DNA of 64,000 nt from Pseudomonadota bacterium (GTDB lineage: Bacteria; Desulfobacterota; Desulfobulbia; Desulfobulbales; JAHJIY01). Where the stretch lies: the NCBI GenBank assembly GCA_018823175.1, contig JAHJIY010000040.1, forward strand, positions 16,888-80,887. Reading direction: 5' to 3'. The position numbers and the translations under genes are program-made. Shown piece by piece: positions 1 through 64,000 of this stretch; within the stretch, counting starts at the first letter, position 1; the number at the start of each line of letters is the position of its first letter. The notes below the pieces were generated by a model, which ran no database searches, was not told where the DNA came from, and worked only from the letters and a program-made list of their open reading frames with translations.

Positions 1-234
1 CATAGCCTGCAGGATGTACTGCGTTCTTCCGAGAAGGTGCCAAAAATTGCCAAACCGATTCCCATTGTCTTAAGCGGCGGCACCGTCCTGCCCGAAGGTT
101 TCCGCGAAAGATTCGGCAAGGGACTGCGCAAGGTAAGACTGCCGATCGAGATCTCTGAGGTAAGGGTTGCCAAGGAGCCGTTGGACACCACGGCAAAAGG
201 TGCCATGGTCATGGCCTTATCGGAAGAAATGTAA
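1..234 (+). CDS. Actin-fold ATPase-like protein (MreB/ParM/FtsA superfamily), C-terminal fragment; 5' end lies outside the window
   Basis: Frame 1 is open from base 1 (HSLQDVLRSSEK...) to TAA at 232-234. PIVLSGGTVLPEGFRERF...TTAKGAMVMA resembles the C-terminal xVLxGGxxxxxGF / ..A.GA.. segment of actin-like ATPases. Only 77 aa are visible, so the family call is tentative. Confidence 0.4.
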   Translation, partial: HSLQDVLRSSEKVPKIAKPIPIVLSGGTVLPEGFRERFGKGLRKVRLPIEISEVRVAKEPLDTTAKGAMVMALSEEM

Positions 235-260
235 GTTCAGCCAAAATCTGATTAAACCAA

Positions 261-300
261 AAAAGCCAAAGAACAGTATGCAAATTGTTCTTTGGCTTTT
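261..300. terminator. Bidirectional rho-independent terminator hairpin between convergent genes
   Basis: AAAAGCCAAAGAAC (261-274) pairs perfectly with GTTCTTTGGCTTTT (287-300) around a 12-nt loop. The A-run 5' and T-run 3' let it serve both the + gene ending at 234 and the - gene ending at 358. Confidence 0.7.
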
Positions 301-357
301 CTTATTTCCAGCTAATATTTAGCAACTTACCATCATAACACCTGTAAAAAATGCAGG

Positions 358-3078
358 TTATCGGACACTCCTTTTTTTACTATCAGACAATCCCCGGGAA
401 GTAGAAAAAGACATCTTGTCGGATTGTTGATTAACCGCAACCTGCCGCACCGTTTTTTTCAAGACGTTTATTCTCTGCTCGCCTATATTTTTACCCTGAT
501 AAAAAAACTGTACTTCCCATGTCCCTTTTACGCCCTGATCTTTTGCTGGGAGCTGAAAGGCATCAACCTGTCGCTGGCAATAGTTGACCGATTTCAATCG
601 GGAGTTGATTATCTTTTTATCCGGCGAGACCCATTTAATCTCAATCGGAATGGTCACGTTGCCCGGGATAAAATTAACCGAATAGAGAACCCCCAGGCTT
701 GCCCCGGCCTGATAAACAACACCGTTGCCATCATTTGAAAACATCTGGTGCTTGAGAAGATTCACTTCAACTTCACTGAGCCCTTCATAGGCCAGGCTAA
801 GTTCATCCATGTTCTCAAAATCTTCCTTCACCAGACCATAGCTCTCGACATCAAGACTCCAGATCTTTATTTTTTTTGTCTCATCCGGAGCCGTCAATCC
901 CGAAGTATTCACGACCGCCGTCTTCTGGCCGGCCAAGCCATCAAGTTTATATTTGCCCTTGCTCTCTAAAGAATCATTTCCGGCAAAACTTTGAACACTA
1001 ATCGCCTTATCGAGATTGCGGACATTAACCAGGCTGGTTTTCACCATTACCGCCTGCGACAAATTGGCCCGGTTCAAATCGGCATCATTGAGGTTTGCCC
1101 CGGATAGATCAGCTCCCTGCAGTTTGGCATTGGTCAGATTCGCCCATCGCAGATCCGCGTCATGCAAATTGGCCTTGGTCAGATCGGCGTTGCTCAAGTC
1201 GGCGTTGGTCAGATCAACGGAACTCAAATCCGAATAGGCGAGGTTCGCATTAATCAGATTGGCGTTGCGCAGGTCAAACCTGGTCATCTTCACATCGCTC
1301 AAAACAGCGGACCGTAAATTTTCAAGTTTGAGATTGTGGGCCGCAGTCAGATTAATCCCCGTAAGATTGGCACCTTTCAAATCGGCGTTACTCATATTGG
1401 CGTTGGTCAAAACCGCCTGGGTCAAATTGGCCTGATTAAGATAGGCGTGGTCGAGCTGGGCCATATTTAACCGGGCCTGACTCAAGTCCGCCCCAGTCAG
1501 ATTAGCCTTGCTCAAATCGGCGCCACGCAAATCGGCCCGCCGCAGATCACAATTAGTCAGATTGGCTTTGATCAAGACTGCCTTTGATCCGAGATCCGCA
1601 TCGGATAAAACAGCGTTGGTCAGGTTGGCAGAACTGAGGTTTGCCTTGGCCAGAATACACTTGCTCATCCGAGCCCCGGTCAAATTGGCATTAGTCAGGT
1701 TGGCACCGGACAGATCCGCCTTCTCGAGGTTTGCGCCGCTAAGATCGGCATCCTGCAAATCAGTAAACTTCAAATTCCCCTGGCCAAGGTCCACATCATG
1801 TAAATTGGCGCCCTTTAAAACCGCCCGCATAAAAAAACTTTTTGTTAATTTAGATTTACTCAGGTCCGCCCCAGTCAAGTCGGCCATCCGGATATCGGCG
1901 CCGGAAAGATCAACCCCGTAGAGATTGGCGCCGGATAGGTTTGAATTCTCAAGTTTGGTATTGACCAGATCAACTCCGGAAAGATCTGCGTTTTGCATAG
2001 AGGCCCCGGCCAGATTTGTCTTGTAAAGATTTGCCGCCGTCAGATTGACATGATCGATTATCGCTTCACTTAAATTAGCCCGGCTCAGATTAGTCCTGAC
2101 AAAAACCGCCTTTAAAAAATTAGCTCCGCGACAATCCGAGCCGGTAAAGTCAGTTTCCTCCAGAACCGCTCCTGCAAGCTTGGCATCCCTCAGATCCGCA
2201 TCAAGCAGGCTGACCCGGGTCATGATTGCCCCTTGCAAATCAGCGCCGGACAAATCAGCGTTAGAAAGATCAGCTCCTCCCATTTGGGCATTTTTAAAAA
2301 CAGCAGAAGAAAGTTTTGCCTCAGACATGGCACTATTTTGCAGATTCGCGTTGCTTAAGTCCGCCCCACGCAGGTCCACCCCCTGCAAAATAGACTCACT
2401 TAAGTCAGAATCCCGTAGATCAGTTCCTTTTAAGTTGACGCCGCGTAAATCCAGGGTAGCAAAATTTATCCTGCTAAGATCATATCCACTCAAGTCCCTG
2501 GTTGTATTGAGAATGGCCTGCACCTCAAGCAAGCGGTCCCGTCCGATCGGGACATCGGCATTTTTGTACCGGTGATCCTGGGCCACCGGGACATTGGCCG
2601 AAAGTTTTTTTAAGGAAAAAAGACTGAGCTGGCCGGTCAGACCAAAATAGCCGGCCAGAGTTATGGCAAGACAAAGAACAATAGAGGTCCAGACTACAGG
2701 TTTCTGCCAGAAGGAAACCGTGTGATGCAAGGCCTTGGATCCAACCCGCCCCAAAGCCTTCACACTTCCTTCCCTGTTTTTTTGCTCTTCCCGTTCCCTG
2801 ACTACCTCAGCCAGACTAAGGACTTGCCCCCGACTTTTGCAGACCGGACATTTGGCAGAACGATTGAGATATTTGAGCGGCGCTTTTCGTAAAAAGCCGC
2901 AACTTTTACAACAAAAGACCGCACCCGGAGAATTAATTGGAGGGTCAGGGGAAATGACGGAACTGTCGATTGAAGGAAGATGCACCGTTTTCCTGCATTC
3001 CGGGCACAAGATGTCCTTGCCGGCATGACTGGAACCGATATCGCGGGAAAATCCACAATTGGCGCAATGAAATTCCAT
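358..3078 (-). CDS. Membrane protein: two N-terminal CxxC...CxxC zinc ribbons, one TM helix, ~490-aa pentapeptide-repeat array, ~220-aa unassigned C-terminal domain
   Basis: 906-aa ORF with an ATG start. Zinc ribbons HCANCGF..CPECRK and CCKSCGF..CPVCKS. Hydrophobic VVWTSIVLCLAITLAGYFGL (aa ~128-147). Long run of A(D/N)LxxANLxGADL pentapeptides. The last 221 aa are non-repetitive. Confidence 0.9.
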   Translation of the reverse strand: MEFHCANCGFSRDIGSSHAGKDILCPECRKTVHLPSIDSSVISPDPPINSPGAVFCCKSCGFLRKAPLKYLNRSAKCPVCKSRGQVLSLAEVVREREEQKNREGSVKALGRVGSKALHHTVSFWQKPVVWTSIVLCLAITLAGYFGLTGQLSLFSLKKLSANVPVAQDHRYKNADVPIGRDRLLEVQAILNTTRDLSGYDLSRINFATLDLRGVNLKGTDLRDSDLSESILQGVDLRGADLSNANLQNSAMSEAKLSSAVFKNAQMGGADLSNADLSGADLQGAIMTRVSLLDADLRDAKLAGAVLEETDFTGSDCRGANFLKAVFVRTNLSRANLSEAIIDHVNLTAANLYKTNLAGASMQNADLSGVDLVNTKLENSNLSGANLYGVDLSGADIRMADLTGADLSKSKLTKSFFMRAVLKGANLHDVDLGQGNLKFTDLQDADLSGANLEKADLSGANLTNANLTGARMSKCILAKANLSSANLTNAVLSDADLGSKAVLIKANLTNCDLRRADLRGADLSKANLTGADLSQARLNMAQLDHAYLNQANLTQAVLTNANMSNADLKGANLTGINLTAAHNLKLENLRSAVLSDVKMTRFDLRNANLINANLAYSDLSSVDLTNADLSNADLTKANLHDADLRWANLTNAKLQGADLSGANLNDADLNRANLSQAVMVKTSLVNVRNLDKAISVQSFAGNDSLESKGKYKLDGLAGQKTAVVNTSGLTAPDETKKIKIWSLDVESYGLVKEDFENMDELSLAYEGLSEVEVNLLKHQMFSNDGNGVVYQAGASLGVLYSVNFIPGNVTIPIEIKWVSPDKKIINSRLKSVNYCQRQVDAFQLPAKDQGVKGTWEVQFFYQGKNIGEQRINVLKKTVRQVAVNQQSDKMSFSTSRGLSDSKKRSVR
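1024..2493 (-). repeat. Coding tandem array of ~98 pentapeptide (15-nt) units inside the 906-aa ORF
   Basis: The translation shows an almost uninterrupted 5-residue periodicity from SGYDLSRINF to LVNVRNL. This periodicity also explains the stack of overlapping alternative-frame ORFs in the track here. Confidence 0.85.
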
Positions 3079-3196
3079 TCCAACCCTCTGCCTTAAATCT
3101 TATCCGCCGCCTATCACGACCAACGGAGCAGATAATTACCACCTCTAAACAGCCAACTCTTCAACTTATCGGTATTTATTTAAGATCCGACACTTA

Positions 3197-3248
3197 TACC
3201 GCAAGGGCATAAGTTTCGTACGAGCCGACGAGCGGCTCAACTCAGCTT
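3197..3248. repeat. REP-like intergenic element, copy 1 of 3
   Basis: TACCGCAAGGGCATAAGTTTCGTACGAGCCGACGAGCGGCTCAACTCAGCTT is about 90 percent identical to the two tandem copies at 15310-15417. It contains the stem-loop GAGCCG-N4/5-CGGCTC. Confidence 0.75.
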
Positions 3249-3516
3249 TAATTGTCTGATGTTATAAAACTATTTGCAACAAAAAGAATAAGATCTTGCC
3301 GGCATGTTTTTAATTTGATGTTCCAATCACGGACAGCTACTATAATTTAAGGTGAAATAATGATATCAAACAAAACACTGAACTTGAGCACTTTTTCTTC
3401 AGTCACTATATGATGGTTTCGCAAGAAGAAATGAGATGGCTGAGCAAAAATTTCGATATACAAGAAGTAGGACATTTTTGTAAACTACGCCATCACTATT
3501 TAACCTCTACAATCGA

Positions 3517-6366
3517 TTGAAGCCTATCCACAATCCGAGGCAATATTCTCCAGTGGAAGAAATAAAGAACAACCATAAAAAAGATCATAAGGATCATAAC
3601 GATCCGCCCAAGAACGCCAAAGAAGAGGAGGTTCTTAACCCGCAGCAACAGGCGATCCGTTTCAAGGCCTTTCGATATCTCTTTTCCGAACAAGATCTGA
3701 CCAATCAGCCCGATGAAAAAAAACTCATCAAAAAACTGAAAATGAGTCGCAGTCTGGAAAAGAGTTACGGCAACTACATCAAGGAACTGGAAACAAACCC
3801 TGACAAAATCATGGTATTCCCCTGGGACAATCCTTTCCGGCGGTTCATTTTCCTGCTGACCATCTGGGGACCACGCTCCTTTAAATGGGGCCTAATTGCC
3901 GCCATCATCCTTTTCGTGATCAACTATATTCCCGGTCCGACCCAGCATATTGTCGAACATGCCATCGCCCGTTCGATCTATGATGCGGCCCGCTTGTCAC
4001 GCCTGCCGGAAAGCCTGGAAAGCTATGCCCATTCCGCCAACATCGTCGATGCCAACGGCTCGATCATCAAATCATACGGCAAGAGAAGAGTTAATCTGCA
4101 GATCTCGGACCAGGTCAAAACAGCGCTTCTGGCCTGCGAGGACCATTACCTGCTGCCCCATCCGAAAAACTCATGGCTGGTGAATAATTTCATGATCCAC
4201 AGCGGCGTCAGCTGGTTCAACCTGCTGGGGGCGCTCAAAGACACCCTTGGCGGCAGAAAGAGAGGGGCCAGCACCATTATCATGCAAAACGCCAAAAAGA
4301 TACTGGGCAACACCGATAGAACGATGGCCAATAAAATCGAGGAAATAATCATTGCCTACATGCTGGTCACTAAATTCGGCAAAGATGCCAACCTGGAATT
4401 TTATATTAATACGGTACCGGTCGGCAGCAACATTTATGGTTTTCCCGCTGCGGCCCGCAACTATTTCAAAAAGGACCTGGCCGAACTCAATACCCAGCAA
4501 ATCCTGACCATTGCCTCATTCATCCCCAACCATAATCGACAATTAGCCTTTTACCACATCGTCAAAGGCCAGAATATCGATCAGCTTGATTCAACCATGC
4601 AGATGCATGCCGATAACGCAATCAGCAAGATAAACTCCGCCCTGGCCTATCTCAAAAGGCAAGAAATAATAAGCGCCAAGGAATACCGGGAATGGCTTCT
4701 CGGGGATGAGGAATCAATCCGCAAAATTGGTCTGCGCGATTTCAAATCACCACTTTATGGCGAGGAGGAATGGACCTCCTGGAACGTGATCAAAGAGGTC
4801 TGCGCCCAAAATTACCTGGTGGACGGCAGAAAGGTATCCGGGGCCCAGCTTCTTCTCGATGAACGGGGCGATGTCATCATCGAAACCCAGGTAGATCTGG
4901 TCCTGGCCGAGAAGACCAAAGAGATAATCACCACCTATCTCAACAGCCCGTCATACCGGGAAATCCTGAAAAAAAGAAACCAGAATACCTGGCGCCGCGA
5001 CCTGCAGCAATATCAGGATCGAGGCATAACCCCGCCCTACTCCACGTTCGACGGATTCATGGAGTACCTGAACCGTCACATCAATATCGGGGTGATGATC
5101 ATCAACCAGCAGGGCAACATTCTGGCCTATATCGGCGGCAAGGAATTCCTGCAAGGATCAGGCGATAGCGACCAGCAGTCAACCGACAAAGAGCACAGCC
5201 ACGAAAACCCGCTGATCATCGACCTGATGAACAAAAAGGCCAAAATCGCCCCTTCCTCAACGATCAAGCCGATAATCGCCTATTACGCGATGGTAAATAA
5301 TAATGCAAATCTGCAAACAACCTTTGCCGACAAACCAATCGAATACAAATATTCCGAAAGCGCCGGCGGCAAGATCTGGCTGCCCCGCAACTCCTATCCT
5401 TACGATGAAAAAGGCCGGGGCAACAACCGTTATCTGGGCCGCGAATATACCCTGCTTGAGGCCCAGATTCTGTCCATCAATACCATCTTCGCCAGATTAT
5501 ATACCAACCGGGTCTTACGAAACGCCATGCTGATCGGCCTGGACCGGATTGAGCTGGATTACAACAAGGAAGACGCCAAAAACTGGCCGTTCGGTATCGG
5601 CGCCTCAAGCGTGCCGGTCCAGCAATGGCTTGGTCTTTATAACGCCTTTTTAGACGGCAACTACCTTGAGCCGGGCCTGGTCAAACGCATTCTGGTCAAC
5701 AATAAAGTCATCTATGAAAGGATCTCTGACGAAAACAACCAGCCGATCTTACTTTTTGACGCCAAAAATGAACGCGATGACACCATGCGTGCTTTATACG
5801 AGGTATGCAACCGGGGAACCGGCTCGGCGATGAAAACCGAGTTTAAATATCACCACAATCTGGTTTCCGGCAAGACCGGGACCGCGACCGACGGCCAGAC
5901 TTCCCTGTTTGTCGGCCACTTCAATCCATACCGTGACCGCAAGGCCCACCCCGATCAAATGATGACGATGATCGTGGCGGTCACCACCAATACCGGCGGC
6001 TACAAAAACATCGGCACCTCAACCCAGGGACCGGTAATCATCGCCGGCCGGATCATGGACTACTTGTTCAACCGGGAGCTGCAAAAGGTAATGGACCAAA
6101 AGATCGAAGAATCCAAGAACAAGGACTCCCGCTTCCGCAACAACCACATCTATTGGGCAAATGTCAATCGTTACATGGATGTATTGCTGCACCAGGATCG
6201 CAACGGCAAGAATATCTATAAATGCATGACCGGCATCGACAACTACCAGGAGGCCTTAGAACAGATATTGAACAGCAATAACCGGATATATCAGGGTCGC
6301 AGCGATCTTTTTGATCAATTGGTTGATTTCTACTGCGACCAGGAACGAGTAGTCAAAAGACATTGA
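3517..6366 (+). CDS. Class A penicillin-binding protein (GT51 transglycosylase + transpeptidase), divergent
   Basis: 949-aa maximal ORF from TTG 3517; the first ATG is at 3742, just before the TM helix WGLIAAIILFVINYI. GT51-like motifs: LLACEDHYLLPH, RGASTIIMQNAKK, KIEEIIIAYML. Transpeptidase motifs: SSTIKP (SxxK), SIN (SxN), SGKTGT (KTG). The start codon is uncertain. Confidence 0.8.
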   Translation: MKPIHNPRQYSPVEEIKNNHKKDHKDHNDPPKNAKEEEVLNPQQQAIRFKAFRYLFSEQDLTNQPDEKKLIKKLKMSRSLEKSYGNYIKELETNPDKIMVFPWDNPFRRFIFLLTIWGPRSFKWGLIAAIILFVINYIPGPTQHIVEHAIARSIYDAARLSRLPESLESYAHSANIVDANGSIIKSYGKRRVNLQISDQVKTALLACEDHYLLPHPKNSWLVNNFMIHSGVSWFNLLGALKDTLGGRKRGASTIIMQNAKKILGNTDRTMANKIEEIIIAYMLVTKFGKDANLEFYINTVPVGSNIYGFPAAARNYFKKDLAELNTQQILTIASFIPNHNRQLAFYHIVKGQNIDQLDSTMQMHADNAISKINSALAYLKRQEIISAKEYREWLLGDEESIRKIGLRDFKSPLYGEEEWTSWNVIKEVCAQNYLVDGRKVSGAQLLLDERGDVIIETQVDLVLAEKTKEIITTYLNSPSYREILKKRNQNTWRRDLQQYQDRGITPPYSTFDGFMEYLNRHINIGVMIINQQGNILAYIGGKEFLQGSGDSDQQSTDKEHSHENPLIIDLMNKKAKIAPSSTIKPIIAYYAMVNNNANLQTTFADKPIEYKYSESAGGKIWLPRNSYPYDEKGRGNNRYLGREYTLLEAQILSINTIFARLYTNRVLRNAMLIGLDRIELDYNKEDAKNWPFGIGASSVPVQQWLGLYNAFLDGNYLEPGLVKRILVNNKVIYERISDENNQPILLFDAKNERDDTMRALYEVCNRGTGSAMKTEFKYHHNLVSGKTGTATDGQTSLFVGHFNPYRDRKAHPDQMMTMIVAVTTNTGGYKNIGTSTQGPVIIAGRIMDYLFNRELQKVMDQKIEESKNKDSRFRNNHIYWANVNRYMDVLLHQDRNGKNIYKCMTGIDNYQEALEQILNSNNRIYQGRSDLFDQLVDFYCDQERVVKRH

Positions 6367-6557
6367 TTTAAATCTAGTGGTCCCTGCCGGCCCGACCAGG
6401 ATTCTTATTACGGGCACCGGAACTCCCTATCGACAAAAATAATCTTGATTTAACTAAACCGTTTATAAGACGATGAAAATTGACAGGCGGTAAACCGTTA
6501 ATCGACAGCCCTCTTTTCCATAATAATAACCGTGTTTTGGGAAAATTTACTGGCGCA

Positions 6558-8873
6558 ATGAAACCATTCCCTTTATTCAAAAATCTGATGCTCTGTATTG
6601 CCAGCGCCGCGCTCGCATCCATCGTTTTTTATTTCATCTCCCAATCATATCTGATCAGTCAGGCAGAAAAAAACATCCAGAACCTGCTCCTGTCTCACAA
6701 AGGCATTCACCATTATGTGCAGAACATCATGCTTCCGGCCCTGTACGACTATAAAAAACGGGGGAAAATCCCCGAAAAATTTTATGCCCCGGAACTTTTC
6801 TCTTCATCGTTTATCGTGCGCAACCAACACAAATATTATAATCAGGAACTCGCCGATTCCGGGTTCCCGGATCTTTACTACAAATTAGCCGCCAACAATC
6901 CCCGAAACCCTATCAACAAAGCCGATGAGTTGGAAAAAAGCCTGATATTAAGATTCAACGAAAACAGGGAACTCAAAAAATATCGGGAAATAATTGAGAT
7001 CGACGGCAAAGAGTATCTTTATTTCGCCATCCCGTTTCTCCAAAACGATAAACGCTGCATGGTCTGCCACGGCAAACGGGAAGATGCCCCGCTGGAACTC
7101 CAGGAAAAGTATCCCGGCCAAGGCGGCTTTAATGAGAAAATCGGCGAAATCAGGGCAATCACTTCCATTCGCGCCCCGTTGCAACAAGAATATCACCTGC
7201 TTTATATTATTGTCCCATCCCTGGCCGTCGGTTCATTTGCCCTTGGCTTATTATTGTTTTTCAACATGCAGCTGCGCGGCAAGGTCCGGGAAAGCACCGA
7301 ATCTCTTAAGGAGGAAATCAGGGAGAAACAAGAAGTCTATTTTAAATTGCATGAAAGTGAAAAATATTTGAAATCCATCCAGGATTCAATGCAAGTCGGT
7401 CTCCTCCTGATTGATGCGAAAACTTACGAAATTGCCGATGTGAATAAGGCGGCGCTCAATTTAATCGGCACCTCGCGAGAAAACATCCTTGGCAAGAAAT
7501 GTTTTTCTTTTATCTGCCCCATGCTGCAAGGTTGTTGTCCAATCAACGATGAGAAAAAAACGATAGATAAATCGGAGAAAATTCTGGTCGATTCCACGGG
7601 CAGAGAAATCCCTATTTTAAAGACAGCCACCCGGATTCTCTTTAATGAAAAAGATTATATCCTGGAAACATTCATTGATATCACCGAACAAAAAGAAACA
7701 GAAGTTTCCAGAGTCAAGCTGGAGAACCGCTTAAATCAGGCCCAGAAAATGGAAGCCATCGGCACCTTGGCCGGCGGCATTGCCCATGATTTCAATAATA
7801 TTTTGACCCCGATCCTTGGTTATACGGAAATTGTCCAGTCGACCCTGCCGGAAAGAAGCGAATCAAGGGAAAATCTGTCTGAAGTGCTCAAAGCCGCCTA
7901 TCGAGCAAAAGAGCTGGTCAAACAGATATTGACCTTCAGCCGCCAGACCGAGCATGAACTCAAACCTCTAAAAATCAGTCTCGTGATCAAAGAGGCTCTT
8001 AAGCTGTTGCGCTCCACCATTCCGACCACCATTGAAATCAAGGAAAATATCGATGCCCAAACGGGAAACGTCCTGGCCGATCCGACCCAAATCCACCAGG
8101 TATTAATGAACCTGTGCACCAACGCTTATCAAGCAATGCGTGAAACGGGTGGAATTCTGGCCGTTGAGCTGAAAAATATTGAGATCGGCAAGGGTGATGA
8201 AAAAGTGGCCGGACTACATCTGGCCGTTGGTCCTTATGTGAAACTATGTGTCAGCGATAGCGGACCGGGAATGGAACGGGCCGTCGCGGATAAAATTTTC
8301 GAACCTTACTTCACTACCAAGAAGAAAGGCGAAGGAACCGGCCTGGGGTTGTCCCTGGTCCATGGCATCGTGAAAAGTCATGGCGGCCATATTACGGTAT
8401 ACAGCGAACCGGGCAAAGGCACGTCCTTTCATGTCTACCTACCCCGGGCGATCATCGAGGCTGATGCCCCGGAGACCCGGAATAATTCACCTTTACCGAC
8501 CGGGAATGAAAGGATTCTTCTGGTCGATGATGAAGAGCAGATCGCCGGTTTGGAACATCAGATCCTGTCCAGTTTGGGCTACCAGGTCACCAGTATGACC
8601 AGTTCGAAACAAGCCTTGGCAACCTTTACCGCGAATCCCGGAAATTTCGACTTGGTCATAACCGATATGACCATGCCGGATATGAATGGCGCGGAGTTAT
8701 GCCAGAATCTCCTGGCAATCAGACCCGATCTGCCGATCATCCTTTGCACCGGTTTCAGTGAACTGATAAATAAAGAAAAAGCCGAGTCAATCGGAGTCAG
8801 AGAGTACATCATGAAGCCGGTCCTGCGCAAAGATCTGGCAATCGTAATCCGAAAAATTCTTGATCATTCCTGA
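6558..8873 (+). CDS. Hybrid sensor histidine kinase with periplasmic haem-c (DUF3365-like) domain, PAS, HisKA, HATPase and C-terminal receiver
   Basis: The track ORF is 6480-8873. ATG 6558 precedes the signal/TM segment MKPFPLFKNLMLCIASAALASIVFYF. CMVCH haem-binding motif; H-box GGIAHDFNNILTPILGY; DSGPGM and GTGLGLS; receiver ILLVDDEE...VITDMTMPDMNG. Confidence 0.85.
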   Translation: MKPFPLFKNLMLCIASAALASIVFYFISQSYLISQAEKNIQNLLLSHKGIHHYVQNIMLPALYDYKKRGKIPEKFYAPELFSSSFIVRNQHKYYNQELADSGFPDLYYKLAANNPRNPINKADELEKSLILRFNENRELKKYREIIEIDGKEYLYFAIPFLQNDKRCMVCHGKREDAPLELQEKYPGQGGFNEKIGEIRAITSIRAPLQQEYHLLYIIVPSLAVGSFALGLLLFFNMQLRGKVRESTESLKEEIREKQEVYFKLHESEKYLKSIQDSMQVGLLLIDAKTYEIADVNKAALNLIGTSRENILGKKCFSFICPMLQGCCPINDEKKTIDKSEKILVDSTGREIPILKTATRILFNEKDYILETFIDITEQKETEVSRVKLENRLNQAQKMEAIGTLAGGIAHDFNNILTPILGYTEIVQSTLPERSESRENLSEVLKAAYRAKELVKQILTFSRQTEHELKPLKISLVIKEALKLLRSTIPTTIEIKENIDAQTGNVLADPTQIHQVLMNLCTNAYQAMRETGGILAVELKNIEIGKGDEKVAGLHLAVGPYVKLCVSDSGPGMERAVADKIFEPYFTTKKKGEGTGLGLSLVHGIVKSHGGHITVYSEPGKGTSFHVYLPRAIIEADAPETRNNSPLPTGNERILLVDDEEQIAGLEHQILSSLGYQVTSMTSSKQALATFTANPGNFDLVITDMTMPDMNGAELCQNLLAIRPDLPIILCTGFSELINKEKAESIGVREYIMKPVLRKDLAIVIRKILDHS

Positions 8874-8946
8874 TTGGATATAAATGTAAAAACAGGATCA
8901 AGCGGCGACTTGGGTAATTACCTGCCGCCGTCATCACTTCGGTCGA

Positions 8947-9618
8947 TCATGATAATTCCTCATCGACCGATTGTTTTCCGGCAGACGCACTTGTTTCTTC
9001 CCCGGACTCAGGAATAGCACTCACCTCTTCCCCAAGTTTCAAAGATACCGGATCGATCCCTTCAAACTGTTCAAGATAGAGACTGGCCAGACATCCGCAT
9101 TGAAAAGGCATGACCAGCACATGCAACAAGGCCAGAAAAGGAATAATCGCCGCCGCCATGTTAATAATGATCGCCGGTGCCACCCCAACCATGAAAATAA
9201 AAACCAGGTGCATAATAAAACCGCCCGCCGTTACCTTGTCGCGGCTTTCACCTAAAGCCCGGCCCACCGGCATTTTCCGGTCAGCCATCAGAAACAGGGA
9301 ATAAACCCACCAAACCGCCAGAATAACCCCTGGAATAATCAGAAGGAAAAAGCCGATAAAGATCAGAACCCCGACGAAAAAATAGGCGAAAAGCTCGCCA
9401 AATCTCTGCAATCCGGCAAAGAGATCATTAAAGGTCGGCTCTTTCCGATCGCGCAGGTAGTAAACAAACATCAAAATATAGCCGCCCAGCATCGGCCCGG
9501 ACAACAGACCGAAACTGGCCGCAATCATGATCTGAACAAGCAGGCCGCCAAAAATAAAAATAACCGGCTCTTTTTTGATCATCTGATACGCGTTTTCCAG
9601 ATGAGCTTGAATATTCAT
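8947..9618 (-). CDS. Polytopic inner-membrane protein of unknown function
   Basis: 223-aa ORF with 4-5 long hydrophobic segments (e.g. VIFIFGGLLVQIMIAASFGLL, FFVGVLIFIGFFLLIIPGVILAVWW) and an acidic C-terminal tail. No family recognised with confidence. Confidence 0.65.
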   Translation of the reverse strand: MNIQAHLENAYQMIKKEPVIFIFGGLLVQIMIAASFGLLSGPMLGGYILMFVYYLRDRKEPTFNDLFAGLQRFGELFAYFFVGVLIFIGFFLLIIPGVILAVWWVYSLFLMADRKMPVGRALGESRDKVTAGGFIMHLVFIFMVGVAPAIIINMAAAIIPFLALLHVLVMPFQCGCLASLYLEQFEGIDPVSLKLGEEVSAIPESGEETSASAGKQSVDEELS

Positions 9619-9722
9619 TTATCCCCCTCCAGACTTAATTCATTTACCCAACTTTATTACTGGACAATAAACCGCGAAGTACATATTTTATAATTAAGTA
9701 ACATCTTAAATTGTTACTTGTT

Positions 9723-9731
9723 TGGTATAAT
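9723..9731 (+). promoter_or_regulatory. Extended -10 sigma-70-type promoter element upstream of the FmdB-like gene
   Basis: TGgTATAAT at 9723-9731, about 30 nt upstream of GGGAG RBS + ATG 9760, in an AT-rich intergenic region. The -35 is poor (CTTAAA-like). Confidence 0.4.
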
Positions 9732-9759
9732 TTAAAAATTATAGCAGGGAGAAATAAAA

Positions 9760-9975
9760 ATGCCTATTTATGAATTCCGCTGTGACGATTGCAAGGCCCA
9801 GTTCGAGGTAATCCAGAGTTCGAGTGAAAGTCAGGCCGAAGTTGTCTGTGAAAAATGCGGCAGCAAAAAAACCAGAAAGACGATCTCCGCCTCAAGCTAT
9901 CGGCTCTCCTCGGGCAAAAGCTCGATCCCGGCCGGGGCTCTGTCCGGATGTTCCTCCCGCTCGGGATTTTCCTGA
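9760..9975 (+). CDS. FmdB-family zinc-ribbon putative regulatory protein (CxxC_CxxC_SSSS type)
   Basis: MPIYEFRCDDCKAQFEV...VCEKCGSKKTRKTISA is the hallmark N-terminus of the FmdB/CxxC_CxxC_SSSS family. GGGAG RBS 8 nt upstream. Confidence 0.85.
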   Translation: MPIYEFRCDDCKAQFEVIQSSSESQAEVVCEKCGSKKTRKTISASSYRLSSGKSSIPAGALSGCSSRSGFS

Positions 9976-10034
9976 GCCTGATTTGACAAACGGCCCGGGC
10001 GGCTGTTAAGTAATTAATCAGTTTGGTCCACTTC

Positions 10035-10061
10035 GCCCAGCTCCTTTCTCCCGAGCTGGGC
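10035..10061 (+). terminator. Stem-loop downstream of the FmdB-like gene (possible terminator, no U-tract)
   Basis: GCCCAGCTC (10035-10043) and GAGCTGGGC (10053-10061) form a perfect 9-bp stem with a 9-nt loop. The following sequence is not T-rich, so function is uncertain. Confidence 0.3.
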
Positions 10062-10083
10062 CAACCAATAATCCTCATCAGAT

Positions 10084-10512
10084 ATGACGATGGACATAAC
10101 CCTGACCACCCCTGCCCTGTTATTTCCGGCGATCTCCCTGCTGATGGTTGCCTATACCAATCGATTTCTGACCATCGCTTCACGAATCAGAAACCTGCAT
10201 GAAAGATATGAAAAGGGCGAAGACGGGACAGTCATTATCGGTCAGATCAAAAATTTAAGGACACGGGTCAACCTGATCCGCAACATGCAAGCCTTCGGCA
10301 TCATCAGCCTTTTTTTATGCGTTCTTTGCATGTTTGTCCTCTTTGCCGGGAAAATCATGTTGGGTAAATATATTTTCGGCTGCAGCCTGCTGCTGCTGAT
10401 GATCTCTCTGGCCCTTTCCTTCCGCGAGGTACAGATCTCGGTCGAGGCCCTGAATCTGGTCCTCCGTGACATGGAAACTCCCAACAAAAAGAACCTGACC
10501 AAAAGGAAATGA
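10084..10512 (+). CDS. DUF2721-family membrane protein
   Basis: 142 aa. TTPALLFPAISLLMVAYTNRFLTIASRIRNLH followed by two further TM helices matches the DUF2721 pattern. The stop overlaps the next ATG (ATGA at 10509-10512). Confidence 0.7.
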   Translation: MTMDITLTTPALLFPAISLLMVAYTNRFLTIASRIRNLHERYEKGEDGTVIIGQIKNLRTRVNLIRNMQAFGIISLFLCVLCMFVLFAGKIMLGKYIFGCSLLLLMISLALSFREVQISVEALNLVLRDMETPNKKNLTKRK

Positions 10513-10922
10513 AAATGACGAAATCCCTGATGATCATTGCTCTGCTTGCCTCCATTATTTCAGTCAGTTCCGCCGGGGCCAGGGACATATACCTTGAGGT
10601 CGGCGAATCCTATTCAAATGACGGCCTCAACGTCATGTGCGTCCAGCAAAAAACCGCTTCCCCTCTGGCCTTGAAAGAATGCCAATTCTGGGACGAATTC
10701 AACCAGAAATGCCTGTTTGAAAGAAAAGTCTTCAGCTTCGGCCGACTACAGTGCGCCGAAGAATGCCAGCAATGGGACGATTTTGAAAAGGTTTGTCGAT
10801 ACGCCACTTCCTGTCAATTTTTCCCGGACCGGAAAATCTTTGTCAAAACCACCTGCCGTAATTTCGACACCTTCAATAAGGTCTGCCGCGAACAGATGCA
10901 AACAAAAATCAACGGCAGATAA
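10509..10922 (+). CDS. Small secreted cysteine-rich protein with a triplicated C-x2-(W/F)D-x-F-x2-(K/V)C motif
   Basis: Signal peptide MKMTKSLMIIALLASIISVSSAGA. Three motif copies: CQFWDEFNQKC, CQQWDDFEKVC, CRNFDTFNKVC. Translationally coupled to the DUF2721 gene. Confidence 0.7.
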   Translation: MKMTKSLMIIALLASIISVSSAGARDIYLEVGESYSNDGLNVMCVQQKTASPLALKECQFWDEFNQKCLFERKVFSFGRLQCAEECQQWDDFEKVCRYATSCQFFPDRKIFVKTTCRNFDTFNKVCREQMQTKINGR

Positions 10923-11027
10923 CCTGACGGCCATCCACCTTGACTTAATAACCAAAAGCGCCCTCCCTGAACAAAATTTTATTAGTGACGAGTAAATAGT
11001 AAATAGTTTACAGATCTGATGTAACCA

Positions 11028-11069
11028 GTCACTCGTCACTCGTCACTCGTCACTTGTCACTCGTCACTC
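11028..11069. repeat. Heptanucleotide microsatellite (GTCACTC)x6, one unit GTCACTT
   Basis: Six head-to-tail 7-nt units lie 19 nt upstream of the MFS start codon. An inverted copy AGTGACGAGT sits at 10984-10993, and a second tandem heptamer TAAATAG x2 at 10993-11006. Confidence 0.9.
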
Positions 11070-11087
11070 ATAATAATTGAGCCGAAA

Positions 11088-12353
11088 ATGAATAAAAATA
11101 CCAGGGCCGAAAAAAGCTGGATCATTTACGACATTGCCAATTCGGCCTTTGTCCTGGTGATCATCACCACAATCATGCCCATTTTCTTTAAAGAGTTCGC
11201 GGCAAAGGGGATGGACACCGCACTTTCCACCTCAAACTGGGCCTTTGCCAATGCCGCGGCCTCGCTTCTCCTGGCGATTTCCGCCCCATTTCTCGGGACC
11301 TTTGCCGATTATCAAGGCTTTAAAAAGAAATTCTTTCTGGCTTTTTTGGTGACCGGAGTCAGCGCTACCTTCCTTCTGACTACGGTACAGGAAGGGGCCT
11401 GGATTTTTTGCCTTTTGATCTTTATTTTCAGCAAAATAGGTTTTGCCGGGGCCAATATCTTTTATGACGCCTTTCTGCCGGATGTCACCAGCAAGGTCCG
11501 AATGGACCGGATCTCATCCCAGGGCTTTGCCTGGGGCTATATCGGCAGCGTCGTTCCCTTCCTGATCATAATGGCGCTGATCTTTCTCGGCATGAAAAGC
11601 AACGGTTCCTCGGCCCTGCCGCCGATGCAGGCCAAGATTGGATTCCTGATCGTCGGCGGCTGGTGGCTGCTCTTTTCAATCCCCTTCATCAAAAATGTCG
11701 AACAGTCCCATTACATCCCCCGCTCCGCCCATCCCTTTACCGGCAGCCTTAAACGACTGGTCCAGACCTTTCATGATATCCGCCGATACCGACAGCCTTT
11801 TCTGTTCCTGATCGCCTATTTCCTCTACATCGATGGGGTTGACACGATCATCACCATGGCCACCGCCTACGGGATCGAAATCGGCCTGAACACCACCATG
11901 CTGATCCTGGCGATCCTGATGATCCAGATCGTCGCCTTCCCCTGCGCCCTGTTCTACGGCAGGATGGCCGATAGGTTTAACGGCCGGGCCATGCTGCTGG
12001 TCGGGATCGGGGTTTACGTGCTCATCACCTTTCTGGCCTTTCTCTTACCGTCATTCCCGTCCCTGCAGTCCAAAACAATCATGTTCTGGATCCTGGCCTT
12101 TCTGGTCGCAACTTCCATGGGCGGCATCCAGGCCCTGAGCCGCTCATTTTTCGGCAAATTGATCCCGGCCGAGCGCAGCGCCGAATTTTTCGGGTTTTAT
12201 AATATCTGCGGCAGATTCGCCGCAATCATTGGTCCCTTGATGATGGGGATCTTCGGCCGACTGACCGGCGACTCTCGATATGGGGTGCTTTCTATCCTGC
12301 TCCTGTTAATCGCCGGTGGCTTCGCCCTGACAAAAGTTGAGCCCGATCTATAA
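11088..12353 (+). CDS. MFS transporter (UMF1/Atg22-like subfamily)
   Basis: 421 aa with about 12 hydrophobic helices. The N-terminal EKSWIIYDIANSAFVLVIITTIMPIFF is typical of UMF1-type MFS proteins. It ends 2 nt before the next gene. Confidence 0.8.
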   Translation: MNKNTRAEKSWIIYDIANSAFVLVIITTIMPIFFKEFAAKGMDTALSTSNWAFANAAASLLLAISAPFLGTFADYQGFKKKFFLAFLVTGVSATFLLTTVQEGAWIFCLLIFIFSKIGFAGANIFYDAFLPDVTSKVRMDRISSQGFAWGYIGSVVPFLIIMALIFLGMKSNGSSALPPMQAKIGFLIVGGWWLLFSIPFIKNVEQSHYIPRSAHPFTGSLKRLVQTFHDIRRYRQPFLFLIAYFLYIDGVDTIITMATAYGIEIGLNTTMLILAILMIQIVAFPCALFYGRMADRFNGRAMLLVGIGVYVLITFLAFLLPSFPSLQSKTIMFWILAFLVATSMGGIQALSRSFFGKLIPAERSAEFFGFYNICGRFAAIIGPLMMGIFGRLTGDSRYGVLSILLLLIAGGFALTKVEPDL

Positions 12354-12355
12354 AA

Positions 12356-15289
12356 ATGACCAAACAGACCGAGACAAAAATAACACCCGGGGAACTAGAG
12401 ACCACCAATATCGCCAACCTCTTACTTGAAACGGTCCGGGCCCTGATCACAGAACTGCACCCGAACCGGGAAGGGATCGGCCCCGTCCATCTCGACAGTT
12501 CCCTGGACCGTGACCTGGCCCTCGACAGCCTGGCCCGGGTCGAGCTGATCGCCCGGCTTGAAAAGACCTTTAACATTATCATCCCCGAGCAGGTCTTCTC
12601 CCTGGCCGAAACCCCGCGCGACTTCCTGCGCGAGATCCTAAGTTCAGACAAGACCCAGCCGTCCTCAAACAAAGAACTGGCCGAAATTATTACCCGACAA
12701 CCGGTGGCCGAGGCCGCCCCCTTTATCGCCCGGACCCTGGTCGAAGTTCTGAACTGGCACGTGAAAAAACATCCGGACCGACCCCATATCAGATTTTATC
12801 ACGATGACAACCGGGAAGACATCCTGACCTACGGACAACTGTTAGAAGGGGCGGAGAAAGTGGCAGCCGGACTCCAGGCCCTGAACCTTAACAGCCAGGA
12901 GTCGGTGGTTATCATGCTGCCGAGCGGCCGGGAATATTTTTTCAGTTTTTTCGGTACCCTGCTGGCCGGAGGCGTACCGGTGCCGCTCTATCCGCCTGGT
13001 CACCTTAAACAGATCGAAGAACACCTCCACCGTCATGTGGCAATTGCCGATAATAGCCGAGCTGGGGTAATGATCAGCATGCCGGAAACGGTCCGTTTCG
13101 CCAAACTCCTGAAAACACAGGTTGTGAGCATGCGTCATGTAGTGACGGTCGAGGACCTCAATCAGGCGGCAACCGAACTCACCGGCCCGGCCCTCAGACC
13201 CGCCTTGAAGCCCGACGACCTAGCCTTTCTGCAATACACCTCCGGCAGTACCGGCAGCCCAAAAGGGGTGATGCTTACCCATGCCAACCTGCTGGCCAAT
13301 ATCCGGAGTATGGGCCGGACGCTTAAGGTGGATTCCGATGACGTCTTTATCAGCTGGCTCCCCCTGTATCACGATATGGGCCTGATCGGAGCCTGGCTGG
13401 GCAGCCTGCATTACGCCTGCCAGCTGGTCCTGATGTCGCCGCTGACCTTCATCTCAAAACCAGTCCGCTGGCTCCGCGCTATTCACCGTTACCACGGCAC
13501 CCTGTCGGCGGCCCCGAACTTTGCCTACGATTTATGTCTGCGCCGGATCAGTGATCAGGAGATCGGCGACCTGAACCTAAGTTCCTGGCGGCTAGCCTTT
13601 AACGGCGCCGAGGCGATCAGCCCCCGGACCCTTAACAGATTTATCGACCATTTCCAGCCCTTCGGCTTTAAAGCAGAAACCATGCTGCCGGTCTACGGCC
13701 TGGCGGAATCATCAGTCGGTCTCGCCTTCCCGCCCCTTGGCCGGGGTCCAATAATCGACCGGATCGACCGACCATTGTTCATGTCTTCCGGCCAAGCGAC
13801 CCCAAGTTCGGAGCCGGAAACCTCCTTGCAGTTTGTCAACTGCGGCCGCCCCTTGCCGGACCATCAAATCCGAATCGTTGATCAGACCGGCCGGGAAATG
13901 CCGGACCGCCGGGAAGGCCGGATCCAGTTCCAGGGGCCGTCAACCACCAGCGGCTATTTCCGAAATACGGCCAAAACCGCCGAACTATTTGACGGCCAAT
14001 GGCTGGAATCAGGTGACCGGGGATATATCGCCGACGGCGATCTTTATATCACGGGTCGCAGCAAGGATATCGTGATTCGGGCCGGGCGCAATATATATCC
14101 CGAGGGGATAGAGGAAGCGATTGGCAAGATTGAAGGGATCCGGGCCGGCAATGTAGCGATCTTCGGCAGCAATGACCCCGACGCCGGGACCGAAAGGCTG
14201 GTGGTTTTAGCGGAAAGCCGCAAAAGACAAGACCAGGCCCGGGAACTACTGCGAAAAAAAATCAATGAAATAGTCATGGAGATGACCGGCATGCCGCCGG
14301 ATGAGGTGATAATCGCCCTCCCCAACACGGTGCTCAAGACCTCAAGCGGCAAAATCAGACGCGCCTCCTGTCGTGATCTTTATGAGCGAGGTCTGATTAA
14401 TAAACCACCCCGCGCCGTATGGTTTCAGGTGTTGCGCTTTACGCTAAGCGGCATCATCCCCCAACTGCGCCAGATATCGCGGCAGGTCAGTTCTTCACTT
14501 TATGCCGCCTATTGCTGGTTGCTGTTCGGAGTAGGCGTTATAGCCGGAGGGTTTGCCGCTTTTCTGCCGCTTGAATCCTGGCGCTGGGCAACAATACGGG
14601 CCATCATCAAGAGCCTTTTTACGATATCGGGCATCCCCCTGAAAATCAGCGGCCTCGAACATCTGCCGCCGCCCCAGGCCCCTTGTATCTTTGCGGCCAA
14701 CCACGCCAGTTATCTGGATGGCTTTGTTCTACTGGCCGGAGTCCCGCGCCTCTTCAGTTTTGTGGTCAAAGGGGAGTTAAAAGACAAGTTGATCACCCGG
14801 ATTATGCTGGGCCGGATCAATACGGAATTTGTTGAACGTTTTGATAAAAATCAGGGGGTAAAAGACGCAGCCCGTCTTCTGCAGCAAGCAAAACAAGGAC
14901 GGTCACTGCTCTTTTTGCCGGAAGGCACCTTCATGCGAATGCCGGGACTTCTGCCTTTTAAGATGGGCGCTTTTGAAACCGCAGTCAAAGGGAAAATTCC
15001 GGTGGTGCCCATCGCCATTCGGGGCACCCGTTCCATCCTGCGCTCCGATTCATGGTTCCCGCGTCACGGGTCAATAAGCCTGACCATCGGGCAGCCGATA
15101 ACAAGTGATGCCCCCCAACCGGGGCCGGAAAAAAATGAATGGAACCAGGCTCTGAAACTACGCGAAACGACCAGGGCCTGGATCCTGCAACACTGCGGCG
15201 AACCGGACCTGGCACAGGTCAACCCACCCCTGTTCAACCAATCCGACCCGCCACTGAAACCTGAAATCCCGCTTCCGGTTAAGAATTAA
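12356..15289 (+). CDS. Fusion protein: ACP-like carrier domain + acyl-AMP/acyl-ACP ligase (AMP-binding) + 2 TM helices + 1-acylglycerol-3-phosphate-type acyltransferase (PlsC/LPLAT)
   Basis: 977 aa. LALDSLARVELIARLE is a phosphopantetheine-site-like DSL motif. FLQYTSGSTGSPKGV and GDRGY..GRSKD are AMP-binding motifs. Hydrophobic LYAAYCWLLFGVGVIAGGFAAFL. NHASYLDG (HX4D), FLPEGTF and VPIAIRGT are acyltransferase motifs. Confidence 0.9.
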   Translation: MTKQTETKITPGELETTNIANLLLETVRALITELHPNREGIGPVHLDSSLDRDLALDSLARVELIARLEKTFNIIIPEQVFSLAETPRDFLREILSSDKTQPSSNKELAEIITRQPVAEAAPFIARTLVEVLNWHVKKHPDRPHIRFYHDDNREDILTYGQLLEGAEKVAAGLQALNLNSQESVVIMLPSGREYFFSFFGTLLAGGVPVPLYPPGHLKQIEEHLHRHVAIADNSRAGVMISMPETVRFAKLLKTQVVSMRHVVTVEDLNQAATELTGPALRPALKPDDLAFLQYTSGSTGSPKGVMLTHANLLANIRSMGRTLKVDSDDVFISWLPLYHDMGLIGAWLGSLHYACQLVLMSPLTFISKPVRWLRAIHRYHGTLSAAPNFAYDLCLRRISDQEIGDLNLSSWRLAFNGAEAISPRTLNRFIDHFQPFGFKAETMLPVYGLAESSVGLAFPPLGRGPIIDRIDRPLFMSSGQATPSSEPETSLQFVNCGRPLPDHQIRIVDQTGREMPDRREGRIQFQGPSTTSGYFRNTAKTAELFDGQWLESGDRGYIADGDLYITGRSKDIVIRAGRNIYPEGIEEAIGKIEGIRAGNVAIFGSNDPDAGTERLVVLAESRKRQDQARELLRKKINEIVMEMTGMPPDEVIIALPNTVLKTSSGKIRRASCRDLYERGLINKPPRAVWFQVLRFTLSGIIPQLRQISRQVSSSLYAAYCWLLFGVGVIAGGFAAFLPLESWRWATIRAIIKSLFTISGIPLKISGLEHLPPPQAPCIFAANHASYLDGFVLLAGVPRLFSFVVKGELKDKLITRIMLGRINTEFVERFDKNQGVKDAARLLQQAKQGRSLLFLPEGTFMRMPGLLPFKMGAFETAVKGKIPVVPIAIRGTRSILRSDSWFPRHGSISLTIGQPITSDAPQPGPEKNEWNQALKLRETTRAWILQHCGEPDLAQVNPPLFNQSDPPLKPEIPLPVKN

Positions 15290-15309
15290 CCTGAACTACA
15301 AATTTCTCT

Positions 15310-15417
15310 TACCGCAAGGGCATAAGTTTCGTTCTGAGCCGAATAGCGGCTCAACTCAGCTTCATACCGCAAGGGCATAAGTTTCGTTCTGAGCCGACTA
15401 GCGGCTCAACTCAGCTT
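15310..15417. repeat. REP-like intergenic element, copies 2 and 3 in direct tandem (15310-15362, 15365-15417)
   Basis: Two 53-nt units TACCGCAAGGGCATAAGTTTCGTTCTGAGCCGA(A/C)TAGCGGCTCAACTCAGCTT differ at one base. They lie between convergent genes, and each has a 7-bp stem TGAGCCG/CGGCTCA. Confidence 0.85.
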
Positions 15418-15908
15418 TATAACGGCGGGGCCGGTGGCGTCGCCCCGGCAATCTGGAACTGCCAGCTGAATTCCTCACTCTGCAAATTGCCTTCGGAGTC
15501 AATCATCTCACCGGCGATCGTCGCGGTATAATAAAAATTGGCCGCCAAGGGTGAATCAGGGATGAACTTGCCCTTTCTCTCTTCCGGAATATAGGTGATA
15601 GTCCCGCTGACCGGCTGGACCCCGGAGGTATCATCCGTCAAGACGGCGGTGAGACTGGTCAACTGAACCCCATCCACCGCCTCGTTAAAGATCACATAGA
15701 TCCCTTCCAACTGCAGATCGGCGGCATAAACATCCTGCTCGTTTGAATCCGGATAATAAGAGACGATGGCCAGCGGTTCGCCGGACTCCGGATTATCGAT
15801 GGGTGGCGTGTCGTCATCAGGCAGGGTGGTGGAATGATCTCGACTTGAACCACCACAGCCACTGATTAACAAGGTTAAAATTACCACAATGATTGTCTTG
15901 AGTTTCAT
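15417..15908 (-). CDS. Lipoprotein with SbsA/Big_5-like Ig domain (cassette 1, family L)
   Basis: MKLKTIIVVILTLLISGC is a signal peptide plus lipobox. The rest follows the Big_5-like pattern (VSYYPDSNEQDV...IYVIFNEAVDG...GTITY...KGKFIP..PL..NFYYTATI..EMIDSEGN). Paralogues at 29701-30177 and 37824-38303. Confidence 0.8.
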   Translation of the reverse strand: MKLKTIIVVILTLLISGCGGSSRDHSTTLPDDDTPPIDNPESGEPLAIVSYYPDSNEQDVYAADLQLEGIYVIFNEAVDGVQLTSLTAVLTDDTSGVQPVSGTITYIPEERKGKFIPDSPLAANFYYTATIAGEMIDSEGNLQSEEFSWQFQIAGATPPAPPL

Positions 15909-16054
15909 CTCTGCTCTCCTTTCGGCAGTGTAATATTCAGATAATATTTACTTCGCAATCAGGGTTAGAACGGAGAGAAATCGATATTCGGCAAGCACCG
16001 GCAAATTTTCCTGCCGGTCCCGACAATCGATTTATCCCCTTTTCCCTCACCCCT

Positions 16055-16528
16055 TCAGCTATCTCTTTTGACCCGGACCAGAAATTCCGAGTGGGTGGCG
16101 GGAAGCGCGATATAAGCGGAGTCTTTCGCCATCGCAATCTTTTCTCCCTGCGCCTGATCAATCAATTCAAGCCAGCATCCGGCCGGCAATCCGGCCTGGT
16201 CCCAACTGATGGTTACGGCGGTTTCATTGGCGGTATCCACCACCAGTAGCCATTCCTCAAATTTAGGGCCGGTTCCCCGAATGTCCCGCCACAAGGAACC
16301 GCCGCCACCGACAAACCGGGCCTGCAGATCGCCGGAGAGCATGGCCGGCACATCGTAGCGGCCATCCTGTTGCCCGGTCGCGTCAAACTTGGCCCCGAAA
16401 GTGAGGCGGCTATTCGCCGCTCCGGCGCTGATCGCCAGATTGACCTCCCACTCCGCTCCGGCCTGAACCAGGGCGGGAAGGCACAATAACATTGCCAAGG
16501 TCGGAATTATCGTCTGCCATGTTTTCAT
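16055..16528 (-). CDS. 157-aa secreted protein of unknown function (cassette 1, family S)
   Basis: Signal peptide MKTWQTIIPTLAMLLCLPALVQA. Its ATG overlaps the stop of the upstream giant gene (ATGA, 16525-16528). Paralogues at 30283-30756 and, disrupted, at 38413-38886. Confidence 0.75.
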   Translation of the reverse strand: MKTWQTIIPTLAMLLCLPALVQAGAEWEVNLAISAGAANSRLTFGAKFDATGQQDGRYDVPAMLSGDLQARFVGGGGSLWRDIRGTGPKFEEWLLVVDTANETAVTISWDQAGLPAGCWLELIDQAQGEKIAMAKDSAYIALPATHSEFLVRVKRDS

Positions 16529-19500
16529 CTTGCTATCTCCGTAAAAGGGTTGGGAATAATCAATTTATAATCGGCATCGTCCTGGACCACATAGATCCAA
16601 TAAGCTCGCCAGGGGATAAGCAAGGCATCCGGCGCAGCGCCGGCGCTCTCAAAACTGTAAACCCCACCCCAATCATCACCCTGATATGTATAAATGGCGT
16701 TAATCAGGAAGTTGCCTGCACAGGCACCGGTCCAGGCCAGCGGGTCTTCATCATTGCGCCGGACCTTTACCTCACTCAATAAAACCTGTCCACCGTACGG
16801 ATTGGTGATAATATTCCAACCCGGCGTCAAATCCATGGTAAATTCAGGCTCGACATATTCGGGATATTCGTGCAAGTCCGGCAGAGAGGGCAGATCTTCC
16901 CGATGCATGAAATAACCCTGCCCCGGCACATTAAACCAATTGTTGTCATAGGGCGCAAAGTAACCGTTATTCCCGGCGGTGGAAATCCCGTTGGAAATCC
17001 AGCCAAAGATCCGGCTGCTGCCCAAAAGATCTTCCAGGCCGATTTCTTCAAGCAGCGCCTTGGCCAAGCCGACCATATTTGCCCCGTTCAATAATTCGAT
17101 CACCGGTCCCGGCAGATTCCCGCTGGCCAACAACGGATCAATTTCAGGATCATACTCCTCCTCGCCCCGGAGCTCGACCCGATATTCGTGATAACCGGCC
17201 GGTCCCAGCCTGGTATCGTAGGTACACTCCACCCTGGCGTTAAAATTCACTGGTTCCGGCCCGCAATCCATCCGGACGGGATAGCCATCCAGAATCAGCC
17301 AGACGCTGGTGGTCGTCGAGTAATACAGCTCAGCCATGAAATGGTATGTCACATCCAGACTCGGCATCCCGTCCACCAGATTATCAACGGCGTCAATGCC
17401 GTCGGTCCGCTCGAAATCAACCCGCAGAATACCGTCCCGATACAAACCAGGATCATAGGGATAGGCGTCCAGATCGCCGCAGACTCCGTCACCGTCGGCA
17501 TCATTTTCGGGATCATCGGGGCAAAGGTCATCGGCGTCAGGAATCCCGTCGTGATCACGGTCCGGGACCAGGGCAAAAGTCGCGCTCACCGTGCAATCAG
17601 CAACCATCGGACCGGTGATATAGTGACCAGCGCCGGACATCGCCCCGCCACAACCGGAGACCGATTGGATGGCATAGCCACTGTCCGGGGTAACGGCAAA
17701 GGAGTAGACCTCATTTTCATTAACGGTCTGCGGAGTAACAGGGTTAATCGCCCCGCCCGAACCAGCCGCCGGGGTCACCGTATATTGCGAACCACTGGGT
17801 GGCGAAACAGAATTTGCCGCAAAGGTTGCCGCCACCGCGCAATCGGCAATAATCGCATTGGTCGTATAAACCACTCCGCTCGTGCTGTCGGAGGGATTAC
17901 CGACGTAGCCGCCGGTACAGGTGCCGCCCACCGGGGTCACCAGATGATAGCCGTTACCGGGGATAATAGTGAAGCTGGGGGTGGCATTATGCAAGACAGT
18001 CTGCGTCCCAACCGGATTGATCGAGCCGCCGCCGCCGGCCGAAGCGGTCACCGTGTACTGATTATCAGCAAAGGTCGCATCGACTGAACAATCAGCGGTC
18101 ACCGCCGTGGTTGTATAAATCACGCCGGTGGTCGCATTGTTGGGATCACCGGTATAAGTGCCGCCGCAAGTGCCGCCCACCGGAGTAACCAGATGAAAGC
18201 CGGCAGCCGGAATGATCGTAAAGTCGGTGCTGGTGTTATAATCCACAATCTGGGCGTTTACCGGGCTGATCGAACCGCCCACCCCAACCGAGGGGGTAAC
18301 CGTGTACTGCTCGGGAGTAAAGGTGGCGGTGACCACGCAATCGCTGGAAAGGGCGTCGATGATGAACTGAATACCCATCTGATAACCACCACAGCCGGAG
18401 ATTGAATCAAGCTGATAATGAGGATTCGCGGCACCATACATATCGATGTAGCTCCCGTCCGGGTACTCTTCTTCACAATCGCCGGGGCAATCAATTCCCG
18501 GGGGGCTCAGTGAGGATATCGTCCCCCCACCCGCCGGGGAAATCACCACGGTGAGCTTGGGCCTGAACACCTCGAAGGCCCCCATATCGACAATGCCATC
18601 GATTATCCGGGGATGGCCGTTGAAATCCGTAAGAGTCAAGGCCGGCGCCCCATTAGCCCCGGTATTCAGGCAAGGTGAACCAACCTGCAGGTAGTAATAA
18701 TTGATCTGCGTAGGATCGCCGCCCATCAAAAGAGGATCCGCGCTGAGATTAGCGCCCGAGGTGAATGAGTCCGTATTGGTGATCACTTCCGAGGTGGTCA
18801 GATCGTTATTGTACAGGCGAACGGCGCTCCCGGTTCCATCGAGATCGGCATCACTATCCACATAGAGATCGGGAGACGGCGCTCCGACCGGGGCCAAAGC
18901 GACGATCAAGGCCTGCGGCGGCCCCCCGACGCCAATTTCATTGTCCCAGAAGATATTATTATAGATGTCGGCCGAGCTGGAATTGTAATATAAGGCGATT
19001 CCGCCGCCTCCCCCGACTAGGCCGGCGGTATTGCCATAGATGGTATTATTGGTAATCACTATATTGCCCAAACCGGCGGCAACCCCTACCCCGCCGGCCG
19101 CCCCGTTCTCGCTCAAATTGCCGGCGATCAGATTATTGGTAATCAGGGCATTGCCTGCATCGACCTTGATCCCGAGGCCGCCGCCGTTGGCCGCGCCTGG
19201 AATGACGCCGGAAGCAATATTGCCGATTAAATCGTTGCCATCAATTGTCACATCAGAGGTAACGGCATAGACCGCCAGACCGCCGCCGGAAGCGGGATCA
19301 TTATTGCCCGAATTGTCGGTGGTGGCCCGATTATTTTTGAAGGTATTATTATTCACCGTCACCGTGTTATTATCGGCCCAGACCATCAGACCGCCGCCGA
19401 AAATTCCGGCCTGCCCGCTGATGGAGTTATCCGCGAAATTACAATCGGAAACCGCAACCGTACCGTTGGCGGAACGCACATAGGCGCCACCGCCATCTGG

Positions 19501-22500
19501 ATCAAATCCGACTCCCGCGTTGGTGAGAAAATCAGTTGAGGTGACCGTCAGGTTACCGCCGGTTGACTGGAGCCAGGCGCCGCCGCCCATAGTGTCATTG
19601 CCTTCCGTCGCATTGCCGGAGAATTCGCAATCCGTCACCGCAACCGGCGCCGCGCCGGTGACCACGGCCAGACCGCCGCCTCCCTCGTGAACCACATCGT
19701 TATAACCGTTTTGAAAGGTGATAGCGGAGATGTCAATCGCCGCCGCCGAATCATCGGCCAGGCCGGTGGTGTCGATCCGCAATGGACAAAACGTACCATC
19801 GCCGTCCAGGATGGTAACGCCTGCTCCGGCTCCCTGAATAATCAGCCCATGATTATCGGAACCAAAACCGCCCTGCCCCGGACTATAGAAATTGGTAGCC
19901 GCTACCAGGAAGGTGTTGCCCGAAATGGTGATCGTCACCTCGGCCGGAACATAGCTGGCGGCAATCAGGGCGCTGGCCAGATCACAATCGCCATCTGAGC
20001 AATCACCGTCCGAAGCCGGATTGACCGTAAAAGCCGTGAGATAGGTAAAGGTCGCGTTCACCGTACAGTCGGCAATCACCGGATCAGTAGTATAGGTCTG
20101 ACCAACCAGATTACCGCCGCAGGTACCGCCGGTAGTATCGATCATATAACCGGGATCCGGGGTGAGGGTAAAGGCGATGGTCTGATTTTGGCCCACCAAC
20201 TGATCGGAAGATGGGCTGATGGCGCCGTCCGCGCCGGCCGACGGAGTGACCAGAAAGTCGATCTCCTGGGCCAGGCTGTCAGCAGACGCGGCATGAGTAA
20301 CGTCACCGGAGTAATTGGCGCTGATAGTGTGCGCCCCCGGGGTGAGCGTTGCGATATCGCAAGAAGCCTGATCAGCGACAATGGCTACTGCAGAGCAGAA
20401 GGTAGTGGCGCCTTCGCTAAAATCCACCGTCCCGGTGGCACCACTGGTGACCGTGGCGGTAAAGGTCAGGGAGTCCCCAACATGGGCCGGATTGGTCCCG
20501 GCGGTTAAGGCCAGGGTGGTGGACGAGATCGGCAACGGAATATCCTTGACCGCTGTTACCGTCCAGGCCTGGTTGGTGGTGTCCTCGGCAGTTACGGTAT
20601 AGGTCACCGGCGCGGTAAAATCCTGGACCGCGCCGGAAAGCGGGCTGACCGTGGCCAGGGCTGAAACGGTAATCGCCGGGATCAGGGCCGTCACATCGGC
20701 ATTGGTGTACAGATGAAAGGTCACGGTATGGCCGCCCCCGTCAATGATGGTCACCCCGACCTGCCCGGGCACGGTGAAATCGGTGATCTCTTTGGCGCTG
20801 CTCTGATTAATAGTAAAAGACAAGGTCCTGACCGTGGAGCGGTTGAGGTAGGCATCCTCGCAAATCACATAAATTTTATAGGTACCGGCCGGATAGCCGC
20901 TGGTCTCAAAAGAGCTGTTTCGCCAGTTCCCCGCCGTATTATAAGCGGTTTGATCACTATAATATGCCGGATTACCAAGACTGTTCAGACCAGCCGCCAC
21001 CTGGTCGTTTGACGGCGTCCCGGTCCCCGATGGTTCAACGACAAACCTGATGGTCCCCGCCTCATCATAGGACATACTGAAACTGGCGATGGTCCCGGCA
21101 AAAGTAACCGAGGTATTGCCGGACCAGTTTGGCGGAGTCTGATCCTGCATGGTGGTGAAGGTGGTGCTGACAATGTTGGAGACATTGCCGGTCGGGTCGA
21201 TCCCCACCGCATAGACAATATAATCGGTTGAGTGCATAAGGCCACTGATCGTCGGGGTATAGGTCGTTCCGAAACCGTGAGCAACGTGACTGTCAATGAT
21301 AATCTCGCCGCCATTGGCCGGAGCTGGGTCCGTGTTTAATAAGACCAGAACAAACAGATCGGCGCTCTCATCGGAGCTTATTTCAAGCACCGCTGACAAA
21401 TCAGCCGGGGTGACATTATCGATAGCCACGGTCGGCGGGGTCACGTCTCCTGGATTCACCCCGGCCTTGACCAGCACCTCGATATTTTTCAAGGCGCCCG
21501 ATGGCCGCAGCGCGGTCATCATCACCTCGGTATCAACAGGCGGCGAGGTCATCGTGACCTGGCCGGTACCATTATCAATGGCCAATATCCCCGGCGGCAG
21601 CGCAGACCAGGTCGCGCCATCGGTCAACGGCACTATAAAATCATGACGAACCATGGCCACGTTATCACTCAGGGCGGGGACAGACACATTCTCCAGAAGA
21701 AAAACCGGCATAACCCCGGCCAGGGAACTTTCCGCCGCAACGGAAGCCGGCACGGCATCAAAGGCCGCAAGTCTTGGGTAGAGCCCCGCCCGAGCCTGCC
21801 AAACTAGGCCACTCCAGGCGGCAGGGATCGCCCCGACTCCGGTCATCTGAGAGGTAGTTTGGGCGGTGACCCCGGCAAAGGTGACGCTGTCCTGATCAAA
21901 GCCGTACCAAACCCCGGCGGCCTGGCCGTCGAACAGGCAATCGGTCATGGTGATCTGACTGGTGGTATTAACCATTCCGACCACGGCCCCTAATAAACTC
22001 CGCCCACTATTGGCCGTGGTTACCCGGCCGGCGGCATAACAGTTACTGACAGCAAGAGTCAGATTGGTCCCGCCGTAATGATGGATCTGACCGAGCAGGC
22101 CACCAACGTATCGGGTATACCAAGCCTCGTTATTAGCGCTGGTCAGGGCCAGATCGCAGGTGGAAAAACAATCGCTGATGGTCAGAGAGGTATTTGAAGC
22201 GTTGATCAGGGAAAGTTGGCCGATCAATCCGCCAAGTTCACCGGTATTGGCGGCGGAATGAATCCGACCGGTAACGAAACAGCCGGTCAAACTGGAAGAC
22301 CCGGAAAATCCGTCAATCCCCCAGTAACCGACCAAACCGCCACCCATGGTAATCAACCCGTCCACATTGACCTCAACCAACCCAAGATTTTTAATAGTTA
22401 CCGGACCGCTGTTGGTATTAATCCAACCGAACAGGCCGAACTCCTCCCAGGTGGTAGCGTAATGGGTCATATTTTTAATGACGTGACCGTTACCGTCAAA

Positions 22501-22827
22501 GTTGCCCTTGAACCGATTGCTGTTGGTGCCGATCATCTGCCAGGTGCGGCCGGCCAGATCAAGGTCGGCGTCGAGCCGGATATATTTATTAACAAAACTG
22601 TTACCGGCGTTAACCAGCGAAGCCAGTCCCGCCAGCTCCGCCTCGGTATCGATCACGTATGGGTCGACCGCTCCGCCCTGCCCCAAACCGGTCTGGGTAG
22701 CGTACCACGTCGTTTCCGGCACTCCGGCATCCTGCCAGCTGGCCGCATCCGCTCTCCGTACCGGCATGACAACCAGCAGCAAGATTGCCATGATCAGTCC
22801 CACCAAAAATCCTGTTCGTTTCAGCAT
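16525..22827 (-). CDS. Giant secreted surface protein 1 (~2100 aa): GLUG-motif region, Ig-like domains, parallel beta-helix, 5 InlB-B-repeat-like domains, TSP3-like Ca-binding repeats, shared CTD
   Basis: The track ORF starts at TTG 22845. ATG 22827 is preferred (GAGGAGG 9 nt upstream) and gives MLKRTGFLVGLIMAILLLVVMPVRRADA. GLUG-type GGLVG/GGLIG/GGLLG; NNTFKNN../GGGL beta-helix turns ending DMGAFE; repeated YTVT..GGSI.P....GGTCGG...DC.V.ATF; DRDHDGIPDADDLCPDDPENDADGDGVCGD. Confidence 0.9.
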   Translation of the reverse strand: MLKRTGFLVGLIMAILLLVVMPVRRADAASWQDAGVPETTWYATQTGLGQGGAVDPYVIDTEAELAGLASLVNAGNSFVNKYIRLDADLDLAGRTWQMIGTNSNRFKGNFDGNGHVIKNMTHYATTWEEFGLFGWINTNSGPVTIKNLGLVEVNVDGLITMGGGLVGYWGIDGFSGSSSLTGCFVTGRIHSAANTGELGGLIGQLSLINASNTSLTISDCFSTCDLALTSANNEAWYTRYVGGLLGQIHHYGGTNLTLAVSNCYAAGRVTTANSGRSLLGAVVGMVNTTSQITMTDCLFDGQAAGVWYGFDQDSVTFAGVTAQTTSQMTGVGAIPAAWSGLVWQARAGLYPRLAAFDAVPASVAAESSLAGVMPVFLLENVSVPALSDNVAMVRHDFIVPLTDGATWSALPPGILAIDNGTGQVTMTSPPVDTEVMMTALRPSGALKNIEVLVKAGVNPGDVTPPTVAIDNVTPADLSAVLEISSDESADLFVLVLLNTDPAPANGGEIIIDSHVAHGFGTTYTPTISGLMHSTDYIVYAVGIDPTGNVSNIVSTTFTTMQDQTPPNWSGNTSVTFAGTIASFSMSYDEAGTIRFVVEPSGTGTPSNDQVAAGLNSLGNPAYYSDQTAYNTAGNWRNSSFETSGYPAGTYKIYVICEDAYLNRSTVRTLSFTINQSSAKEITDFTVPGQVGVTIIDGGGHTVTFHLYTNADVTALIPAITVSALATVSPLSGAVQDFTAPVTYTVTAEDTTNQAWTVTAVKDIPLPISSTTLALTAGTNPAHVGDSLTFTATVTSGATGTVDFSEGATTFCSAVAIVADQASCDIATLTPGAHTISANYSGDVTHAASADSLAQEIDFLVTPSAGADGAISPSSDQLVGQNQTIAFTLTPDPGYMIDTTGGTCGGNLVGQTYTTDPVIADCTVNATFTYLTAFTVNPASDGDCSDGDCDLASALIAASYVPAEVTITISGNTFLVAATNFYSPGQGGFGSDNHGLIIQGAGAGVTILDGDGTFCPLRIDTTGLADDSAAAIDISAITFQNGYNDVVHEGGGGLAVVTGAAPVAVTDCEFSGNATEGNDTMGGGAWLQSTGGNLTVTSTDFLTNAGVGFDPDGGGAYVRSANGTVAVSDCNFADNSISGQAGIFGGGLMVWADNNTVTVNNNTFKNNRATTDNSGNNDPASGGGLAVYAVTSDVTIDGNDLIGNIASGVIPGAANGGGLGIKVDAGNALITNNLIAGNLSENGAAGGVGVAAGLGNIVITNNTIYGNTAGLVGGGGGIALYYNSSSADIYNNIFWDNEIGVGGPPQALIVALAPVGAPSPDLYVDSDADLDGTGSAVRLYNNDLTTSEVITNTDSFTSGANLSADPLLMGGDPTQINYYYLQVGSPCLNTGANGAPALTLTDFNGHPRIIDGIVDMGAFEVFRPKLTVVISPAGGGTISSLSPPGIDCPGDCEEEYPDGSYIDMYGAANPHYQLDSISGCGGYQMGIQFIIDALSSDCVVTATFTPEQYTVTPSVGVGGSISPVNAQIVDYNTSTDFTIIPAAGFHLVTPVGGTCGGTYTGDPNNATTGVIYTTTAVTADCSVDATFADNQYTVTASAGGGGSINPVGTQTVLHNATPSFTIIPGNGYHLVTPVGGTCTGGYVGNPSDSTSGVVYTTNAIIADCAVAATFAANSVSPPSGSQYTVTPAAGSGGAINPVTPQTVNENEVYSFAVTPDSGYAIQSVSGCGGAMSGAGHYITGPMVADCTVSATFALVPDRDHDGIPDADDLCPDDPENDADGDGVCGDLDAYPYDPGLYRDGILRVDFERTDGIDAVDNLVDGMPSLDVTYHFMAELYYSTTTSVWLILDGYPVRMDCGPEPVNFNARVECTYDTRLGPAGYHEYRVELRGEEEYDPEIDPLLASGNLPGPVIELLNGANMVGLAKALLEEIGLEDLLGSSRIFGWISNGISTAGNNGYFAPYDNNWFNVPGQGYFMHREDLPSLPDLHEYPEYVEPEFTMDLTPGWNIITNPYGGQVLLSEVKVRRNDEDPLAWTGACAGNFLINAIYTYQGDDWGGVYSFESAGAAPDALLIPWRAYWIYVVQDDADYKLIIPNPFTEIAR
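16528..17448 (-). other. Shared ~300-aa C-terminal domain (CTD), copy in giant 1
   Basis: The last 307 aa align along their whole length with the C-termini of the ORFs ending at 30753, 38888 and 49184. Shared blocks: [77 protein letters not shown]. Confidence 0.85.
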
Positions 22828-22942
22828 CGATCCAATCCTCCTCAACCTTCTTATTCAGCCAATTATTTCATTTTCCCGATCAATATCGGCTTTCTCTAAT
22901 AACTTTCGCTAAAACATTTACCTTTAATACCCAGCAAATAAG

Positions 22943-22958
22943 AGCAACTATTATGCCA
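22943..22958 (-). promoter_or_regulatory. Sigma-54 (-24/-12) promoter for giant gene 1
   Basis: The minus strand reads TGGCATAATAGTTGCT, i.e. GG-N10-GC with canonical spacing and 13 of 16 consensus-type positions (TGGCAC-N5-TTGCW). It lies ~115 nt upstream of ATG 22827. Palindromes TGGCCGAAAGCCA (23049-23061) and GGCATTATGCC (23144-23154) lie 90-190 bp further upstream. Confidence 0.6.
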
Positions 22959-23311
22959 CCGAACACCAATACCAAATTAACGCAATGATAACAAAGAGTT
23001 ACATGAAACAATCCACACCAACAAAAGGAGACAAAGGGTCGCAACCTCTGGCCGAAAGCCAGTCAAGATATTATAAATAATTAAATTATTACAACAAGTT
23101 ACCAGTAAAAGACAAAAGTAGTGGGCTGGACAAAAGTTACGGGGGCATTATGCCGAAATAAAGAGTGGATCAACTTTAAACTTTCCAGATCTGCCAATGG
23201 TTGAAGCCGCCGGTCATTTTGGATCTTGCACCCATCCATGTGTTTGGCTATTATGGCGAAAATAAAGTTCATCCAACTAATCGGAAAATTCACCGAGGAC
23301 AGGCCAGGCCC

Positions 23312-26860
<3,549 letters not shown>

Positions 26861-26926
26861 AAATTATAAATATTAAAATAACCAGCTCAACTAACCAACA
26901 TTAGCTGAAACACTTTTTATCATTTT

Positions 26927-28129
26927 ATGAAAAACTTCAATGAATGCCGCCTGCTCCTGGTTGATGACACCAGGACCAATATCGATATCCTGGTCAACGG
27001 ACTCAAGGATCTCTATAAACTTAGCATCGCCATGGACGGGGAGACGGCGCTTAACATCGTCAAGGCCCAAAGACCGGATTTGATCCTGCTTGATATCATG
27101 ATGCCGGAGATAGACGGCTACGAGGTTTGTAGAATCCTCCAGGAAGACCCGGAAACCAGCGGCATCCCGATCATCTTTCTTACCGCCCTCGACCATGCGG
27201 CAGACAAGGCCGCCGCCTTTGAACAGGGCGCCGTGGACTATATCACCAAGCCCTTTGAAATGATCGAGGTCAAGGCCCGGATCAAGACCCACCTGAGCCT
27301 GAAACTCTCCCGGGAAGAGATGGTCCGAATGCATGAAGAGGAAATGCTCCAGGCCGCCAAAATGATCTCCATCGGCACTCTGGTCGCCGGCATGGGCCAC
27401 GAGATCAACAACCCGACCGCCTACATTCTTTCCAACACCTATAATCTGCAGCGGATCTGGGGCGACCTCGGCCGCATTCTGACCGACCATCGAGAGACCC
27501 TGGCCGAATGCGCCATAGGCAACCTCACATATGAGGATCTGCTGGAAACCATGCCCCAGCTGCTGACCGGAATCAGGGAGGGGGCCGAGCGGATTAACCG
27601 GACCGTGGCCGGGCTCAAGGATTTCGCCCGCAAGGAAAAAACCGACCCGGACCACTATCAGCCCGTATACCTAAACGATGTGGTGGATAAAGGGCTGACC
27701 CTGATGGCCGGTCAGATCAAAAAATATACCAATAACTTCCGGATGGACCTCGGCCTTGATCTGCCGGCGGTAAAAGGAAGTTTTCACCAGATGGAACAGG
27801 TGCTGATCAACCTGTTGTTAAACGGCGCTCAGGCCCTGACCGACAAGGGGCAGGCCCTCCGACTGACGACCACCTACGACCTGAAAAAAGAAGAGGTCCG
27901 ACTGACCATCATTGATGAAGGGGAAGGCATGGACCAGGAAAGACAGAAACGAATTTTCGAACATTTTTTCACCACTAAGACCGAAGACAAAGGGACCGGA
28001 CTCGGCCTTGCCATTACGGCCAAAATCATCAAGGATCATAACAGCCGGATCGAAGTCGCTTCGACCCCCGGCCAAGGCACCATGATCACCGTATCTTTTC
28101 CAGCCCTCCGTGAAGAAATCAGGGGATAA
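26927..28129 (+). CDS. Response-regulator receiver fused to a histidine kinase core (REC-HisKA-HATPase)
   Basis: 400 aa. LLLVDDTRTN...LILLDIMMPEIDGYEV is the receiver; VAGMGHEINNP is the H-box; DEGEGM and GTGLGLAI are HATPase motifs. Confidence 0.9.
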   Translation: MKNFNECRLLLVDDTRTNIDILVNGLKDLYKLSIAMDGETALNIVKAQRPDLILLDIMMPEIDGYEVCRILQEDPETSGIPIIFLTALDHAADKAAAFEQGAVDYITKPFEMIEVKARIKTHLSLKLSREEMVRMHEEEMLQAAKMISIGTLVAGMGHEINNPTAYILSNTYNLQRIWGDLGRILTDHRETLAECAIGNLTYEDLLETMPQLLTGIREGAERINRTVAGLKDFARKEKTDPDHYQPVYLNDVVDKGLTLMAGQIKKYTNNFRMDLGLDLPAVKGSFHQMEQVLINLLLNGAQALTDKGQALRLTTTYDLKKEEVRLTIIDEGEGMDQERQKRIFEHFFTTKTEDKGTGLGLAITAKIIKDHNSRIEVASTPGQGTMITVSFPALREEIRG

Positions 28130-28174
28130 AAAATTGACGAAAGTAAACATTTTATGCGAGAGGAATAATCAAAG

Positions 28175-29596
28175 ATGGGCGTGATCAAACATCCGACCCA
28201 ACCAATTCTGCTGGTCGATGATGAAAAACAGGTACTGGTCGCCTTTGCCGCCGAACTCCGCCTGGGCGGGTTTAACAACATCATGACCTGCGACGACAGT
28301 CGCCGGGTAGTTGAGATCGTCGCCACCGAAAAACCGGCGCTGCTTCTCCTTGACCTGTCCATGCCCGGCAAGGACGGGCGGGAGGTGCTGGCTGAAGTGA
28401 CCGAAGGCTGGCCGGAGATTCCGGTGGTCATGATCACCGCGGTGGCCGACACCCGGACCGCGGTTGACTGCATCAAGGCCGGGGCCTTTGATTATCTGAC
28501 CAAGCCGATGGAAGAAGGACGGCTGGTGACCACGGTCGACCGCGCCCTGGCCATGGTCGAGATCAGAAGCGAGATCTCTTCCCTCAGAGAACGGATGCTG
28601 GCCGGGCCCCTGAACCATCCCGAGGTTTTCGCCGACACCATCACCACCGACCCGACCATGCTCGGCATCTTCCGATATATCGAATCCGTGGCCCAGAGCA
28701 TGCAGCCGCTCCTGATCACCGGCGAAACCGGGACGGGCAAGGAACTGATCGCCCAGGCCACCCATAACTTAAGCGGCCGGGACGGCGCCTTTGTCCGGGT
28801 GAACGTGGCCGGAGTTGACGACAACATCTTCGCCGACACCCTGTTCGGCCATCGCAAAGGGGCATTCACCGGAGCGGATTCCACCAGGCGCGGAATGATC
28901 GAACAGGCCCGGGGCGGCACCCTTTTTCTCGACGAAATCGGCGACCTGAGCCAGATCTCACAGGTCAAGCTGCTGACCCTGCTCCAGGAAGGGGAATACT
29001 TCCCGCTGGGGCAAGACACGCCGGTAAAAACCGATGTCCGGATCATCGTCGCCACCCATCGCAATCTGCCGGCCCAGGTCGAAGCCGAGACCTTCCGCCG
29101 CGATCTCTATTATCGACTGCAGACCCACCTGGTCCACCTGCCACCCTTGCGAAAACGAACTGACGATCTGCCGCTGCTGGTGGAACATTTTTTGACCACC
29201 GCGGCAACGTCTTTGAAAAAAAGGAAACCCACCCCGCCCCGGGAACTTTATCAGCTTCTGGGAAGTTATCATTTCCCCGGCAATATCCGGGAACTGCGCT
29301 CCATGGTTTTCGACGCCGTGAGCCGCCATCAATCAGGGGTCCTCTCGTTGATCGCCTTTAAGGACCACATGCGGCAATCATCAGCGACGCTGCCAAACCC
29401 AATCAATTCAGAAATCAAGCGAGAAGAGGGTAATACCTTTACAACCTGGGCCAAACTGCCCACCCTCAAGGAAGCGAACGAAAAACTGGTCAGTGAGGCC
29501 CTGCATCGGGCCGATGGCAATCTAACCGTGGCCGCCGACACTCTTGGCCTTTCAAGACAGGCCCTGGCTAAAAGGTTGAAGCGCGGCGATCAGTGA
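28175..29596 (+). CDS. Sigma-54-dependent transcriptional activator (NtrC/Fis family: receiver + AAA+ + HTH)
   Basis: 473 aa. Receiver ILLVDDEKQ..LLLLDLSMPGKDG; Walker A GETGTGKE; sigma-54 contact loop GAFTGA; C-terminal Fis-type HTH NLTVAADTLGLSRQALAKRLKR. Confidence 0.92.
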   Translation: MGVIKHPTQPILLVDDEKQVLVAFAAELRLGGFNNIMTCDDSRRVVEIVATEKPALLLLDLSMPGKDGREVLAEVTEGWPEIPVVMITAVADTRTAVDCIKAGAFDYLTKPMEEGRLVTTVDRALAMVEIRSEISSLRERMLAGPLNHPEVFADTITTDPTMLGIFRYIESVAQSMQPLLITGETGTGKELIAQATHNLSGRDGAFVRVNVAGVDDNIFADTLFGHRKGAFTGADSTRRGMIEQARGGTLFLDEIGDLSQISQVKLLTLLQEGEYFPLGQDTPVKTDVRIIVATHRNLPAQVEAETFRRDLYYRLQTHLVHLPPLRKRTDDLPLLVEHFLTTAATSLKKRKPTPPRELYQLLGSYHFPGNIRELRSMVFDAVSRHQSGVLSLIAFKDHMRQSSATLPNPINSEIKREEGNTFTTWAKLPTLKEANEKLVSEALHRADGNLTVAADTLGLSRQALAKRLKRGDQ

Positions 29597-29700
29597 CGAG
29601 TTACGCATAACAAGACTGAATCTCCCCGCGGCAGGTAAGGTCGCCTGCGACACTCCGAGCCACGGGGAAGCGCAGTATGCTAATCTTCAATCGAAAATTC

Positions 29701-30177
29701 TCATAAGGGCGGCGGCGGCGAAATCAGGCCAACCTGAAACTGCCAGCTGAATTCCTTGTTCTGAACATTTCCATCGGCATCGATAATCTCGCCGGAAATC
29801 GTTGCCGTATAGTAATAACTGGCAAACAGCGGGGCGTCGGGGACGAACTTGCCTTTTCTTTCTTCCGCAATATAGCTGATGGTACCGGTGACCGACTGGA
29901 CCCCGGAGGTATCGTCAGTCAGAGTGGCGGTAAGGCTCGTAAGGGTGGCGCCATCCACCGCCTCGTTAAAGATCACATAAATTCCGTTATCCTGCAGATC
30001 GGAGGCATAGACCGCCTGCTCGTTTGAGTCTGGATAATAAGAAACCACCGATAAAGAAGGGACCGGGTCAGGGTTTGTGCCATTATCATCCGGAACAACG
30101 TCGTCATACTTGCTGCCACCATCACAGCCGACGAATAATAAGGCCAAAATTGCGACCACGATCATCTTAATTTTCAT
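29701..30177 (-). CDS. Lipoprotein with SbsA/Big_5-like Ig domain (cassette 2, family L)
   Basis: ATG 30177 gives MKIKMIVVAILALLFVGC (the track ORF extends to 30222). About 60-70 percent identical to the copies at 15417 and 37824. RBS GACAGGAG is conserved with copy 3. Confidence 0.8.
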   Translation of the reverse strand: MKIKMIVVAILALLFVGCDGGSKYDDVVPDDNGTNPDPVPSLSVVSYYPDSNEQAVYASDLQDNGIYVIFNEAVDGATLTSLTATLTDDTSGVQSVTGTISYIAEERKGKFVPDAPLFASYYYTATISGEIIDADGNVQNKEFSWQFQVGLISPPPPL

Positions 30178-30282
30178 CTCAAATCTCCTGTCAATAATTA
30201 GAACACAAACAACAACAATCATTCATCACGATGGTTACGATAAAAAATACATCCCTCGACGCACCAGATGTTCCAGCTTTTT

Positions 30283-30756
30283 TCAGTTATCTCTTTTTAC
30301 CCGAACCAGAAATTCCGAGTGTAAAGCCGATGGCACAATATAAATTGAAACGTCCGCCATCGCCACCTTTTCGCCCTGCTCCTGGTCAATCAACTCAAGC
30401 CAACACCCGGCCGGTAGTCCGGCCTGGTCCCAGCTGATGGTCACCGCCGTTTCAGAGGAGGTATCCACCACCAGCCGCCACTCCTCAAGATTATGACCGG
30501 TCCCCCTAATATCACGCCACAAGGAACCGCCGCCGTCGATAAAACGGGCCTGCAGGTCGCCGGAGAGCATGGCCGGCACATCATAACGACCATCTTTGTC
30601 AGCGGTGGCGTCAAACTTGGCCCCGAATGAGACCCGACTCTTTGCCGAACCGGCGCTGATCGCCAGATTAACCTCCCACTCCGGCCCGGCCTGGGCCAGG
30701 GAAGGGAGGAACAGTAATATTGCTAAGACCGAAAATATTGTCTGTCGGATTTTCAT
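30283..30756 (-). CDS. 157-aa secreted protein of unknown function (cassette 2, family S)
   Basis: MKIRQTIFSVLAILLFLPSLAQA is the signal peptide. ATGA overlap with the giant gene stop (30753-30756). About 75 percent identical to the copy at 16055-16528. Confidence 0.75.
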   Translation of the reverse strand: MKIRQTIFSVLAILLFLPSLAQAGPEWEVNLAISAGSAKSRVSFGAKFDATADKDGRYDVPAMLSGDLQARFIDGGGSLWRDIRGTGHNLEEWRLVVDTSSETAVTISWDQAGLPAGCWLELIDQEQGEKVAMADVSIYIVPSALHSEFLVRVKRDN

Positions 30757-33700
30757 CTTATTGTCTCCATAAAAGGGTTCGGAATTATCAATTTATACTC
30801 GGCATTATCCTGAACCACATAGACCCAGTAAGCCAGCCAGGGAACAAGTTTGGCCCCATGGTCACCGTCGGCGCTCTCAAACCCGTAAATCGAACCCCAG
30901 TCTTCACCCTGATAGAAGTAGATCGCATTGAAGAGGAGATTGTCGCCACAGGCCGCAAGCCAAGGAATCGGCGCTTCATCATTAACCTGAACCGAGACCT
31001 GACTCAAGAGGACCTGGCCGCCGTACGGATTGGCAATCAGATTCCAGCCCGGAGTAAGCGTCATGACGAACTCAGGTTCGCTGAGGTCAGGATAGCTGGA
31101 AAAATCCGGCAAAGAGGCCTGATCCTGCCTCCTCATGAAATAGCCCCGGCCCGGCGTATTTTCGCAGGAGCCGGCGCAAGGCTCGTAATAACCGTTGTTA
31201 CTGATTCCGGAAAGGCCGGTGGAGATCCAGGTGTAGATCGAATCGCTGCCCAAAAGATCAGCCAGACCGGTTTCGCCGAAGGCCCGGGCCAGTCCCACCA
31301 TGTTGGCGCCGTTTAACAGTTCGACCTGCGGCCCCGGATACTGGTCACTCACCAGCAGTGGTTCTTCGACCGGATCATAATCGATACCGGTTCGGATCTC
31401 GGCATGGTAGTTATGGTTGGCGCTTGGTCCCAGCTGCCGCTCAACGGTGCAGGTCACCGGCAGTGAAAAGTCAACCGGCTCCGGTCCGCAATCCATGACC
31501 ACCGGATAACCGTCGAGAATCAGCCAGACACTGCCGGCTGCCGGTGCAAAGAAGTTAGCGGTGAACCGGTAGGTTATGTCCGATTTGGGAATACCCTCAA
31601 TCAGATTATTGTTCGCATTGCCGTCGTCCGTCCTGCTGATCATGAGCCAGTCGTCTCCGTTGCTGTCTCCGTCGGGAGGGTCGGTCGGGGTGGGAGTATC
31701 ACCATCGCTGTTGGCCAGGACAGTAAAGCTCTGCGCAATATTCGAGGCGGCATAGTCGGCGTCACCCGCCTGGGCGGCGGTGATTGAACAGATACCGGCC
31801 CCGACGATACTGACCGTGCTGCCGCTCACCGTACAGACCGTGGTGGTGGTTGAGGCGAAGCTGACTGCCAGACCGGAGGTAGCGGTGGCGCTCACCGTAA
31901 AGTCCGGGTCGCCGTAAGTCTTGTCGGCCAGGGCAGTAAAGGTGATGGTCTGGTTCTTCTTATTGACGCTGAAACTCCGGGTCACATCCGGCGCTATGTT
32001 GTAGTCGGCGTCACCCGCCTGGGAGGCGGTAATGGAGCAGGCGCCGGGCGCCACCAGATGAACGGTGCTGCCACTCATCGTGCAGACCCCGGTGGTGGTC
32101 GAAACAAAACTTACGGTGAGCCCGGAGGAAGCCGAGGCGCCGACAGTAAAGTCCGCATCGCCAAAGGTCTTATCAGCAAGGGGATTAAAGGTGATGGTCT
32201 GATCACCCTTGTTGATCGTCAGGAGGGCGTCGATATGAGAAATATCGTAGCCCATCTGATCCGACCAGAGATCGGGGAGATAGCTGCCGATGGCGAGGGC
32301 TCCGTTATACGGAGCGGCCAGGTTGAAAAGGTGGCCCGAGGAGTCGGCCCCGGCTACGGAATAGGAGGGATTGGTGAGGGCATTGGTATAGGGCACGCCG
32401 TCATAGCCCTTGACGACGTTGTCCGCAGTCACCGTCAGCGGCGTGAGGAAGCCACGCAGCAGCGGATAGGTGGAGCCGTCGTAGATGCGCCAGGTGGCGC
32501 CGCTGCCGCCGCTGTCGTCGATGCTCCAGCCGGCACCGCTGAAGGTGGCGAGGCTCTGCATCTCGGCGGTGGTGAGGCCGGTGCCGGCGGCGCTGGTCGC
32601 CTGGCCTGATGTCTGGGTGTCCCAGAAGCTGGTGTTGACGATGCCGGTGCTGATCCCCACCAGCCCGCCGATTCCGCTGACGATTCCGCTGACGATTCCG
32701 GTGGCGTAGGCGTTGCTGATGGTGCCCGCGCCGTAGTTGCCCCCCACCAGCCCGCCGACATAGTTGGAACCGTTGACGCTGCCGGTGGCGTAGGCGTCGG
32801 TGATGGTGCCGGTGCTGGACCCCGCCAGCCCGCCGACATAGTTGGTGCCGCTGACGTTGTCGGTGGCGTAACTGGTGTTGATCGTACCGCCGTAGTTTCC
32901 ACCCACCAGCCCGCCGACCTCGGAGCCGCTAGCTGTGACGCTGCCGGTGGCATAGCTGGTGCTGATCGTACCGTTGGTGGCACGTCCCACCAGGCCGCCG
33001 ACCATGGTTTGCCCTGTGATCGCGGTGGCGACGTAGCTGTTGCTGATGCTGCCGGCGTAGTTCCACCCCGCCAGCCCGCCGACATAGTTGGTGCCGCTGA
33101 CGCTGACGCCCACCAGCCTGATGTCGCCCAGGCTGCCCTCGTTCACGCCGAATAGGCCGACATTGTCGCTCCCCACGCGGTTGATGGTCAGGTCGGTGAT
33201 GGTGTGATTCACCCCGTCAAAACTGCCCGTAAAGGGGGTGGATAAGTTACCCACCGGCGCGAAGCCCGCGCCGGCGTTCCAGGTGGCGGTGGCGGTGGCG
33301 TCGATGTCGTTAGCCAGTTGATAGGCGTTGCCCGGCATGCCGCTGCTACCCATGCCCTGCAGGCCGTAGACGTCGGTGAGCTGGTACGGGGTGGCGCCGC
33401 TGCCGTTGCCTGACAGGGCGCGGATGAAGGTGCCGCCGGAAATGCCGAAGTCGTAGACGTCGAAGGCGGGCAGGCCGGCGGCGATCTGGTTCCAGGTGCC
33501 GCCCTGCAGGTCGAATACCGCGCTGCCGGTGCCGCTGACCGGGGCCGTGTCGGTGATGGCGCCGCTGGTGTTGATGTTGAGCGTGCCGCTGGTCCAGGTG
33601 ATGGCGTTGGTCAACGCGATGTCGCCCGCCGCGCTGCCGGGGGTGCTGATGCTGCGGGCGGTGATCAGGTCGTAGCCCTGTTGGGTTGAATAAAGGCCCT

Positions 33701-35477
33701 TGCCCAGGGTGGCGGTGTAGCCGTCGGTGGCGGAACTGGAGAGGGTCAGGGTATCGGCGACGCTGCCAAACACCTTGCCCGCGTCGTAGCTGCCGGCGAT
33801 GGTGTAGGCGCCGATGTCGGTCAGGGCCGTGCCGCTGCCGTCATAGACAGGCTGCACCTCAAGCGGGGTGAGGAACGAACGCAGCAGCGGAGAGGTGGAG
33901 CCGTCGTAGATGCGCCACACGGCGCCGCTGCCGCCGCTGTCGTCGATGCTCCAGCCGGCGCCGCTGAAGGTGGCGAGGCTCTGCATCTCGGCGGTGGTCT
34001 TGCCGGTGCCACCGGCGCTGGTCGCCTGGCCGCTGGTCTCGGTGTCCCAAAAGCTGTTGCTGGTGGTGCCGGTGCTGGATCCCGCCAGCCCGCCAGCCGC
34101 ACCGCTGCCGCTGACGCTGCCCGTGGCGTAGCTGTTGCTGATGTTGCCGCCGAAGTTCTCCCCCACCAGCCCGCCGACACTGCTCCCGCCGCTGACGCTG
34201 CCCGTGGCGTAGCTGTTGCTAATAGTGACCTGGCTGCCAAGCCCCACCAGGCCGCCGACATAATCACCGCTACCTGTGACGCTGCCGGTGGCGAAACTGT
34301 TGCTGATCGTGCCGATGCCGACTGAAAGATTGAATAAACCCGCCAGCCCACCGACATAATCACCGCTACCTGTGACGCTGCCGGTGGCGTAACTGTTGCT
34401 GATCGTGCCGGTGCCGTCCCCCACCAGGCCGCCGACATAATTACCGCTACCTGTGACGTTGCCGGTGGCGTAGCTGTTGCTGATCGTGCTGCGACTCATG
34501 GCATTTACCAGGCCGCCGGCCCCGTAGGGGGAGGTCACGTCGCCCGTGGCGTAGGCGTTGCTGATCGTGACGCCCCCCCTTGCCCACCCCAGCAGGCTGC
34601 CGGCAGAGAGGCCGGTCACGCTGCCGCCCACCAGCCCGACATTGCGCAGCGTAGAGTTCTCCACGCGGCTGAACATGCCGATCTGGCTGATGCTCGGGCG
34701 GTTGATGTAGAGATTGTCGATGGTGTGGCCGAGGCCGTCGAAGCCGCCCGTGAATATGGCGGGGTTATAGCCCACCGGGGTGAAGCCCGCGCCGCTGTTC
34801 CAGCCGGAGGTGGCGCTGGCATCAATGTCCGCCCCGAGCGCATAGTGGCGGGCAAGGTTGCCGCTCATGCCCTGCAGATCCGTTCCGGTCATGCTGCCCT
34901 CCGAGCCAAGGCTGGTGAGCACCGTGTAGGCCGTGCCGCCGATGGTCAAAAAGCCCGAGCCCGAGCGCGGTGTGGCGCCGTCCGCCTCGAAGAAGTCCAC
35001 CCGGCCGGTGAAGCCGCTGCCGTTCAGCGCGACATTGACCTTGCCGCTGCCTGGCTCAAGATCCAGCGCGGCGGTGTCGTTCGCCGTCATCACGGCGTTG
35101 ATGTTGATGTCGTTGGTGGCGGTCAGGGTCAGGGTGTTGGCGCTCCACGAGACAGACTCGTTGATCATTATATCACCCGCCTCAGCGCCACCGTCACTGC
35201 TGCTGCCGGTAGTGATCTCCACCAGACCGGTGGAGAGACGTGACTCTACTTCGATGGCCGCCACGGTCGAACCACTGCCACTCGGCGTCCAGACATCCGG
35301 GTTGCCGCCGGACCAGGAGCCGGTCGTGCTCGCAGCGCCGATCGTGACGTCATAATAGGCCTGGGCAGGGGTCGCCAGCCCCCCACACGCCATGATCATA
35401 CCAATAATAACCGCCCATAGGGACAGATGGTTGGCTGATTTTATCCCTGCTTTTTTATTCTTTGCCGATTGTCTCAT
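30753..35477 (-). CDS. Giant secreted surface protein 2 (1574 aa): two GLUG-repeat modules with MBG-like (YDG) domains, two Ig-like domains, degenerate acidic linker, shared CTD
   Basis: Signal peptide ...LWAVIIGMIMACGGLATPAQA. Many SNSYATGSVTGSG.YVGGLVG (GLUG) units. FWDT.TSGQATSAGGTG.TTAEMQSLATFSGAGWSIDDSGGSGA.WRIYDGST occurs twice. GDQTITF..LADKTFGD.DFTV Ig-like unit x2. The CTD ends [14 protein letters not shown]. Confidence 0.9.
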   Translation of the reverse strand: MRQSAKNKKAGIKSANHLSLWAVIIGMIMACGGLATPAQAYYDVTIGAASTTGSWSGGNPDVWTPSGSGSTVAAIEVESRLSTGLVEITTGSSSDGGAEAGDIMINESVSWSANTLTLTATNDININAVMTANDTAALDLEPGSGKVNVALNGSGFTGRVDFFEADGATPRSGSGFLTIGGTAYTVLTSLGSEGSMTGTDLQGMSGNLARHYALGADIDASATSGWNSGAGFTPVGYNPAIFTGGFDGLGHTIDNLYINRPSISQIGMFSRVENSTLRNVGLVGGSVTGLSAGSLLGWARGGVTISNAYATGDVTSPYGAGGLVNAMSRSTISNSYATGNVTGSGNYVGGLVGDGTGTISNSYATGSVTGSGDYVGGLAGLFNLSVGIGTISNSFATGSVTGSGDYVGGLVGLGSQVTISNSYATGSVSGGSSVGGLVGENFGGNISNSYATGSVSGSGAAGGLAGSSTGTTSNSFWDTETSGQATSAGGTGKTTAEMQSLATFSGAGWSIDDSGGSGAVWRIYDGSTSPLLRSFLTPLEVQPVYDGSGTALTDIGAYTIAGSYDAGKVFGSVADTLTLSSSATDGYTATLGKGLYSTQQGYDLITARSISTPGSAAGDIALTNAITWTSGTLNINTSGAITDTAPVSGTGSAVFDLQGGTWNQIAAGLPAFDVYDFGISGGTFIRALSGNGSGATPYQLTDVYGLQGMGSSGMPGNAYQLANDIDATATATWNAGAGFAPVGNLSTPFTGSFDGVNHTITDLTINRVGSDNVGLFGVNEGSLGDIRLVGVSVSGTNYVGGLAGWNYAGSISNSYVATAITGQTMVGGLVGRATNGTISTSYATGSVTASGSEVGGLVGGNYGGTINTSYATDNVSGTNYVGGLAGSSTGTITDAYATGSVNGSNYVGGLVGGNYGAGTISNAYATGIVSGIVSGIGGLVGISTGIVNTSFWDTQTSGQATSAAGTGLTTAEMQSLATFSGAGWSIDDSGGSGATWRIYDGSTYPLLRGFLTPLTVTADNVVKGYDGVPYTNALTNPSYSVAGADSSGHLFNLAAPYNGALAIGSYLPDLWSDQMGYDISHIDALLTINKGDQTITFNPLADKTFGDADFTVGASASSGLTVSFVSTTTGVCTMSGSTVHLVAPGACSITASQAGDADYNIAPDVTRSFSVNKKNQTITFTALADKTYGDPDFTVSATATSGLAVSFASTTTTVCTVSGSTVSIVGAGICSITAAQAGDADYAASNIAQSFTVLANSDGDTPTPTDPPDGDSNGDDWLMISRTDDGNANNNLIEGIPKSDITYRFTANFFAPAAGSVWLILDGYPVVMDCGPEPVDFSLPVTCTVERQLGPSANHNYHAEIRTGIDYDPVEEPLLVSDQYPGPQVELLNGANMVGLARAFGETGLADLLGSDSIYTWISTGLSGISNNGYYEPCAGSCENTPGRGYFMRRQDQASLPDFSSYPDLSEPEFVMTLTPGWNLIANPYGGQVLLSQVSVQVNDEAPIPWLAACGDNLLFNAIYFYQGEDWGSIYGFESADGDHGAKLVPWLAYWVYVVQDNAEYKLIIPNPFMETIR
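30756..31649 (-). other. Shared CTD, copy in giant 2
   Basis: The last 298 aa are homologous to the other three CTDs. The preceding TSP3-like repeats are reduced to DGDTPTPTDPPDGDSNGDD. Confidence 0.85.
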
Positions 35478-35701
35478 TGCTTCACCCCTGTTCTTTTTTT
35501 GCTCGACCTCCGGCCCCCGGGACCGGGGACACTGCCGCCATTACCGCGCCTGCCGCCGACTGCATCTACCAGCCGGTGCAACTCGGCCAGCGTCGTGAAC
35601 CGCTGCTCGCCGTCCGCGCACGGATCGGCAAAGGTGCCGACCAGTCGGTCGGGAAACATTTCGTCGCCGTTCCGGTAAATGATAATAAGGTAACTTTCCA
35701 T
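35474..35701 (-). CDS. Hypothetical 75-aa protein, apparently translationally coupled to giant gene 2
   Basis: ATG start. Its TGA overlaps the ATG of the 1574-aa gene (ATGA at 35474-35477). GC-rich and coding-like. N-terminal MESYLIIIYRNGDEMF..., Gly/Arg/Lys-rich tail. No homologue recognised and none found upstream of the other giants. Confidence 0.35.
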   Translation of the reverse strand: MESYLIIIYRNGDEMFPDRLVGTFADPCADGEQRFTTLAELHRLVDAVGGRRGNGGSVPGPGGRRSSKKRTGVKQ

Positions 35702-35939
35702 ACCTTGATCTTACAAAGCAGCAGGTAACAAAAAGGTAAACTCCGCTGACTTTTTGAGAAAAAAATCATTTATCTCATGATTCCGGTAGGATACGATGAA
35801 GAGTCCCCGGACGACAGAACCAGAAAAAAGAGTTATCACAGGAAAAAGGACCGAATTGCACTACGGAGTGAGGAAGTAAAAAAAAAGCGGTTGATGTCCG
35901 GGCTCAACCGTCTTGTCCGGCCATCAGGTTGTGAAAGAG

Positions 35940-36161
35940 TTACAGGCTCTCGGCGGAAGGTTCGAGATCAAGGCGGGACTTGAACGCCGTCTGGTAGCGC
36001 TGGAAGGTTTTCGCCACCAGTTCGCGACGACCCAGGAGACCATGAAGCCTCATCAGCCGGCAGTAGAGGGCTTCGTCCAGTTCATCAAAATCAAGGGCCC
36101 GTTGGTAGAGATCGACGGCCTCAGGCAGACGAAAGAGTTTATTTACGGGCCGTAACCCCCA
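35940..36161 (-). pseudogene. Remnant of the C-terminus of a BTAD (bacterial transcriptional activator domain, SARP/AfsR-type) regulator
   Basis: A 73-codon stop-to-stop frame with no usable start translates to ...KLFRLPEAVDLYQRALDFDELDEALYCRLMRLHGLLGRRELVAKTFQRYQTAFKSRLDLEPSAESL*. This matches the characteristic end of BTAD domains (A..LY..AL..DP..E.....LM......G.R..AL..Y......L..ELG.EPS.E). Its upstream part is overlapped by the methyltransferase gene end. Confidence 0.45.
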
Positions 36162-36984
36162 TCAGTTCGCCAACTTTATCCACCTTGCTAAAACCCGCCG
36201 CTTTGAGCCTTTGCGCCGCATGATCGACAAAGCTGCGACCATGTCTCACCACATGCGGGTTGCCGGTATAGTGAAACAAAGAGCCACGCCGTTTCAACAC
36301 ACGGAATAGTTCCCGGTAAAAGCTCTCGCCGTATAGTTCACCGGCCAGGGAAAGTCGGGGCGGGTCGTGGATGATCGCGTCAAATGATTCGGCGGCAAGC
36401 TCCCGAATATAGCCGTTGATATCACCATGCACCAGCTGGATGTCGGGGCCGAAGATCCTCTGAGACCAGGGGTTTTTTTGGCGCAAAGCAATGACCGTGG
36501 CGCTCCGCTCGACCGAAATTACCTCTCGTGCCCCGAGCTGCAGCGCGGCGGTAGCCGCATAGCCCAGGCCGCTGCAGGTATCCAGAACCCGGTTTCCTTT
36601 TTTGACGACTTGCGCCGCCATCTGCCCGGCGCTGACAAAGGGGTTGGTTCCTTTAGAGATGTGCATTTTCACGCCGCTTATCTCCAACAACGGCGCCTGA
36701 TCGGTGGGCACGAGTTTGGCATATCCCGCGTCCCGATTCTCAAGCACCTCGAGACGGCCCTCTGCCAGGAAGAAGATCCGGTTCTCCTTGTCCGCCATCT
36801 GCTGAAGCGCCGCCCGATCCAGCCGATTATCAGAATCAAGAACCAAATGGTCATCGCCGAGACTAAAGGTGGCACGAGAAAGGTTCAAATCGCTGGAAAT
36901 ATTAATCTCCACCTCGCCACGATCAAGCGCGGCAAGAACCTGATTGGCAACCACCGCAGTAAGACAATAACTATCTTTTTTCAT
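36139..36984 (-). CDS. Class I SAM-dependent methyltransferase
   Basis: 281 aa. VLDTCSGLGYAATAALQLGAREVISVE is motif I (the GxGxG equivalent) plus the acidic residue at the end of beta-2. DAIIHDPP matches the (D/N)PP-type motif of N- or nucleic-acid methyltransferases. Substrate unknown. Confidence 0.8.
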   Translation of the reverse strand: MKKDSYCLTAVVANQVLAALDRGEVEINISSDLNLSRATFSLGDDHLVLDSDNRLDRAALQQMADKENRIFFLAEGRLEVLENRDAGYAKLVPTDQAPLLEISGVKMHISKGTNPFVSAGQMAAQVVKKGNRVLDTCSGLGYAATAALQLGAREVISVERSATVIALRQKNPWSQRIFGPDIQLVHGDINGYIRELAAESFDAIIHDPPRLSLAGELYGESFYRELFRVLKRRGSLFHYTGNPHVVRHGRSFVDHAAQRLKAAGFSKVDKVGELMGVTARK

Positions 36985-37220
36985 CGGAACCTACGCCCGA
37001 AAAACAGCTCTGTGTTTTCGGTTGGGAATAATATTTCAACGGCATAGACAAAATTTACGGCTTGTGAGACAACTAGACAGTAGCTGAGTTACTGATCTTT
37101 ATACCCGTTCCCCTCTTGCTTGAACAAGAATAAAGGCGGCTTCTGGAGCGATAACTCAAGGACATTGATTCTTTCAGGTTTGAAAACGAAAATATATCCC
37201 TTAACTCAAAGCGGTTTCCG

Positions 37221-37733
37221 ATGAAAACAATTCACATCATTTTATCCATCTGCACCGTCGTTGGCATGGTTCTGCCGGTTAATTTCAGAACAATCGCCGG
37301 GGCAGCCGAAGACCGTGAACCAGTAGCCGACGCCCTGGCCAAATGTCCCAAGAAGCCTAATTGCGTCTGCAGTGAGGATAAGGATGATGCCAAGCATTAC
37401 ATTGAACCGCTCATTATCCCCAAAGAGATCACCGTTGATCTCCTGCCACTTCTTAAAGAAATAATTCAGGAGATGGAAGGCAAAATGCAGGCTGAAACCG
37501 ACCGTTACCTGGCGGCCACCTTTAAGTCCAGCATTTTTAAATTTGTGGATGATCTGGAAATCAGGATCGACTCGCCTCGGCGAGTGATCCATATTCGTTC
37601 AGCGGCAAGAGTCGGCTACAGTGATTTCGGAGTGAACCGCAAAAGAACAAAATTACTCAAGAAATTTTTTAACAATAAGATTGCAGCCGATATCCAGACG
37701 GGTAATACGCCACCGACCAACAGCGCGCAATAA
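37221..37733 (+). CDS. DUF1499-family protein
   Basis: 170 aa. Signal-like N-terminus; CPKKPNCVCSE and DDLEIRID...IHIRSAARVGYSDFGVNRKRTKLLKKFF match the conserved DUF1499 blocks (PNCVSS; S..G.SD.GVNR.R). Confidence 0.8.
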   Translation: MKTIHIILSICTVVGMVLPVNFRTIAGAAEDREPVADALAKCPKKPNCVCSEDKDDAKHYIEPLIIPKEITVDLLPLLKEIIQEMEGKMQAETDRYLAATFKSSIFKFVDDLEIRIDSPRRVIHIRSAARVGYSDFGVNRKRTKLLKKFFNNKIAADIQTGNTPPTNSAQ

Positions 37734-37823
37734 TGATCTCTAGTATAAACAATCAGGGCATTCCCTACGGTTTGGAGTCGAAGTTTATGCCCTGAAAGGA
37801 TGCTTATCTTGTATAGAAAATTC

Positions 37824-38303
37824 TCATAAGGGCGGCGGCGGGGAGACCAGGGCAATCTGGAACTGCCAGCTGAATTCCTTGTTCTGGGTATTACCATCGG
37901 CATCGATAATCTCGCCGGAAATGGTCGCCGTATAGTAATAACTGGCAAACAATGGGGCATCGGGAACGAACTTGCCCTTTCTTTCTTCCTCAATATAACT
38001 AATGGTTCCGTTAACCGGCTGCCCCCCGGCTGGTTCATCATCAATCAGGGTGGCGGTAAGACTCGTAAGAGTGGCGCCGTCCACCGCCTCGTTGAAGATT
38101 ACATAAATCCCAGTGGTCTGAATATCATCGGCATAAACCGGCTGCACATCTGAGTCCGGATAGTAGGAAACGACCTCCAGAGATGGGACCGGATCAGTGG
38201 TGGTGTCATTATCATCAGTAATGACATCGTCATACTTGCTGCCACCATTGCAGCCAAAGAACAATAAGGCCAGAATTACGACCACGATCACCTTAACTTT
38301 CAT
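37824..38303 (-). CDS. Lipoprotein with SbsA/Big_5-like Ig domain (cassette 3, family L)
   Basis: ATG 38303 gives MKVKVIVVVILALLFFGC (the track ORF extends to 38345). Closest to copy 2; even the 3' flank GAAAATTCTCATAAGGGCGGCGGCGG is shared with 29691-29716. Confidence 0.8.
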   Translation of the reverse strand: MKVKVIVVVILALLFFGCNGGSKYDDVITDDNDTTTDPVPSLEVVSYYPDSDVQPVYADDIQTTGIYVIFNEAVDGATLTSLTATLIDDEPAGGQPVNGTISYIEEERKGKFVPDAPLFASYYYTATISGEIIDADGNTQNKEFSWQFQIALVSPPPPL

Positions 38304-38412
38304 CTCAAATCTCCTGTCATTAGGTGGTTTGCAAGCAACAAACAATCATTCATCACGGAGGTTACGTTTTTCAAAAAAACGTCCGTCGATTCCCTAAATG
38401 TTCAAACTTTTT

Positions 38413-38886
38413 TTAGTTATCTCTTTTTACCCGGACCAGAAATTCCGAGTGTAAAGCCGATGGCACCATATAAATTGAAACGTCCGCCATCGCCGTCTTT
38501 TCTTTCCGCTCCTGATCAATCAACTCAAACCAGCAACCGGCCGGTAGTCCGGCCTGGTCCCAGCTGATGGTGACCGCCGTTTCGGAGGCGGTATCCACCA
38601 ACCAGTATCCACTCCTCAAGATTATGACCGGTTCCGCGGATATCCCGCCACAAAAAACCACCTCCGTCGACAAAGCGGGCCTGCAGATCGCCGGAGAGCA
38701 TGGCCGGCACATCATAGCGGCCATCATTGTCACCGGTGGCGTCGAACCTGGCCCCGAATGAGACCCGACTCTTTGCCGAACCGGCGCTGATCACCAGATT
38801 TACCTCCCACTCCGCCCCGGCCTGGGTCAGGGAAAGAAGGAATAGTAATATTGCCAAGACCGAAATATCGTCTGCCGGATTTTCAT
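38413..38886 (-). pseudogene. Family S (157-aa secreted protein) gene, cassette 3, disrupted by two compensating single-base frameshifts
   Basis: Same 474-nt length and the same ATG context as copy 2. Relative to copy 2 there is a 1-nt deletion in an A/T run (38863-38865) and a 1-nt insertion at 38600/38601. The ATG frame stops after MKIRQTIFRSWQYYYSFFP. The track splits the gene into 38525-38857 and 38413-38733. Confidence 0.75.
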
Positions 38887-38887
38887 C

Positions 38888-41779
38888 TTATTGTCTCCAT
38901 AAAGGGTTTGGAATAACCAATTTATAATCACCATCATCCCGGACCACATATACCCAGTAGCCCAGCCAGGGGACAAGCCTGGCCTCCGGGTCGCCGCCGG
39001 CGCTGGCAAAACCGTAAACCGAGCCCCAGTCTTCACCCTGGTATGAATAGATGGCGTTGACCAGAAGGTTGGCGGCGCAGGCCTCGGTCCAGGGCAGCGA
39101 ATCTTCATCATTACGCTGGAGCTTCACATCAGCCAATAAGACCTGTCCGCCATAAGGGTTGGTGATCATGTTCCAGCCGGGCAAGAGATCTACCGTGAAT
39201 TCCATTTCGCTGTGTTCGGGATAAGCGCTCAAGTCCGGCAGACTTGCCAGATTTTGCCGCTCGATAAAGTACCCCTGCCCTGGAGTGTTGAACCGATTGT
39301 TATCGTAATATTCGAAGGCCCCAATATTGCCGGCCGAGGAAAGACCTCCCGAAATCCAGCGGTAGATCCGGTCGCTGCCCAAAAGATCAGCCAGGTCGAT
39401 GCCGGCAAGCGCTTTGGCCAGCCCCACCATATTGGCGCCGGTTAAAAGTTCGATCACCGGGCCGGGTACGCCGTTGCTCCTGACCAGCGGATCAACTGAC
39501 GGCTCATAATCAGCACTGTCCCGTATTTCAACCTGGTAGCGGTGACTAGCGGCCGGTCCGAGCAGAGTATCAAAGCTGCAATCAACTACTCCACTAAAAT
39601 CAACCGGTTCGGAACCGCAGTCCATCTGTTGCGGATAACCGTTAAGGATCAGCCAGACCTTGCCAGCCGCCGGGTAATTAATCGTCGCCCGGAACCGGTA
39701 ATAAATATCAACTTTTGGTTTACCATCGACCAGATTAGCCGCGATATCGCCACCATCGACCCGGATAAAATCAACCGAATTTATACCCAGCTCAAAGAGG
39801 GCCGGATCATCGGGGAAGGCATCCACGTCGCCGCAGACCCCATCTCCATCAAGATCGTTGTCGGGATCATCGGGGCAGAGATCATCCTGGTCGGTTATGC
39901 CGTCACCGTCACTGTCCGGCAGAACGACTATACCGGTTGAAAACACCGTCGCCGTACTGTTGGACTGGCCCTGACCGTCGTCGGCGGTGACCGCGCAGGT
40001 AATGGTCTTGCCAACATCTGAGATGCCGGGTGAATAAACAGCGCCGGTGGCCCCTCCGATATCTCCCCCGTTGGCCTGCCACTGGTAGGAGAGGATGACC
40101 GGATTGCCATCTGGATCAATGGTATCGTTACCGGCAAGAGAAAGGGGGCTCCCCGGGACCGGTCGGCCGATAATAATCGGGGTTCCGATAAACTCAGGCG
40201 GATCGTTAAGGCCGGTGATCGTAATCGTGAAGGTCTGATTGGCCGAGGTATCCACCCCGCCATTAGCCGTCCCGCCGTCGTCATGGATCACCACCGTCAC
40301 CGTGGCGCTGCCGAAAGCATTGGCCGCCGGCGTGTAGGTCAACCCACCGGAGGGAGCAAGCGCCGGCTGGACGCTGAACAGGAGGTTATTATTATTGCTG
40401 AGGATAAAACTCAAACCCTGCCCTGCCTCATTGACCGGACCAGGGCTCAGGCCGGTGGCCCAGGCCGGGACCGACTGGCTGCCGCTATCTTCGTTAACCG
40501 TCTGGTCAGCGCCTTTGGTAAAAGAGGGCGCATCGTTGACGCCGGTGGTGGTCACCAGAGTGGAACCGTCGGCGGAACCAAGAGCGGTACCATCGTCGGG
40601 GGTGAGAGTGAAGCTGGTCAACACCGTAACGCCGGGCGCCACCTGATTAACCGTGGGGGAAAAGAGCAGCCCCCGTAAGTTTGACTGGACGGTGGCGGGC
40701 GCTGCGGCGATCAGGGTGTAGTTGCCAGCCGCCCCTCCCAGGCCGGTGCCGCTCAAAACGCCATTGGCTGCAGGATAGGTGATGGTGATACTGACATTAT
40801 CACCGTCAACATCGCCGACCGTCAGGCCACTGAAGGAGAAAATAGTCGCATTATCGGCCACCGTTCCGGCCGTGGTGAAGCTGCCGCCCAGCGTCGGCGC
40901 TGTATTACCGAGCTGAAGGCGGGTACTGGTTGCGGTCTGATCGTTGGAGCCGTAGCCGTCATCGGCCGTGACCACCAGCCGCAGGTATTTATGGGCCACC
41001 CCGGTCGTCGGGGTGTAGGTATTGGCGTTCGCCCCGATGATCGCCGCCTCATTGGCGCCGCCGGCGTCGTCGGCCTGATACCATTGATAGCTGTAGGTCG
41101 GAACATCGCCGTCCGCATCGTCCCAGGTGCCATTGCTGCCGGTCAGGACGTTGCCCACCAAGAGTGTACCACTGATGGCCGGAGGCACGGTATTAAACGA
41201 CGGATCATTGATCGAGGTGGCGGTCACCAGGGTGGAGCTATCGGCGCTGCCACTCTCCGTACCAAGGAAAGGGGTAAGGGTAAAGCTGGTCGCCACCGTC
41301 AAGCCAGGGGATACCTGATTGACGGTCGGGGTGAAAACCAGCGCCTGGAGATTACCGGTGACCGTGGCCGGAACAGCGGCGGCCAGGAGATAATTGCCGG
41401 CCACGCCGCTCAAACCGGCGCCGCTCAAGGTGCCATTGGCGCCGGGATAACTGATCGTAACACTGACCGGATCGCCACCGACCACGTCGACCGTCACTCC
41501 AGCAAAGGGGATAATGGTGGCATTATCGTCCACCGCCCCGTTGGTCAGAAAGCTGCCGCCCAGGGTCGGCGCCACGATCTCAAAGGTGAACACCGTGGCG
41601 CTGCCGGTGCCGGCGTAAACCATCTTGCCGTCCGCGCTGACCGTCAGGGCGGTGATCAGCCGGTTGCCCAGGCCGGTGGCAAAGGGGCCGCTGCCGGTCC
41701 ACTGGTTCCCGCCGGCACCTGCGGTCAACGGGAGGAACAGACCAAGGGCGGCGAACAGCAGGCAAAATAATCTATTCAT
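38888..41779 (-). CDS. Giant secreted surface protein 3 (963 aa): duplicated cadherin/Ig-like modules, TSP3-like repeats, shared CTD
   Basis: ATG 41779 with GAGAGGAG RBS gives MNRLFCLLFAALGLFLPLTAGA (the track ORF extends to 41809). APTLGGSF.T.G.V.DNATI..F.G.TV...G.D.VS.TI.YP.ANG.LSG.GL occurs twice. YSYQWYQADD and LSYQWQANG Ig-like units. DSDGDGITDQDDLCPDDPDNDLDGDGVCGD. The CTD ends YKLVIPNPLWRQ. Confidence 0.9.
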   Translation of the reverse strand: MNRLFCLLFAALGLFLPLTAGAGGNQWTGSGPFATGLGNRLITALTVSADGKMVYAGTGSATVFTFEIVAPTLGGSFLTNGAVDDNATIIPFAGVTVDVVGGDPVSVTISYPGANGTLSGAGLSGVAGNYLLAAAVPATVTGNLQALVFTPTVNQVSPGLTVATSFTLTPFLGTESGSADSSTLVTATSINDPSFNTVPPAISGTLLVGNVLTGSNGTWDDADGDVPTYSYQWYQADDAGGANEAAIIGANANTYTPTTGVAHKYLRLVVTADDGYGSNDQTATSTRLQLGNTAPTLGGSFTTAGTVADNATIFSFSGLTVGDVDGDNVSITITYPAANGVLSGTGLGGAAGNYTLIAAAPATVQSNLRGLLFSPTVNQVAPGVTVLTSFTLTPDDGTALGSADGSTLVTTTGVNDAPSFTKGADQTVNEDSGSQSVPAWATGLSPGPVNEAGQGLSFILSNNNNLLFSVQPALAPSGGLTYTPAANAFGSATVTVVIHDDGGTANGGVDTSANQTFTITITGLNDPPEFIGTPIIIGRPVPGSPLSLAGNDTIDPDGNPVILSYQWQANGGDIGGATGAVYSPGISDVGKTITCAVTADDGQGQSNSTATVFSTGIVVLPDSDGDGITDQDDLCPDDPDNDLDGDGVCGDVDAFPDDPALFELGINSVDFIRVDGGDIAANLVDGKPKVDIYYRFRATINYPAAGKVWLILNGYPQQMDCGSEPVDFSGVVDCSFDTLLGPAASHRYQVEIRDSADYEPSVDPLVRSNGVPGPVIELLTGANMVGLAKALAGIDLADLLGSDRIYRWISGGLSSAGNIGAFEYYDNNRFNTPGQGYFIERQNLASLPDLSAYPEHSEMEFTVDLLPGWNMITNPYGGQVLLADVKLQRNDEDSLPWTEACAANLLVNAIYSYQGEDWGSVYGFASAGGDPEARLVPWLGYWVYVVRDDGDYKLVIPNPLWRQ
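38891..39802 (-). other. Shared CTD, copy in giant 3
   Basis: The last 304 aa are homologous to the other CTDs. It contains the 240-nt tract (38939-39178) that is 97.5 percent identical to 49232-49471. Confidence 0.85.
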
Positions 41780-41792
41780 GGGGACTCCTCTC

Positions 41793-43055
41793 TTAATTCG
41801 GTAAGCCATTATTCATCTCCTGCCAGTTCGCACAATCATCGGTACTGACAAACACCCCCGCCTCGGTCCCGGCGTAGAGCTTACCGGTGGCATCAATGGC
41901 CAGGGAAACGACGTTCAGGTTGGTCAGATTGGTGTTGGCGCAGGCATCCCAGGTATCGCCGGAATCGCTGCTGGTGAAGATCCCGCTGCCGTAAGTCGCG
42001 GCATAGAGCTTCGTCGAATCGCCCGGCAGTATGACCAGCTCCTTGACCCGCAAGTTGGTCGGTTGGGTCGAGGCCCCGGTCCAGTTGGCGCCGGAGTCGG
42101 TGCTCTTGTAGATGCCGGCGCTGTCCAGCCCGCTATAGATGGTCGTGGGCGTGGCCGGGTCGATGACGATGCTGCCGGCGCTGATCGCCAGGGTGGCGAA
42201 TGACACCGGACCGACCAGTTGCGAGGCGTACCCGGTGGTGGTTTCCGTGGCGACCAGATAAAGGTCGTAACCGGTGCCGACGGCGAGGCCGGTCACCGCA
42301 AAGGTTTTCAGGGTCTTGCCGGTCATGGCGCCGGTGCCCGCCGCCGCTACCGTCACGCTACCGTAGGAGACGCCGGCAATCACCTGCGCGGGGGTAGGCG
42401 GCGTCGCGCCATAGGGGACGACCAGCCAATAGCCGCTACCATTCACCGGGCTGGTGGCGCTCAGGGTGGTGGTTGTGGTGGTGGTGCCGGCAACACCGCC
42501 GGGCAAAAGCGCAAAAGAACCAAAATACTGTCCGCCGCGAACCAACCGCACGTAGTAGTTGAACGTCTTATTGCCGGCGTTGGTGAAGCCGTAAGCAAAA
42601 CCGACGGCCCACGCAGCGGCTGGACTCGGAACATACGACGAACCGGACCAGAAGCCCGACGCAACTGTGTTAGGGAAAGCCGTCGTGTCGATGGTCGGGG
42701 AGCTACCCGTCTTGACCAGGGTCCGGAGTTCCACAAAGCTCGGCAACCGCCAGTCGGAGTAACCCTTGTAGTTGGCGGTGCTTCGGGTTGCGGCTAAATC
42801 CATGGCGCCCGCCCAGCTGTAGGACACGGACACACCGGTGGCACACCCAGCCCCGCTCAATCCGGCGGTGCACTGGTCCCACATCAAGCCGGTGGAGGTA
42901 TCGGTCACCGTGCCGTCGCCGTTATCGACAAAAGGCGGGTCGGCATGGGCGACGCCCACCCCGAGGGTGACAAGGGCAGCCAGCGTGACCAGGGCAAGCC
43001 CCAGAACGGGGTGGATTTTTATCGTGGTGGTGAGTCGATTTGGCAACGCTTTCAT
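41793..43055 (-). CDS. Secreted protein: DUF1566 (Lcl C-terminal/C-type-lectin-like) domain + Ig-like region + BNR/Asp-box repeats
   Basis: 420 aa; GAAGGAG RBS; signal peptide ...LVTLGVGVAHA. DNGDGTVTDTSTGLMWDQ and YSDWRLPSFVELRTL are DUF1566 hallmarks. Asp-boxes STDSGANW, SSDSGDTW, STDDCANW. The last ~130 aa are paralogous to the C-terminus of the 1866-aa protein. Confidence 0.85.
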   Translation of the reverse strand: MKALPNRLTTTIKIHPVLGLALVTLAALVTLGVGVAHADPPFVDNGDGTVTDTSTGLMWDQCTAGLSGAGCATGVSVSYSWAGAMDLAATRSTANYKGYSDWRLPSFVELRTLVKTGSSPTIDTTAFPNTVASGFWSGSSYVPSPAAAWAVGFAYGFTNAGNKTFNYYVRLVRGGQYFGSFALLPGGVAGTTTTTTTLSATSPVNGSGYWLVVPYGATPPTPAQVIAGVSYGSVTVAAAGTGAMTGKTLKTFAVTGLAVGTGYDLYLVATETTTGYASQLVGPVSFATLAISAGSIVIDPATPTTIYSGLDSAGIYKSTDSGANWTGASTQPTNLRVKELVILPGDSTKLYAATYGSGIFTSSDSGDTWDACANTNLTNLNVVSLAIDATGKLYAGTEAGVFVSTDDCANWQEMNNGLPN

Positions 43056-43169
43056 GTTGGCGCTCCTTCAAGGTAAAATTCGGTAATACAATGGTATGAC
43101 CAGGGGCAACTGCACCTGCCCAGCCCGGATATCTGTTTGATACTCCACCGGTTCATCCGGCGCACTCCT

Positions 43170-46100
43170 TTAATTCGGTAAGCCATTGTTCATCTCCATC
43201 CAGGTTGCGCAATTATCGGTACTGACAAACACCCCCGCCTCGGAGCCGGCGTAGAGCTTGCCGTTTCCATCGATGGTCAGGGAAACCAGGTTCAAGTTGG
43301 TCAGATCGGTATTTGCACACACCGTCCAATCCACCCCGCTGTTGACGCTGGTAAACAGCCCGTTACCGTAAGTGGCGGCAAAAAGGGTCGTACTGTCCTT
43401 TCGTACCAGGGCCCTGACCCGGTTGTTGGTCGGCTGGATTGTTGCCGGAATCCAGGTTGCCCCGCTGTTCTCACTTTTAAAAACCCCTGCCCCGTCGAGT
43501 CCGGCATAGAGGGTTGTTATTGTTAGCGGATCGACAACTATCGTAACCGGCGGCGTGGCGACCGAAACCGTGAGTCCGGTATTTACGGCGCTCCAGGCGG
43601 CGCAATCCGGGCTGGTGAAAATGCCGGCCTCGGTGCCGGTATAAAGCGTGCCGACCGGATCGATGGTCAGGGCCAGGACTTTCAGACTGCCAAGACCGGT
43701 GTTGGCGCAACCACTCCAGTTATCGCCGCCATCGGTGCTGGTGAAGATCCCAGCGCCGTAGCTCGCGGCAAAAAGGGTCCCGGCGGTGACCGGATGCTGG
43801 ACCAACTGCTTGATGCGCAAACTGGCCGGTTGCCCGGCAACCCCGGCCCAGGTAAGACCGTTGTCGGCACTTTTGTAGATCCCCCGACCGTCGACCGCGG
43901 TCACCAGGTTATCGGGCGAAAGAGGATCAACGACAATGGCGGTAACCATGGGGCTCAACAGGCCCAGCGAAGCGGCTGGGGCGTTGGCCCAGGTGGAATG
44001 GGTACAATCATAGCCGGTGGTCGTGGGGTCAGAATCCACCGCGTCACCGGCCATACCGCACCCCCAGATGGCGCGGGCATTGTTGTAACGAAGGGCCGAG
44101 GTGCAATCCGGCGCCGCATCGACGCTAAATTGACCGGTAAGCGTATAAGTCAGGCTGCCGCCCCCGGCGGCCAGGTTGCTCCCTTCCCAGCCATAATCCT
44201 GAAGTCCACCCAGGTTAGTGGCCCCAGGCGTGGAGCCGACGTAGCCGAACAAAGGATCCAGGGTGTCTTCGATCCGAACGACCTGGGCATTGCCGGTACC
44301 GTTGTTGGTCACGATGATGGTCCAGGTCTGATCAGCCCCGCATTCCACCTCGGCCTCAGCCGGGGTGATAGCCACCGCCAAATCGGGGTTCAAGGCGGTC
44401 AGGGTCTGGCTGGCGGTGGTATTATACTGGATGTCATCGCAACAGTCATAGTAGCGCAGGGCAAAATTCAGGTTGCCGGTTAAATAACAGGCGGACTGGA
44501 CGGAAAAGCGCAAGACCAGGGTATCAGTCCCGCCGTCGGCCTGGAGCAAGGGGACGAGATTGGACCCCTTGTCATTAAAATCATAAAAAGTAATGGTGGA
44601 ACCGGTAATCGCCGGGTCAGCGATCACCCCCAAGCCTGCAGTGGCGGAGGGTTGATCGGTTCCCAGGCCGGACTGGGCGGTCCCGGTATTATAGGTCAGC
44701 CCGGCGGGCAGGCTAATGGCCAGATCCAGAGTGGAGGCATCGGTGGGCCCGGAATTTTGAATAACCACCGTTAACTGGGTGGAGTCATTGCAGGCGTCGA
44801 TCGAACCGGGACTCAGGCCGATGGAGAAAAAGCCGAGTTGGGGCTGCCGGGTGGAGGTTTCGTTATCCTGACTGCCGGTATCACTCAAGCAGACCAGATT
44901 GTCCGGCGGATCGATCCCCGGTTTGGTGGCGGAACTGCCGTCCACCCCACCGCAGCCGGCAAAGACCTCCACCAGGTTATCGATATTTTTGCAACTCGGA
45001 GAAAGGGCGGTGAGTGAATCGGCGGTCAGGGTCAAGGTGGTTGCTTGCCCGACGTTGAGATTGGTGATCTCCCAGGTGGTAACCAGGGGGTTGCCGCCGT
45101 ATCCGTTGAAGCCGTTATCGCTGCCGCCGGTTGAGGAGACAAAGGAGAAGCCGGGATCCAGGGTGTCCTTGACCCAGACCGAGGGGGCGTCGGTGGCGCC
45201 GGTATTTTCCAGCACGATCTCCCAGACCACCTGTTGCCCGCAGGCGATGGGGGCGCCGGGCGGCGGACTGACCCGGGTCTGGCTGACCGAGACCTCGGCA
45301 TAGTTGGGATTGACCGCAACGGTGCTGTCGGCGGTCGCAAACACCTGACCGCATGGATTTTGATACTGACCGGCAAGGATTATATCGCCAGCCGCTGAGG
45401 AACAATTCCCTCTAAGCTCAAACTCGATCTCGATGGTGTCGCCGGGACTTAACGAGGCCAGGCCAGATATCTCGGTGCTGGTCCAGGTGAACGTAGACCC
45501 CAGCAAATTGGGGTTATAGGCCACATTTGGCCCGTTCCAGCCGCCGCCGTTCAACCGCCACCGGGTCGAACCGCTGACATGGGCATAGCCGGCCGGGATA
45601 GTTACCGTGGCCTGCTGGTTATAACTTGCCACCTGTCCCGCATTGCGGATGGTGACGGCCCCGGCCAGGTTATCACAGGCCTCGGTGGAATTGAGGATGA
45701 TCAGGTTATTAATAACGTTAGGAGCGGCAACCACAACCAGTGAACTGTCGGTGACCTGGGTCTGGCAATCAACGCCGATACAACCCCAGGAGGCAGTGAC
45801 GGTATTGGTGAGATTGCTACAGCTCATCTGACTGGCGATCATGGTTATCTGGCGCCGCTCACCTGCGGCCATGGCGGCAATCTCTACTGATACCCCATTG
45901 ATCGCCCCACCCGAATGGTCCAGGGAATCGTTGACCGTCACCCCGGCCATATTATCCACCACCACCGGATTGACCCCATGCTGATAGGCCAGGCCGCTGC
46001 CCAGAACATCATCCACCCAGACACTATAGGCGGTACCGGTACCGCGGTTGGTGACGAAAATCTCCCATTGCGCGATGTTGTTATCCGCGTAGTAAACCGC

Positions 46101-48770
46101 CGGCGTTTTTTCGATGACGATATCGCCGGCCAGCAGTAATGCCGGCGCCCCGGAAGCACTGATGGAACAGGTATCATCAGAGATAGCGTCATCGTTGCAA
46201 TTATCATCAAAATAGGCGGTGGCCGTAAGATCGCCGTTGCCGGAACAGCGCTTCTGGACCGCCAGTTGAATGGTGGCATTCTGCCCGGCCCCGGTGAAGC
46301 CATCACCAAAGGTCCAGACATAATCGTCACCCACAATGGTCGGCGTACAGGAAGTCGGCGCCACCGCGCCCCCGCAGACGGCGGCGGCAGGATTCACCAG
46401 ATAATAGTTAAGACCGGAGAGCACCAGCTGTACATCCTTGGGATCGGCGGTCGCCGAGCTCTGGGCCAGGGTCAGGGTGACGGTTTTGATTTCACCTTTA
46501 TGGATGATTTGGCCAAGACCGCTGACCGCGAGGGAGAGGGCCGGCGGCGTCATGACCATCCTGGTGGTTTCATGAATTGTCCCGTCCGCCAGACATTGGC
46601 TACCGGTGATCAACCCCAGGTCCAGAGACGACCAGGAGTCAAAGGCAGCGCCGCTGCAGGCCCCGGCCGTGGCCTCGGTGAGGGTCAGATCATAGGTGAT
46701 GATCAAGGTCTTGTTGCGGACCGAGCCAAGGGCGGCACAATTACTAAAATTGATGTTCAGATCCCCCCCGGCGCCGGGGGTGGTATCGCTTATCCCTACC
46801 TGAGCACAGGCGGAAATATCGCCGGTCCCGCTCAGGGTAACGGCCAAAGATACGGGAACATATTCCTGCTCGCTGTCACTATTTTCCGTAAAGATCAGTT
46901 GGGAGAGATCGACGCCGTCAAGGGCCGGGTCATCGGCAAAGGTATAGGTATTGGTATACTGGATGGTGTCACAGCGAAGGCCGGTGACCGGCAGCGCAGT
47001 TTTTTCCGAATCCACCAACTCCTCACACTCAATGACGGTGGTCACCGCATCCGACCCATTGACGCCACAGCCACAGCAGTCGGTGGCGGAGGCGCTAAGG
47101 GTATTGATGAAAGCGGTGTTGCAGTACACTTCACACTCGCTCGCCGCCGGCGCCTGCATGGTCACCGTGGTGGAAAGCGACGCCGGTGGGGTGTAGGTCC
47201 AGGTAATGGTGCCGCCGGTGCCGCCCCCGCCCGGCGTCCAGATGCCGCCGCCGGCATCGGTGACGGTGAAGCCGGCCGGCACCGTATCAACCACGGTGAC
47301 CGCTCCGGTTGAACCGCTGCCGCAATTGAGGGCGCCGCCATAGGCCGAGGTCACCGTGTAGGTAATCTGACCGCCGATATGGATAGCTGCCGGCGCGCCG
47401 CTTAAGGTGGCCGCCAGGCTGGTGGCATTGACCGGTACATTGATAGTGCTCAGTTCAACCGGCGGATAAAAATCTATGCCGGCTTCATCTTGATATAAAG
47501 GTTGCCAGAGCAAGTCGCCAGAGGGGAAAGCGCCACACCAGGCCGAATGGTTCAGATCAAAACTAAGAGAATAGTTAGCACCGGCGGCCAGAGGCGCGGC
47601 CAGTTCAAAACGGTTCTGGGCCGCATTGTAGATGGCGCCCGCCGAGACGTTGGCAACGGTCAGCCCGCTAAAATCGGCAACGAGCATGATGCCGGAGGCT
47701 ATGCCATCACCAATGTTTTCGATCACAAAGGACAGGTTCTCAGTATCGCTGCAATAATCAAAGGTGATATCCGGCGGGATAAAGGCGAGGAGCGGCGTCT
47801 TGACCAGCCGCTGGCCGGAAGAACGAGCAGTGCCGCCGTCCACCGAGCTGTCGAAACAGGTAGCGGCCGGACCGGGGTTACAGCCGAAACGCACATCCGC
47901 CACATTCTCCAGATTATCGGCGGCGATCACCGTAGCGGTAAGATCGATGGTCAAGACATCGCCGGGATTCATGGCGGCCAGCGCGGCAATCTCCGCACTG
48001 GACCAGGTCGTGATCTGGCCGCTGTTAATGCCGGCCGGCGCAGATGAGACATAGGCCAGCCCGGCTCCCAGCTGATCGGTGACTTCCACATTTTTTACGA
48101 TCCCGACCCCGGTGTTCTCGACGGCAAGGGTCCAGGTGATGTCCTGACCGATCCCCTGGGGGATCAGATTGGGAGTCTTCCTGATCGCAATCGCCCCGGG
48201 TTTCACCTCGATATTGAGCGCCCCGCTACCGTCACAGATGGGGGTCGGCCCGGGAAGATTGTAATCGACATAGGTGTTCAGGGATCCGGAGATGGCGGTG
48301 CAGTCGGTCTGCAAGCTGAAAGTGATGTTCAAGATCTCGCCGTTGGCGATGGTCTGTGGACCGCAGAGAGAGTCAATATCCCACACCAGATACGGGGCGC
48401 TCGGGGCCGGGGCACAGGTTCCGGCATATCCGACGGAGATGACCGGATCGCTGGCACAGAAGGCGCCGCCATTGAGATCGATCGTGGTGCTGCCGGGAAC
48501 GTACGAGAAGCCGGTCAGATTTTCAAGCTTGGCGGTAACCGCCAGGTTGGTAAGGTCGTTCCCGGAATCATTGGGAATACTTATGGTATAAACGTTGGTT
48601 TCACACTGATTGCCGGCCGAACCGCCAACAATTACCACGGGTAGCGCGCCGGCAATCCCAGCAAATCCAAAGATGAAGAACGCCATTATTAACGATATAC
48701 TTGTTTTCACGAGATCCACCATCTCCTGTCCGATTTGCTTAAATGGGGTTGCTGATGCAGAGAGGGCCAA
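43170..48770 (-). CDS. Giant surface protein (1866 aa): multiple DUF11-type repeat domains + C-terminal BNR/Asp-box beta-propeller-like module
   Basis: The maximal ORF starts at TTG 48770; the alternative ATG 48722 gives MVDLVKTSISLIMAFFIFGFAGIAGA. DUF11-like blocks (ITWTLAVENTGVGIVKNVEVTDQLGAGLAYVSS, WEIFVTNRGTGTAYSVWVDDVLGSGLAY, WEIVLENTGATDAPSVWVKDTLDPGFSF, WTIIVTNNGTGNAQVVRIEDTLDP). Asp-boxes SADNGLTW, STDGGDNW, SENSGATW, SVNSGVDW, STDNCATW. Confidence 0.88.
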   Translation of the reverse strand: MALSASATPFKQIGQEMVDLVKTSISLIMAFFIFGFAGIAGALPVVIVGGSAGNQCETNVYTISIPNDSGNDLTNLAVTAKLENLTGFSYVPGSTTIDLNGGAFCASDPVISVGYAGTCAPAPSAPYLVWDIDSLCGPQTIANGEILNITFSLQTDCTAISGSLNTYVDYNLPGPTPICDGSGALNIEVKPGAIAIRKTPNLIPQGIGQDITWTLAVENTGVGIVKNVEVTDQLGAGLAYVSSAPAGINSGQITTWSSAEIAALAAMNPGDVLTIDLTATVIAADNLENVADVRFGCNPGPAATCFDSSVDGGTARSSGQRLVKTPLLAFIPPDITFDYCSDTENLSFVIENIGDGIASGIMLVADFSGLTVANVSAGAIYNAAQNRFELAAPLAAGANYSLSFDLNHSAWCGAFPSGDLLWQPLYQDEAGIDFYPPVELSTINVPVNATSLAATLSGAPAAIHIGGQITYTVTSAYGGALNCGSGSTGAVTVVDTVPAGFTVTDAGGGIWTPGGGGTGGTITWTYTPPASLSTTVTMQAPAASECEVYCNTAFINTLSASATDCCGCGVNGSDAVTTVIECEELVDSEKTALPVTGLRCDTIQYTNTYTFADDPALDGVDLSQLIFTENSDSEQEYVPVSLAVTLSGTGDISACAQVGISDTTPGAGGDLNINFSNCAALGSVRNKTLIITYDLTLTEATAGACSGAAFDSWSSLDLGLITGSQCLADGTIHETTRMVMTPPALSLAVSGLGQIIHKGEIKTVTLTLAQSSATADPKDVQLVLSGLNYYLVNPAAAVCGGAVAPTSCTPTIVGDDYVWTFGDGFTGAGQNATIQLAVQKRCSGNGDLTATAYFDDNCNDDAISDDTCSISASGAPALLLAGDIVIEKTPAVYYADNNIAQWEIFVTNRGTGTAYSVWVDDVLGSGLAYQHGVNPVVVDNMAGVTVNDSLDHSGGAINGVSVEIAAMAAGERRQITMIASQMSCSNLTNTVTASWGCIGVDCQTQVTDSSLVVVAAPNVINNLIILNSTEACDNLAGAVTIRNAGQVASYNQQATVTIPAGYAHVSGSTRWRLNGGGWNGPNVAYNPNLLGSTFTWTSTEISGLASLSPGDTIEIEFELRGNCSSAAGDIILAGQYQNPCGQVFATADSTVAVNPNYAEVSVSQTRVSPPPGAPIACGQQVVWEIVLENTGATDAPSVWVKDTLDPGFSFVSSTGGSDNGFNGYGGNPLVTTWEITNLNVGQATTLTLTADSLTALSPSCKNIDNLVEVFAGCGGVDGSSATKPGIDPPDNLVCLSDTGSQDNETSTRQPQLGFFSIGLSPGSIDACNDSTQLTVVIQNSGPTDASTLDLAISLPAGLTYNTGTAQSGLGTDQPSATAGLGVIADPAITGSTITFYDFNDKGSNLVPLLQADGGTDTLVLRFSVQSACYLTGNLNFALRYYDCCDDIQYNTTASQTLTALNPDLAVAITPAEAEVECGADQTWTIIVTNNGTGNAQVVRIEDTLDPLFGYVGSTPGATNLGGLQDYGWEGSNLAAGGGSLTYTLTGQFSVDAAPDCTSALRYNNARAIWGCGMAGDAVDSDPTTTGYDCTHSTWANAPAASLGLLSPMVTAIVVDPLSPDNLVTAVDGRGIYKSADNGLTWAGVAGQPASLRIKQLVQHPVTAGTLFAASYGAGIFTSTDGGDNWSGCANTGLGSLKVLALTIDPVGTLYTGTEAGIFTSPDCAAWSAVNTGLTVSVATPPVTIVVDPLTITTLYAGLDGAGVFKSENSGATWIPATIQPTNNRVRALVRKDSTTLFAATYGNGLFTSVNSGVDWTVCANTDLTNLNLVSLTIDGNGKLYAGSEAGVFVSTDNCATWMEMNNGLPN

Positions 48771-49052
48771 GGAATCTGGCTCAATATTTTGCCTACAATA
48801 TTACCGGGAATTTATATTTTTAAAATGATTATAAATTGCAATCATCAAGAACTAACGTTACCAAATACCAATCCATCATCATTTTTTCCTCGCCTCTCTA
48901 CCAGCTAATAAAGTGACCCTTTCGCCATGAATCGATGATCTCGCGAAGCATTGAAATGATCAAACAGCGCAACATGATTTTTCTATAGTAATTTTCACTT
49001 TTCGGACCAGATTTTCAACTCCCCACCGAACAGGTCAGCATCACCCAGACAG

Positions 49053-49087
49053 AAAGAGCCGGGCAACATCAAGTAGCCCGGCTCTTT
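49053..49087 (-). terminator. Rho-independent terminator-like hairpin downstream of giant gene 4
   Basis: AAAGAGCCGGGC (49053-49064) pairs with GCCCGGCTCTTT (49076-49087) around an 11-nt loop. On the minus strand the stem is followed by CTGTCT.. (moderately U-rich). It lies ~100 nt after the stop at 49184. Confidence 0.55.
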
Positions 49088-49183
49088 ATATTTACTGCTG
49101 TGCAATAATCGAACAACCGCCCGCCACGATTGTCCAACCGTAAAGATTGGCAACGCAAGACAAAGAAGAAACTTTTACAATTT

Positions 49184-52100
49184 TCATTCTCCCCGTGGAT
49201 TTGGAATAATCAGTTTGTAATCCGCGTCATTCCGGACCACATAGACCCAGTAACCCAGCCAGGGGACAAGCCTGGCCTCCGGGTCGCCGCCGGCGCTGGC
49301 AAAACCGTAAACCGAGCCCCAGTCTTCGCCCTGGTATGAATAGATGGCGTTGACCAGAAGGTTGGCGCCGCAGGCGTCAGTCCAGGGCAGCGAATCTTCA
49401 TCATTACGCTGGAGCTTCACATCAGCCAATAAGACCTGTCCGCCATAAGGGTTGGTGATCATGTTCCAGCCCGGGGCCAGGGGCACGATGAATTGGGCAT
49501 CGGTATAATCCGGATATGCGCTCAGATCAGGTAGAGATGCCAGATTCTGCCGCTCGATAATATAACCCTGACCGGGAACATTAAACCGGTTGTTATCGTA
49601 ATATTCAAATGACCCGTTATTCCCGTCGCTGGAAAGACCGGAAGAGACCCAACGATAAATGATACTGCTGCCCAGCAGCTCTTCCAGGTCGATGCCGGCA
49701 AGCTCTTTGGCCAGCCCCACCATATTGGCGCCATTGAGAAGTTCGATTGTCGGACCAGGCTGCTCAAAGCTTTGGGCCAGCGGCGAAACTGATGGATCAT
49801 AATCAGATACCTGACGGACCTCGACATGATAGCCGTGGAATCCGGCCGGACCAAGATTGGTCTCAAAGCTACACTCCACCGGTATGCTGAAGTCCACCGG
49901 CTCTGTTCCACAATCCATTTGTTGCGGATAACCGTTGATCACCAGCCAGACACTGTCGGCACTAGCGGAATCAACCAGGGCTGAAAATCGGAAAATCACA
50001 TTCTGACTGGGGAGTAAACCGATACGATTATTCCAGGGATCTTCACCATCAGTCCGGACAAAACCGACCCGGTCGATGCCCGGTTCGAACAAGGCCGGAT
50101 CATTGGGAAAGCTGTCTGCGCCATCACAGACCCCGTCACCATCCGTATCGTTATTCGGATCATCGGGGCAACTATCATCCGAATCAGCAATACCATCGTT
50201 ATCCCGGTCTAAGACAGAGACGATGAACGATGCTTCAACCGTGCAGTCAATGATCACCGGTGCCGTAGTAAAAATGTTATTGATTAATACCCCGCCGCAG
50301 GTGCCACCCACGCTTCCGATTTTATAACCGGATTCCGGGGTCAAGGTAAACGAAATGACAGATCCGGCGTTAGTTATCAAATTAAAAGACGGACTGATCG
50401 TTCCGTGTTCGCCCATCGAGGGACTAACCGTATAGGTCACCGGTGGCGGCACATCATCATTGGATATCAACAATTGGGCGTTTGCTTGCGCACCTTGGGC
50501 AACACCGGAGTAATTACTCAAACTCAGATTAACCGTCTCAGCCGGCTCTACCGTTGAATCATCGATTATTGAAACCGAAAATGTTTTGGCAGCGCCATCA
50601 CCAAAGGCCCAATTCAAGATCCCGGCACTGGCGGTGTAATCGCTACCCGCGATTGCGGTACCGTTGGTTGTGGCATAATTAACCGAAACCGCGCCATCGG
50701 TGCTGCCGGTCCGGGTGGCGGTGATGGTGGCGGTGCCACCGTTTTCGGCAACGGAATAGGTGGCGCTGCTGAACTGGACCGAGCCAGGGGTATATTCAAA
50801 GGCCCCGATATCACAGGTAGCGGTGGTATCGAAATTACCGTCCGCCGGGCGGGCCATATCCCGCTGATCGGTTGGTTCGCAGGTGGCATTGTCACCGGCA
50901 TCAATGGCCGGACTGGTATACAGTAGACCAAGGGTCCGGGTCGGGCCGCCATGATCCAGTAAGGTGCCCAGGACCGGGTCACCGGAAAGGGCCGGTGAAC
51001 AGGTGTTGTCTTCGATCAGATTGTTGGTGTTGGTCGCGATGGTCCCGGTATTGAAGCAATCAGAGCCAAAACTGTTGGCGATGATCGTATTGAGAAAGTG
51101 AAGAGTCCCAACATTATAGATTCCACCACCATTGCCCGAGAAGGCCCAGTTCCCACTTATGGTATTATTTGCCAGGGTAAGAGTCCCGGTCGAATAAATG
51201 CCACCACCGTCGACATTGACACTGTCTTCCCAGAAGGTGCTGTTGGTGACGGTCGCCGTTCCGGTTGAGTAGATCCCACCACCGTTTCCAGCAGAGGTAT
51301 CATTTTCGAGGGTACAGCTAGTCACGGTCAAGGTGCCGCCGACATTGGCAATCCCGCCGCCATTGCCAGCCGTGAATCCGTGGTTTTCTCTGATGGTCGA
51401 ATGATCGATGGAGAGGATTCCGGCGTTTAAAATGCCGGCACCGTCAGCTGAGTCGACATAGCCATCTTGAACCGTTACATAGGAAAGATATACCACGGTC
51501 CCCCCGGAAATATTCAAAACCCGGGAGGCAGTGTTGCCGCTGATTACCAGGCTGGTGGCCGTGGGACCGGTAAAGGTCAGATTCTTGTTGATGGCCAACT
51601 CGCCGCTGGTCAGGGTGATGGTGCCGGAGATACCGGTCAGGTCAATGATATCACCGCTCGCCGCATCGGCAATGGCCTGCCGCAGGGAACCGGCCCCACT
51701 ATCGTTGGTATTGGTCACGATAATCGTCGCCGGAACATTACTCGCCGTGATGGTGTTGCCGGTGAGGTCGGAGGAATCGCCGGCGATGACGGCGGTATTC
51801 CAGTCATCAGCGGCCGCCAGATTATATGCAGTTGCATCAACGGAGGAGAGCCCTGACTTATTCAAAAGGAGATCAACCGCCGCTTTGTCCGTCGCACTGA
51901 GGATCAGGGTGAACTGGCTCGCGGAATCACGGTTGACGTCGGTCGTGTCGGTCAGGGTATAGGTGCCCCCGCCTTGCCCGGTGAAGGTGAGCCTTGAGGC
52001 GTCGAGATCACTGCCCCCACCATTGGCCTGAATATCGGTGCCGGTGACCACCAGGGTGCCGGTTGCAAAATCATAGGTCGCCGAGGTGATTTTGGGGTTG

Positions 52101-55100
52101 AAGATGACAGTCACACCATTGGGCCCGGCATCCGAAATATCCGGGATCACATCGGCCGCCGTCAGCCAGTCATCGGCCGCAGTGATGTTATAGGTTGTCG
52201 CATCATTGGATGAGGACCCCTGTTTATTCAGTAACAGATCAACTTGTGTTTTATCCCCACCTGCCAAAGTAAAGCTGAATGAGGTTGCAGCGGAGATTTC
52301 GACGTCTGAGGTCGTGGTGAGGGTATAGATGCCACCACCCTCACCGGTGAAGGTGAACATGGAAAGATCAACATCATTGGCCACCCCGATTTTACTGAAG
52401 AGGTTAGTGCCGGTAGCGACTACAGCTCCGGTATCAGTATTATAGACGGCCGAGGTAACGGTCGGGACCGCCACATTGCTGACGGTGATCCCGTTGCCGG
52501 TAAGATCAGAGATATCCATTGCCGCAGGGGCACCGGGGAGCCAGTTGTCGGCGGCCGCCAGGTTGTATGTCACTGTAGCGGAGGTCAGGCCATTCCGATT
52601 GAGAAGGCTATGAACATTGAGCTGATCGGTGGCGCTCAGGGTGACGGTGACAGACGTTGAACTGGTCAACTCAACATCGCTGGTGTCGGTCAGGGTATAA
52701 CTGCCTCCTTCACCGGTCACGGTCAAGGTCGAGGCATCGAGATCATTGGTGGCTCCACTGTTGCCGACCAGGTTGGTACCGGTGATCACCATTTGCCCGG
52801 TACTCCAGTCGAAGGTGGCCGAGGTGATGGTTGGCCCGGCGTAGTTACTGACGGTGATAGCATTGCCGGTAAGATCGGCAACAGCAACGGCCGGATCAGC
52901 GCCGGCCGCCCAGTCTTCGGCAGCGGCCAGATTGTAGGTGGTACCCCCTGCCGAGCTGATGCCGTTATTATTCAACAAGGCTTCAACGTTGGTGAGATCC
53001 GTCCCGGCCAGAGTGATGGAGAACTGGGTGGAGGAGGTGATCTCCACATCGCTCGCTGAAGTTAGAGTATGGGTTGTCCCCCCTTCACCGGTGAAGGTCA
53101 AGGTCGAGATATCGATATCGTTGGTCGCGCCGATTTTCGACAAAAAGCCGGTACCGGTTACCGCCAGCACATTGGTATTGGAATCATAGGTGGCGCTGGT
53201 GATGGTTGGGATGGCCACATTGCTGACCGTGATGCCGTTACCGGCCAGATCGGCCACCACCACCGCCGGATCCGCGCCCGCATTCCAGTCTTCGGCGGCG
53301 GCGAGGTTGTAGGTGGTGGCGCTGGTTGAGGCGGTGCCGTTTTTGTTCATGATCTGGTTGATCGCACCCTTATCGGTGGCGGAGAGGGTAAGGGTAGACG
53401 AAGTGCCGCTGGTAATCTCGACATTGGCGGTGTCAGTCAACGTATAGGTTCCGCCTTCACCGGTTACGGTGAATTTGTTGGCAACAATGTCGTTGGTCGA
53501 GCCGTTCAACTGAAGGAGACCGGTACCGGTTACGGCCAAGACTCCGGTGGCAGCATCATAGGTGGCGCTGGTGATGATCGGCACCGCCACGTTGCTGACG
53601 GTGATGCCGTTGCCGGTAAGATCGGCGACAACCACCGCTGGGTCGGCACCGCCAGCCCAGTCCTCGGCAGCGGCAAGGTTGTAGGTAGTGGCATTGGTGG
53701 AGCTAGTGCCATTTTTGTTCATAATTAGATTAAGCGCGGCCCGGTCGGTGCCATTGGTCATCACCGAGAAGGCCGTGCCACTGGTAATTTCCACACTGGC
53801 AGTAGTGAGCGTGTGGGTGCTACCACCCTCGCCGGTCAGGGTCAGTTTGGAGACATCGATGTCGTTGGTCGCCCCGTCAAACTTGAGGAATCCGGTGCCG
53901 GTAACAACCAGGGCGCCGGTGACAGCATTGTAAGTAGCTGTGGTGATGGTTGGGACAGCCACGTTACTGGCGGTGATAGGATTGCCGGTCAGGTCAGAGG
54001 TGTCGCCGGCGGTGACCTGGGCATCCCAGTCGTCAGCTGCAGCCAGATTATAGGTCGTGCCGTTGGTGGAGGCGGTACCGTTCTTATTGACGATCTGATT
54101 AATGCCAGCCTGATCCGTAGCACTCAAAACGAGGGTAAATGACGTCGCGCTGGAAAGCTCGACATTTGCCGAATCCGTCAGGGTATAGGTTGTGCCGCCT
54201 TCAGCCGTGAAGGTGAATTTATTGGCAGTAATATCATTGGTTACCCCGGCCATCGCCTGCATATTCGTGCCGGTCACCACCAGAGTGCCGGTGGCGGCGT
54301 TATAGGTGGCCGAGGTTATTTTCGGGTTGATCGAAACCGTTATCCCGTTGGTCGCGTCGGTGATGCTGGCTGCCGGATCCGCGCCGGCAAGCCAGTCATC
54401 AGCCGCCGCCAGATTATAAGTAGTGGCATCGGCAGCGCTGGTACCGAGCTGATTCAACAACGCATCGACGTTGGTTTTATCCGCACCGGACAGGGTGAGG
54501 GTAAAGGCCGTGGCCGAGGTGATCTCGACGTTCGATGCACTGGTCAGGGTATAAGCCGCCCCGCCGCCGCCCTGTCCGGTAAAGGTGAGTTTTGAGATAA
54601 CGATATCATTGCCTGGGCCGCCCTTCTTAAAAAAGTTGGTGCCGGTGACCACCACCACCCCGGTATCGGAGTCGTAGGTCGCGGACGTTATGGACGGCGT
54701 GGCGACGTTACTCACCGTAATCCCGTTGCCGGTCAGATCACTGATATTAGGCGTCGATGGCGCTCCAGGCAGCCAGTTATCTACCGCCGACAGGTTGTAG
54801 ATTACAGCACTGCTGGATACGGTGCCGTTCTTGTTCAGAAGACCGCGGACGATCAATTGCTCGGTGGCCGAAAGGGTCAGGGTGACGGTGGTGGCACTGG
54901 ACAGCTCCGCATCCGGGGTGTCGTTTAACGTATAGTTACCCGCCTCACCGGTGATGGTCACCGTGGAGGCGTCAAGATCATTGGTCGCACCAAATGCATT
55001 GACCAAATTGGTACCGGTTATGGCCAGCTGATCGGTAGCCCAATCATAGGTGGCACTGGTTATGGTCGGGGCCGTCCAGTTACTGACGGTGATAGCATTG

Positions 55101-58100
55101 GTTCCGTCGGTGATATCCACCGCCCCATCGGCGCCCCGATTCCAGTTATCAGCTGCCGCCAGGTTGTAGGTGGTGCTGCTATCGGAACTTGCACCGTCCT
55201 TGTTCAGCAGTCGTTCCACATTGAACAGATCGGCTCCGGACAGGGTGGCGGAAAACTGAGTGGCGGAGGTAATCTCCACATCGGTAGCCGTGGTCAGGGT
55301 GTACGTATTGCCTGCTTCGCCGGTAAAGGTGAACGTGGAGAGATCAATATCGTTGGTGGCCCCGGCAAATGGGAAGAACCCTGTCCCCGATACCGTCATG
55401 ACATTGGTGGCATAATCGTAGGTTGCCGAGGTAATGGTCGGCGCGGTCACATTGCTGACGGTAATGCCGTTCCAGGAATCAAGTACGACCACCGCCGGGT
55501 CCGCCCCGGCGGCCCAGTCTTCCGCCGCTTCCAGATTATAGGTCGTTCCACCGGTGGCGGTGGTGCCGTTCTTGTTCATGATCAGATTGACCGCAGCCTT
55601 ATCGGTCCCGCTCAAGGTCACGGTGAATGAGGTGGACGAGAAGATCTCCACATCAGCAGTCGAGGTCAAGGCATGGGTCGACCCACCCTCACCGGTGATC
55701 GTCAACTTGGCAACCACGATATCATTGTTGGCACCGCTCAACGACAGCAACCCTGTCCCGGTCACCACCAAAACTCCGGTGGAGGTATCATAGGTCGCAC
55801 TCGTGACGGTGGGCACGGCAACGTTGCTGGCGGTGATGCCGTTGCCGGTCAAGTCTGCAACGACCACCGCCGGATCCGACCCTGCCGCCCAGTCTTCCGC
55901 CGCCGCCAGATTGTAGGTGGTGGCACTGGTGGAGCTGGTGCCGTTCTTGTTGACATACAGATTGACACCCGCTTTATCGGTAGCGCTGAGGGTCAGGGTG
56001 AAAGCGGTGCCCGAGGTGATCTCGACGTTGGCGGTGTCGGTCAGGGTGTAGGTTCCGCCTTCGGCGGTGATGGTGAACTTGTTGGCCACGATATCGTTGG
56101 TGCCACCGGTCAGCTTAAGGAAGCCGGTGCCGGTCACCATCAGGTTACCGGTGGCGGCATCGTAGGTCGCCGAGGTGATGGCGGGGACTGCAACGTTGCT
56201 GACGGTGATACCGTTGCTGGCATCGGCGATCGAGCCCCCGGTGATAACCGTGTTCCAGTCATCGGCGGCAGCGAGATTGAAGATAGTACCACCGGTGGAG
56301 ACGGTACCGTTTTTGTTCAGCATCTGATTGACCGCCGCCTTGTCGGTGGCGCTGAGGGTAATGGAAAACCCGGTGCCGGAGGTGATCTCGACGTTAGCTG
56401 TGTCAGTCAGAGAGTAGGTCGCACCGCCTTCGCCTGTTACGGTGAATTTGTTGGCGGTGATGTCGTTGGTCGCGCCGATGGCGTTGACCATATTGGTTCC
56501 AGTTACCGCCAGCACACCGGTGCTGGCATCGTAGGTAGCTGAGCTGATGGTCGGGGTCTGTACGTTGCTGACGGTCACGCCGTTGCCGGTTAGATCGGCG
56601 TTACCGGCGTTGGCAGGATTCCAATCGGCGGCGGCAGCAATATTATAAGTTGTAATATCAGTGGATGAGGTGCCGTTTTTATTCAGCAAGCCTTCAACAT
56701 GTGTCTGATCGGCCGCATTCAAGGTCACGGTAAACGAGGTGGCCGAAGTGAGTTCAACGTTCGCCGAAGTCAGGGTGTAGCTGCCCCCAGCTTCCCCGGT
56801 GAGGCTCAATTTAGCGACATCGATGTCGTTGTTCGCCCCCCCGGTTGCGGTCAAGCCGGTTCCAGTCACGACCAGCGAGTTGGTGCTGGCATCGTAGGTG
56901 GCGGAGGTGATCGTGGGGCCTGTAGGAGCCGTTTCCCCCGCCAGAATCGAGCCATTAGGGGTATCGTTATAGGCGTAATCAAACATTGTCCGACCGAAAT
57001 TATTCGTCCCGGTGACCGTCATCCGAATCCAGCCGTAGTGGATACTCCCGGCTCGATCGAATTTTATCCCCAGATATTTACTGGTAGCATTAACCCATGG
57101 CCCTTGCGAACTGTAGACCATGACACCCCCATTGTTGGGGGCAAAGGTCTGGCCTGCACTGATCGCGGCATTGGTGGCCAGGGCCTTACCATACCAGTTC
57201 CACGTGTAAGTAGATACGGGTTGGGCTGTTTGAGGGATAACCAGCATTCTCATCCCGGCAGAACCGGTGACCCGAATGTCGGAGGCAGCTACCGCGGTCT
57301 GAGGTCCGAATTTGATAGTGATTTCGGTGTCGCCATCATTATCGATATCCACCGCGATGGTCTGGGTCGTCACATCCACCGGATCGGTGTAGATCACTGC
57401 GGCCGAGGCATCACGCCAGCCTGTTCCGACCAGCAAGGCCGTTCCTGAGAGGATGGCCAAGCCACTAACGGTGTTCAAGGAAAATCCTTGAAAGTTGTGC
57501 TTGGCCGTAAAAGTGGCCAGATGACTCACTGGAACCGCTTCAAACCCCAGACAGGGTGATTGTAGACCATCCCTATCTTGCGACGGACAAATATCTCCCC
57601 TAAGAATTTTCTCACCAGAAATATTTTTCAGCTCATGCCAAGACAGGCTATGTTGATAAGCCGGTGTGTGTCCGGGAAGAAAATGATATCCGAGGAAATC
57701 AAACCCGTTTGAGCTCTGCCCCAAGAAAAACGCGTCGTCTGATAGTGAAAGTCCGAGGGCCCCCAACTGTTCCAGGACGGCTGGCCTGACCTGATGCAGG
57801 GTCCATCGGGTGGGAGTGATCAAAAGCCACTCATCCATATAGCGGGCATAAAAGCCGTTCTGTCCGGTCAGCAGATCATCAAGCGCCTGCAGATACAACG
57901 AGGTCATGATTGGCGTCAGTGGGCTATCGATGGCGATCCCCGTATCCAATTCATAGAATGTGCCATTATCTGAGACCGTTTGATGCAAGTATCGCCACAG
58001 GAGCTGCTGGAGAGATGGTTCTTCGGGAAAAGCCTCGGACAATTTCCGGTAAAGGATTGAGTGATCAATCTGCCCGCAGAAATTCTGGAGGTCTCCCCGC

Positions 58101-58507
58101 ATCACCCAGGACTGGCTATTTGCCTGAAGGTAGTCATCAGCCGTTTTTACCGCCCCATCAATCCCGGCAGCCCCGAGCCGGTAAAAACCCCGGTTCGCCA
58201 ATGCGCGAGAGAGATGTTCCTCCATTACTAACCCCATGGCCTTGAGGACGATGAGATCACCGACCTCATAGACATCCTGCGAGATCCCGTTCCGCAGAAC
58301 CCTGGTTCGGACTTGAAAGCAGTAACTCCCCGAAACAAATTGTTGCCGAATCACCGCTTTTAGTTGCAACCAGTTCCCAGGGCTGACAACATCCCGTAAT
58401 TGCGTATCCTGAAGCCACTGAAAGGCTGCCTCCAGACATGAATCCGCAGAAATTTTGGCCATTAACGGTTGAGCTGCTGAATCTTGATCCATGATGTCAC
58501 CATTCAC
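49184..58507 (-). CDS. Giant surface protein 4 (3107-aa maximal ORF): RT-like N-terminal region in frame, signal-peptide-like segment, 14 x ~123-aa tandem repeats, parallel beta-helix, Calx-beta-like, InlB-B-like, TSP3-like repeats, shared CTD
   Basis: Uninterrupted ORF from GTG 58507. Aa ~344-369 ([26 protein letters not shown]) look like a signal peptide, so the adhesin may start independently at GTG 57529. [19 protein letters not shown] opens the beta-helix, which ends [28 protein letters not shown] is Calx-beta-like. [30 protein letters not shown]. The CTD ends [11 protein letters not shown]. Confidence 0.85.
49187..50095 (-). other. Shared CTD, copy in giant 4
   Basis: The last 303 aa are homologous to the other CTDs. 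This is the only copy not followed by family S and family L genes. Confidence 0.85.
51734..56917 (-). repeat. Coding tandem array: 14 repeats of ~370 nt (~123 aa) in giant gene 4
   Basis: Each unit starts P.(I/V)T(S/T)A(T/V)(Y/F)(D/N)...G.L.VTGT and contains NDI....(F/L)T.TGEGG..YTLT...VE(I/L)(T/S)S.T.F..TLS..D......(L/M)NKNGT.S.....YNLAAA.DW and ends GNGITVSNV. Units are diverged (roughly 50-70 percent aa identity). Confidence 0.85.
57530..58507 (-). other. Reverse-transcriptase-like (RVT_1-type fingers/palm) region at the 5' end of the giant ORF
   Basis: Aa 1-326. Motif-1/2-like [13 protein letters not shown]...[16 protein letters not shown]; motif 3 [22 protein letters not shown]; motif 4 [22 protein letters not shown]; motif 5 [12 protein letters not shown] (YMDE at 57830-57841 where RTs have YxDD); motif 6/7 GFDFLGYHF. 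No thumb/X domain and no stop codon before the adhesin part. Visibly less GC-rich than the adhesin body by eye (not counted). Confidence 0.65.
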
Positions 58508-58880
58508 GTATTAATCATACCTAACAAAGGATTTTGCAATGTAAAACAACAAACTCAAGAGGATAGAATTTGGTGTATAAATAGTGTAAAAAGCCTTTTC
58601 TTAAATTATTGAGTTTTGTACCTGAAGACAAGGTTTATCGTATAACATGGCATCTTTGACCTTAAAAAAATATATTGTATCCCACAGCGTGGGAAAGAAA
58701 ATATGACGTTCGAAGCTGCAAGTAAACAGGCACGTGCCATACTCTCCCGACAGGAGCAACCATTCGATTATCTTTATTAATAAAAAAACTGTACAATTAA
58801 GCATTAGCCATTTTTGATATACGGATCCCTAAAATCATATCCATAATCTTTTGCCCCGGCACTACTTAACAGGAGTCTGC

Positions 58881-59147
58881 ATGCCAGAATTGAATCATCC
58901 GCCCAACCCTGTATCAGTCGATAAAAAGACAAAACAGGAAGACACCATCTCTGCCGAAGGGATGTTGGGTCTACTGGCTCTGGGAGCTGCTGGCCTCTCC
59001 GCCTGGCGAAAACGACGGGCTGAAGTTGAGGGTAAAGACTGGCGCGACACCCTTGCCCATCAAGTTGCCTCCATCGAAAAGGAGGCCGGGGGCGGCGACA
59101 ACGAAAAACCCTCATCTATAAAAACACAACCGGTTCAGGATCCGTAA
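58881..59147 (+). CDS. Small membrane protein (88 aa) upstream of and overlapping the AlkP-TPR-sulfotransferase gene
   Basis: ATG 58881 with AGGAG 6 nt upstream (the track ORF starts at 58851). Single TM segment GMLGLLALGAAGLSAW followed by RKRR. Its TAA overlaps the next ATG (TAATG at 59145-59149). Confidence 0.55.
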   Translation: MPELNHPPNPVSVDKKTKQEDTISAEGMLGLLALGAAGLSAWRKRRAEVEGKDWRDTLAHQVASIEKEAGGGDNEKPSSIKTQPVQDP

Positions 59148-61900
59148 TGCCCCCCCTAACCAGAAAGGTCCTGTTAATCGGCTGGGATGCCGCCGATTGG
59201 AAGATCATTCATCCCCTGATCGACAGCGGCAAGATGCCGACCCTTAAACGCTTTATTGAAGAAGGGGTAAGCGGCAACCTGGCAACCCTTGACCCGCCGC
59301 TGTCCCCTATCATGTGGACCTCCATCGGCACCGGCAAGACCGCTGACAAACATGGCGTTCTCGGTTTCACCCAGCCCCGGCGCGACGGGCTGGGCATCCA
59401 ACCGGTACTGTCCAGCTCCCGCAAGGTCAAGGCCCTGTGGAATATCCTGATGCAGGAGGGATTCAAAACCCATGTGATCGGTTGGTGGCCAAGTCATCCC
59501 GCAGAAAAACTCAATGGCGTTTCAATTTCGAATTTCTTCCATCACGTAACCGGCCCGGTCAACCAACCCAACCCTATGCCCCCGGGATCGGTCCAACCCG
59601 AGCGACTGGCCGCCACCCTGGAAGAGTTACGAATCCATCCCCATGAATTAACCGCCCAACACATCCTGCCCTTTGTTCCCAATGCCGCCACCATTGACCA
59701 GCGCCAAGATCCCCGCCTCTATGGAGTTGCCAAAATTACCGCTGAGTGCGCAACAGTTCAGGCAGCCGCCACCTGGGTCATGGAGAATGAACCATGGGAC
59801 TTCATGGCGGTCTACTTCGATGCTATCGATCATTACTGTCACGGCTATATGAATTTCCACCCTCCATACCGACAAGGAATCCCCAGAAAACTGTTCGAAA
59901 ACTACCAAGATGTGGTGACCGGTGGCTATCTGTTCCATGACATGATGCTCGAGCGTTTACTGGACCTGGCTGGTCCCGAAACGACGGTCATTCTCTGCTC
60001 CGATCACGGTTTTCATTCCGACCATCTCCGGCCGGGAAGCGTCCCCGATGAACCGGCCGGCCCCGTCATCGAGCATCGGAATTACGGGATCATCGCCATG
60101 CATGGCCCCGGCATTGCCAAGGACGAACTGATTTTTGGGGCTTCACTACTTGATATCACCCCAACGATCTTATCGCTGTTCGGCCTGCCGGTGGGCGCTG
60201 ATATGGACGGCAAACCCCTCGTTTCTGCCTTTGAACGGCCAATGATCCCCAAGGTTATTGAAAGCTGGGAAACCGTCAAAGGTGACAGCGGCATGATGAA
60301 TAAAGAACAGCTCGGTGATCCCTGGGCGGAACAAGCAGCCCTGGAACAATTGGTGGAACTGGGCTATATCGATCCGCCGGACCAGGATGCCCAGAAGGCC
60401 ATTAACTCATGCCAACGCGAGTCAAAATTCTACCTGGCATGTACCTTCCTCTACAAAAATGCCCATAGTAAAGCCTTGCCTCTACTGGAAGAGCTGTTTG
60501 AGGAACAACCTGACCAGACCAGATTCGGCCTCCGCTTGGCCAAATGTTACCAAATGCTGGGGAAAATCAGCGAGGCAAGAGAGGTTACCGATAGGACGAT
60601 CAGCGCCTGGGAAGAGCATCGTCTTGAGAAGGAACGCGAAATCCGGGAAAAAACAAAGGAACTGGGGCAACCGGAAATTGATTCAAACAGCCCCCCCCAA
60701 CGCCCCGCTCCCGCACTGGATCTCTTGCAAGGCTCTCTCCTGCTGGCCGAAGGCAAGCCGGAAGAAGCTCTGATTGCCCTGCAAAGAGCCCAAAAAGCCT
60801 TACCCAGGATGCCTGCTCTTCATCTAAGGCTGGGACAGACCTATCTCAGAATGAACCGCCTGCAGGATGCCGAAGAAGCCCTCTTCCAGGCCCTCGAGAT
60901 CGACCCGGAATGCGCCGAGGCCTTTCACGGGCTCTCAACCGTATATCTGAGAATGCGTTATTATCAGGAGGCTTACGAGGCAGCAGCCACCTCCCTTGGG
61001 CTGATCTTTCACAATCCATCCGCCCATTACAATCTTGGAGAAGCCACCTTCAGACTTGGCGACTTTAAGGGGGCGGAAACCTCTTGGCTCAACTGCATCA
61101 ATCAGGCACCCGGCATGAAAAAAGCCCATGACAAACTCATTACCCTATATCAACGTTTTTTACCCGATCCCCTCAAGGTCTTGGAACATCAATGCTTCAT
61201 TGCTGAAAAAATCATCCCCTACCAAAATACGCTCAAAGGAGAACAACCTACCAAGAACGATAACCTCAGACCGGAAAAGGAAAATACGGGCAGGATCACC
61301 GAAGTCGATTGTACCAAAAAATTCAATCTACCTTCTGCGGAAGTGATCACCATCGTTTCCGGCCTACCCCGCTCAGGAACCTCGATGATGATGCAGATTT
61401 TGACCCAGGGGGGGCTACCGCCGCTAACCGACATCCTACGAGAAGCAGACACCAACAATCCCAAGGGCTATTATGAATTTGAACCGGTCAAATCACTCTC
61501 CAGAGGACAGTTCGATTGGTTACAGGACGCAAAGGGCAAGGTTGTTAAAGTTATTGCCCAGCTCTTACCGGCACTGCCTACCAACTACCATTACCGGATT
61601 ATATTTATGCAGCGGGATATGAATGAAATCCTGCAATCCCAACGAACCATGCTGGCGGAGCTGCATCGCAAACAGGAAGAAAACAGTCAATCATTAGCTG
61701 CAAGCTACCAGGCCCAACTGACCCGCCTCGAGTCCTTTCTCAACAAGCAATCCAATATGGAGGTTCTCCATATCGCTCACCGTGATGTACTCAGCAATCC
61801 AATGGCACAAGTCCAAAGGGTCGCAACTTTCCTGGATATTCCATTCGACACCGAAAACGCTGCCGCCGCAGTTGATCCGTCATTATACCGGGCCAAATAA
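59147..61900 (+). CDS. Fusion protein: alkaline-phosphatase-superfamily (type I phosphodiesterase/nucleotide pyrophosphatase-like) domain + TPR repeats + sulfotransferase domain
   Basis: 917 aa. VLLIGWDAADWKII...MWTSIGTGKTADKHGV and VILCSDHGF are AlkP-core motifs. TPR-like helices span aa ~440-680. IVSGLPRSGTSMMMQIL is a PAPS-binding P-loop of sulfotransferases. Confidence 0.85.
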   Translation: MPPLTRKVLLIGWDAADWKIIHPLIDSGKMPTLKRFIEEGVSGNLATLDPPLSPIMWTSIGTGKTADKHGVLGFTQPRRDGLGIQPVLSSSRKVKALWNILMQEGFKTHVIGWWPSHPAEKLNGVSISNFFHHVTGPVNQPNPMPPGSVQPERLAATLEELRIHPHELTAQHILPFVPNAATIDQRQDPRLYGVAKITAECATVQAAATWVMENEPWDFMAVYFDAIDHYCHGYMNFHPPYRQGIPRKLFENYQDVVTGGYLFHDMMLERLLDLAGPETTVILCSDHGFHSDHLRPGSVPDEPAGPVIEHRNYGIIAMHGPGIAKDELIFGASLLDITPTILSLFGLPVGADMDGKPLVSAFERPMIPKVIESWETVKGDSGMMNKEQLGDPWAEQAALEQLVELGYIDPPDQDAQKAINSCQRESKFYLACTFLYKNAHSKALPLLEELFEEQPDQTRFGLRLAKCYQMLGKISEAREVTDRTISAWEEHRLEKEREIREKTKELGQPEIDSNSPPQRPAPALDLLQGSLLLAEGKPEEALIALQRAQKALPRMPALHLRLGQTYLRMNRLQDAEEALFQALEIDPECAEAFHGLSTVYLRMRYYQEAYEAAATSLGLIFHNPSAHYNLGEATFRLGDFKGAETSWLNCINQAPGMKKAHDKLITLYQRFLPDPLKVLEHQCFIAEKIIPYQNTLKGEQPTKNDNLRPEKENTGRITEVDCTKKFNLPSAEVITIVSGLPRSGTSMMMQILTQGGLPPLTDILREADTNNPKGYYEFEPVKSLSRGQFDWLQDAKGKVVKVIAQLLPALPTNYHYRIIFMQRDMNEILQSQRTMLAELHRKQEENSQSLAASYQAQLTRLESFLNKQSNMEVLHIAHRDVLSNPMAQVQRVATFLDIPFDTENAAAAVDPSLYRAK

Positions 61901-62356
61901 CCTCCCGCATTTTTCCACTCACAAGACTCGGAGTCTCCTTATAGTCGCTTACCTCGAGCTACAGGGAATGTGCCGCAAAGCAAATACTCTTGGAGTGCGT
62001 TTCGCTTCCCATGTTCAAGGTAACCAGAAAGTTGCTCATCTAGAGCTCCTTCCAGGATTAATGAAGAGTAGATTTTGTCGACCTTCAAAGTTCAAATTAG
62101 GCAGGCGTAACTTAATGGTCGCAGTGATGATATGTTTTAAAACAAATCAATTTCAAAAGATGAAAGTTTGAAAGAGTCGGTAGAAGATGATAGTCAAAGA
62201 ATGTTCGCCATAAAATGAATAAAAAAATGTATTTCTTATTGGTTATTGCACATACCCTTTCCGTCCGTTATGGTTTCCGGCATAATCATTAATTTTCACG
62301 AAACATTGCAGATTACAATTCCTTTATCTATCAATAGTTCAAGACAGGAACTTTCG

Positions 62357-63226
62357 ATGACCGACAAACCAAGAAAACCATGGCTGGCAGTCCTCCTGAC
62401 TTTTGCGACCCTTGGCCTGGGCCAGGTCTATGCCGGCGCCGCTCCAAAAGGGATTATTCTGTTCTTGGTCAATTTCATTTTCTCGCTGCTCTCGATTCCC
62501 TTCTGGCGACCGCAATATTTCAAAACGACCTTATTGGTTTCAGGATTGCTCGGCATTATATTTTTTATCTACTGCCTGTACGACGCCCTGAAATTATCAA
62601 AAGCACATAAATATTCCTACGAACTGAAAAGATACAACAAGTGGTATGTCTATCTGGCGATATTTATCATTAATTCATTTGTCTTCTCGCCGATCATCTC
62701 CGCGACCATTAAATCGTATATTGTTCAGGCCTACAAAATACCATCGGGCTCAATGTTGCCGACCATCCTCCTTGGTGATCACATCCTGGCCGACAAATAT
62801 ATCTATCGCTATAATCAACCCAAGCGAGGAGACATTGTCATCTTCTCGCAACCGGAAAACCCGGATCAGGACCTGATCAAACGGGTAATTGGGATTGCGG
62901 GCGACCTGATCGAAATAAAAGAGAAGCAACTATACCTGAACAACCATAAATACGAGGAAAGATACGCGGTGCATCGCGACCCGAGGATCATCCCCGGCGA
63001 CATTCAACCCCGCGACAACTTCGGGCCGTTTACGGTCCCGGATAATGCCGTATTTGTAATGGGTGACAACCGGGACAATAGTTACGACAGTAGATTTTTT
63101 GGGGCCATCGACCTGCCACAAATTGCCGGACAGGCCATAAACCTGTACTGGTCATGGGACAACGAAACCAACCAGGTCCGCTGGGAGCGAGTAGGAACCA
63201 AGATTGAAAATGAAACAACCGATTGA
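62357..63226 (+). CDS. lepB: Signal peptidase I
   Basis: ATG 62357 (the track ORF starts at 62246). TM helices, then the catalytic boxes IPSGSMLPTILLGDHILADK, RGDIVIF, IKRVIGIAGD and VMGDNRDNSYDSRFFG. Confidence 0.9.
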   Translation: MTDKPRKPWLAVLLTFATLGLGQVYAGAAPKGIILFLVNFIFSLLSIPFWRPQYFKTTLLVSGLLGIIFFIYCLYDALKLSKAHKYSYELKRYNKWYVYLAIFIINSFVFSPIISATIKSYIVQAYKIPSGSMLPTILLGDHILADKYIYRYNQPKRGDIVIFSQPENPDQDLIKRVIGIAGDLIEIKEKQLYLNNHKYEERYAVHRDPRIIPGDIQPRDNFGPFTVPDNAVFVMGDNRDNSYDSRFFGAIDLPQIAGQAINLYWSWDNETNQVRWERVGTKIENETTD

Positions 63227-63380
63227 ATACCGGCTGATGATCAGGCAAAACAAGAGGAAAAAAGATCCAATAAGACTATATGACCCGGAATAATCTATGA
63301 TAAGATAAACATGAAATAAATTGGCTAGCCACGTTGCGAGGCCTTGGGGAGATAATCAGTCTGATCAAACAGGAGTCATC

Positions 63381-64000
63381 ATGTTTTCAAAAAACATCAG
63401 ATATGTTTTCATCGTATCTGTTTTAGTTGCCATCATCTATCCACTGGCGAATATCTACCTTATCTTCCCGGGATTTTCCGACCTCTCGATCAAAAATGCC
63501 GAACAGAATGCCGAGCAGATCGGACTCTTCCTGTCAAAAACAATTGTCGCCGATAATAAAATAGAACTGACCAACCTGGACGAAATAATCAGGGCCGAGG
63601 CCATATTCAGCCTTGATAAGATAAAGGTCTTTTCAAGCGCCGGGATTACCCTATATTCAACGGACCCAGCCGATATATCAACGGAAAATACCAATCCCTA
63701 CTTCCATGAAATAGTGGCCAAGGGCAAAACCTTCACCAAATTTATCGTCAAGGACAGCGCCACCCTTGAAGGAGCAAAGGTTACTTCCGACGTGGTGGAA
63801 ACCTATGTGCCGATCATGGACGGCTCTGCCTTTTTAGGGGCCTTTGAGATTTATCAGAATATTACCGAAAGAAACACGGAACTCCACAAGACCGCCTCAA
63901 AATTCGCCATCTTCTCCATTATCCTGATGGCGGTTTTTCTGCTGGTGGTAATCGTGATACTCCTCAAAATTGATGATGATATTCTCAATCCCGATAAGCA
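63381..64000 (+). CDS. Membrane sensor protein, N-terminal part (TM - ~165-aa extracytoplasmic domain - TM); 3' end outside window
   Basis: Not in the track because it runs off the window. ATG 63381 with AGGAG 5 nt upstream, and an open frame to base 64000. MFSKNIRYVFIVSVLVAIIYPLANIYLIF ... second TM FAIFSIILMAVFLLVVIVILL. This topology is typical of sensor kinases and cyclases. Confidence 0.6.
   Translation, partial: MFSKNIRYVFIVSVLVAIIYPLANIYLIFPGFSDLSIKNAEQNAEQIGLFLSKTIVADNKIELTNLDEIIRAEAIFSLDKIKVFSSAGITLYSTDPADISTENTNPYFHEIVAKGKTFTKFIVKDSATLEGAKVTSDVVETYVPIMDGSAFLGAFEIYQNITERNTELHKTASKFAIFSIILMAVFLLVVIVILLKIDDDILNPDK

Follow-up and report, generated by a model that had tools for sequence, protein, structure and literature searches.

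A shared C-terminal domain and its partner genes suggest a possible envelope docking module for diverse proteins in Desulfobacterota

Giant genes and their neighbours

We analysed a stretch of 64,000 nucleotides (the window) from contig JAHJIY010000040.1 (GenBank assembly GCA_018823175.1). The minus strand carries three cassettes (22827->15417, 35477->29701 and 41779->37824), in each of which the gene of a giant protein with a Sec signal is followed by that of a 157-aa secreted protein and then by that of a lipoprotein with a Big_5 domain (Table 1). A preliminary description had reported this gene order with the same coordinates, and we could confirm all of them. Equally confirmed was its observation that in both intact cassettes the stop codon of the giant gene overlaps with the start codon of the 157-aa gene in the sequence ATGA (16525-16528 and 30753-30756). 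The gap that precedes the lipoprotein gene, given there as about 105-145 nt, measures 146 nt in cassette 1 and 105 nt in cassette 2. The disrupted small-protein gene of cassette 3 represents either a pseudogene or an assembly error, and the C-terminal tail of the giant G3 is changed by a 1-nt deletion relative to that of G2.

Table 1. Features of the window discussed in the text
Feature	Position	Strand	Description
Lipoprotein LP1	15417..15908	-	163 aa; lipobox LISGC, acidic/proline-rich linker, Big_5 Ig-like domain, PPAPPL tail
Small secreted protein S1	16055..16528	-	157 aa; signal peptide, all-beta; ATG overlaps G1 stop (ATGA)
CTD of G1	16528..17427	-	last 300 aa
Giant G1	16525..22827	-	2100 aa; Sec signal, Big_3_5, beta-helix, choice-of-anchor Q, TSP3-like repeats, CTD
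Sigma-54-like -24/-12 element (TGGCATAATAGTTGCT)	22943..22958	-	131 nt upstream of G1 start codon
Lipoprotein LP2	29701..30177	-	158 aa from Met16 of ORF; Big_5 domain, PPPPL tail
Small secreted protein S2	30283..30756	-	157 aa, 78% identical to S1; ATGA overlap with G2
Giant G2	30753..35477	-	1574 aa; two GLUG blocks, Ig-like repeats, CTD
Lipoprotein LP3	37824..38303	-	159 aa; Big_5 domain, PPPPL tail
Cassette 3 small-protein gene	38413..38887	-	broken by two 1-nt homopolymer indels
Giant G3	38888..41779	-	963 aa from ATG at 41779; cadherin-like/Big_9 and TSP3-like repeats, CTD
GC-rich hairpin and T-rich run	49050..49087	-	~100 nt past G4 stop codon
Giant G4	49184..57529	-	2781 aa from GTG at 57529; same CTD
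UG4-class reverse-transcriptase ORF	57530..58507	-	in frame into G4, no intervening stop codon

Beyond these three cassettes, the window encodes a fourth giant (G4) with the same C-terminal domain (CTD). Its GTG start codon opens a plausible signal peptide, and the protein comprises tandem repeats of ~124 aa, a beta-helix with choice-of-anchor Q, Calx-beta and TSP3-like repeats before the CTD. From the NCBIfam naming, we take choice-of-anchor Q, present in G1 and G4, to be a domain of proteins whose C-termini carry one of several alternative anchoring signals. Downstream of G4 there are neither partner genes nor remnants of such genes, and the hairpin past its stop codon looks like a strong intrinsic terminator that separates G4 from the next gene. 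This genome contains more CTD genes than intact partner genes (four versus two). The 3' ends of G3 and G4 are homogenised, with 87-96% identity as opposed to 56-74% further upstream. The sigma-54-like element in front of G1 is a single match, and since chance alone should produce about two in a sequence the size of the whole window, it is suggestive by its position only.

The open reading frame that runs into G4 matches the PADLOC model RT_UG4 with an E-value of 1.9e-46 over profile positions 31-274 of 307, and its motif C reads YMDE, not YxDD. No repeat of this region occurs elsewhere in the window. A diversity-generating retroelement acting on the CTD was considered and rejected: there is no TR/VR pair, and the differences between the CTDs of G3 and G4 display no adenine bias.

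Three protein families and their linkage

The last ~300 residues of the giants align with 58-62% identity and their passengers differ, which bears out the earlier statement that the passengers are unrelated and have only this tail in common. E-values of 1e-153 to 1e-160 for the CTD profile (HMM) exclude chance similarity. The domain consists of an N-terminal beta-sandwich subdomain, a linker modelled with low confidence that holds an invariant LPD(L/F)S loop (residues 178-189), and a C-terminal subdomain with the motifs PGWNxIxNPYGG and PWxxYW. Invariant Trp, Tyr, Gly and Asn residues are abundant, and the C-termini finish with IIPNP and another 2-7 residues, lacking a terminal aromatic beta-signal. 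An internal duplication was rejected (hhalign probability <=0.2%), as was homology of the CTD to the small protein (0.3%). Throughout, the CTD forms the very end of proteins whose passengers are unrelated to each other, among them GLUG, beta-helix, cadherin-like, Calx-beta, LTD, S8 peptidase, RCC1 propeller, InlB-B repeats and MopE motifs. The carriers include adhesin-like repeat proteins as well as enzymes, and this range lends good support to the earlier idea of one CTD on interchangeable passengers.

The small protein consists of one domain of ~130 aa with an invariant acidic motif, DATDGxDGxYD, that looks like a calcium site. An exhaustive search revealed a large, unannotated family with 1213 cluster representatives. 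By comparison with these 1213, a word-index homology search greatly underestimated both families, with 8 and 3-7 matches. In long members of the small-protein family the domain is N-terminal and often arranged in tandem with up to six copies; it is combined with surface-anchoring T9SS tails in 11 of 60 cases and with dockerins in 3 of 60. The tandem arrays with T9SS tails or dockerins occur in other phyla. Judging from these arrangements, the small domain is an extracellular module and the long members are scaffoldin-like in architecture. Since the domain is found in tandem inside soluble T9SS cargo proteins, we rejected the reading of the small protein as an 8-stranded outer-membrane barrel.

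The three lipoproteins of the window belong to Big_5 (PF13205), with 42.8-45.4 bits against a Pfam gathering cutoff of 23.6 (LP1: E 9.7e-11), and their relatives score 46-149 bits. The lipobox cysteine is present in LP1-LP3 and in all relatives, and these lipoproteins generally combine a flexible linker with one or two Ig-like domains and a polyproline tail at the C-terminus. Searches of Pfam, NCBIfam, PADLOC and PDB sequences gave no match to either the CTD or the small protein. By profile searches, these two could be assigned to no characterised family, and the lipoprotein to none beyond the generic Big_5 Ig-like domain. AF2 models were of low confidence (pLDDT 61.6 and 66.6) and gave no Foldseek match at E<=0.001. 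As a side observation, the CTD and the small protein constitute two sizeable families that current domain libraries do not cover.

For comparison, we used 11 further distinct loci with enough upstream sequence from Desulfobacterota-type MAGs and metagenomes; the metagenome scan was run with a narrower alignment. The small gene directly follows the CTD gene in all 11 of these loci, and in 10 cases the spacer measures -4 to +15 nt. A lipobox lipoprotein with an Ig-like Big_5 domain and a polyproline tail comes next in 7 of the 10 loci that could be assessed, and in two loci (L006 and L007) its gene overlaps the small gene by 4 nt. The linkage between CTD and small protein is kept down to about 31-38% identity, and the divergence of the one correlates with that of the other (r = 0.80). 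On the sequence evidence, the CTD gene shares a transcript with the gene of a predicted secreted beta-sandwich protein of ~155 aa, in most cases with translational coupling between the two, and the lipoprotein gene is commonly the next one. Co-occurrence of the three families outside this genome was thus borne out in further loci.

The three-part module is nevertheless looser than the preliminary description had stated. Apart from G4, a distant subfamily of FN3+CTD proteins has no adjacent partner genes and also lacks TSP3 repeats; in locus L023 the lipoprotein gene directly follows the CTD gene and the small gene is absent; and one lineage contains the small gene and a lipoprotein gene with no CTD in the ~260-270 nt available upstream. 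A literature search yielded no description of this module.

Export signals and known systems

The giants carry N-terminal Sec-type signal peptides. The preliminary description had recognised no standard export or anchoring signal in the giants by eye, and Pfam and NCBIfam models for TPS, autotransporter, RTX/T1SS, T9SS, LPXTG and PEP-CTERM signals indeed gave no match. T9SS tails (Por_Secre_tail / CHU_C / TIGR04183-type) could not be detected in the giants or in seven CTDs with Pfam and NCBIfam at E-values up to 10. For type V secretion, neither the giants nor the neighbouring genes yielded an Autotransporter, TPS or ShlB/POTRA family. The giants have no HemolysinCabind match and the window has no transporter genes that would indicate T1SS/RTX export. 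NCBIfam sorting-domain models did not match the giants, and as to exosortase or sortase signals, every CTD protein closes with 22 residues of polar, beta-type character that include no hydrophobic helix.

T9SS C-terminal domains (Por_Secre_tail / CHU_C) are likewise beta-rich domains at the extreme C-terminus of diverse Sec-exported passengers, but the CTD described here is 3-4 times larger, has two subdomains and comes with dedicated adjacent partner genes. To our knowledge, T9SS is confined to the FCB group. The analogy to TSP3-OmpA_C proteins that had been drawn earlier is weak. TSP3-like acidic repeats do precede the CTD in G1, G3, G4 and several relatives; however, there is no OmpA_C domain, FN3+CTD proteins keep the CTD without the repeats, and so does G2, where they are largely missing and both partners are still present. 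Chaperone-usher pili also have a small periplasmic all-beta protein encoded beside the gene of a surface structure, but here we found no usher and no match to a PapD-type chaperone or pilin family, and the small protein has a single domain.

A possible docking module and its alternatives

The shared tail together with its partner genes points to a hitherto undescribed mechanism by which diverse proteins may be docked at the cell envelope. None of the three outcomes that the preliminary description had named as refuting its proposal was observed. Of the dedicated anchoring or export module that had been proposed earlier, the interchangeable passengers and the co-occurrence held up, and its function is what we infer from gene order and domain architecture. 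In such a mechanism, the CTD would serve as a modular docking domain on the C-terminus of many unrelated Sec-exported passengers, the small protein would bind the CTD, and the lipoprotein would tether the resulting complex to one of the envelope membranes. By these two contacts, passengers of any kind would be retained and displayed on the cell. The partners may act in trans; the persistence of G4, and of G3 despite the break in its partner gene, beside two intact sets would then be accounted for. In favour of this reading we count the range of passengers, the gene linkage across deep divergence, the arrays of the small domain with T9SS tails or dockerins, the surplus of CTD genes with the homogenised 3' ends of G3 and G4, and choice-of-anchor Q in G1 and G4, whereas the FN3+CTD proteins without adjacent partners speak against it.

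By analogy with cellulosome-type surface assembly, the CTD could be equated with dockerin (the cargo tail), the small protein with cohesin (the beta-sandwich receptor) and the lipoprotein with the anchoring protein. Both systems combine a C-terminal docking module on many unrelated secreted proteins with a small beta-sandwich receptor and a separate cell anchor, and the receptor-type small domain also occurs in tandem arrays, once with a dockerin. The resemblance is one of architecture, and binding is putative here: Cohesin (PF00963) did not match seven small proteins, and Dockerin_1 did not match seven CTDs, at E-values up to 10. Furthermore, the CTD measures ~300 aa and dockerin ~70 aa, each cargo gene in this module has the partner gene immediately behind it, and the hosts are diderm Desulfobacterota with a lipoprotein as anchor instead of SLH or sortase. 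That the three components work as a docking and anchoring module in the manner of cohesin and dockerin is a serious possibility, which we hold tentatively. We are more doubtful about the wider proposal of a novel Desulfobacterota envelope docking system that would follow this logic with wholly new parts, and whose small domain would act as a receptor module of wide distribution (at least 1200 sequence clusters), displayed in other phyla by means of T9SS tails.

Gene adjacency alone fits a role in chaperoning or secretion equally well. The small protein could be a periplasmic chaperone and the lipoprotein pilotin-like, together holding the CTD of a newly exported giant and passing it on to a route of export across the outer membrane. 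In that case the CTD would act as a secretion signal and not as an anchor, and it might afterwards be cut off like a pre-peptidase C-terminal domain. This is consistent with the tight translational coupling of giant and small genes, with Sec or lipoprotein signals on all three products and with the failure to detect any other secretion signal in the giants; the LPD(L/F)S loop could be a processing site. We consider this explanation unlikely, since tandem copies within secreted T9SS cargo are unusual for a periplasmic chaperone, G4 and G3 do without an intact partner gene, and neither the window nor the related loci contain a gene for an outer-membrane channel or a secretion ATPase.

Giant adhesins often have ligand-binding domains near the C-terminus. 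The CTD might accordingly be a conserved lectin-like or matrix-binding head on variable stalks, with the partners as co-expressed matrix proteins or co-adhesins instead of an anchor. The many invariant Trp, Tyr, Gly and Asn residues of the CTD and the calcium-site-like motif of the small family would suit this function. However, the CTD is also attached to enzyme passengers such as S8 peptidases, its strict adjacency and coupling to the small gene across deep divergence suggest a direct partnership, and a lipoprotein with lipid anchor and long linker resembles a tether, which makes a ligand-binding head quite improbable. Finally, polymorphic toxin loci (CdiA-CT/CdiI, Rhs) are marked by a giant secreted protein whose C-terminal domain is translationally coupled to a small gene immediately behind it, and immunity proteins against periplasm-acting effectors bear signal peptides or lipoboxes, but a toxin CTD with the small protein and lipoprotein as periplasmic immunity proteins is very hard to sustain when the polarity is reversed (conserved C-terminus, variable N-terminus), no toxin or defence model matches, PADLOC included, CTD genes exist without immunity genes (G4) or intact with a broken one (G3), and the small domain stands in tandem in large surface proteins. 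A further difference from such loci is the export of the downstream proteins in this module.

How environmental diderms outside the model phyla hold giant adhesins and secreted enzymes on their surface is largely unknown. The three co-inherited parts of the putative docking module, namely the portable tail of 300 aa, the small partner and the lipoprotein, lend themselves to tests of binding and surface retention. If the docking model is true, the CTD could be used to predict from metagenomes which proteins are displayed on the surface, and could also be employed as a display tag. The bacterium from which the window derives has been described as a sediment bacterium.

Three cassettes and a fourth giant gene

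One gene order, in which the gene for a giant Sec-signal protein is followed by a small gene and a lipoprotein gene, occurs in three copies within 15417-58507 on the minus strand, at the places proposed in the preliminary description. In cassettes 1 and 2, the stop codon of the giant gene indeed overlaps the ATG of the gene for the 157-aa secreted protein (ATGA). The gap 5' of the lipoprotein gene measures 146, 105, and ~110 nt in cassettes 1, 2, and 3. Cassette 3 contains three 1-nt homopolymer indels (38413-38905), one of which alters the last residues of G3 while two disrupt the small gene; they represent either real decay or an error of MAG assembly. S1 is 100% identical to the hypothetical protein KKB30_06120 from a MAG labelled 'Proteobacteria bacterium' (175-kb contig).

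Coordinates of features in the window
Feature	Position	Strand
Cassette 1, giant G1	16525-22827	-
Cassette 1, small protein S1	16055-16528	-
Cassette 1, lipoprotein LP1	15417-15908	-
Cassette 2, giant G2	30753-35477	-
Cassette 2, small protein S2	30283-30756	-
Cassette 2, lipoprotein LP2	29701-30177	-
Cassette 3, giant G3	38888-41779	-
Cassette 3, frameshifted small gene	38413-38887	-
Cassette 3, lipoprotein LP3	37824-38303	-
C-terminal end of LP1	15417-15437	-
C-terminal end of LP2	29701-29721	-
C-terminal end of LP3	37824-37844	-
CTD with LPD(L/F)S motif	16528-17427	-
Fourth giant G4	49184-57529	-
UG4-class reverse transcriptase	57530-58507	-
Hairpin 3' of G4	49087-49050
3' end of G3 compared with G4	38888-39200	-
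3' end of G4 compared with G3	49184-49500	-
Tandem hairpin units 3' of LP1	15300-15416	-
Sigma-54-type element	22943-22958	-
Kinase and activator genes	23201-29596	+
Lcl_C protein	41793-43055	-
DUF11/isopeptide-domain protein	43170-48770	-
Pentapeptide-repeat protein	358-3078	-

As had been claimed, the giants are alike in their tails alone. Identity among G1-G3 is confined to the last ~300 aa, the C-terminal domain (CTD; 58-62%), and the passengers differ, with Big_3_5, a beta-helix, and choice-of-anchor Q in G1, GLUG in G2, and cadherin-like/Big_9 in G3. The same CTD ends a fourth giant, G4. A strong hairpin resembling a terminator lies ~100 nt beyond this gene, and neither partner genes nor their remnants were found 3' of G4. 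Over their final ~300 nt, G3 and G4 share 87-96% identity, compared to 56-74% for the remaining CTD-coding DNA, which suggests recent gene conversion at the 3' ends.

Just 3' of LP1 lie two tandem ~55-nt units, each with the hairpin GAGCCGCTAnTCGGCTC, with further long hairpins after LP2 and LP3. These structures suggest that an operon ends after each lipoprotein gene. A sigma-54-type -24/-12 element, TGGCATAATAGTTGCT, occurs 131 nt upstream of G1 as a single match, with ~2 expected by chance in the window; none was found upstream of G2, G3, or G4. Adjoining this site, divergently transcribed genes encode a hybrid Cache histidine kinase, a receiver-domain kinase, and a sigma-54 activator.

A portable CTD coupled to a small secreted protein

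Homologues of the small protein were gathered by word-index search, contig look-ups, and scans of species-representative genomes and metagenomes. Eleven distinct loci outside the window include upstream sequence (L001, L002, L005-L008, L015-L017, L018/19, and L022), among them MAGs labelled Desulfurivibrionaceae and Desulfuromonadales. In 11 of 11, the small gene lies directly 3' of an ORF ending in the CTD (CTD HMM, E 1e-65 to 1e-140), with a spacer of -4 to +15 nt in ten loci and ~300 nt in L002. The next gene encodes a lipobox protein with a single or double Big_5 domain in 7 of the 10 loci where this can be assessed; L006 and L007 show a 4-nt overlap between that gene and the small gene. 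The co-occurrence that the preliminary description had proposed to check is thus found across genomes. The CTD/small-gene adjacency is kept down to ~31-38% identity, and pairwise identities of the two proteins correlate with r = 0.80 (78 pairs). The operon tying the CTD to a small secreted beta-sandwich protein is long-standing and tightly coupled, and its third gene commonly encodes an Ig-like lipoprotein with a polyproline tail.

Among the passengers at these loci are S8 peptidases that also bear cadherin-like repeats and an RCC1 propeller combined with TSP3 repeats, as well as LTD, InlB-B/Flg_new repeats, and metal motifs of the MopE type. The suggestion that the CTD serves interchangeable passengers therefore extends beyond the window: the CTD is a portable C-terminal domain on unrelated exported proteins.

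Each two of the three parts also occur without the third. In L020 and L021, the small gene accompanies an FN3 lipoprotein whose tail reads APPPPP, and no CTD was found within the available ~260-270 nt upstream. In L023 (1-1983), 14 nt separate a divergent CTD gene from a downstream gene for a 415-aa lipoprotein with C-terminal Big_5 and a PPPLPDF tail; no small-protein gene is present, so the CTD-lipoprotein link can stand without the small protein. A distant FN3+CTD subfamily (431-466 aa) occurs without either partner. Two of its loci (P0013 and P0014; 466 aa), which are related and represented by contigs L011-L014 from several samples, lie directly downstream of MotA/ExbB-type and MotB/OmpA-type genes.

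Families, motifs, and possible function of the module

Profile searches, as advised earlier, identified the lipoproteins as Big_5 Ig-like proteins, each with a lipobox and an acidic/proline-rich linker. For the CTD and the small protein, no family in Pfam or NCBIfam covers either (Pfam: seven members each, to E = 10), and we found no match in PADLOC or among PDB sequences by single-sequence and profile searches. In agreement with the initial inspection by eye, TPS, autotransporter, RTX, T9SS, LPXTG, and PEP-CTERM models did not match the giants. The C-termini of CTD proteins show neither a hydrophobic helix nor a terminal aromatic residue. The AF2 model of the CTD (11 sequences, pLDDT 66.6) has two mostly beta subdomains; that of S1 (single sequence, pLDDT 61.6) is all-beta.

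LP1-LP3 end in a conserved polyproline, PPAPPL or PPPPL. Among the tails compared (LP1-LP3, L001, L002, L005, L007, and L020-L023), polyproline followed by a hydrophobic residue characterizes nearly all lipoproteins encoded by the third gene whose C-terminus is complete, those of the Big_5 and of the FN3 type alike (other variants: LPPPPPFP, PPNPPQPPPF, PPPLPDF, APPPPP); the L017 tail is weaker and proline-poor (PTLPCAPAI). By its sequence, the tail resembles a conserved short linear motif. The CTD contains an invariant LPD(L/F)S motif inside SLPDLxxYP (residues ~178-189). This loop, located in the lowest-confidence segment of the model (pLDDT below 50), may serve for processing or recognition.

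An exhaustive profile search with the small protein returned 1213 cluster representatives at E<=1e-3, 58 of them at <=1e-30. Among the best 150 of these, 88 of 148 new matches are stand-alone proteins (<=200 aa), typically ~150-165 aa long with an N-terminal signal peptide; GWExNLxV...FGQxxDATDGxDGxYDVPAML...LWRDIR forms part of the family consensus. The other 60 are longer: in them, the domain directly follows the signal peptide, is often repeated (<=6 copies), and is joined to T9SS sorting tails (11/60), dockerins (3/60), FlgD_ig, FN3, PKD, or other Ig-like domains. This placement and company indicate that the domain is extracellular and soluble, and its place in these longer extracellular members rules out a membrane barrel. 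Proteins of other phyla carry the domain joined to a surface-anchoring signal, in scaffoldin-like arrays.

We tentatively propose a docking or display module with a logic like that of cohesin and dockerin, in which the small protein would bind the CTD and the lipoprotein would tie the complex to the envelope. Of the dedicated anchoring or export module suggested in the preliminary description, the gene order and shared tail are borne out, and the function itself is conjectured with the same caution. Partners acting in trans would fit the presence of four CTD genes beside two intact small genes and one disrupted, and also the homogenised 3' ends of G3 and G4. A role as periplasmic chaperone or in assisting secretion, in which the CTD would be the export signal, is unlikely; the surplus of CTD genes, the disrupted small gene, and the homogenised 3' ends argue against strictly cognate chaperone pairs. 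Slightly less probable again is a CTD that acts as a ligand-binding head, with matrix proteins co-expressed. An effector-immunity arrangement is very improbable, and the same three observations count against strictly cognate immunity pairs.

Literature searches found no description of the docking or display module, in line with the earlier remark that no described system of this composition was known. Organisations in which diverse cargo shares one C-terminal module that has a dedicated partner are known; new are the parts themselves and the per-gene partner arrangement.

A reverse transcriptase and other genes of the locus

The ORF ending in G4 starts with a full-length UG4-class reverse transcriptase (first 326 codons; PADLOC RT_UG4, E 1.9e-46; motif C YMDE, not YxDD), continuous in frame with the G4 signal peptide and without an intervening stop codon. 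Earlier UG4 'fusions' were ascribed to ORF-boundary errors (PMC9226505). These enzymes have been associated with fimbrial genes, and defence-island enrichment was not found (PMC9226505). Here too the enzyme stands beside an adhesin, but in another phylum and with another adhesin type.

The stretch that separates G4 from G3 holds, on their strand, genes for a 420-aa Lcl_C protein and an 1866-aa DUF11/isopeptide-domain protein. Both carry a different C-terminal module, BNR/Sortilin-like (~125 aa, 52-67% identity, ending in NNGLPN) and duplicated in the larger protein, which makes it a second shared tail at this locus. Elsewhere in the window, a 906-aa protein has a pair of CxxC...CxxC motifs near its N-terminus and a transmembrane segment, together with a very long region of pentapeptide repeats encoded by a 45-nt DNA repeat family of 20 copies.

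Follow-up and report, generated by a model that had tools for sequence, protein, structure and literature searches.

We identified a family of C-terminal domains (CTDs), represented by the ends of four giant proteins in the window (the whole 64-kb stretch of DNA analysed), whose genes are directly followed in 30 of 37 genomic loci by a gene for a secreted protein of 157 residues (p157) and/or a lipoprotein with an Ig-like domain; in other phyla, a p157-like domain stands in the same chain as one half of the CTD. The partners, i.e., this synteny and the p157 fusion, are the new part of the result. To our knowledge, little has been established on how Desulfobacterota and Nitrospirota keep giant adhesins on the diderm surface outside the well-studied T1SS with LapG, T5SS and T9SS. 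The finding supplies a testable three-gene unit, and Desulfuromusa kysingii DSM 7343 is a cultured host that carries the CTD, in an adhesin encoded at 7583-10876 of locus L034, and the lipoprotein, encoded at 10881-12125. The features of the window are listed in Table 1.

Table 1. Positions in the window of the giant genes, their C-terminal domains and linkers, and the partner genes.
Feature	Position	Strand	Basis
Giant g1, 2106 aa: signal peptide, DUF5018, Big_3_5, beta-helix, TSP3-like linker, CTD	16525..22845	-	
Giant g2, 1574-aa ORF: six Glug repeats, then CTD	30753..35477	-	
Giant g3, 973-aa ORF, likely start 41779: Big_9 repeats, TSP3-like linker, CTD	38888..41809	-	
Giant g4, 3107-aa ORF: ~124-aa tandem repeats, Calx-beta, TSP3-like linker, CTD	49184..58507	-	
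CTD copy 1, C-terminus of g1, 307 aa	16528..17448	-	Four-copy alignment; AlphaFold model, pLDDT 94.7
CTD copy 2, C-terminus of g2, 298 aa	30756..31649	-	Four-copy alignment
CTD copy 3, C-terminus of g3, 304 aa	38891..39802	-	Alignment; identical to database protein P0008
CTD copy 4, C-terminus of g4, 303 aa	49187..50095	-	Alignment; without partner genes downstream
CTD1 N-terminal block, residues 1-105, six beta strands, RxDGGxDxxNL motif	17134..17448	-	Predicted secondary structure
CTD1 C-terminal "GWNLIS" block, residues 115-300	16549..17106	-	Profile matches; model strands E123-299
TSP3-like Ca-binding linker before CTD1	17449..17583	-	DxDxDG positions and sequences
TSP3-like linker equivalents in g3 and g4	39803-39922 (g3), 50096-50215 (g4)		DxDxDG positions and sequences
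p157a, 157-aa secreted partner	16055..16528	-	ATG overlaps g1 stop codon (ATGA)
p157b, 157-aa secreted partner	30283..30756	-	ATG overlaps g2 stop codon (ATGA)
p157c, same gene with two frameshifts (pseudogene or assembly error)	38413..38886	-	
Lipoprotein a, 163 aa: lipobox LISGC, acidic/Pro linker, Big_5 Ig-like domain	15417..15908	-	
Lipoprotein b (Big_5), likely start 30177	29701..30177	-	
Lipoprotein c (Big_5), likely start 38303	37824..38303	-	

All four CTD stretches lie at the extreme 3′ ends of their ORFs. An earlier note, made from the letters of this DNA alone, had described them as C-termini that align end to end on otherwise different giants, and our comparison agrees: the copies of 298-307 aa are 58-62% identical to CTD1, with a mean column identity of 75%, and the invariant blocks listed in that note, down to the terminal YKL.IPNP, are found in the alignment. 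In BLAST, similarity between giants is restricted to the last 306-499 residues, where E-values reach 1e-107 to 1e-161; chance similarity is therefore excluded. CTD3 and CTD4 share 91% DNA identity over their last 300 nt, which points to gene conversion among the copies.

The CTD had been said to resemble no known family, and this holds for the databases searched. None of the four copies matches a Pfam or NCBIfam family at E ≤ 10, a PDB sequence-profile search gives no match at the same threshold, Foldseek with the CTD model returns no specific structural match in PDB or BFVD, and a full-text literature search for the GWNLIS motif returned nothing. Word-indexed searches gave only 7 and 10 relatives, so that an exhaustive search of cluster representatives was needed; the family then comprises 883 representatives, 113 of them at E ≤ 1e-30, and in the source databases its members are all named "hypothetical". 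The strict terminal position reported for the window extends across the family: among the 142 matches that reach the end of the CTD profile, 139 end 0-4 residues from the protein C-terminus and all end within 9.

AlphaFold predicts the CTD as an all-beta, non-barrel domain. The model of CTD1 (pLDDT 94.7, pTM 0.91) consists of short strands of 3-8 residues, with two short helices in the C-terminal half. In the N-terminal block the strands run over residues 7-14, 34-41, 48-53, 56-59, 73-80, and 88-94; we infer the fold class of both blocks, that of the N-terminal one being probably Ig-like. The C-terminal half of 185 residues bears the motif PGWNLISNPY, from which we coined the name GWNLIS domain. 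This is the part common to the CTD and to T9SS-type cargo, and the profile matches in loci L039-L074 cover it alone.

N-terminal signal peptides are recognisable in the sequences of the giants, and the CTD passengers are adhesin-type repeats (fn3, He_PIG, PKD, Big_9, cadherin-like, TSP3). Pfam finds only passenger families on 44 CTD family members, including TSP3_bac in 4 and TSP_3 in 2. The thrombospondin-type-3-like repeats noted ahead of the CTD in three of the four giants are present in g1, g3, and g4, directly N-terminal to the domain, and absent in g2. Their motifs (DxDxDG and CPDDP.ND.DGDGVC) mark these linkers as putative Ca-binding repeats of this type; the window giants give no match to PF18884 or PF02412 at E ≤ 0.01.

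Downstream of g1, g2, and g3 lie a p157 gene and a lipoprotein gene, neither of which follows g4. p157 has its own signal peptide, and Pfam finds no match on 22 p157-like sequences. A PDB profile search with p157 yields marginal matches only, to gasdermin (E = 0.14) and RemA (E = 0.24); a RemA-like nature was rejected, the alignment spanning 57 residues of generic strand pattern. The second partner is, as judged from its motifs, a Big_5 Ig-like lipoprotein: PF13205 is matched with 43-45 bits, above its gathering cut-off of 23.6 (E-values of 1e-11 to 1e-10), and the alignment places the lipoboxes LISGC, FVGC, and FFGC in the window copies. HHalign finds no homology among the N- and C-terminal halves of the CTD, p157, and the short and long lipoproteins. 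Within the window, the partners are more alike (75-90% identity for p157, 64-82% for the lipoprotein) than the CTDs (56-72%), and since the pattern of similarity of the partners differs from that of the CTDs, strict cognate co-evolution is not seen.

Whether these partners always follow the CTD was a question raised by the earlier note. They do not: p157 is found in 14 and the Big_5 lipoprotein in 22 of the 37 loci, so the pairing is not obligatory, although one or both are present in the 30 loci given above. In most of the others there is a different lipoprotein, with a CGGGG linker and an fn3 or Ig domain, and neither partner is present in three or four loci. When all ORF families were compared over 38 loci (Desulfuromonadales, Nitrospirota, Balneolales, and Gemmatimonadota), p157 and the Big_5 lipoprotein were the only families found repeatedly in different lineages. 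The reverse search, starting from p157, finds a CTD end directly upstream in 6 of 8 metagenome loci, and locus L088 repeats the full triad of CTD, p157, and lipoprotein. A distant CTD subfamily keeps the pairing as well, with a p157-like+fn3 protein downstream. On the other hand, the Desulfuromusa clade has a 414-aa lipoprotein and lacks p157; this lipoprotein hides no p157 domain, given that HHalign found no homology between them.

In 24 proteins the GWNLIS domain is followed, after a linker of 2-76 aa, by a p157-like domain in one chain. A tail of ~100 aa comes after the latter in 21 of the 24, and all four tails scanned match Por_Secre_tail or FlgD_ig. Such T9SS-type cargo occurs in Armatimonadota, Ignavibacteria, Balneolales, and Chitinophagales. 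Split and fused p157 are homologous by HHalign (probability 99.3%, E = 8e-21); thus, the CTD and p157 represent two halves of one module, split at the linker in the window. If the module is defined as a GWNLIS half (PGWN..NPYGG ... DWG ... PW.GYW) with a p157-like domain after it, whether in one chain or encoded by the next gene, it is found with an intact p157 in g1 and g2 and with the frameshifted copy in g3, while g4 is without p157; elsewhere it is present in 14/37 genome loci, 6/8 metagenome loci, and the 24 fused proteins.

These observations suggest, with about even chances in our estimation, that CTD, p157, and lipoprotein form a non-covalent docking unit for Sec-exported adhesins. The CTD would serve as a docking module, compact and all-beta, at that end of the adhesin-like giants which is nearer the cell, and its GWNLIS half would work with the separately exported p157; in T9SS-type cargo the two form consecutive domains of a single chain, and in the window they are split at the linker and translationally coupled. 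The neighbouring Ig-domain lipoprotein, with its long flexible linker, would provide the membrane anchor, and the passenger would be held on the envelope non-covalently through CTD, p157, and lipoprotein, replacing the covalent A-LPS anchor that the T9SS forms after tail cleavage. A partner-binding or anchoring role, preferred in the earlier note over an adhesive one, gains support from the conserved downstream genes and from the fused p157 neighbour in other phyla, with physical binding, its stoichiometry, the location of the lipoprotein, and the route across the outer membrane all remaining putative. Likewise, a contact between CTD and p157 is putative, adjacency of domains in a fused chain being distinct from proof of contact.

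It appears unlikely that the CTD is instead an export or sorting signal for outer-membrane translocation, with p157 and the lipoprotein as transient periplasmic accessory, pilot or chaperone factors rather than a permanent anchor. Such a role would fit the extreme C-terminal position, as in other sorting domains, the placement of the module directly ahead of T9SS tails in other phyla, and the translational coupling, which suits a dedicated chaperone; furthermore, the giants carry Sec signals and no known outer-membrane route for them is visible within the 64-kb window. However, among the ORF families of the 38 loci, transport components such as a beta-barrel or an ATPase do not recur beside the CTD genes, a folded domain of 300 aa is long for a signal, and both partners are small and Ig-like or beta-rich. 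Moreover, fused cargo has the module together with a bona fide T9SS tail, so that the module itself is not that signal.

We regard as rather improbable a ligand-binding, lectin-like or adhesive terminal domain accompanied by co-expressed surface or matrix subunits that have no specific docking role. One would expect an adhesive tip to lie far from the cell and not fixed at a C-terminus beside T9SS tails, and the fission/fusion of p157 and the start/stop overlap would be left unexplained, even if the all-beta prediction is shared with many carbohydrate-binding modules and the conserved aromatics W150, W211, W239, W260, and Y283/W284 could line a sugar-binding site. The structural matches that would favour a lectin, a multi-modular xanthanase as best PDB hit in Foldseek (E = 6e-4) and a BFVD entry annotated as "putative hemin binding protein" (query TM-score 0.39), belong to a set that is weak (query TM-score 0.2-0.39) and generic. 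The structural hits are generic Ig folds, as expected if the CTD were no more than a conserved structural spacer built of generic beta-rich domains, which recombination has spread between paralogous adhesin genes while the downstream genes hitch-hike, and the gene conversion between CTD3 and CTD4 goes in the same direction. Nonetheless, we hold this to be a very poor prospect: the domain is conserved in different phyla, keeps its strict terminal position and has invariant motifs that are not those of Ig domains (e.g., PGWN..NPYGG, DWG), the partner synteny does not depend on the local genomic surroundings, and the fusion with p157 exists.

Several known systems resemble the proposed docking unit in part. 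T9SS sorting domains (Por_Secre_tail PF18962/TIGR04183 and FlgD_ig-like tails), like the CTD, are predicted to be beta-rich and form the extreme C-terminus of large surface proteins exported through Sec; in FCB (Fibrobacterota-Chlorobiota-Bacteroidota) and Armatimonadota cargo they come directly after homologues of the GWNLIS half and of p157. However, the CTD is three times larger, none of the four copies matches PF18962, TIGR04183 or TIGR04131 at E ≤ 10, while the fused relatives, used as positive control, do; in the fused proteins the module is separate from the tail and N-terminal to it, and the window proteins have no T9SS tail. Genes of the T9SS machinery (SprA/Sov, PorV, PorU, PorK-N) are likewise absent from the 64-kb window, and the organisms with the split form probably lack a T9SS. 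It is possible, although we consider it doubtful, that CTD, p157, and Ig-domain lipoprotein represent a previously unrecognised T9SS-independent surface-display system of Desulfobacterota, Nitrospirota, and relatives, sharing its origin by gene fission/fusion with a conserved, unannotated "pre-tail" module of T9SS cargo, and in which the lipidated partner replaces covalent A-LPS attachment. If so, the fused module of T9SS cargo would be a functional anchoring element too, and not a spacer. The two unannotated families, the GWNLIS-containing CTD and p157, could enter domain databases, where they would annotate the region ahead of the sorting tail in the T9SS-type cargo found here.

The logic proposed for the docking unit is that of dockerin and cohesin in the cellulosome, in which varied passengers carry a C-terminal module that binds non-covalently to a cell-tethered partner domain. 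There is no homology: CTD, p157, and lipoprotein do not match dockerin PF00404 or cohesin PF00963 (the lipoprotein matches Big_5 only), and the CTD lacks the ~70-aa EF-hand-like dockerin repeat. In addition, the partner here is no multi-cohesin scaffoldin but a small stand-alone protein whose gene lies beside each cargo gene, and the CTD occurs in hosts with an envelope of the Gram-negative type. Type V autotransporter beta-domains are, like the CTD, ~300 aa long and located at the extreme C-terminus of giant Sec-dependent diderm adhesins. Yet, identity with such a 12-strand barrel with a terminal aromatic residue (PF03797) was rejected on the basis of the short strands, the two helices of the C-terminal half, the absence of a Pfam match, and the final residues of the four CTDs (R, R, Q, and E). 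Finally, in many loci the partner lipoprotein begins with C-GGGGGG and continues into a disordered linker and then a beta-rich domain. Poly-Gly linkers are known from surface lipoproteins of the Neisseria TbpB/fHbp type, which are not homologous to the partners, whose own surface exposure is putative. A Slam/TbpB-like nature of the CTD itself was dismissed, Foldseek having returned no TbpB, fHbp or hemophilin folds.

The true start of g4 is uncertain because the first 300 aa of the ORF are reverse-transcriptase-like; this match, together with a nearby Lcl_C protein, raised the idea of a diversity-generating retroelement (DGR), which was abandoned as no template/variable repeat pair was found. 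As for p157c, the split gene calls are identical in the deposited assembly, and with the frame restored the protein is 90% identical to p157b.

The long ORFs g1 to g4 encode giant adhesin-like proteins that are unlike each other in domain content except for a common C-terminal domain (CTD), and BLAST matches among them are limited to the C-terminal 306–499 residues (E = 1e-107 to 1e-161). The CTDs consist of the last 298–307 residues and, as claimed in an earlier note, align end to end, with 58–62% identity to that of g1 and a mean column identity of 75%; pairwise values range from 56% (g2/g4) to 72% (g3/g4). All the invariant motif blocks described in that note are found in the alignment. The Ca-binding repeats which it placed before the domain in three of the four proteins are present too: a thrombospondin type 3 (TSP3)-like linker (DxDxDG / CPDDP.ND.DGDGVC) lies directly N-terminal to the CTD in g1, g3 and g4, and not in g2. 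Between g3 and g4, DNA identity over the final 300 nt of the CTD is 91%, far higher than in the remaining CTD, which suggests recent gene conversion between these paralogues.

Coordinates of the giant genes and of other features in the window
Feature	Position	Strand	Description
g1	16525-22845	minus	long ORF; upstream of CTD: DUF5018, Big_3_5, beta-helix
g2	30753-35477	minus	long ORF; upstream of CTD: six Glug repeats
g3	38888-41809	minus	long ORF; upstream of CTD: Big_9
g4	49184-58507	minus	long ORF; upstream of CTD: Calx-beta, plus about fourteen tandem repeats of 124 aa
g3 CTD, last 300 nt	38904-39203		
g4 CTD, last 300 nt	49197-49496		
g4 tandem repeats	51700-56900	minus	units of 372 nt, 60-77% identity
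g4 RT-like segment	57600-58507	minus	first ~300 aa of the ORF
p157c	38413-38886	minus	p157 copy beside g3
Lcl_C/BNR protein	41793-43055	minus	420 aa
DUF11 giant	43170-48770	minus	1866 aa
Regulatory genes	23201-29596	plus	hybrid sensor kinase (dCache, HAMP, Hpt), response-regulator/kinase, sigma-54 activator
Pentapeptide protein	358-3078	minus	906 aa

The domain had been described as fitting no known family. Indeed, Pfam-A and NCBIfam searches at E ≤ 10 gave no match for any of the four CTDs, a profile search against all PDB sequences returned only noise, and both the CTD and p157, the 157-aa secreted protein encoded next to it, are absent from Pfam 2025, NCBIfam 20 and PDB. Scanning 44 members of the CTD family one by one against Pfam revealed no family spanning the common C-terminus, and only passenger domains were matched (fn3, He_PIG, PKD, Big_9, TSP3, cadherin-like, CHB_HEX_C, and Calx-beta). 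Public records call the family members “hypothetical protein”, and in the literature searched in full text no paper mentions the GWNLIS motif of the domain. Only 7 CTD relatives came from word-indexed searching of 5.8 billion proteins; exhaustive HMMER searching of 1.84 billion cluster representatives yielded 883 at E ≤ 0.001, 113 of them at E ≤ 1e-30. The strict location at the extreme C-terminus was upheld: among the matches listed, the profile end was reached in 142, of which 139 stop 0–4 residues and the remaining 3 stop 5–9 residues from the end of the protein, behind passengers of roughly 50 to 2,800 residues. The 37 loci with a full-length CTD, taken from one genome per species, belong to Desulfuromonadales (including the cultured Desulfuromusa kysingii DSM 7343), Nitrospirota/Thermodesulfovibrionia, Balneolales, Gemmatimonadota and unclassified Proteobacteria. 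Several genomes carry multiple copies, such as the four in the window and three in MAG mb.199.

In the window, g1 and g2 are directly followed by p157, which has a predicted cleavable signal peptide and whose ATG overlaps the stop codon of the giant (ATGA). Next comes a gene for a lipoprotein of 163–173 aa, in which a lipobox and an acidic/Pro-rich linker precede a Big_5 Ig-like domain (E about 1e-11). The lipoprotein is intact also beside g3, and p157c is frameshifted twice, within the signal peptide and between EEWILV and VDTAS; the deposited assembly has the same split gene calls. With its frame restored p157c is 90% identical to p157b, the copy beside g2; either the gene is a pseudogene or the assembly is wrong here. 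No partner genes were found downstream of g4, which is followed by an AT-rich spacer of 413 nt with a 10-bp GC hairpin.

When all ORFs of the 37 genome loci and of the window (38 sources in total) were clustered, no more than three families turned up in unrelated lineages: the CTD itself, the Big_5 lipoprotein in 21 loci, and p157 in 13. Other recurring families owe their recurrence to local synteny inside the Desulfuromusa clade. Where 700 nt or more lie 3′ of the CTD (37 loci), one or both partners are encoded downstream in 30, usually adjoining or overlapping the CTD stop codon. The two genes recur, but they do not always follow (p157 in 14/37, Big_5 lipoprotein in 22/37). Most loci having neither encode instead a secreted protein of Ig repeats or a different lipoprotein, which has a C-GGGGG linker and an Ig-like or fn3 domain. 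In the Desulfuromusa clade, which lacks p157, the lipoprotein is 414 aa long, ends in Big_5 and is flanked by housekeeping genes. In the reverse direction, a metagenome scan with the p157 motif DGRYDVPA gave eight loci: six have a CTD end directly upstream, and the other two are pairs of p157 and an fn3-lipoprotein, with no CTD within the ~270 nt present. The full triad was seen again at locus L088. In a distant subfamily (P0137 and P0129), where the match at the C-terminus is limited to the C-terminal half of the CTD, the following gene encodes a p157-like domain plus fn3, and L077 holds a second such pair. Multihaem cytochrome genes (Paired_CXXCH, MtrC/MtrF-like) flank these loci (L076 1039–7835; L077 2701–13889), and through this subfamily the module may be tied to loci for extracellular electron transfer.

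An iterative search starting from p157 recovered fused forms. In these weaker CTD matches, from Armatimonadota (Fimbriimonadales), Ignavibacteria, Balneolales, Chitinophagales and Rhodothermia, a p157-like domain directly follows, in the same polypeptide, the part matching CTD residues 120–300, after a linker of 2–76 residues (median about 17; n = 24). Stand-alone and fused p157 domains align in HHalign over 140 columns (probability 99.3%, E = 8e-21), and the split point is the linker: fused LKIPYG-linker-EWKVDI corresponds to LIIPNPxxxx-stop plus signal-AEWEVNL. From this homology and the position of the split, we infer that the C-terminal half of the CTD and p157 are parts of one ancestral module, represented in the window by adjacent translationally coupled genes. 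Such Rosetta-stone evidence points to a functional and probably physical link between CTD and p157. A tail of 99–109 residues follows the p157-like domain in 21 of the 24 fused proteins; all four tails scanned match FlgD_ig, one matches Por_Secre_tail/TIGR04183 strongly and two weakly. In three fused proteins from Fimbriimonas-type MAGs (L042, L044, and L049) the p157-like domain is the extreme C-terminus, with 2–3 residues after it and no FlgD_ig or type IX secretion (T9SS) tail.

AlphaFold modelling of the CTD reached a pLDDT of 66 with 11 sequences and of 94.7 (pTM 0.91) with 44. The model is all-beta, with six strands in an N-terminal block (residues 7–94) and a second block (residues 123–299) that also has two short helices. 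Since the strands are only 3–8 residues long, the CTD is no outer-membrane barrel; secondary structure and generic Ig-like matches are consistent with two sandwich-type domains.

We regard the CTD as a putative module for anchoring or docking at the C-terminus, served by dedicated partners. Its proposed working arrangement resembles that of dockerin–cohesin pairs and of T9SS sorting tails, but judged by the family searches and the model the CTD is neither a dockerin nor a T9SS tail nor an autotransporter domain. In the likeliest reading, with about even chances, the unit of CTD, p157 and lipoprotein keeps the giants on the envelope: these would be exported by Sec, the CTD would pair with co-produced p157, and the Ig-domain lipoprotein would tether the complex to a membrane, thereby retaining the adhesin-like passenger. 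For the T9SS-type relatives with fused domains, covalent attachment of this same module would follow cleavage of the tail. Against strict cognate pairing are the lack of partners at g4, the broken p157c, the clades without p157, and the conservation of p157 and the lipoprotein, which is higher than that of the CTDs and follows a different similarity pattern; the partners may act in trans. More tentatively, the module could mark a surface-display system of its own, to which the module of T9SS cargo would be related through fission or fusion. A role in sorting or as a chaperone, within an export route not yet known, is unlikely, a lectin-like binding domain is more doubtful still, and a mere spacer is quite improbable.

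Other features accompany these genes. The Lcl_C/BNR protein and the DUF11 giant, encoded between CTD genes, share a second C-terminal module (BNR/Sortilin-like; last 126 residues 67% identical, both ending NNGLPN), of which the DUF11 giant has another, internal copy (49% identity). The N-terminus of the 3107-aa g4 ORF is reverse-transcriptase-like (RVT_1, E = 2.7e-8), its best PDB relative being Cas6-RT-Cas1 (2.7e-9) and the next best group II intron-like RTs, with YMDE in place of the expected YxDD. No DGR-type template/variable repeat was found in connection with it. This part continues in frame, without a stop, into the giant surface protein (start of the ORF putative; weak signal-like segment near residue 345), and the two are merged also in public gene calls (P0009, 3102 aa). 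The regulatory genes lying between the g1 unit and the g2 unit may control the adhesin genes. Finally, the pentapeptide protein consists almost entirely of such repeats (Pfam Pentapeptide, E = 1e-124).

Follow-up and report, generated by a model that had tools for sequence, protein, structure and literature searches.

Why does the gene for a giant adhesin open with a region that resembles a reverse transcriptase (RT)? Within the window, a 64,000-nucleotide stretch of bacterial DNA, one minus-strand open reading frame (49184..58507) encodes, in order, an RT-like domain, a linker, a predicted internal signal peptide and the adhesin itself. A sequence-only reading of this DNA had offered three explanations: a decayed retroelement RT fused to the adhesin by chance, a separate short RT gene followed by an adhesin with its own internal start, or a genuine RT-like N-terminal domain. 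The observations behind that reading hold. The frame is present and measures 3107 aa when counted from GTG 58507, the RT motif strings all occur in the translation in the order given, no stop codon falls between the RT region and a hydrophobic segment at aa 344-369, and the codon at 57830-57832 is indeed GAG. NCBI annotates the product as a hypothetical protein of 3102 aa starting at ATG 58492; the same protein sequence carries two NCBI accessions and is encoded on 2 contigs. We consider ATG 58492, which is preceded by GGTGA 5 nt upstream, the likely start, giving a protein of 3102 aa. Further upstream, TGTACA-17-GATAAT (58767..58795, minus strand) is a weak consensus match and the only sigma-70-like match on the adhesin strand within the scanned 57300-59300. 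The RT region has the marks of coding sequence: its frame of ~340 open codons cannot be put down to chance, since the probability of such a run is (61/64)^340 ~1e-7, and its codon-position GC (0.59/0.39/0.59) is the same as that of a bona fide neighbouring gene.

Profile searches and structure prediction agree on what this region is. An N-terminal extension, fingers and palm with motifs 1-7 span 57632..58492 (minus strand). The PADLOC model RT_UG4 matches aa 44-292 at E=2.3e-46 (156 bits; profile positions 31-274 of 307), and the second-best PADLOC model, a generic RT, reaches E=4e-24. Pfam RVT_1 scores 39.2 bits over aa 125-276, above its gathering cutoff of 29.6 (E=8e-10). An AlphaFold model has a pLDDT of ~85-94 over aa ~10-275 (numbered from ATG 58492), and Foldseek ranks G2L4 and group II intron RTs as its best solved matches (E=1e-15 to 3e-14, TM ~0.65-0.68), with RTs of diversity-generating retroelements (DGRs) also present at lower rank. 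RT_UG4 was likewise the top profile for every relative tested, including RTs from E. coli and Salmonella plasmids. Together, profile matches and the predicted fold confirm that the first ~290 residues of the adhesin are a real RT domain and place it in the UG4 group of UG/Abi RTs (class 2). The sequence-only reading was right to see here a region resembling an RT in which one catalytic Asp is replaced; the retron, group II or DGR-like origin suggested for it gives way to UG4.

Searches for hallmarks of those other retroelement classes point the same way. A whole-window repeat search for a template/variable repeat (TR/VR) pair recovered only coding paralogue domains and intragenic tandem repeats, in line with the failure of the sequence-only reading to find such a pair. 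The only long repeat touching the adhesin 3' end is a tract shared with a 973-aa paralogue, and its mismatches are mixed. Neither of the two flanking ORFs tested is Avd-like, one being a 98-aa ORF without a Pfam match and the other a 917-aa protein, and no DGR model appeared among the RT family profile matches. The expectation that an RT beside diversifying surface proteins would belong to a DGR is therefore not supported. The retron model retron_St85_RT scored 12 bits (E=0.093), below its cutoff of 235. TIGR04416, the group II RT model, aligned with aa 84-290 but reached 72.6 bits where 300 are required, and no X/maturase domain follows. An Rfam search of 57400-59300 returned no RNA family at E<=1, intron RNA included; Rfam covers few retron RNAs, so that for a retron RNA this negative result is weak. 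The defining features of a DGR, a retron or a group II intron RT/maturase were accordingly not found within the window.

Several conserved catalytic residues of the RT domain are eroded. Motif C (57830..57841, minus strand) reads Y-M-D-E in place of the family consensus F/YMDD, which appears as FMDD or YMDD in 123 of the 150 aligned relatives covering this motif; the final Glu226 is encoded by GAG at 57830-57832. The Lys that 94% of the family carry in motif D is Ala259 here (codon gcg, 57731..57733). Overall, 31 of 42 family-conserved positions are retained and 11 lost, against a median of 93% retention among relatives. Besides YMDE, the substitutions include Y143F, Y144C, G194D, S198T, K259A and T260F, and both the motif A Tyr-Tyr and the GGxK element are missing. 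An intact F/YMDD together with conserved motifs A, B and D is thus not what the window copy has, and two relatives have decayed further, to FQSE in P0044 and VLDG in P0139. The sequence-only reading had also stated that there is no thumb/X domain. An X domain is indeed absent; the family does possess a short thumb of ~45 aa (RRDxxIxRLYEQGA...RWxxW), which relatives conserve and which is degenerate in the window (57479..57631, minus strand): its motif is unrecognizable by alignment with relatives, and the AlphaFold pLDDT drops below 50 from about residue 280. We looked for a frameshifted thumb in 57380-57760 and rejected it, since both other frames are closed and contain no RRDxxIxRLYEQG motif. 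From these substitutions we conclude that the RT-like domain probably no longer copies RNA. Asp139 of motif A and Asp225 are still in place, and an Asp-to-Glu change in motif C with both of them kept is no proof of inactivity.

The RT domain meets the adhesin at a predicted internal signal peptide (aa 344-369; 57401..57478, minus strand) of 26 residues that ends in an AxA site before AV. No 15-mer downstream of motif 7 is more hydrophobic than the one it contains (Kyte-Doolittle 1.88), which is followed by RDASA|AV. As judged from the sequence, the n-h-c layout with small residues at -3 and -1 is present, with stretches of 15 and 17 residues leading into WRDASA|A, and the signal-peptide-like character noted earlier is borne out. 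Homologous segments carry comparable (-3,-1) sites of the A/V/S-x-A type (SHA|T, AHA|A and VQA|A). Paralogues C and D open directly with ordinary signal peptides, so that aa 344-369 occupies the position expected of one. The window also offers two possible internal starts near this point, TTG 57478, with AAGGA 6 nt upstream, and GTG 57529 (codon confirmed at 57529-57527), from which the adhesin could also, or mainly, be made without its RT part. The GTG has no Shine-Dalgarno sequence, and starting at the TTG would give a signal peptide devoid of a charged n-region. A stable RNA stem-loop is predicted across the junction (57440..57540, minus strand; MFE -36.8 kcal/mol, z=-4.2), with none of 200 shuffles equally stable and control segments of the window at z of ~0 to +2.3. 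Its core 8-bp hairpin (57474-57492) sequesters AAGGA and TTG 57478, and GTG 57529 sits at its 5' edge. When we checked homologous junctions, the hairpin was not conserved.

To place this architecture among its relatives, we relied on an exhaustive HMMER search, which brought the family to light; a word-index homologue search with the RT region gave only 7 weak matches, a 20-sequence profile added nothing useful, and the locus scan used a 5-sequence alignment. Among the 37 closest cluster representatives at 50% identity, 20 continue for 150 aa or more past the RT match. In the fused relatives an RT and thumb are followed by a hydrophobic segment bearing small (-3,-1) residues and then by Ig, fn3, PEP-CTERM or autotransporter-type regions, and most of them retain F/YMDD. 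In a neighbour-joining tree the fusions fall in two adjacent clades, with the window copy on a long branch. Homology to P0044 and P0139 covers the RT, the linker, the signal segment and the first adhesin domain, and in BLASTP against P0044 it runs across the junction from aa 8 to 618. The RT fold is kept across lineages at 25-40% identity. Recurrence of the same RT-signal-secreted architecture in two neighbouring clades contradicts a chance fusion, and on this comparison of sequences the RT-adhesin fusion is not a chance event. Start codons tell a similar story in loci of large sulfur bacteria: L011 has no ATG, GTG or TTG in the 40 codons before the h-region, and the nearest in-frame start lies 30 codons before it in L010 and 24 in L009. 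The clade Y junctions L089 and L090, for their part, have a TTG two codons before the h-region. Metagenome scans found no relative more than 50% identical to the window protein, and the P0044/P0159 pair of the degenerate clade is, at 99.8% identity, uninformative for dN/dS.

Unfused members of the family were also compared. Stand-alone UG4-like RTs in other genomes generally had no secreted-protein gene after them, the exceptions being L022, L035 and the E. coli locus L087, and a C-terminal membrane helix was generally absent from canonical UG4 RTs. Plasmid UG4 RTs of E. coli lie inside Pef/K88-type chaperone-usher operons, and those of Salmonella adjoin inverse-autotransporter adhesins. The family's association with fimbrial or adhesin genes takes the form of a direct fusion in the window. 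Here the first domain of the mature adhesin (56903..57400, minus strand; D-I-D-x-D-G ... YGWI ... YAYND) aligns with P0044 and P0139, where it is inherited together with the RT and signal segment; it matches no Pfam or NCBIfam family, and its AlphaFold model (pLDDT 43) is unusable. A stalk of ~13 tandem repeats of ~124 aa (366-375 nt) follows at 51935..56902, and then come a choice-of-anchor Q domain (50792-50980) and a Calx-beta domain (50456-50788), together spanning 50456..50980. The C-terminal domain of ~190 aa (49187..49760), like the preceding features on the minus strand, is shared with three paralogous surface proteins in the window, and over its final ~235 nt it differs little from the 973-aa paralogue. 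We read this tract as gene conversion between paralogues; its mismatches are not adenine-specific, and it ends before the stop codon and 3' UTR. Among the window ORFs tested there were no secretion-system genes, and neither type I secretion genes nor RTX repeats were present.

We favour the view, and hold it to be reasonably probable, that the UG4 fingers and palm joined a secreted giant adhesin long ago as its N-terminal module, and that they are now catalytically eroded and left as a cytoplasmic stub tethered by the signal segment. This corresponds to the third of the original explanations, the one best supported by the UG4 profile, the fold and the recurrent architecture. The full-length protein would be made from ATG 58492, and the RT-like domain would fold in the cytoplasm. 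The segment at aa 344-369 would then direct insertion by Sec, as an internal signal or signal-anchor that keeps the N-terminus inside and places the C-terminus outside, and signal peptidase I would cut after ASA369 to free the adhesin, leaving an RT-like stub of ~370 aa tethered at the inner membrane. Because the catalytic core is eroded, the stub is most likely not a processive polymerase; it may instead be a nucleic-acid-binding or regulatory pseudo-RT that works in cis where its own protein is exported during translation.

Could the locus instead make two products from one frame, with the adhesin initiated at TTG 57478 or GTG 57529, the RT frame serving as a leader ORF that opens the hairpin, and the fusion being minor or unstable? 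The stem-loop sequesters exactly the AAGGA and the TTG, a classic arrangement for translational coupling, the AAGGA lies 6 nt before the TTG, the paralogues begin directly at signal peptides, and misjudged ORF boundaries were suspected in UG4-fimbrial fusions by Mestre et al. 2022 (PMC9226505). Yet with no stop codon in the way, ribosomes from upstream necessarily continue into the adhesin. The TTG yields no charged n-region and the GTG has no Shine-Dalgarno sequence, in relatives the 24-40 codons that precede the segment include no possible start, the hairpin is not kept in homologues, and retention of the RT fold at 25-40% identity argues for a function at the protein level. We therefore regard two products as rather unlikely. 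A separate short RT gene, as once proposed, is not literally true since its frame has no stop codon; what survives of that proposal is a possible additional internal start at either codon. An accidental in-frame fusion with a decayed RT whose 3' part was deleted is far less probable still: the degenerate thumb, the eroded catalytic residues and the long branch agree with it, and the decay it foresaw is real, but ~20 other cluster representatives share the architecture, homology to P0044 and P0139 runs from the RT into the first adhesin domain, and the frame has stayed open, with a confidently predicted fold, at 25-40% divergence.

Further readings grant the RT an activity. In one, which we judge improbable, YMDE is tolerated and the enzyme, attached to its own nascent chain and mRNA, reverse-transcribes in cis, which could cause gene conversion between paralogues or movement of an RT-plus-signal-peptide cassette to new surface-protein genes. 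Asp139 and Asp225 are retained, most fused relatives keep F/YMDD, and the ~235-nt near-identical tract joins the 3' end of adhesin A to that of the 973-aa paralogue. In nine pairs of relatives, moreover, DNA homology of an RT-plus-signal cassette stops 0-29 nt past the cleavage site; L093 and L094 are 91% identical at the nucleotide level between -185 nt and +29 nt, and the sequences on either side are unrelated. Simon & Zimmerly 2008 described two UG4 copies more than 90% identical that share ~100 bp of 5' flank and no 3' identity (PMC2602772). Against this, the motif D Lys is gone from the window copy, as are the motif A YY, the GGxK element and the thumb, and the conversion tract, stopping short of the 3' UTR, is explained by ordinary homologous recombination. 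The window carries one RT copy and one cassette only, the L093/L094 3' boundary fades with no clean break, and neither an ncRNA nor a template emerged from the Rfam search of 57400-59300. More speculatively, and with equally little confidence, the RT, signal peptide and ~185-nt 5' leader may form a self-contained 5' cassette that provides expression, secretion and RT functions and is joined to many unrelated surface-protein genes, with the RT acting in cis, either in cassette movement or recombination by reverse transcription or in control of adhesin output; the window copy would be a domesticated, decayed descendant. Such an RT would stay attached to the emerging polypeptide at the translocon, and through it to the mRNA that encodes it; it could therefore act strictly in cis, and this would be an undescribed coupling of a retroelement enzyme to protein secretion. 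That the RT serves a DGR aimed at the adhesin family is the least credible reading. It adjoins variable surface proteins, and DGR RTs are among its structural matches, below G2L4 and group II RTs; the best profile is nonetheless UG4 with no DGR model among the family matches, there is no TR/VR pair and no adenine-specific mismatch pattern in the window, neither tested flanking ORF is Avd-like, and the catalytic core is eroded.

Our favoured reading, a fused and eroded UG4 module, bears on a group with few leads. UG4 RTs are known from fimbrial and adhesin loci (PMC8934634, PMC9226505), myRT places fimbrial domains near 66% of them (PMC8934634), and the group shows no defence enrichment (PMC9226505), which leaves it among the few bacterial RT groups without a defence association or known function. 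The literature is split on whether UG4-fimbrial fusions are real: Mestre et al. 2022 failed to find the one reported by Zimmerly & Wu 2015 and suspected ORF-boundary errors (PMC9226505). In-frame fusions do occur, as the window and its relatives demonstrate, and in several relatives an independent start codon cannot account for the secreted part. Canonical UG4 RTs, class 2 UG/Abi enzymes of Proteobacteria, share with the window RT the motif set, the small RT with a short thumb as its plan, and the link to surface adhesion. They are separate genes of ~300-370 aa with intact F/YMDD (stand-alone sizes of ~280-370 aa are given in PMC2602772), whereas the window RT is no such small stand-alone protein: an internal signal peptide links it to a 2,700-aa adhesin, its motif C reads YMDE, ten further conserved positions are lost and its thumb is degenerate. 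Its closest solved folds belong to G2L4 and to group II intron RTs (GsI-IIC), but unlike group II RTs it comes without a maturase/X domain, an intron RNA match in the Rfam search of 57400-59300 or evidence of mobility or splicing. DGRs likewise link an RT genetically to variable surface-exposed proteins; the window RT is of a different clade, has no TR/VR pair in the window and no Avd-like gene among the flanking ORFs tested, and has an eroded active site.

Precedents for the proposed arrangement lie outside these groups. Catalytically dead RT-fold domains have been exapted elsewhere, as in the RT-like domain of spliceosomal Prp8, which has kept the fold, lost the polymerase residues and become embedded in a larger non-polymerase protein, as we propose here. 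The window RT differs from it in lineage and cellular context, and its inactivity is inferred. Adhesins also carry N-terminal extensions, examples being the autotransporter ESPR and the LapA-type retention module. These too place extra N-terminal sequence before or at a giant adhesin's export signal, where it could tether the protein or time its export, but they are short peptides or small dedicated domains, in contrast to the ~340-aa enzyme fold found here. An RT fold can evidently persist as a probable pseudo-enzyme, and a single RT-adhesin polypeptide provides a tractable handle on the role of RTs in adhesin loci. For annotation, such genes should neither be labelled 'retron-type RT' nor be split at the signal peptide.

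The fusion also keeps company with a conserved, divergently transcribed neighbour. A small ORF and the 917-aa phosphodiesterase/TPR/sulfotransferase protein occupy 58851..61900 on the plus strand, and the latter shares 58-60% identity with the gene that lies immediately upstream of the RT fusions in L002/L086, L003 and L009. This gene accompanies RT-adhesin fusions in four loci.

The RT-like domain at the start of the giant adhesin is real and was correctly spotted; it is neither an artefact nor a diversity-generating retroelement (DGR). Its ORF, 49184..58507 (-), encodes 3,107 aa counted from GTG, and NCBI starts it at ATG 58492 to give a 3,102-aa hypothetical protein in the 'Proteobacteria bacterium' MAG GCA_018812655.1 (contig JAHJDI010000032.1). 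As two NCBI accessions and two contigs carry the identical protein, the RT/adhesin junction has been recovered more than once. All of the RT motif strings quoted in the sequence-only reading lie in the translation in the order it gave. The GAG codon is confirmed at 57830-57832 and the GTG at 57529, and the frame runs stop-free from the RT region to the hydrophobic segment at aa 344-369, an h-region followed by RDASA↓AV. Codon-position GC of the RT region (0.59/0.39/0.59) equals that of the neighbouring 917-aa gene and differs from upstream intergenic DNA. Upstream of the RT start, region 58508-58850 is AT-rich, non-coding on the minus strand and free of Rfam matches; it contains one weak promoter-like site (58795-58767) and, with a small plus-strand ORF, makes up a divergent control region of ~640 bp.

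Profile searches assign the domain to UG4, a group of UG/Abi RTs. The Pfam RVT_1 score is 39.2 bits, above the gathering cutoff of 29.6. With PADLOC, aa 44-292 align to positions 31-274 of the 307-position RT_UG4 profile at E=2.3e-46; the second-best PADLOC model reaches 4e-24, and NCBIfam models for group II intron, Drt3a, Drt2 and retron RTs score far under their cutoffs. An AlphaFold model, built on a thin alignment of 9 sequences, has pLDDT ~85-94 at residues ~10-275 and disorder past ~280. Compared with solved structures, the model comes closest to G2L4 RT and the group II intron RT GsI-IIC (E=1e-15 to 3e-14), with DGR and DRT9 RTs ranking next. The profile and structure matches therefore show the domain to be a true UG4-group RT with a fingers-and-palm fold. 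Published UG4 proteins are short, at 278-347 aa, and may be mobile (PMC2602772); they were confined to Proteobacteria in a 2014 survey (PMC4244168), have fimbrial genes nearby in 66% of cases (PMC8934634) and show no enrichment in defence islands (PMC9226505). Zimmerly & Wu 2015, as cited by Mestre et al. 2022 (PMC9226505), described UG4 as 'fused to fimbrial domains', whereas Mestre et al. did not find UG4-fimbrial fusions and suggested that the earlier claim reflected inaccurately predicted ORF boundaries (PMC9226505). Our literature search found no functional studies of UG4 after these papers.

Fusion recurs among relatives of the window protein. An exhaustive HMMER search covering 1.84 billion cluster representatives returned 3,374 hits, 38 of them under 1e-30, and 20 of the 37 closest cluster representatives continue for at least 150 aa past the RT match. 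Fused relatives share a layout in which the RT leads into a short thumb (RRDxxIxRLYEQGA...RWxxW), a hydrophobic segment closed by small-x-small sites (SHA↓T, AHA↓A, VQA↓A), and exported-type regions with fn3, Ig-like, choice-of-anchor and PEP-CTERM ends or, in the relative P0044, an autotransporter barrel. In a rough neighbour-joining tree built from 96 RT cores, the fusions fall almost entirely into two clades that lie side by side, with the window protein on a long branch beside P0139; the rest of the tree is made up of stand-alone RTs of 300-400 aa. Species-representative genomes of Thiotrichaceae, Thiomargarita and Candidatus Parabeggiatoa carry fused forms in ORFs of 1246, 1300 and >1873 aa. 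In these three loci no in-frame ATG, GTG or TTG occurs for 24, 30 and >40 codons ahead of the hydrophobic segment, so the exported part is not a separately initiated gene there.

These comparisons bear on the three explanations raised for the junction. One is a decayed retroelement RT joined to the adhesin by chance. BLASTP against P0044 gives unbroken homology over aa 8-618 of the window protein, spanning the RT, linker, signal segment and first adhesin domain. Given this homology and the recurring layout, we reject chance fusion; both observations support a genuine RT-like N-terminal domain, and fusion is a trait of the family. The remaining proposal, an independent short RT gene with the adhesin starting internally, survives in part. 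Since the RT frame never terminates, the RT is not an independent gene even with an internal start, yet we keep alive the idea that such a start also contributes to adhesin synthesis. Ahead of the hydrophobic segment lie two in-frame starts: GTG 57529, which lacks a Shine-Dalgarno sequence, and TTG 57478, which has AAGGA 6 nt upstream but would yield a signal peptide without a charged n-region. In favour of a contributing internal start, a 101-nt stem-loop at 57440-57540 (-) spans the RT/signal-peptide junction (-36.8 kcal/mol, z=-4.2, 0/200 shuffles as stable), and its core hairpin pairs AAGGA with TTG 57478. Equivalent regions in seven homologues give z of -1.4 to +0.2 and three control segments of the same gene -0.1 to +2.3, so the stable structure is specific to this locus.

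The domain is a fused UG4 RT with a decayed catalytic core, a variant of a group whose presence beside fimbrial and adhesin genes was known before. Motif C reads FMDD or YMDD in 123 of 150 aligned relatives covering it (the relative P0011, for one, has an intact YMDD), and the exceptions are mostly long fusions: YMDE in the window protein, YMDG in P0023 and P0036, YRDE in P0052, FQSE in P0044 and VLDG in P0139. Of the 42 columns that at least 80% of the family conserve, the window protein retains 31 (74%; family median 93%). Its losses include the motif A Tyr-Tyr (F143, C144), Gly and Ser of motif B (D194, T198), the second Asp of motif C (E226) and the motif D Lys-Thr (A259, F260), and its GGxK element and thumb are unrecognisable. 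A frameshifted thumb was ruled out, as other reading frames hide none. The fold and many structural positions, LLWxYL and PTRWxL among them, are kept in three lineages only 25-31% identical, a pattern that fits a domain retained for non-catalytic use. Weak activity may still exist, because the catalytic aspartates D139 and D225 remain.

The sequence-only reading found the setting to be as expected for a DGR while reporting no template/variable repeat (TR/VR) pair. The latter was borne out: in a repeat search of the whole window, every repeat recovered was an intragenic tandem repeat, a paralogue domain or a repeated downstream cassette. The expectation itself was not, given the UG4-type RT, mixed-type mismatches and the missing TR/VR pair in the window. 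A 300-nt repeat at the 3' end of the RT-adhesin gene, 91% identical to 38904-39203, was considered as a TR/VR pair and rejected. It includes a near-identical tract of ~235 nt shared with the gene of a 973-aa paralogue, with few mismatches of mixed type, that ends before the stop codon; identity just upstream is ~75%. The tract suggests recent gene conversion between paralogous C-terminal domains. No Rfam families were found in 57400-59300.

In proteins of the large-sulfur-bacterium type, the RT-plus-signal module is 56-94% identical and the mature parts are essentially unrelated. In nine pairs of loci, DNA homology stops 0-29 nt beyond where cleavage is predicted. Two loci, L093 (3816-5094) and L094 (538-1830), share 1293 nt at 91% nucleotide identity. 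This stretch starts 185 nt ahead of the start codon, stops 29 nt beyond the cleavage site and takes in leader, RT and signal peptide. Outside it the flanks are unrelated; the homology breaks off sharply on the 5' side and fades on the 3' side, and the shared leader opens with a repeated AATCAGCGT...AATCATGA motif. The L093 fusion ORF ends after 485 aa, with a >1837-aa Cadherin_4 ORF 44 nt later, and looks like a frameshifted fusion. The pair echoes near-identical UG4 copies noted in 2008, which had a 5' flank in common and unrelated 3' flanks (PMC2602772). These observations prompt a bolder, improbable reading in which leader, RT and signal peptide would form a cassette that becomes joined to differing surface-protein genes.

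We propose that translation would begin at ATG 58492 and the RT-like domain would fold in the cytoplasm. Residues 344-369 would then engage Sec as an internal signal, and the adhesin would be threaded outward, with signal peptidase I cutting after ASA369 to free it. The RT-like stub would remain tethered to the membrane and serve in something other than polymerisation, for example RNA binding or cis regulation. We are highly confident that a UG4-type domain is genuinely fused here and that the fusion is conserved, moderately confident that the domain does not work as a polymerase, and less so of the processing details; the full package we rate as somewhat probable. At the sequence level the existence of UG4-adhesin fusions is settled, and the window protein and its relatives offer a handle on what the UG4 group does.

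A 917-aa phosphodiesterase/TPR/sulfotransferase gene without a signal peptide, 59147..61900 (+), diverges from the RT-adhesin gene. Its product is 58-60% identical to that of the gene directly upstream of, and co-directional with, RT fusions in L002/L086, L003 and L009. Cytoplasmic-looking proteins of this type (917-949 aa) thus adjoin fusions in four independent loci and are far better conserved than the RT-adhesins. A small ORF precedes the gene in the window, L003, L086 and L009, wherever upstream sequence is available (spans with any small ORF: window 58851-61900 (+); L002 3-2534; L003 3016-6004; L086 4909-7933; L009 2711-5642). In L003 (1-3222) and L086 (769-5142) the operon that carries this gene and the fusion also includes Asp/Arg beta-hydroxylase, DUF6916, GNAT acetyltransferase and three phage-tail-Collar-domain genes. 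GNAT and Collar genes follow the fusion in L089 (5158-6287) as well, and the window lacks all of these. A signal peptidase I gene (Peptidase_S26, 326 aa; 62246-63226 (+)) comes directly after the 917-aa gene, which puts it ~4 kb away from the internal signal peptide. It is probably housekeeping lepB, since the fusions in L003 and L086 have no such gene nearby. Among the window ORFs tested, none proved to be a secretion-system gene.

Neither the RT nor the post-signal domain has a second copy in the window; paralogous adhesins C and D have ordinary signal peptides right at the N-terminus. Four minus-strand surface-protein genes (49184..58507, 38888..41809, 30753..35477, 16525..22845) have a ~190-aa C-terminal domain in common, with shared DNA at 49197-49496, 38904-39203, 16547-16846 and 30775-31074. 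Three of them are each followed by a conserved two-gene cassette (15417-16528, 29701-30756, 37824-38865) encoding a 157-aa protein without a Pfam match and a 163-173-aa Big_5 Ig-like protein, with the first small gene's start overlapping the stop of the adhesin. In place of this cassette, the RT-adhesin is followed by a 1866-aa CLIPPER-domain protein. IncF plasmids of Salmonella carry a canonical UG4 RT gene convergent with an inverse-autotransporter adhesin gene (1,500-1,800 aa), the two overlapping by ~19 nt at the 3' end of the adhesin gene (L085 5953-7059 (+) / 7041-12515 (-); L084 7001-7837 / 7832-12532); one plasmid record leaves the RT unannotated. Elsewhere in the window, a 906-aa protein (358-3078 (-)) consists nearly throughout of pentapeptide repeats (Pfam E=1e-124).
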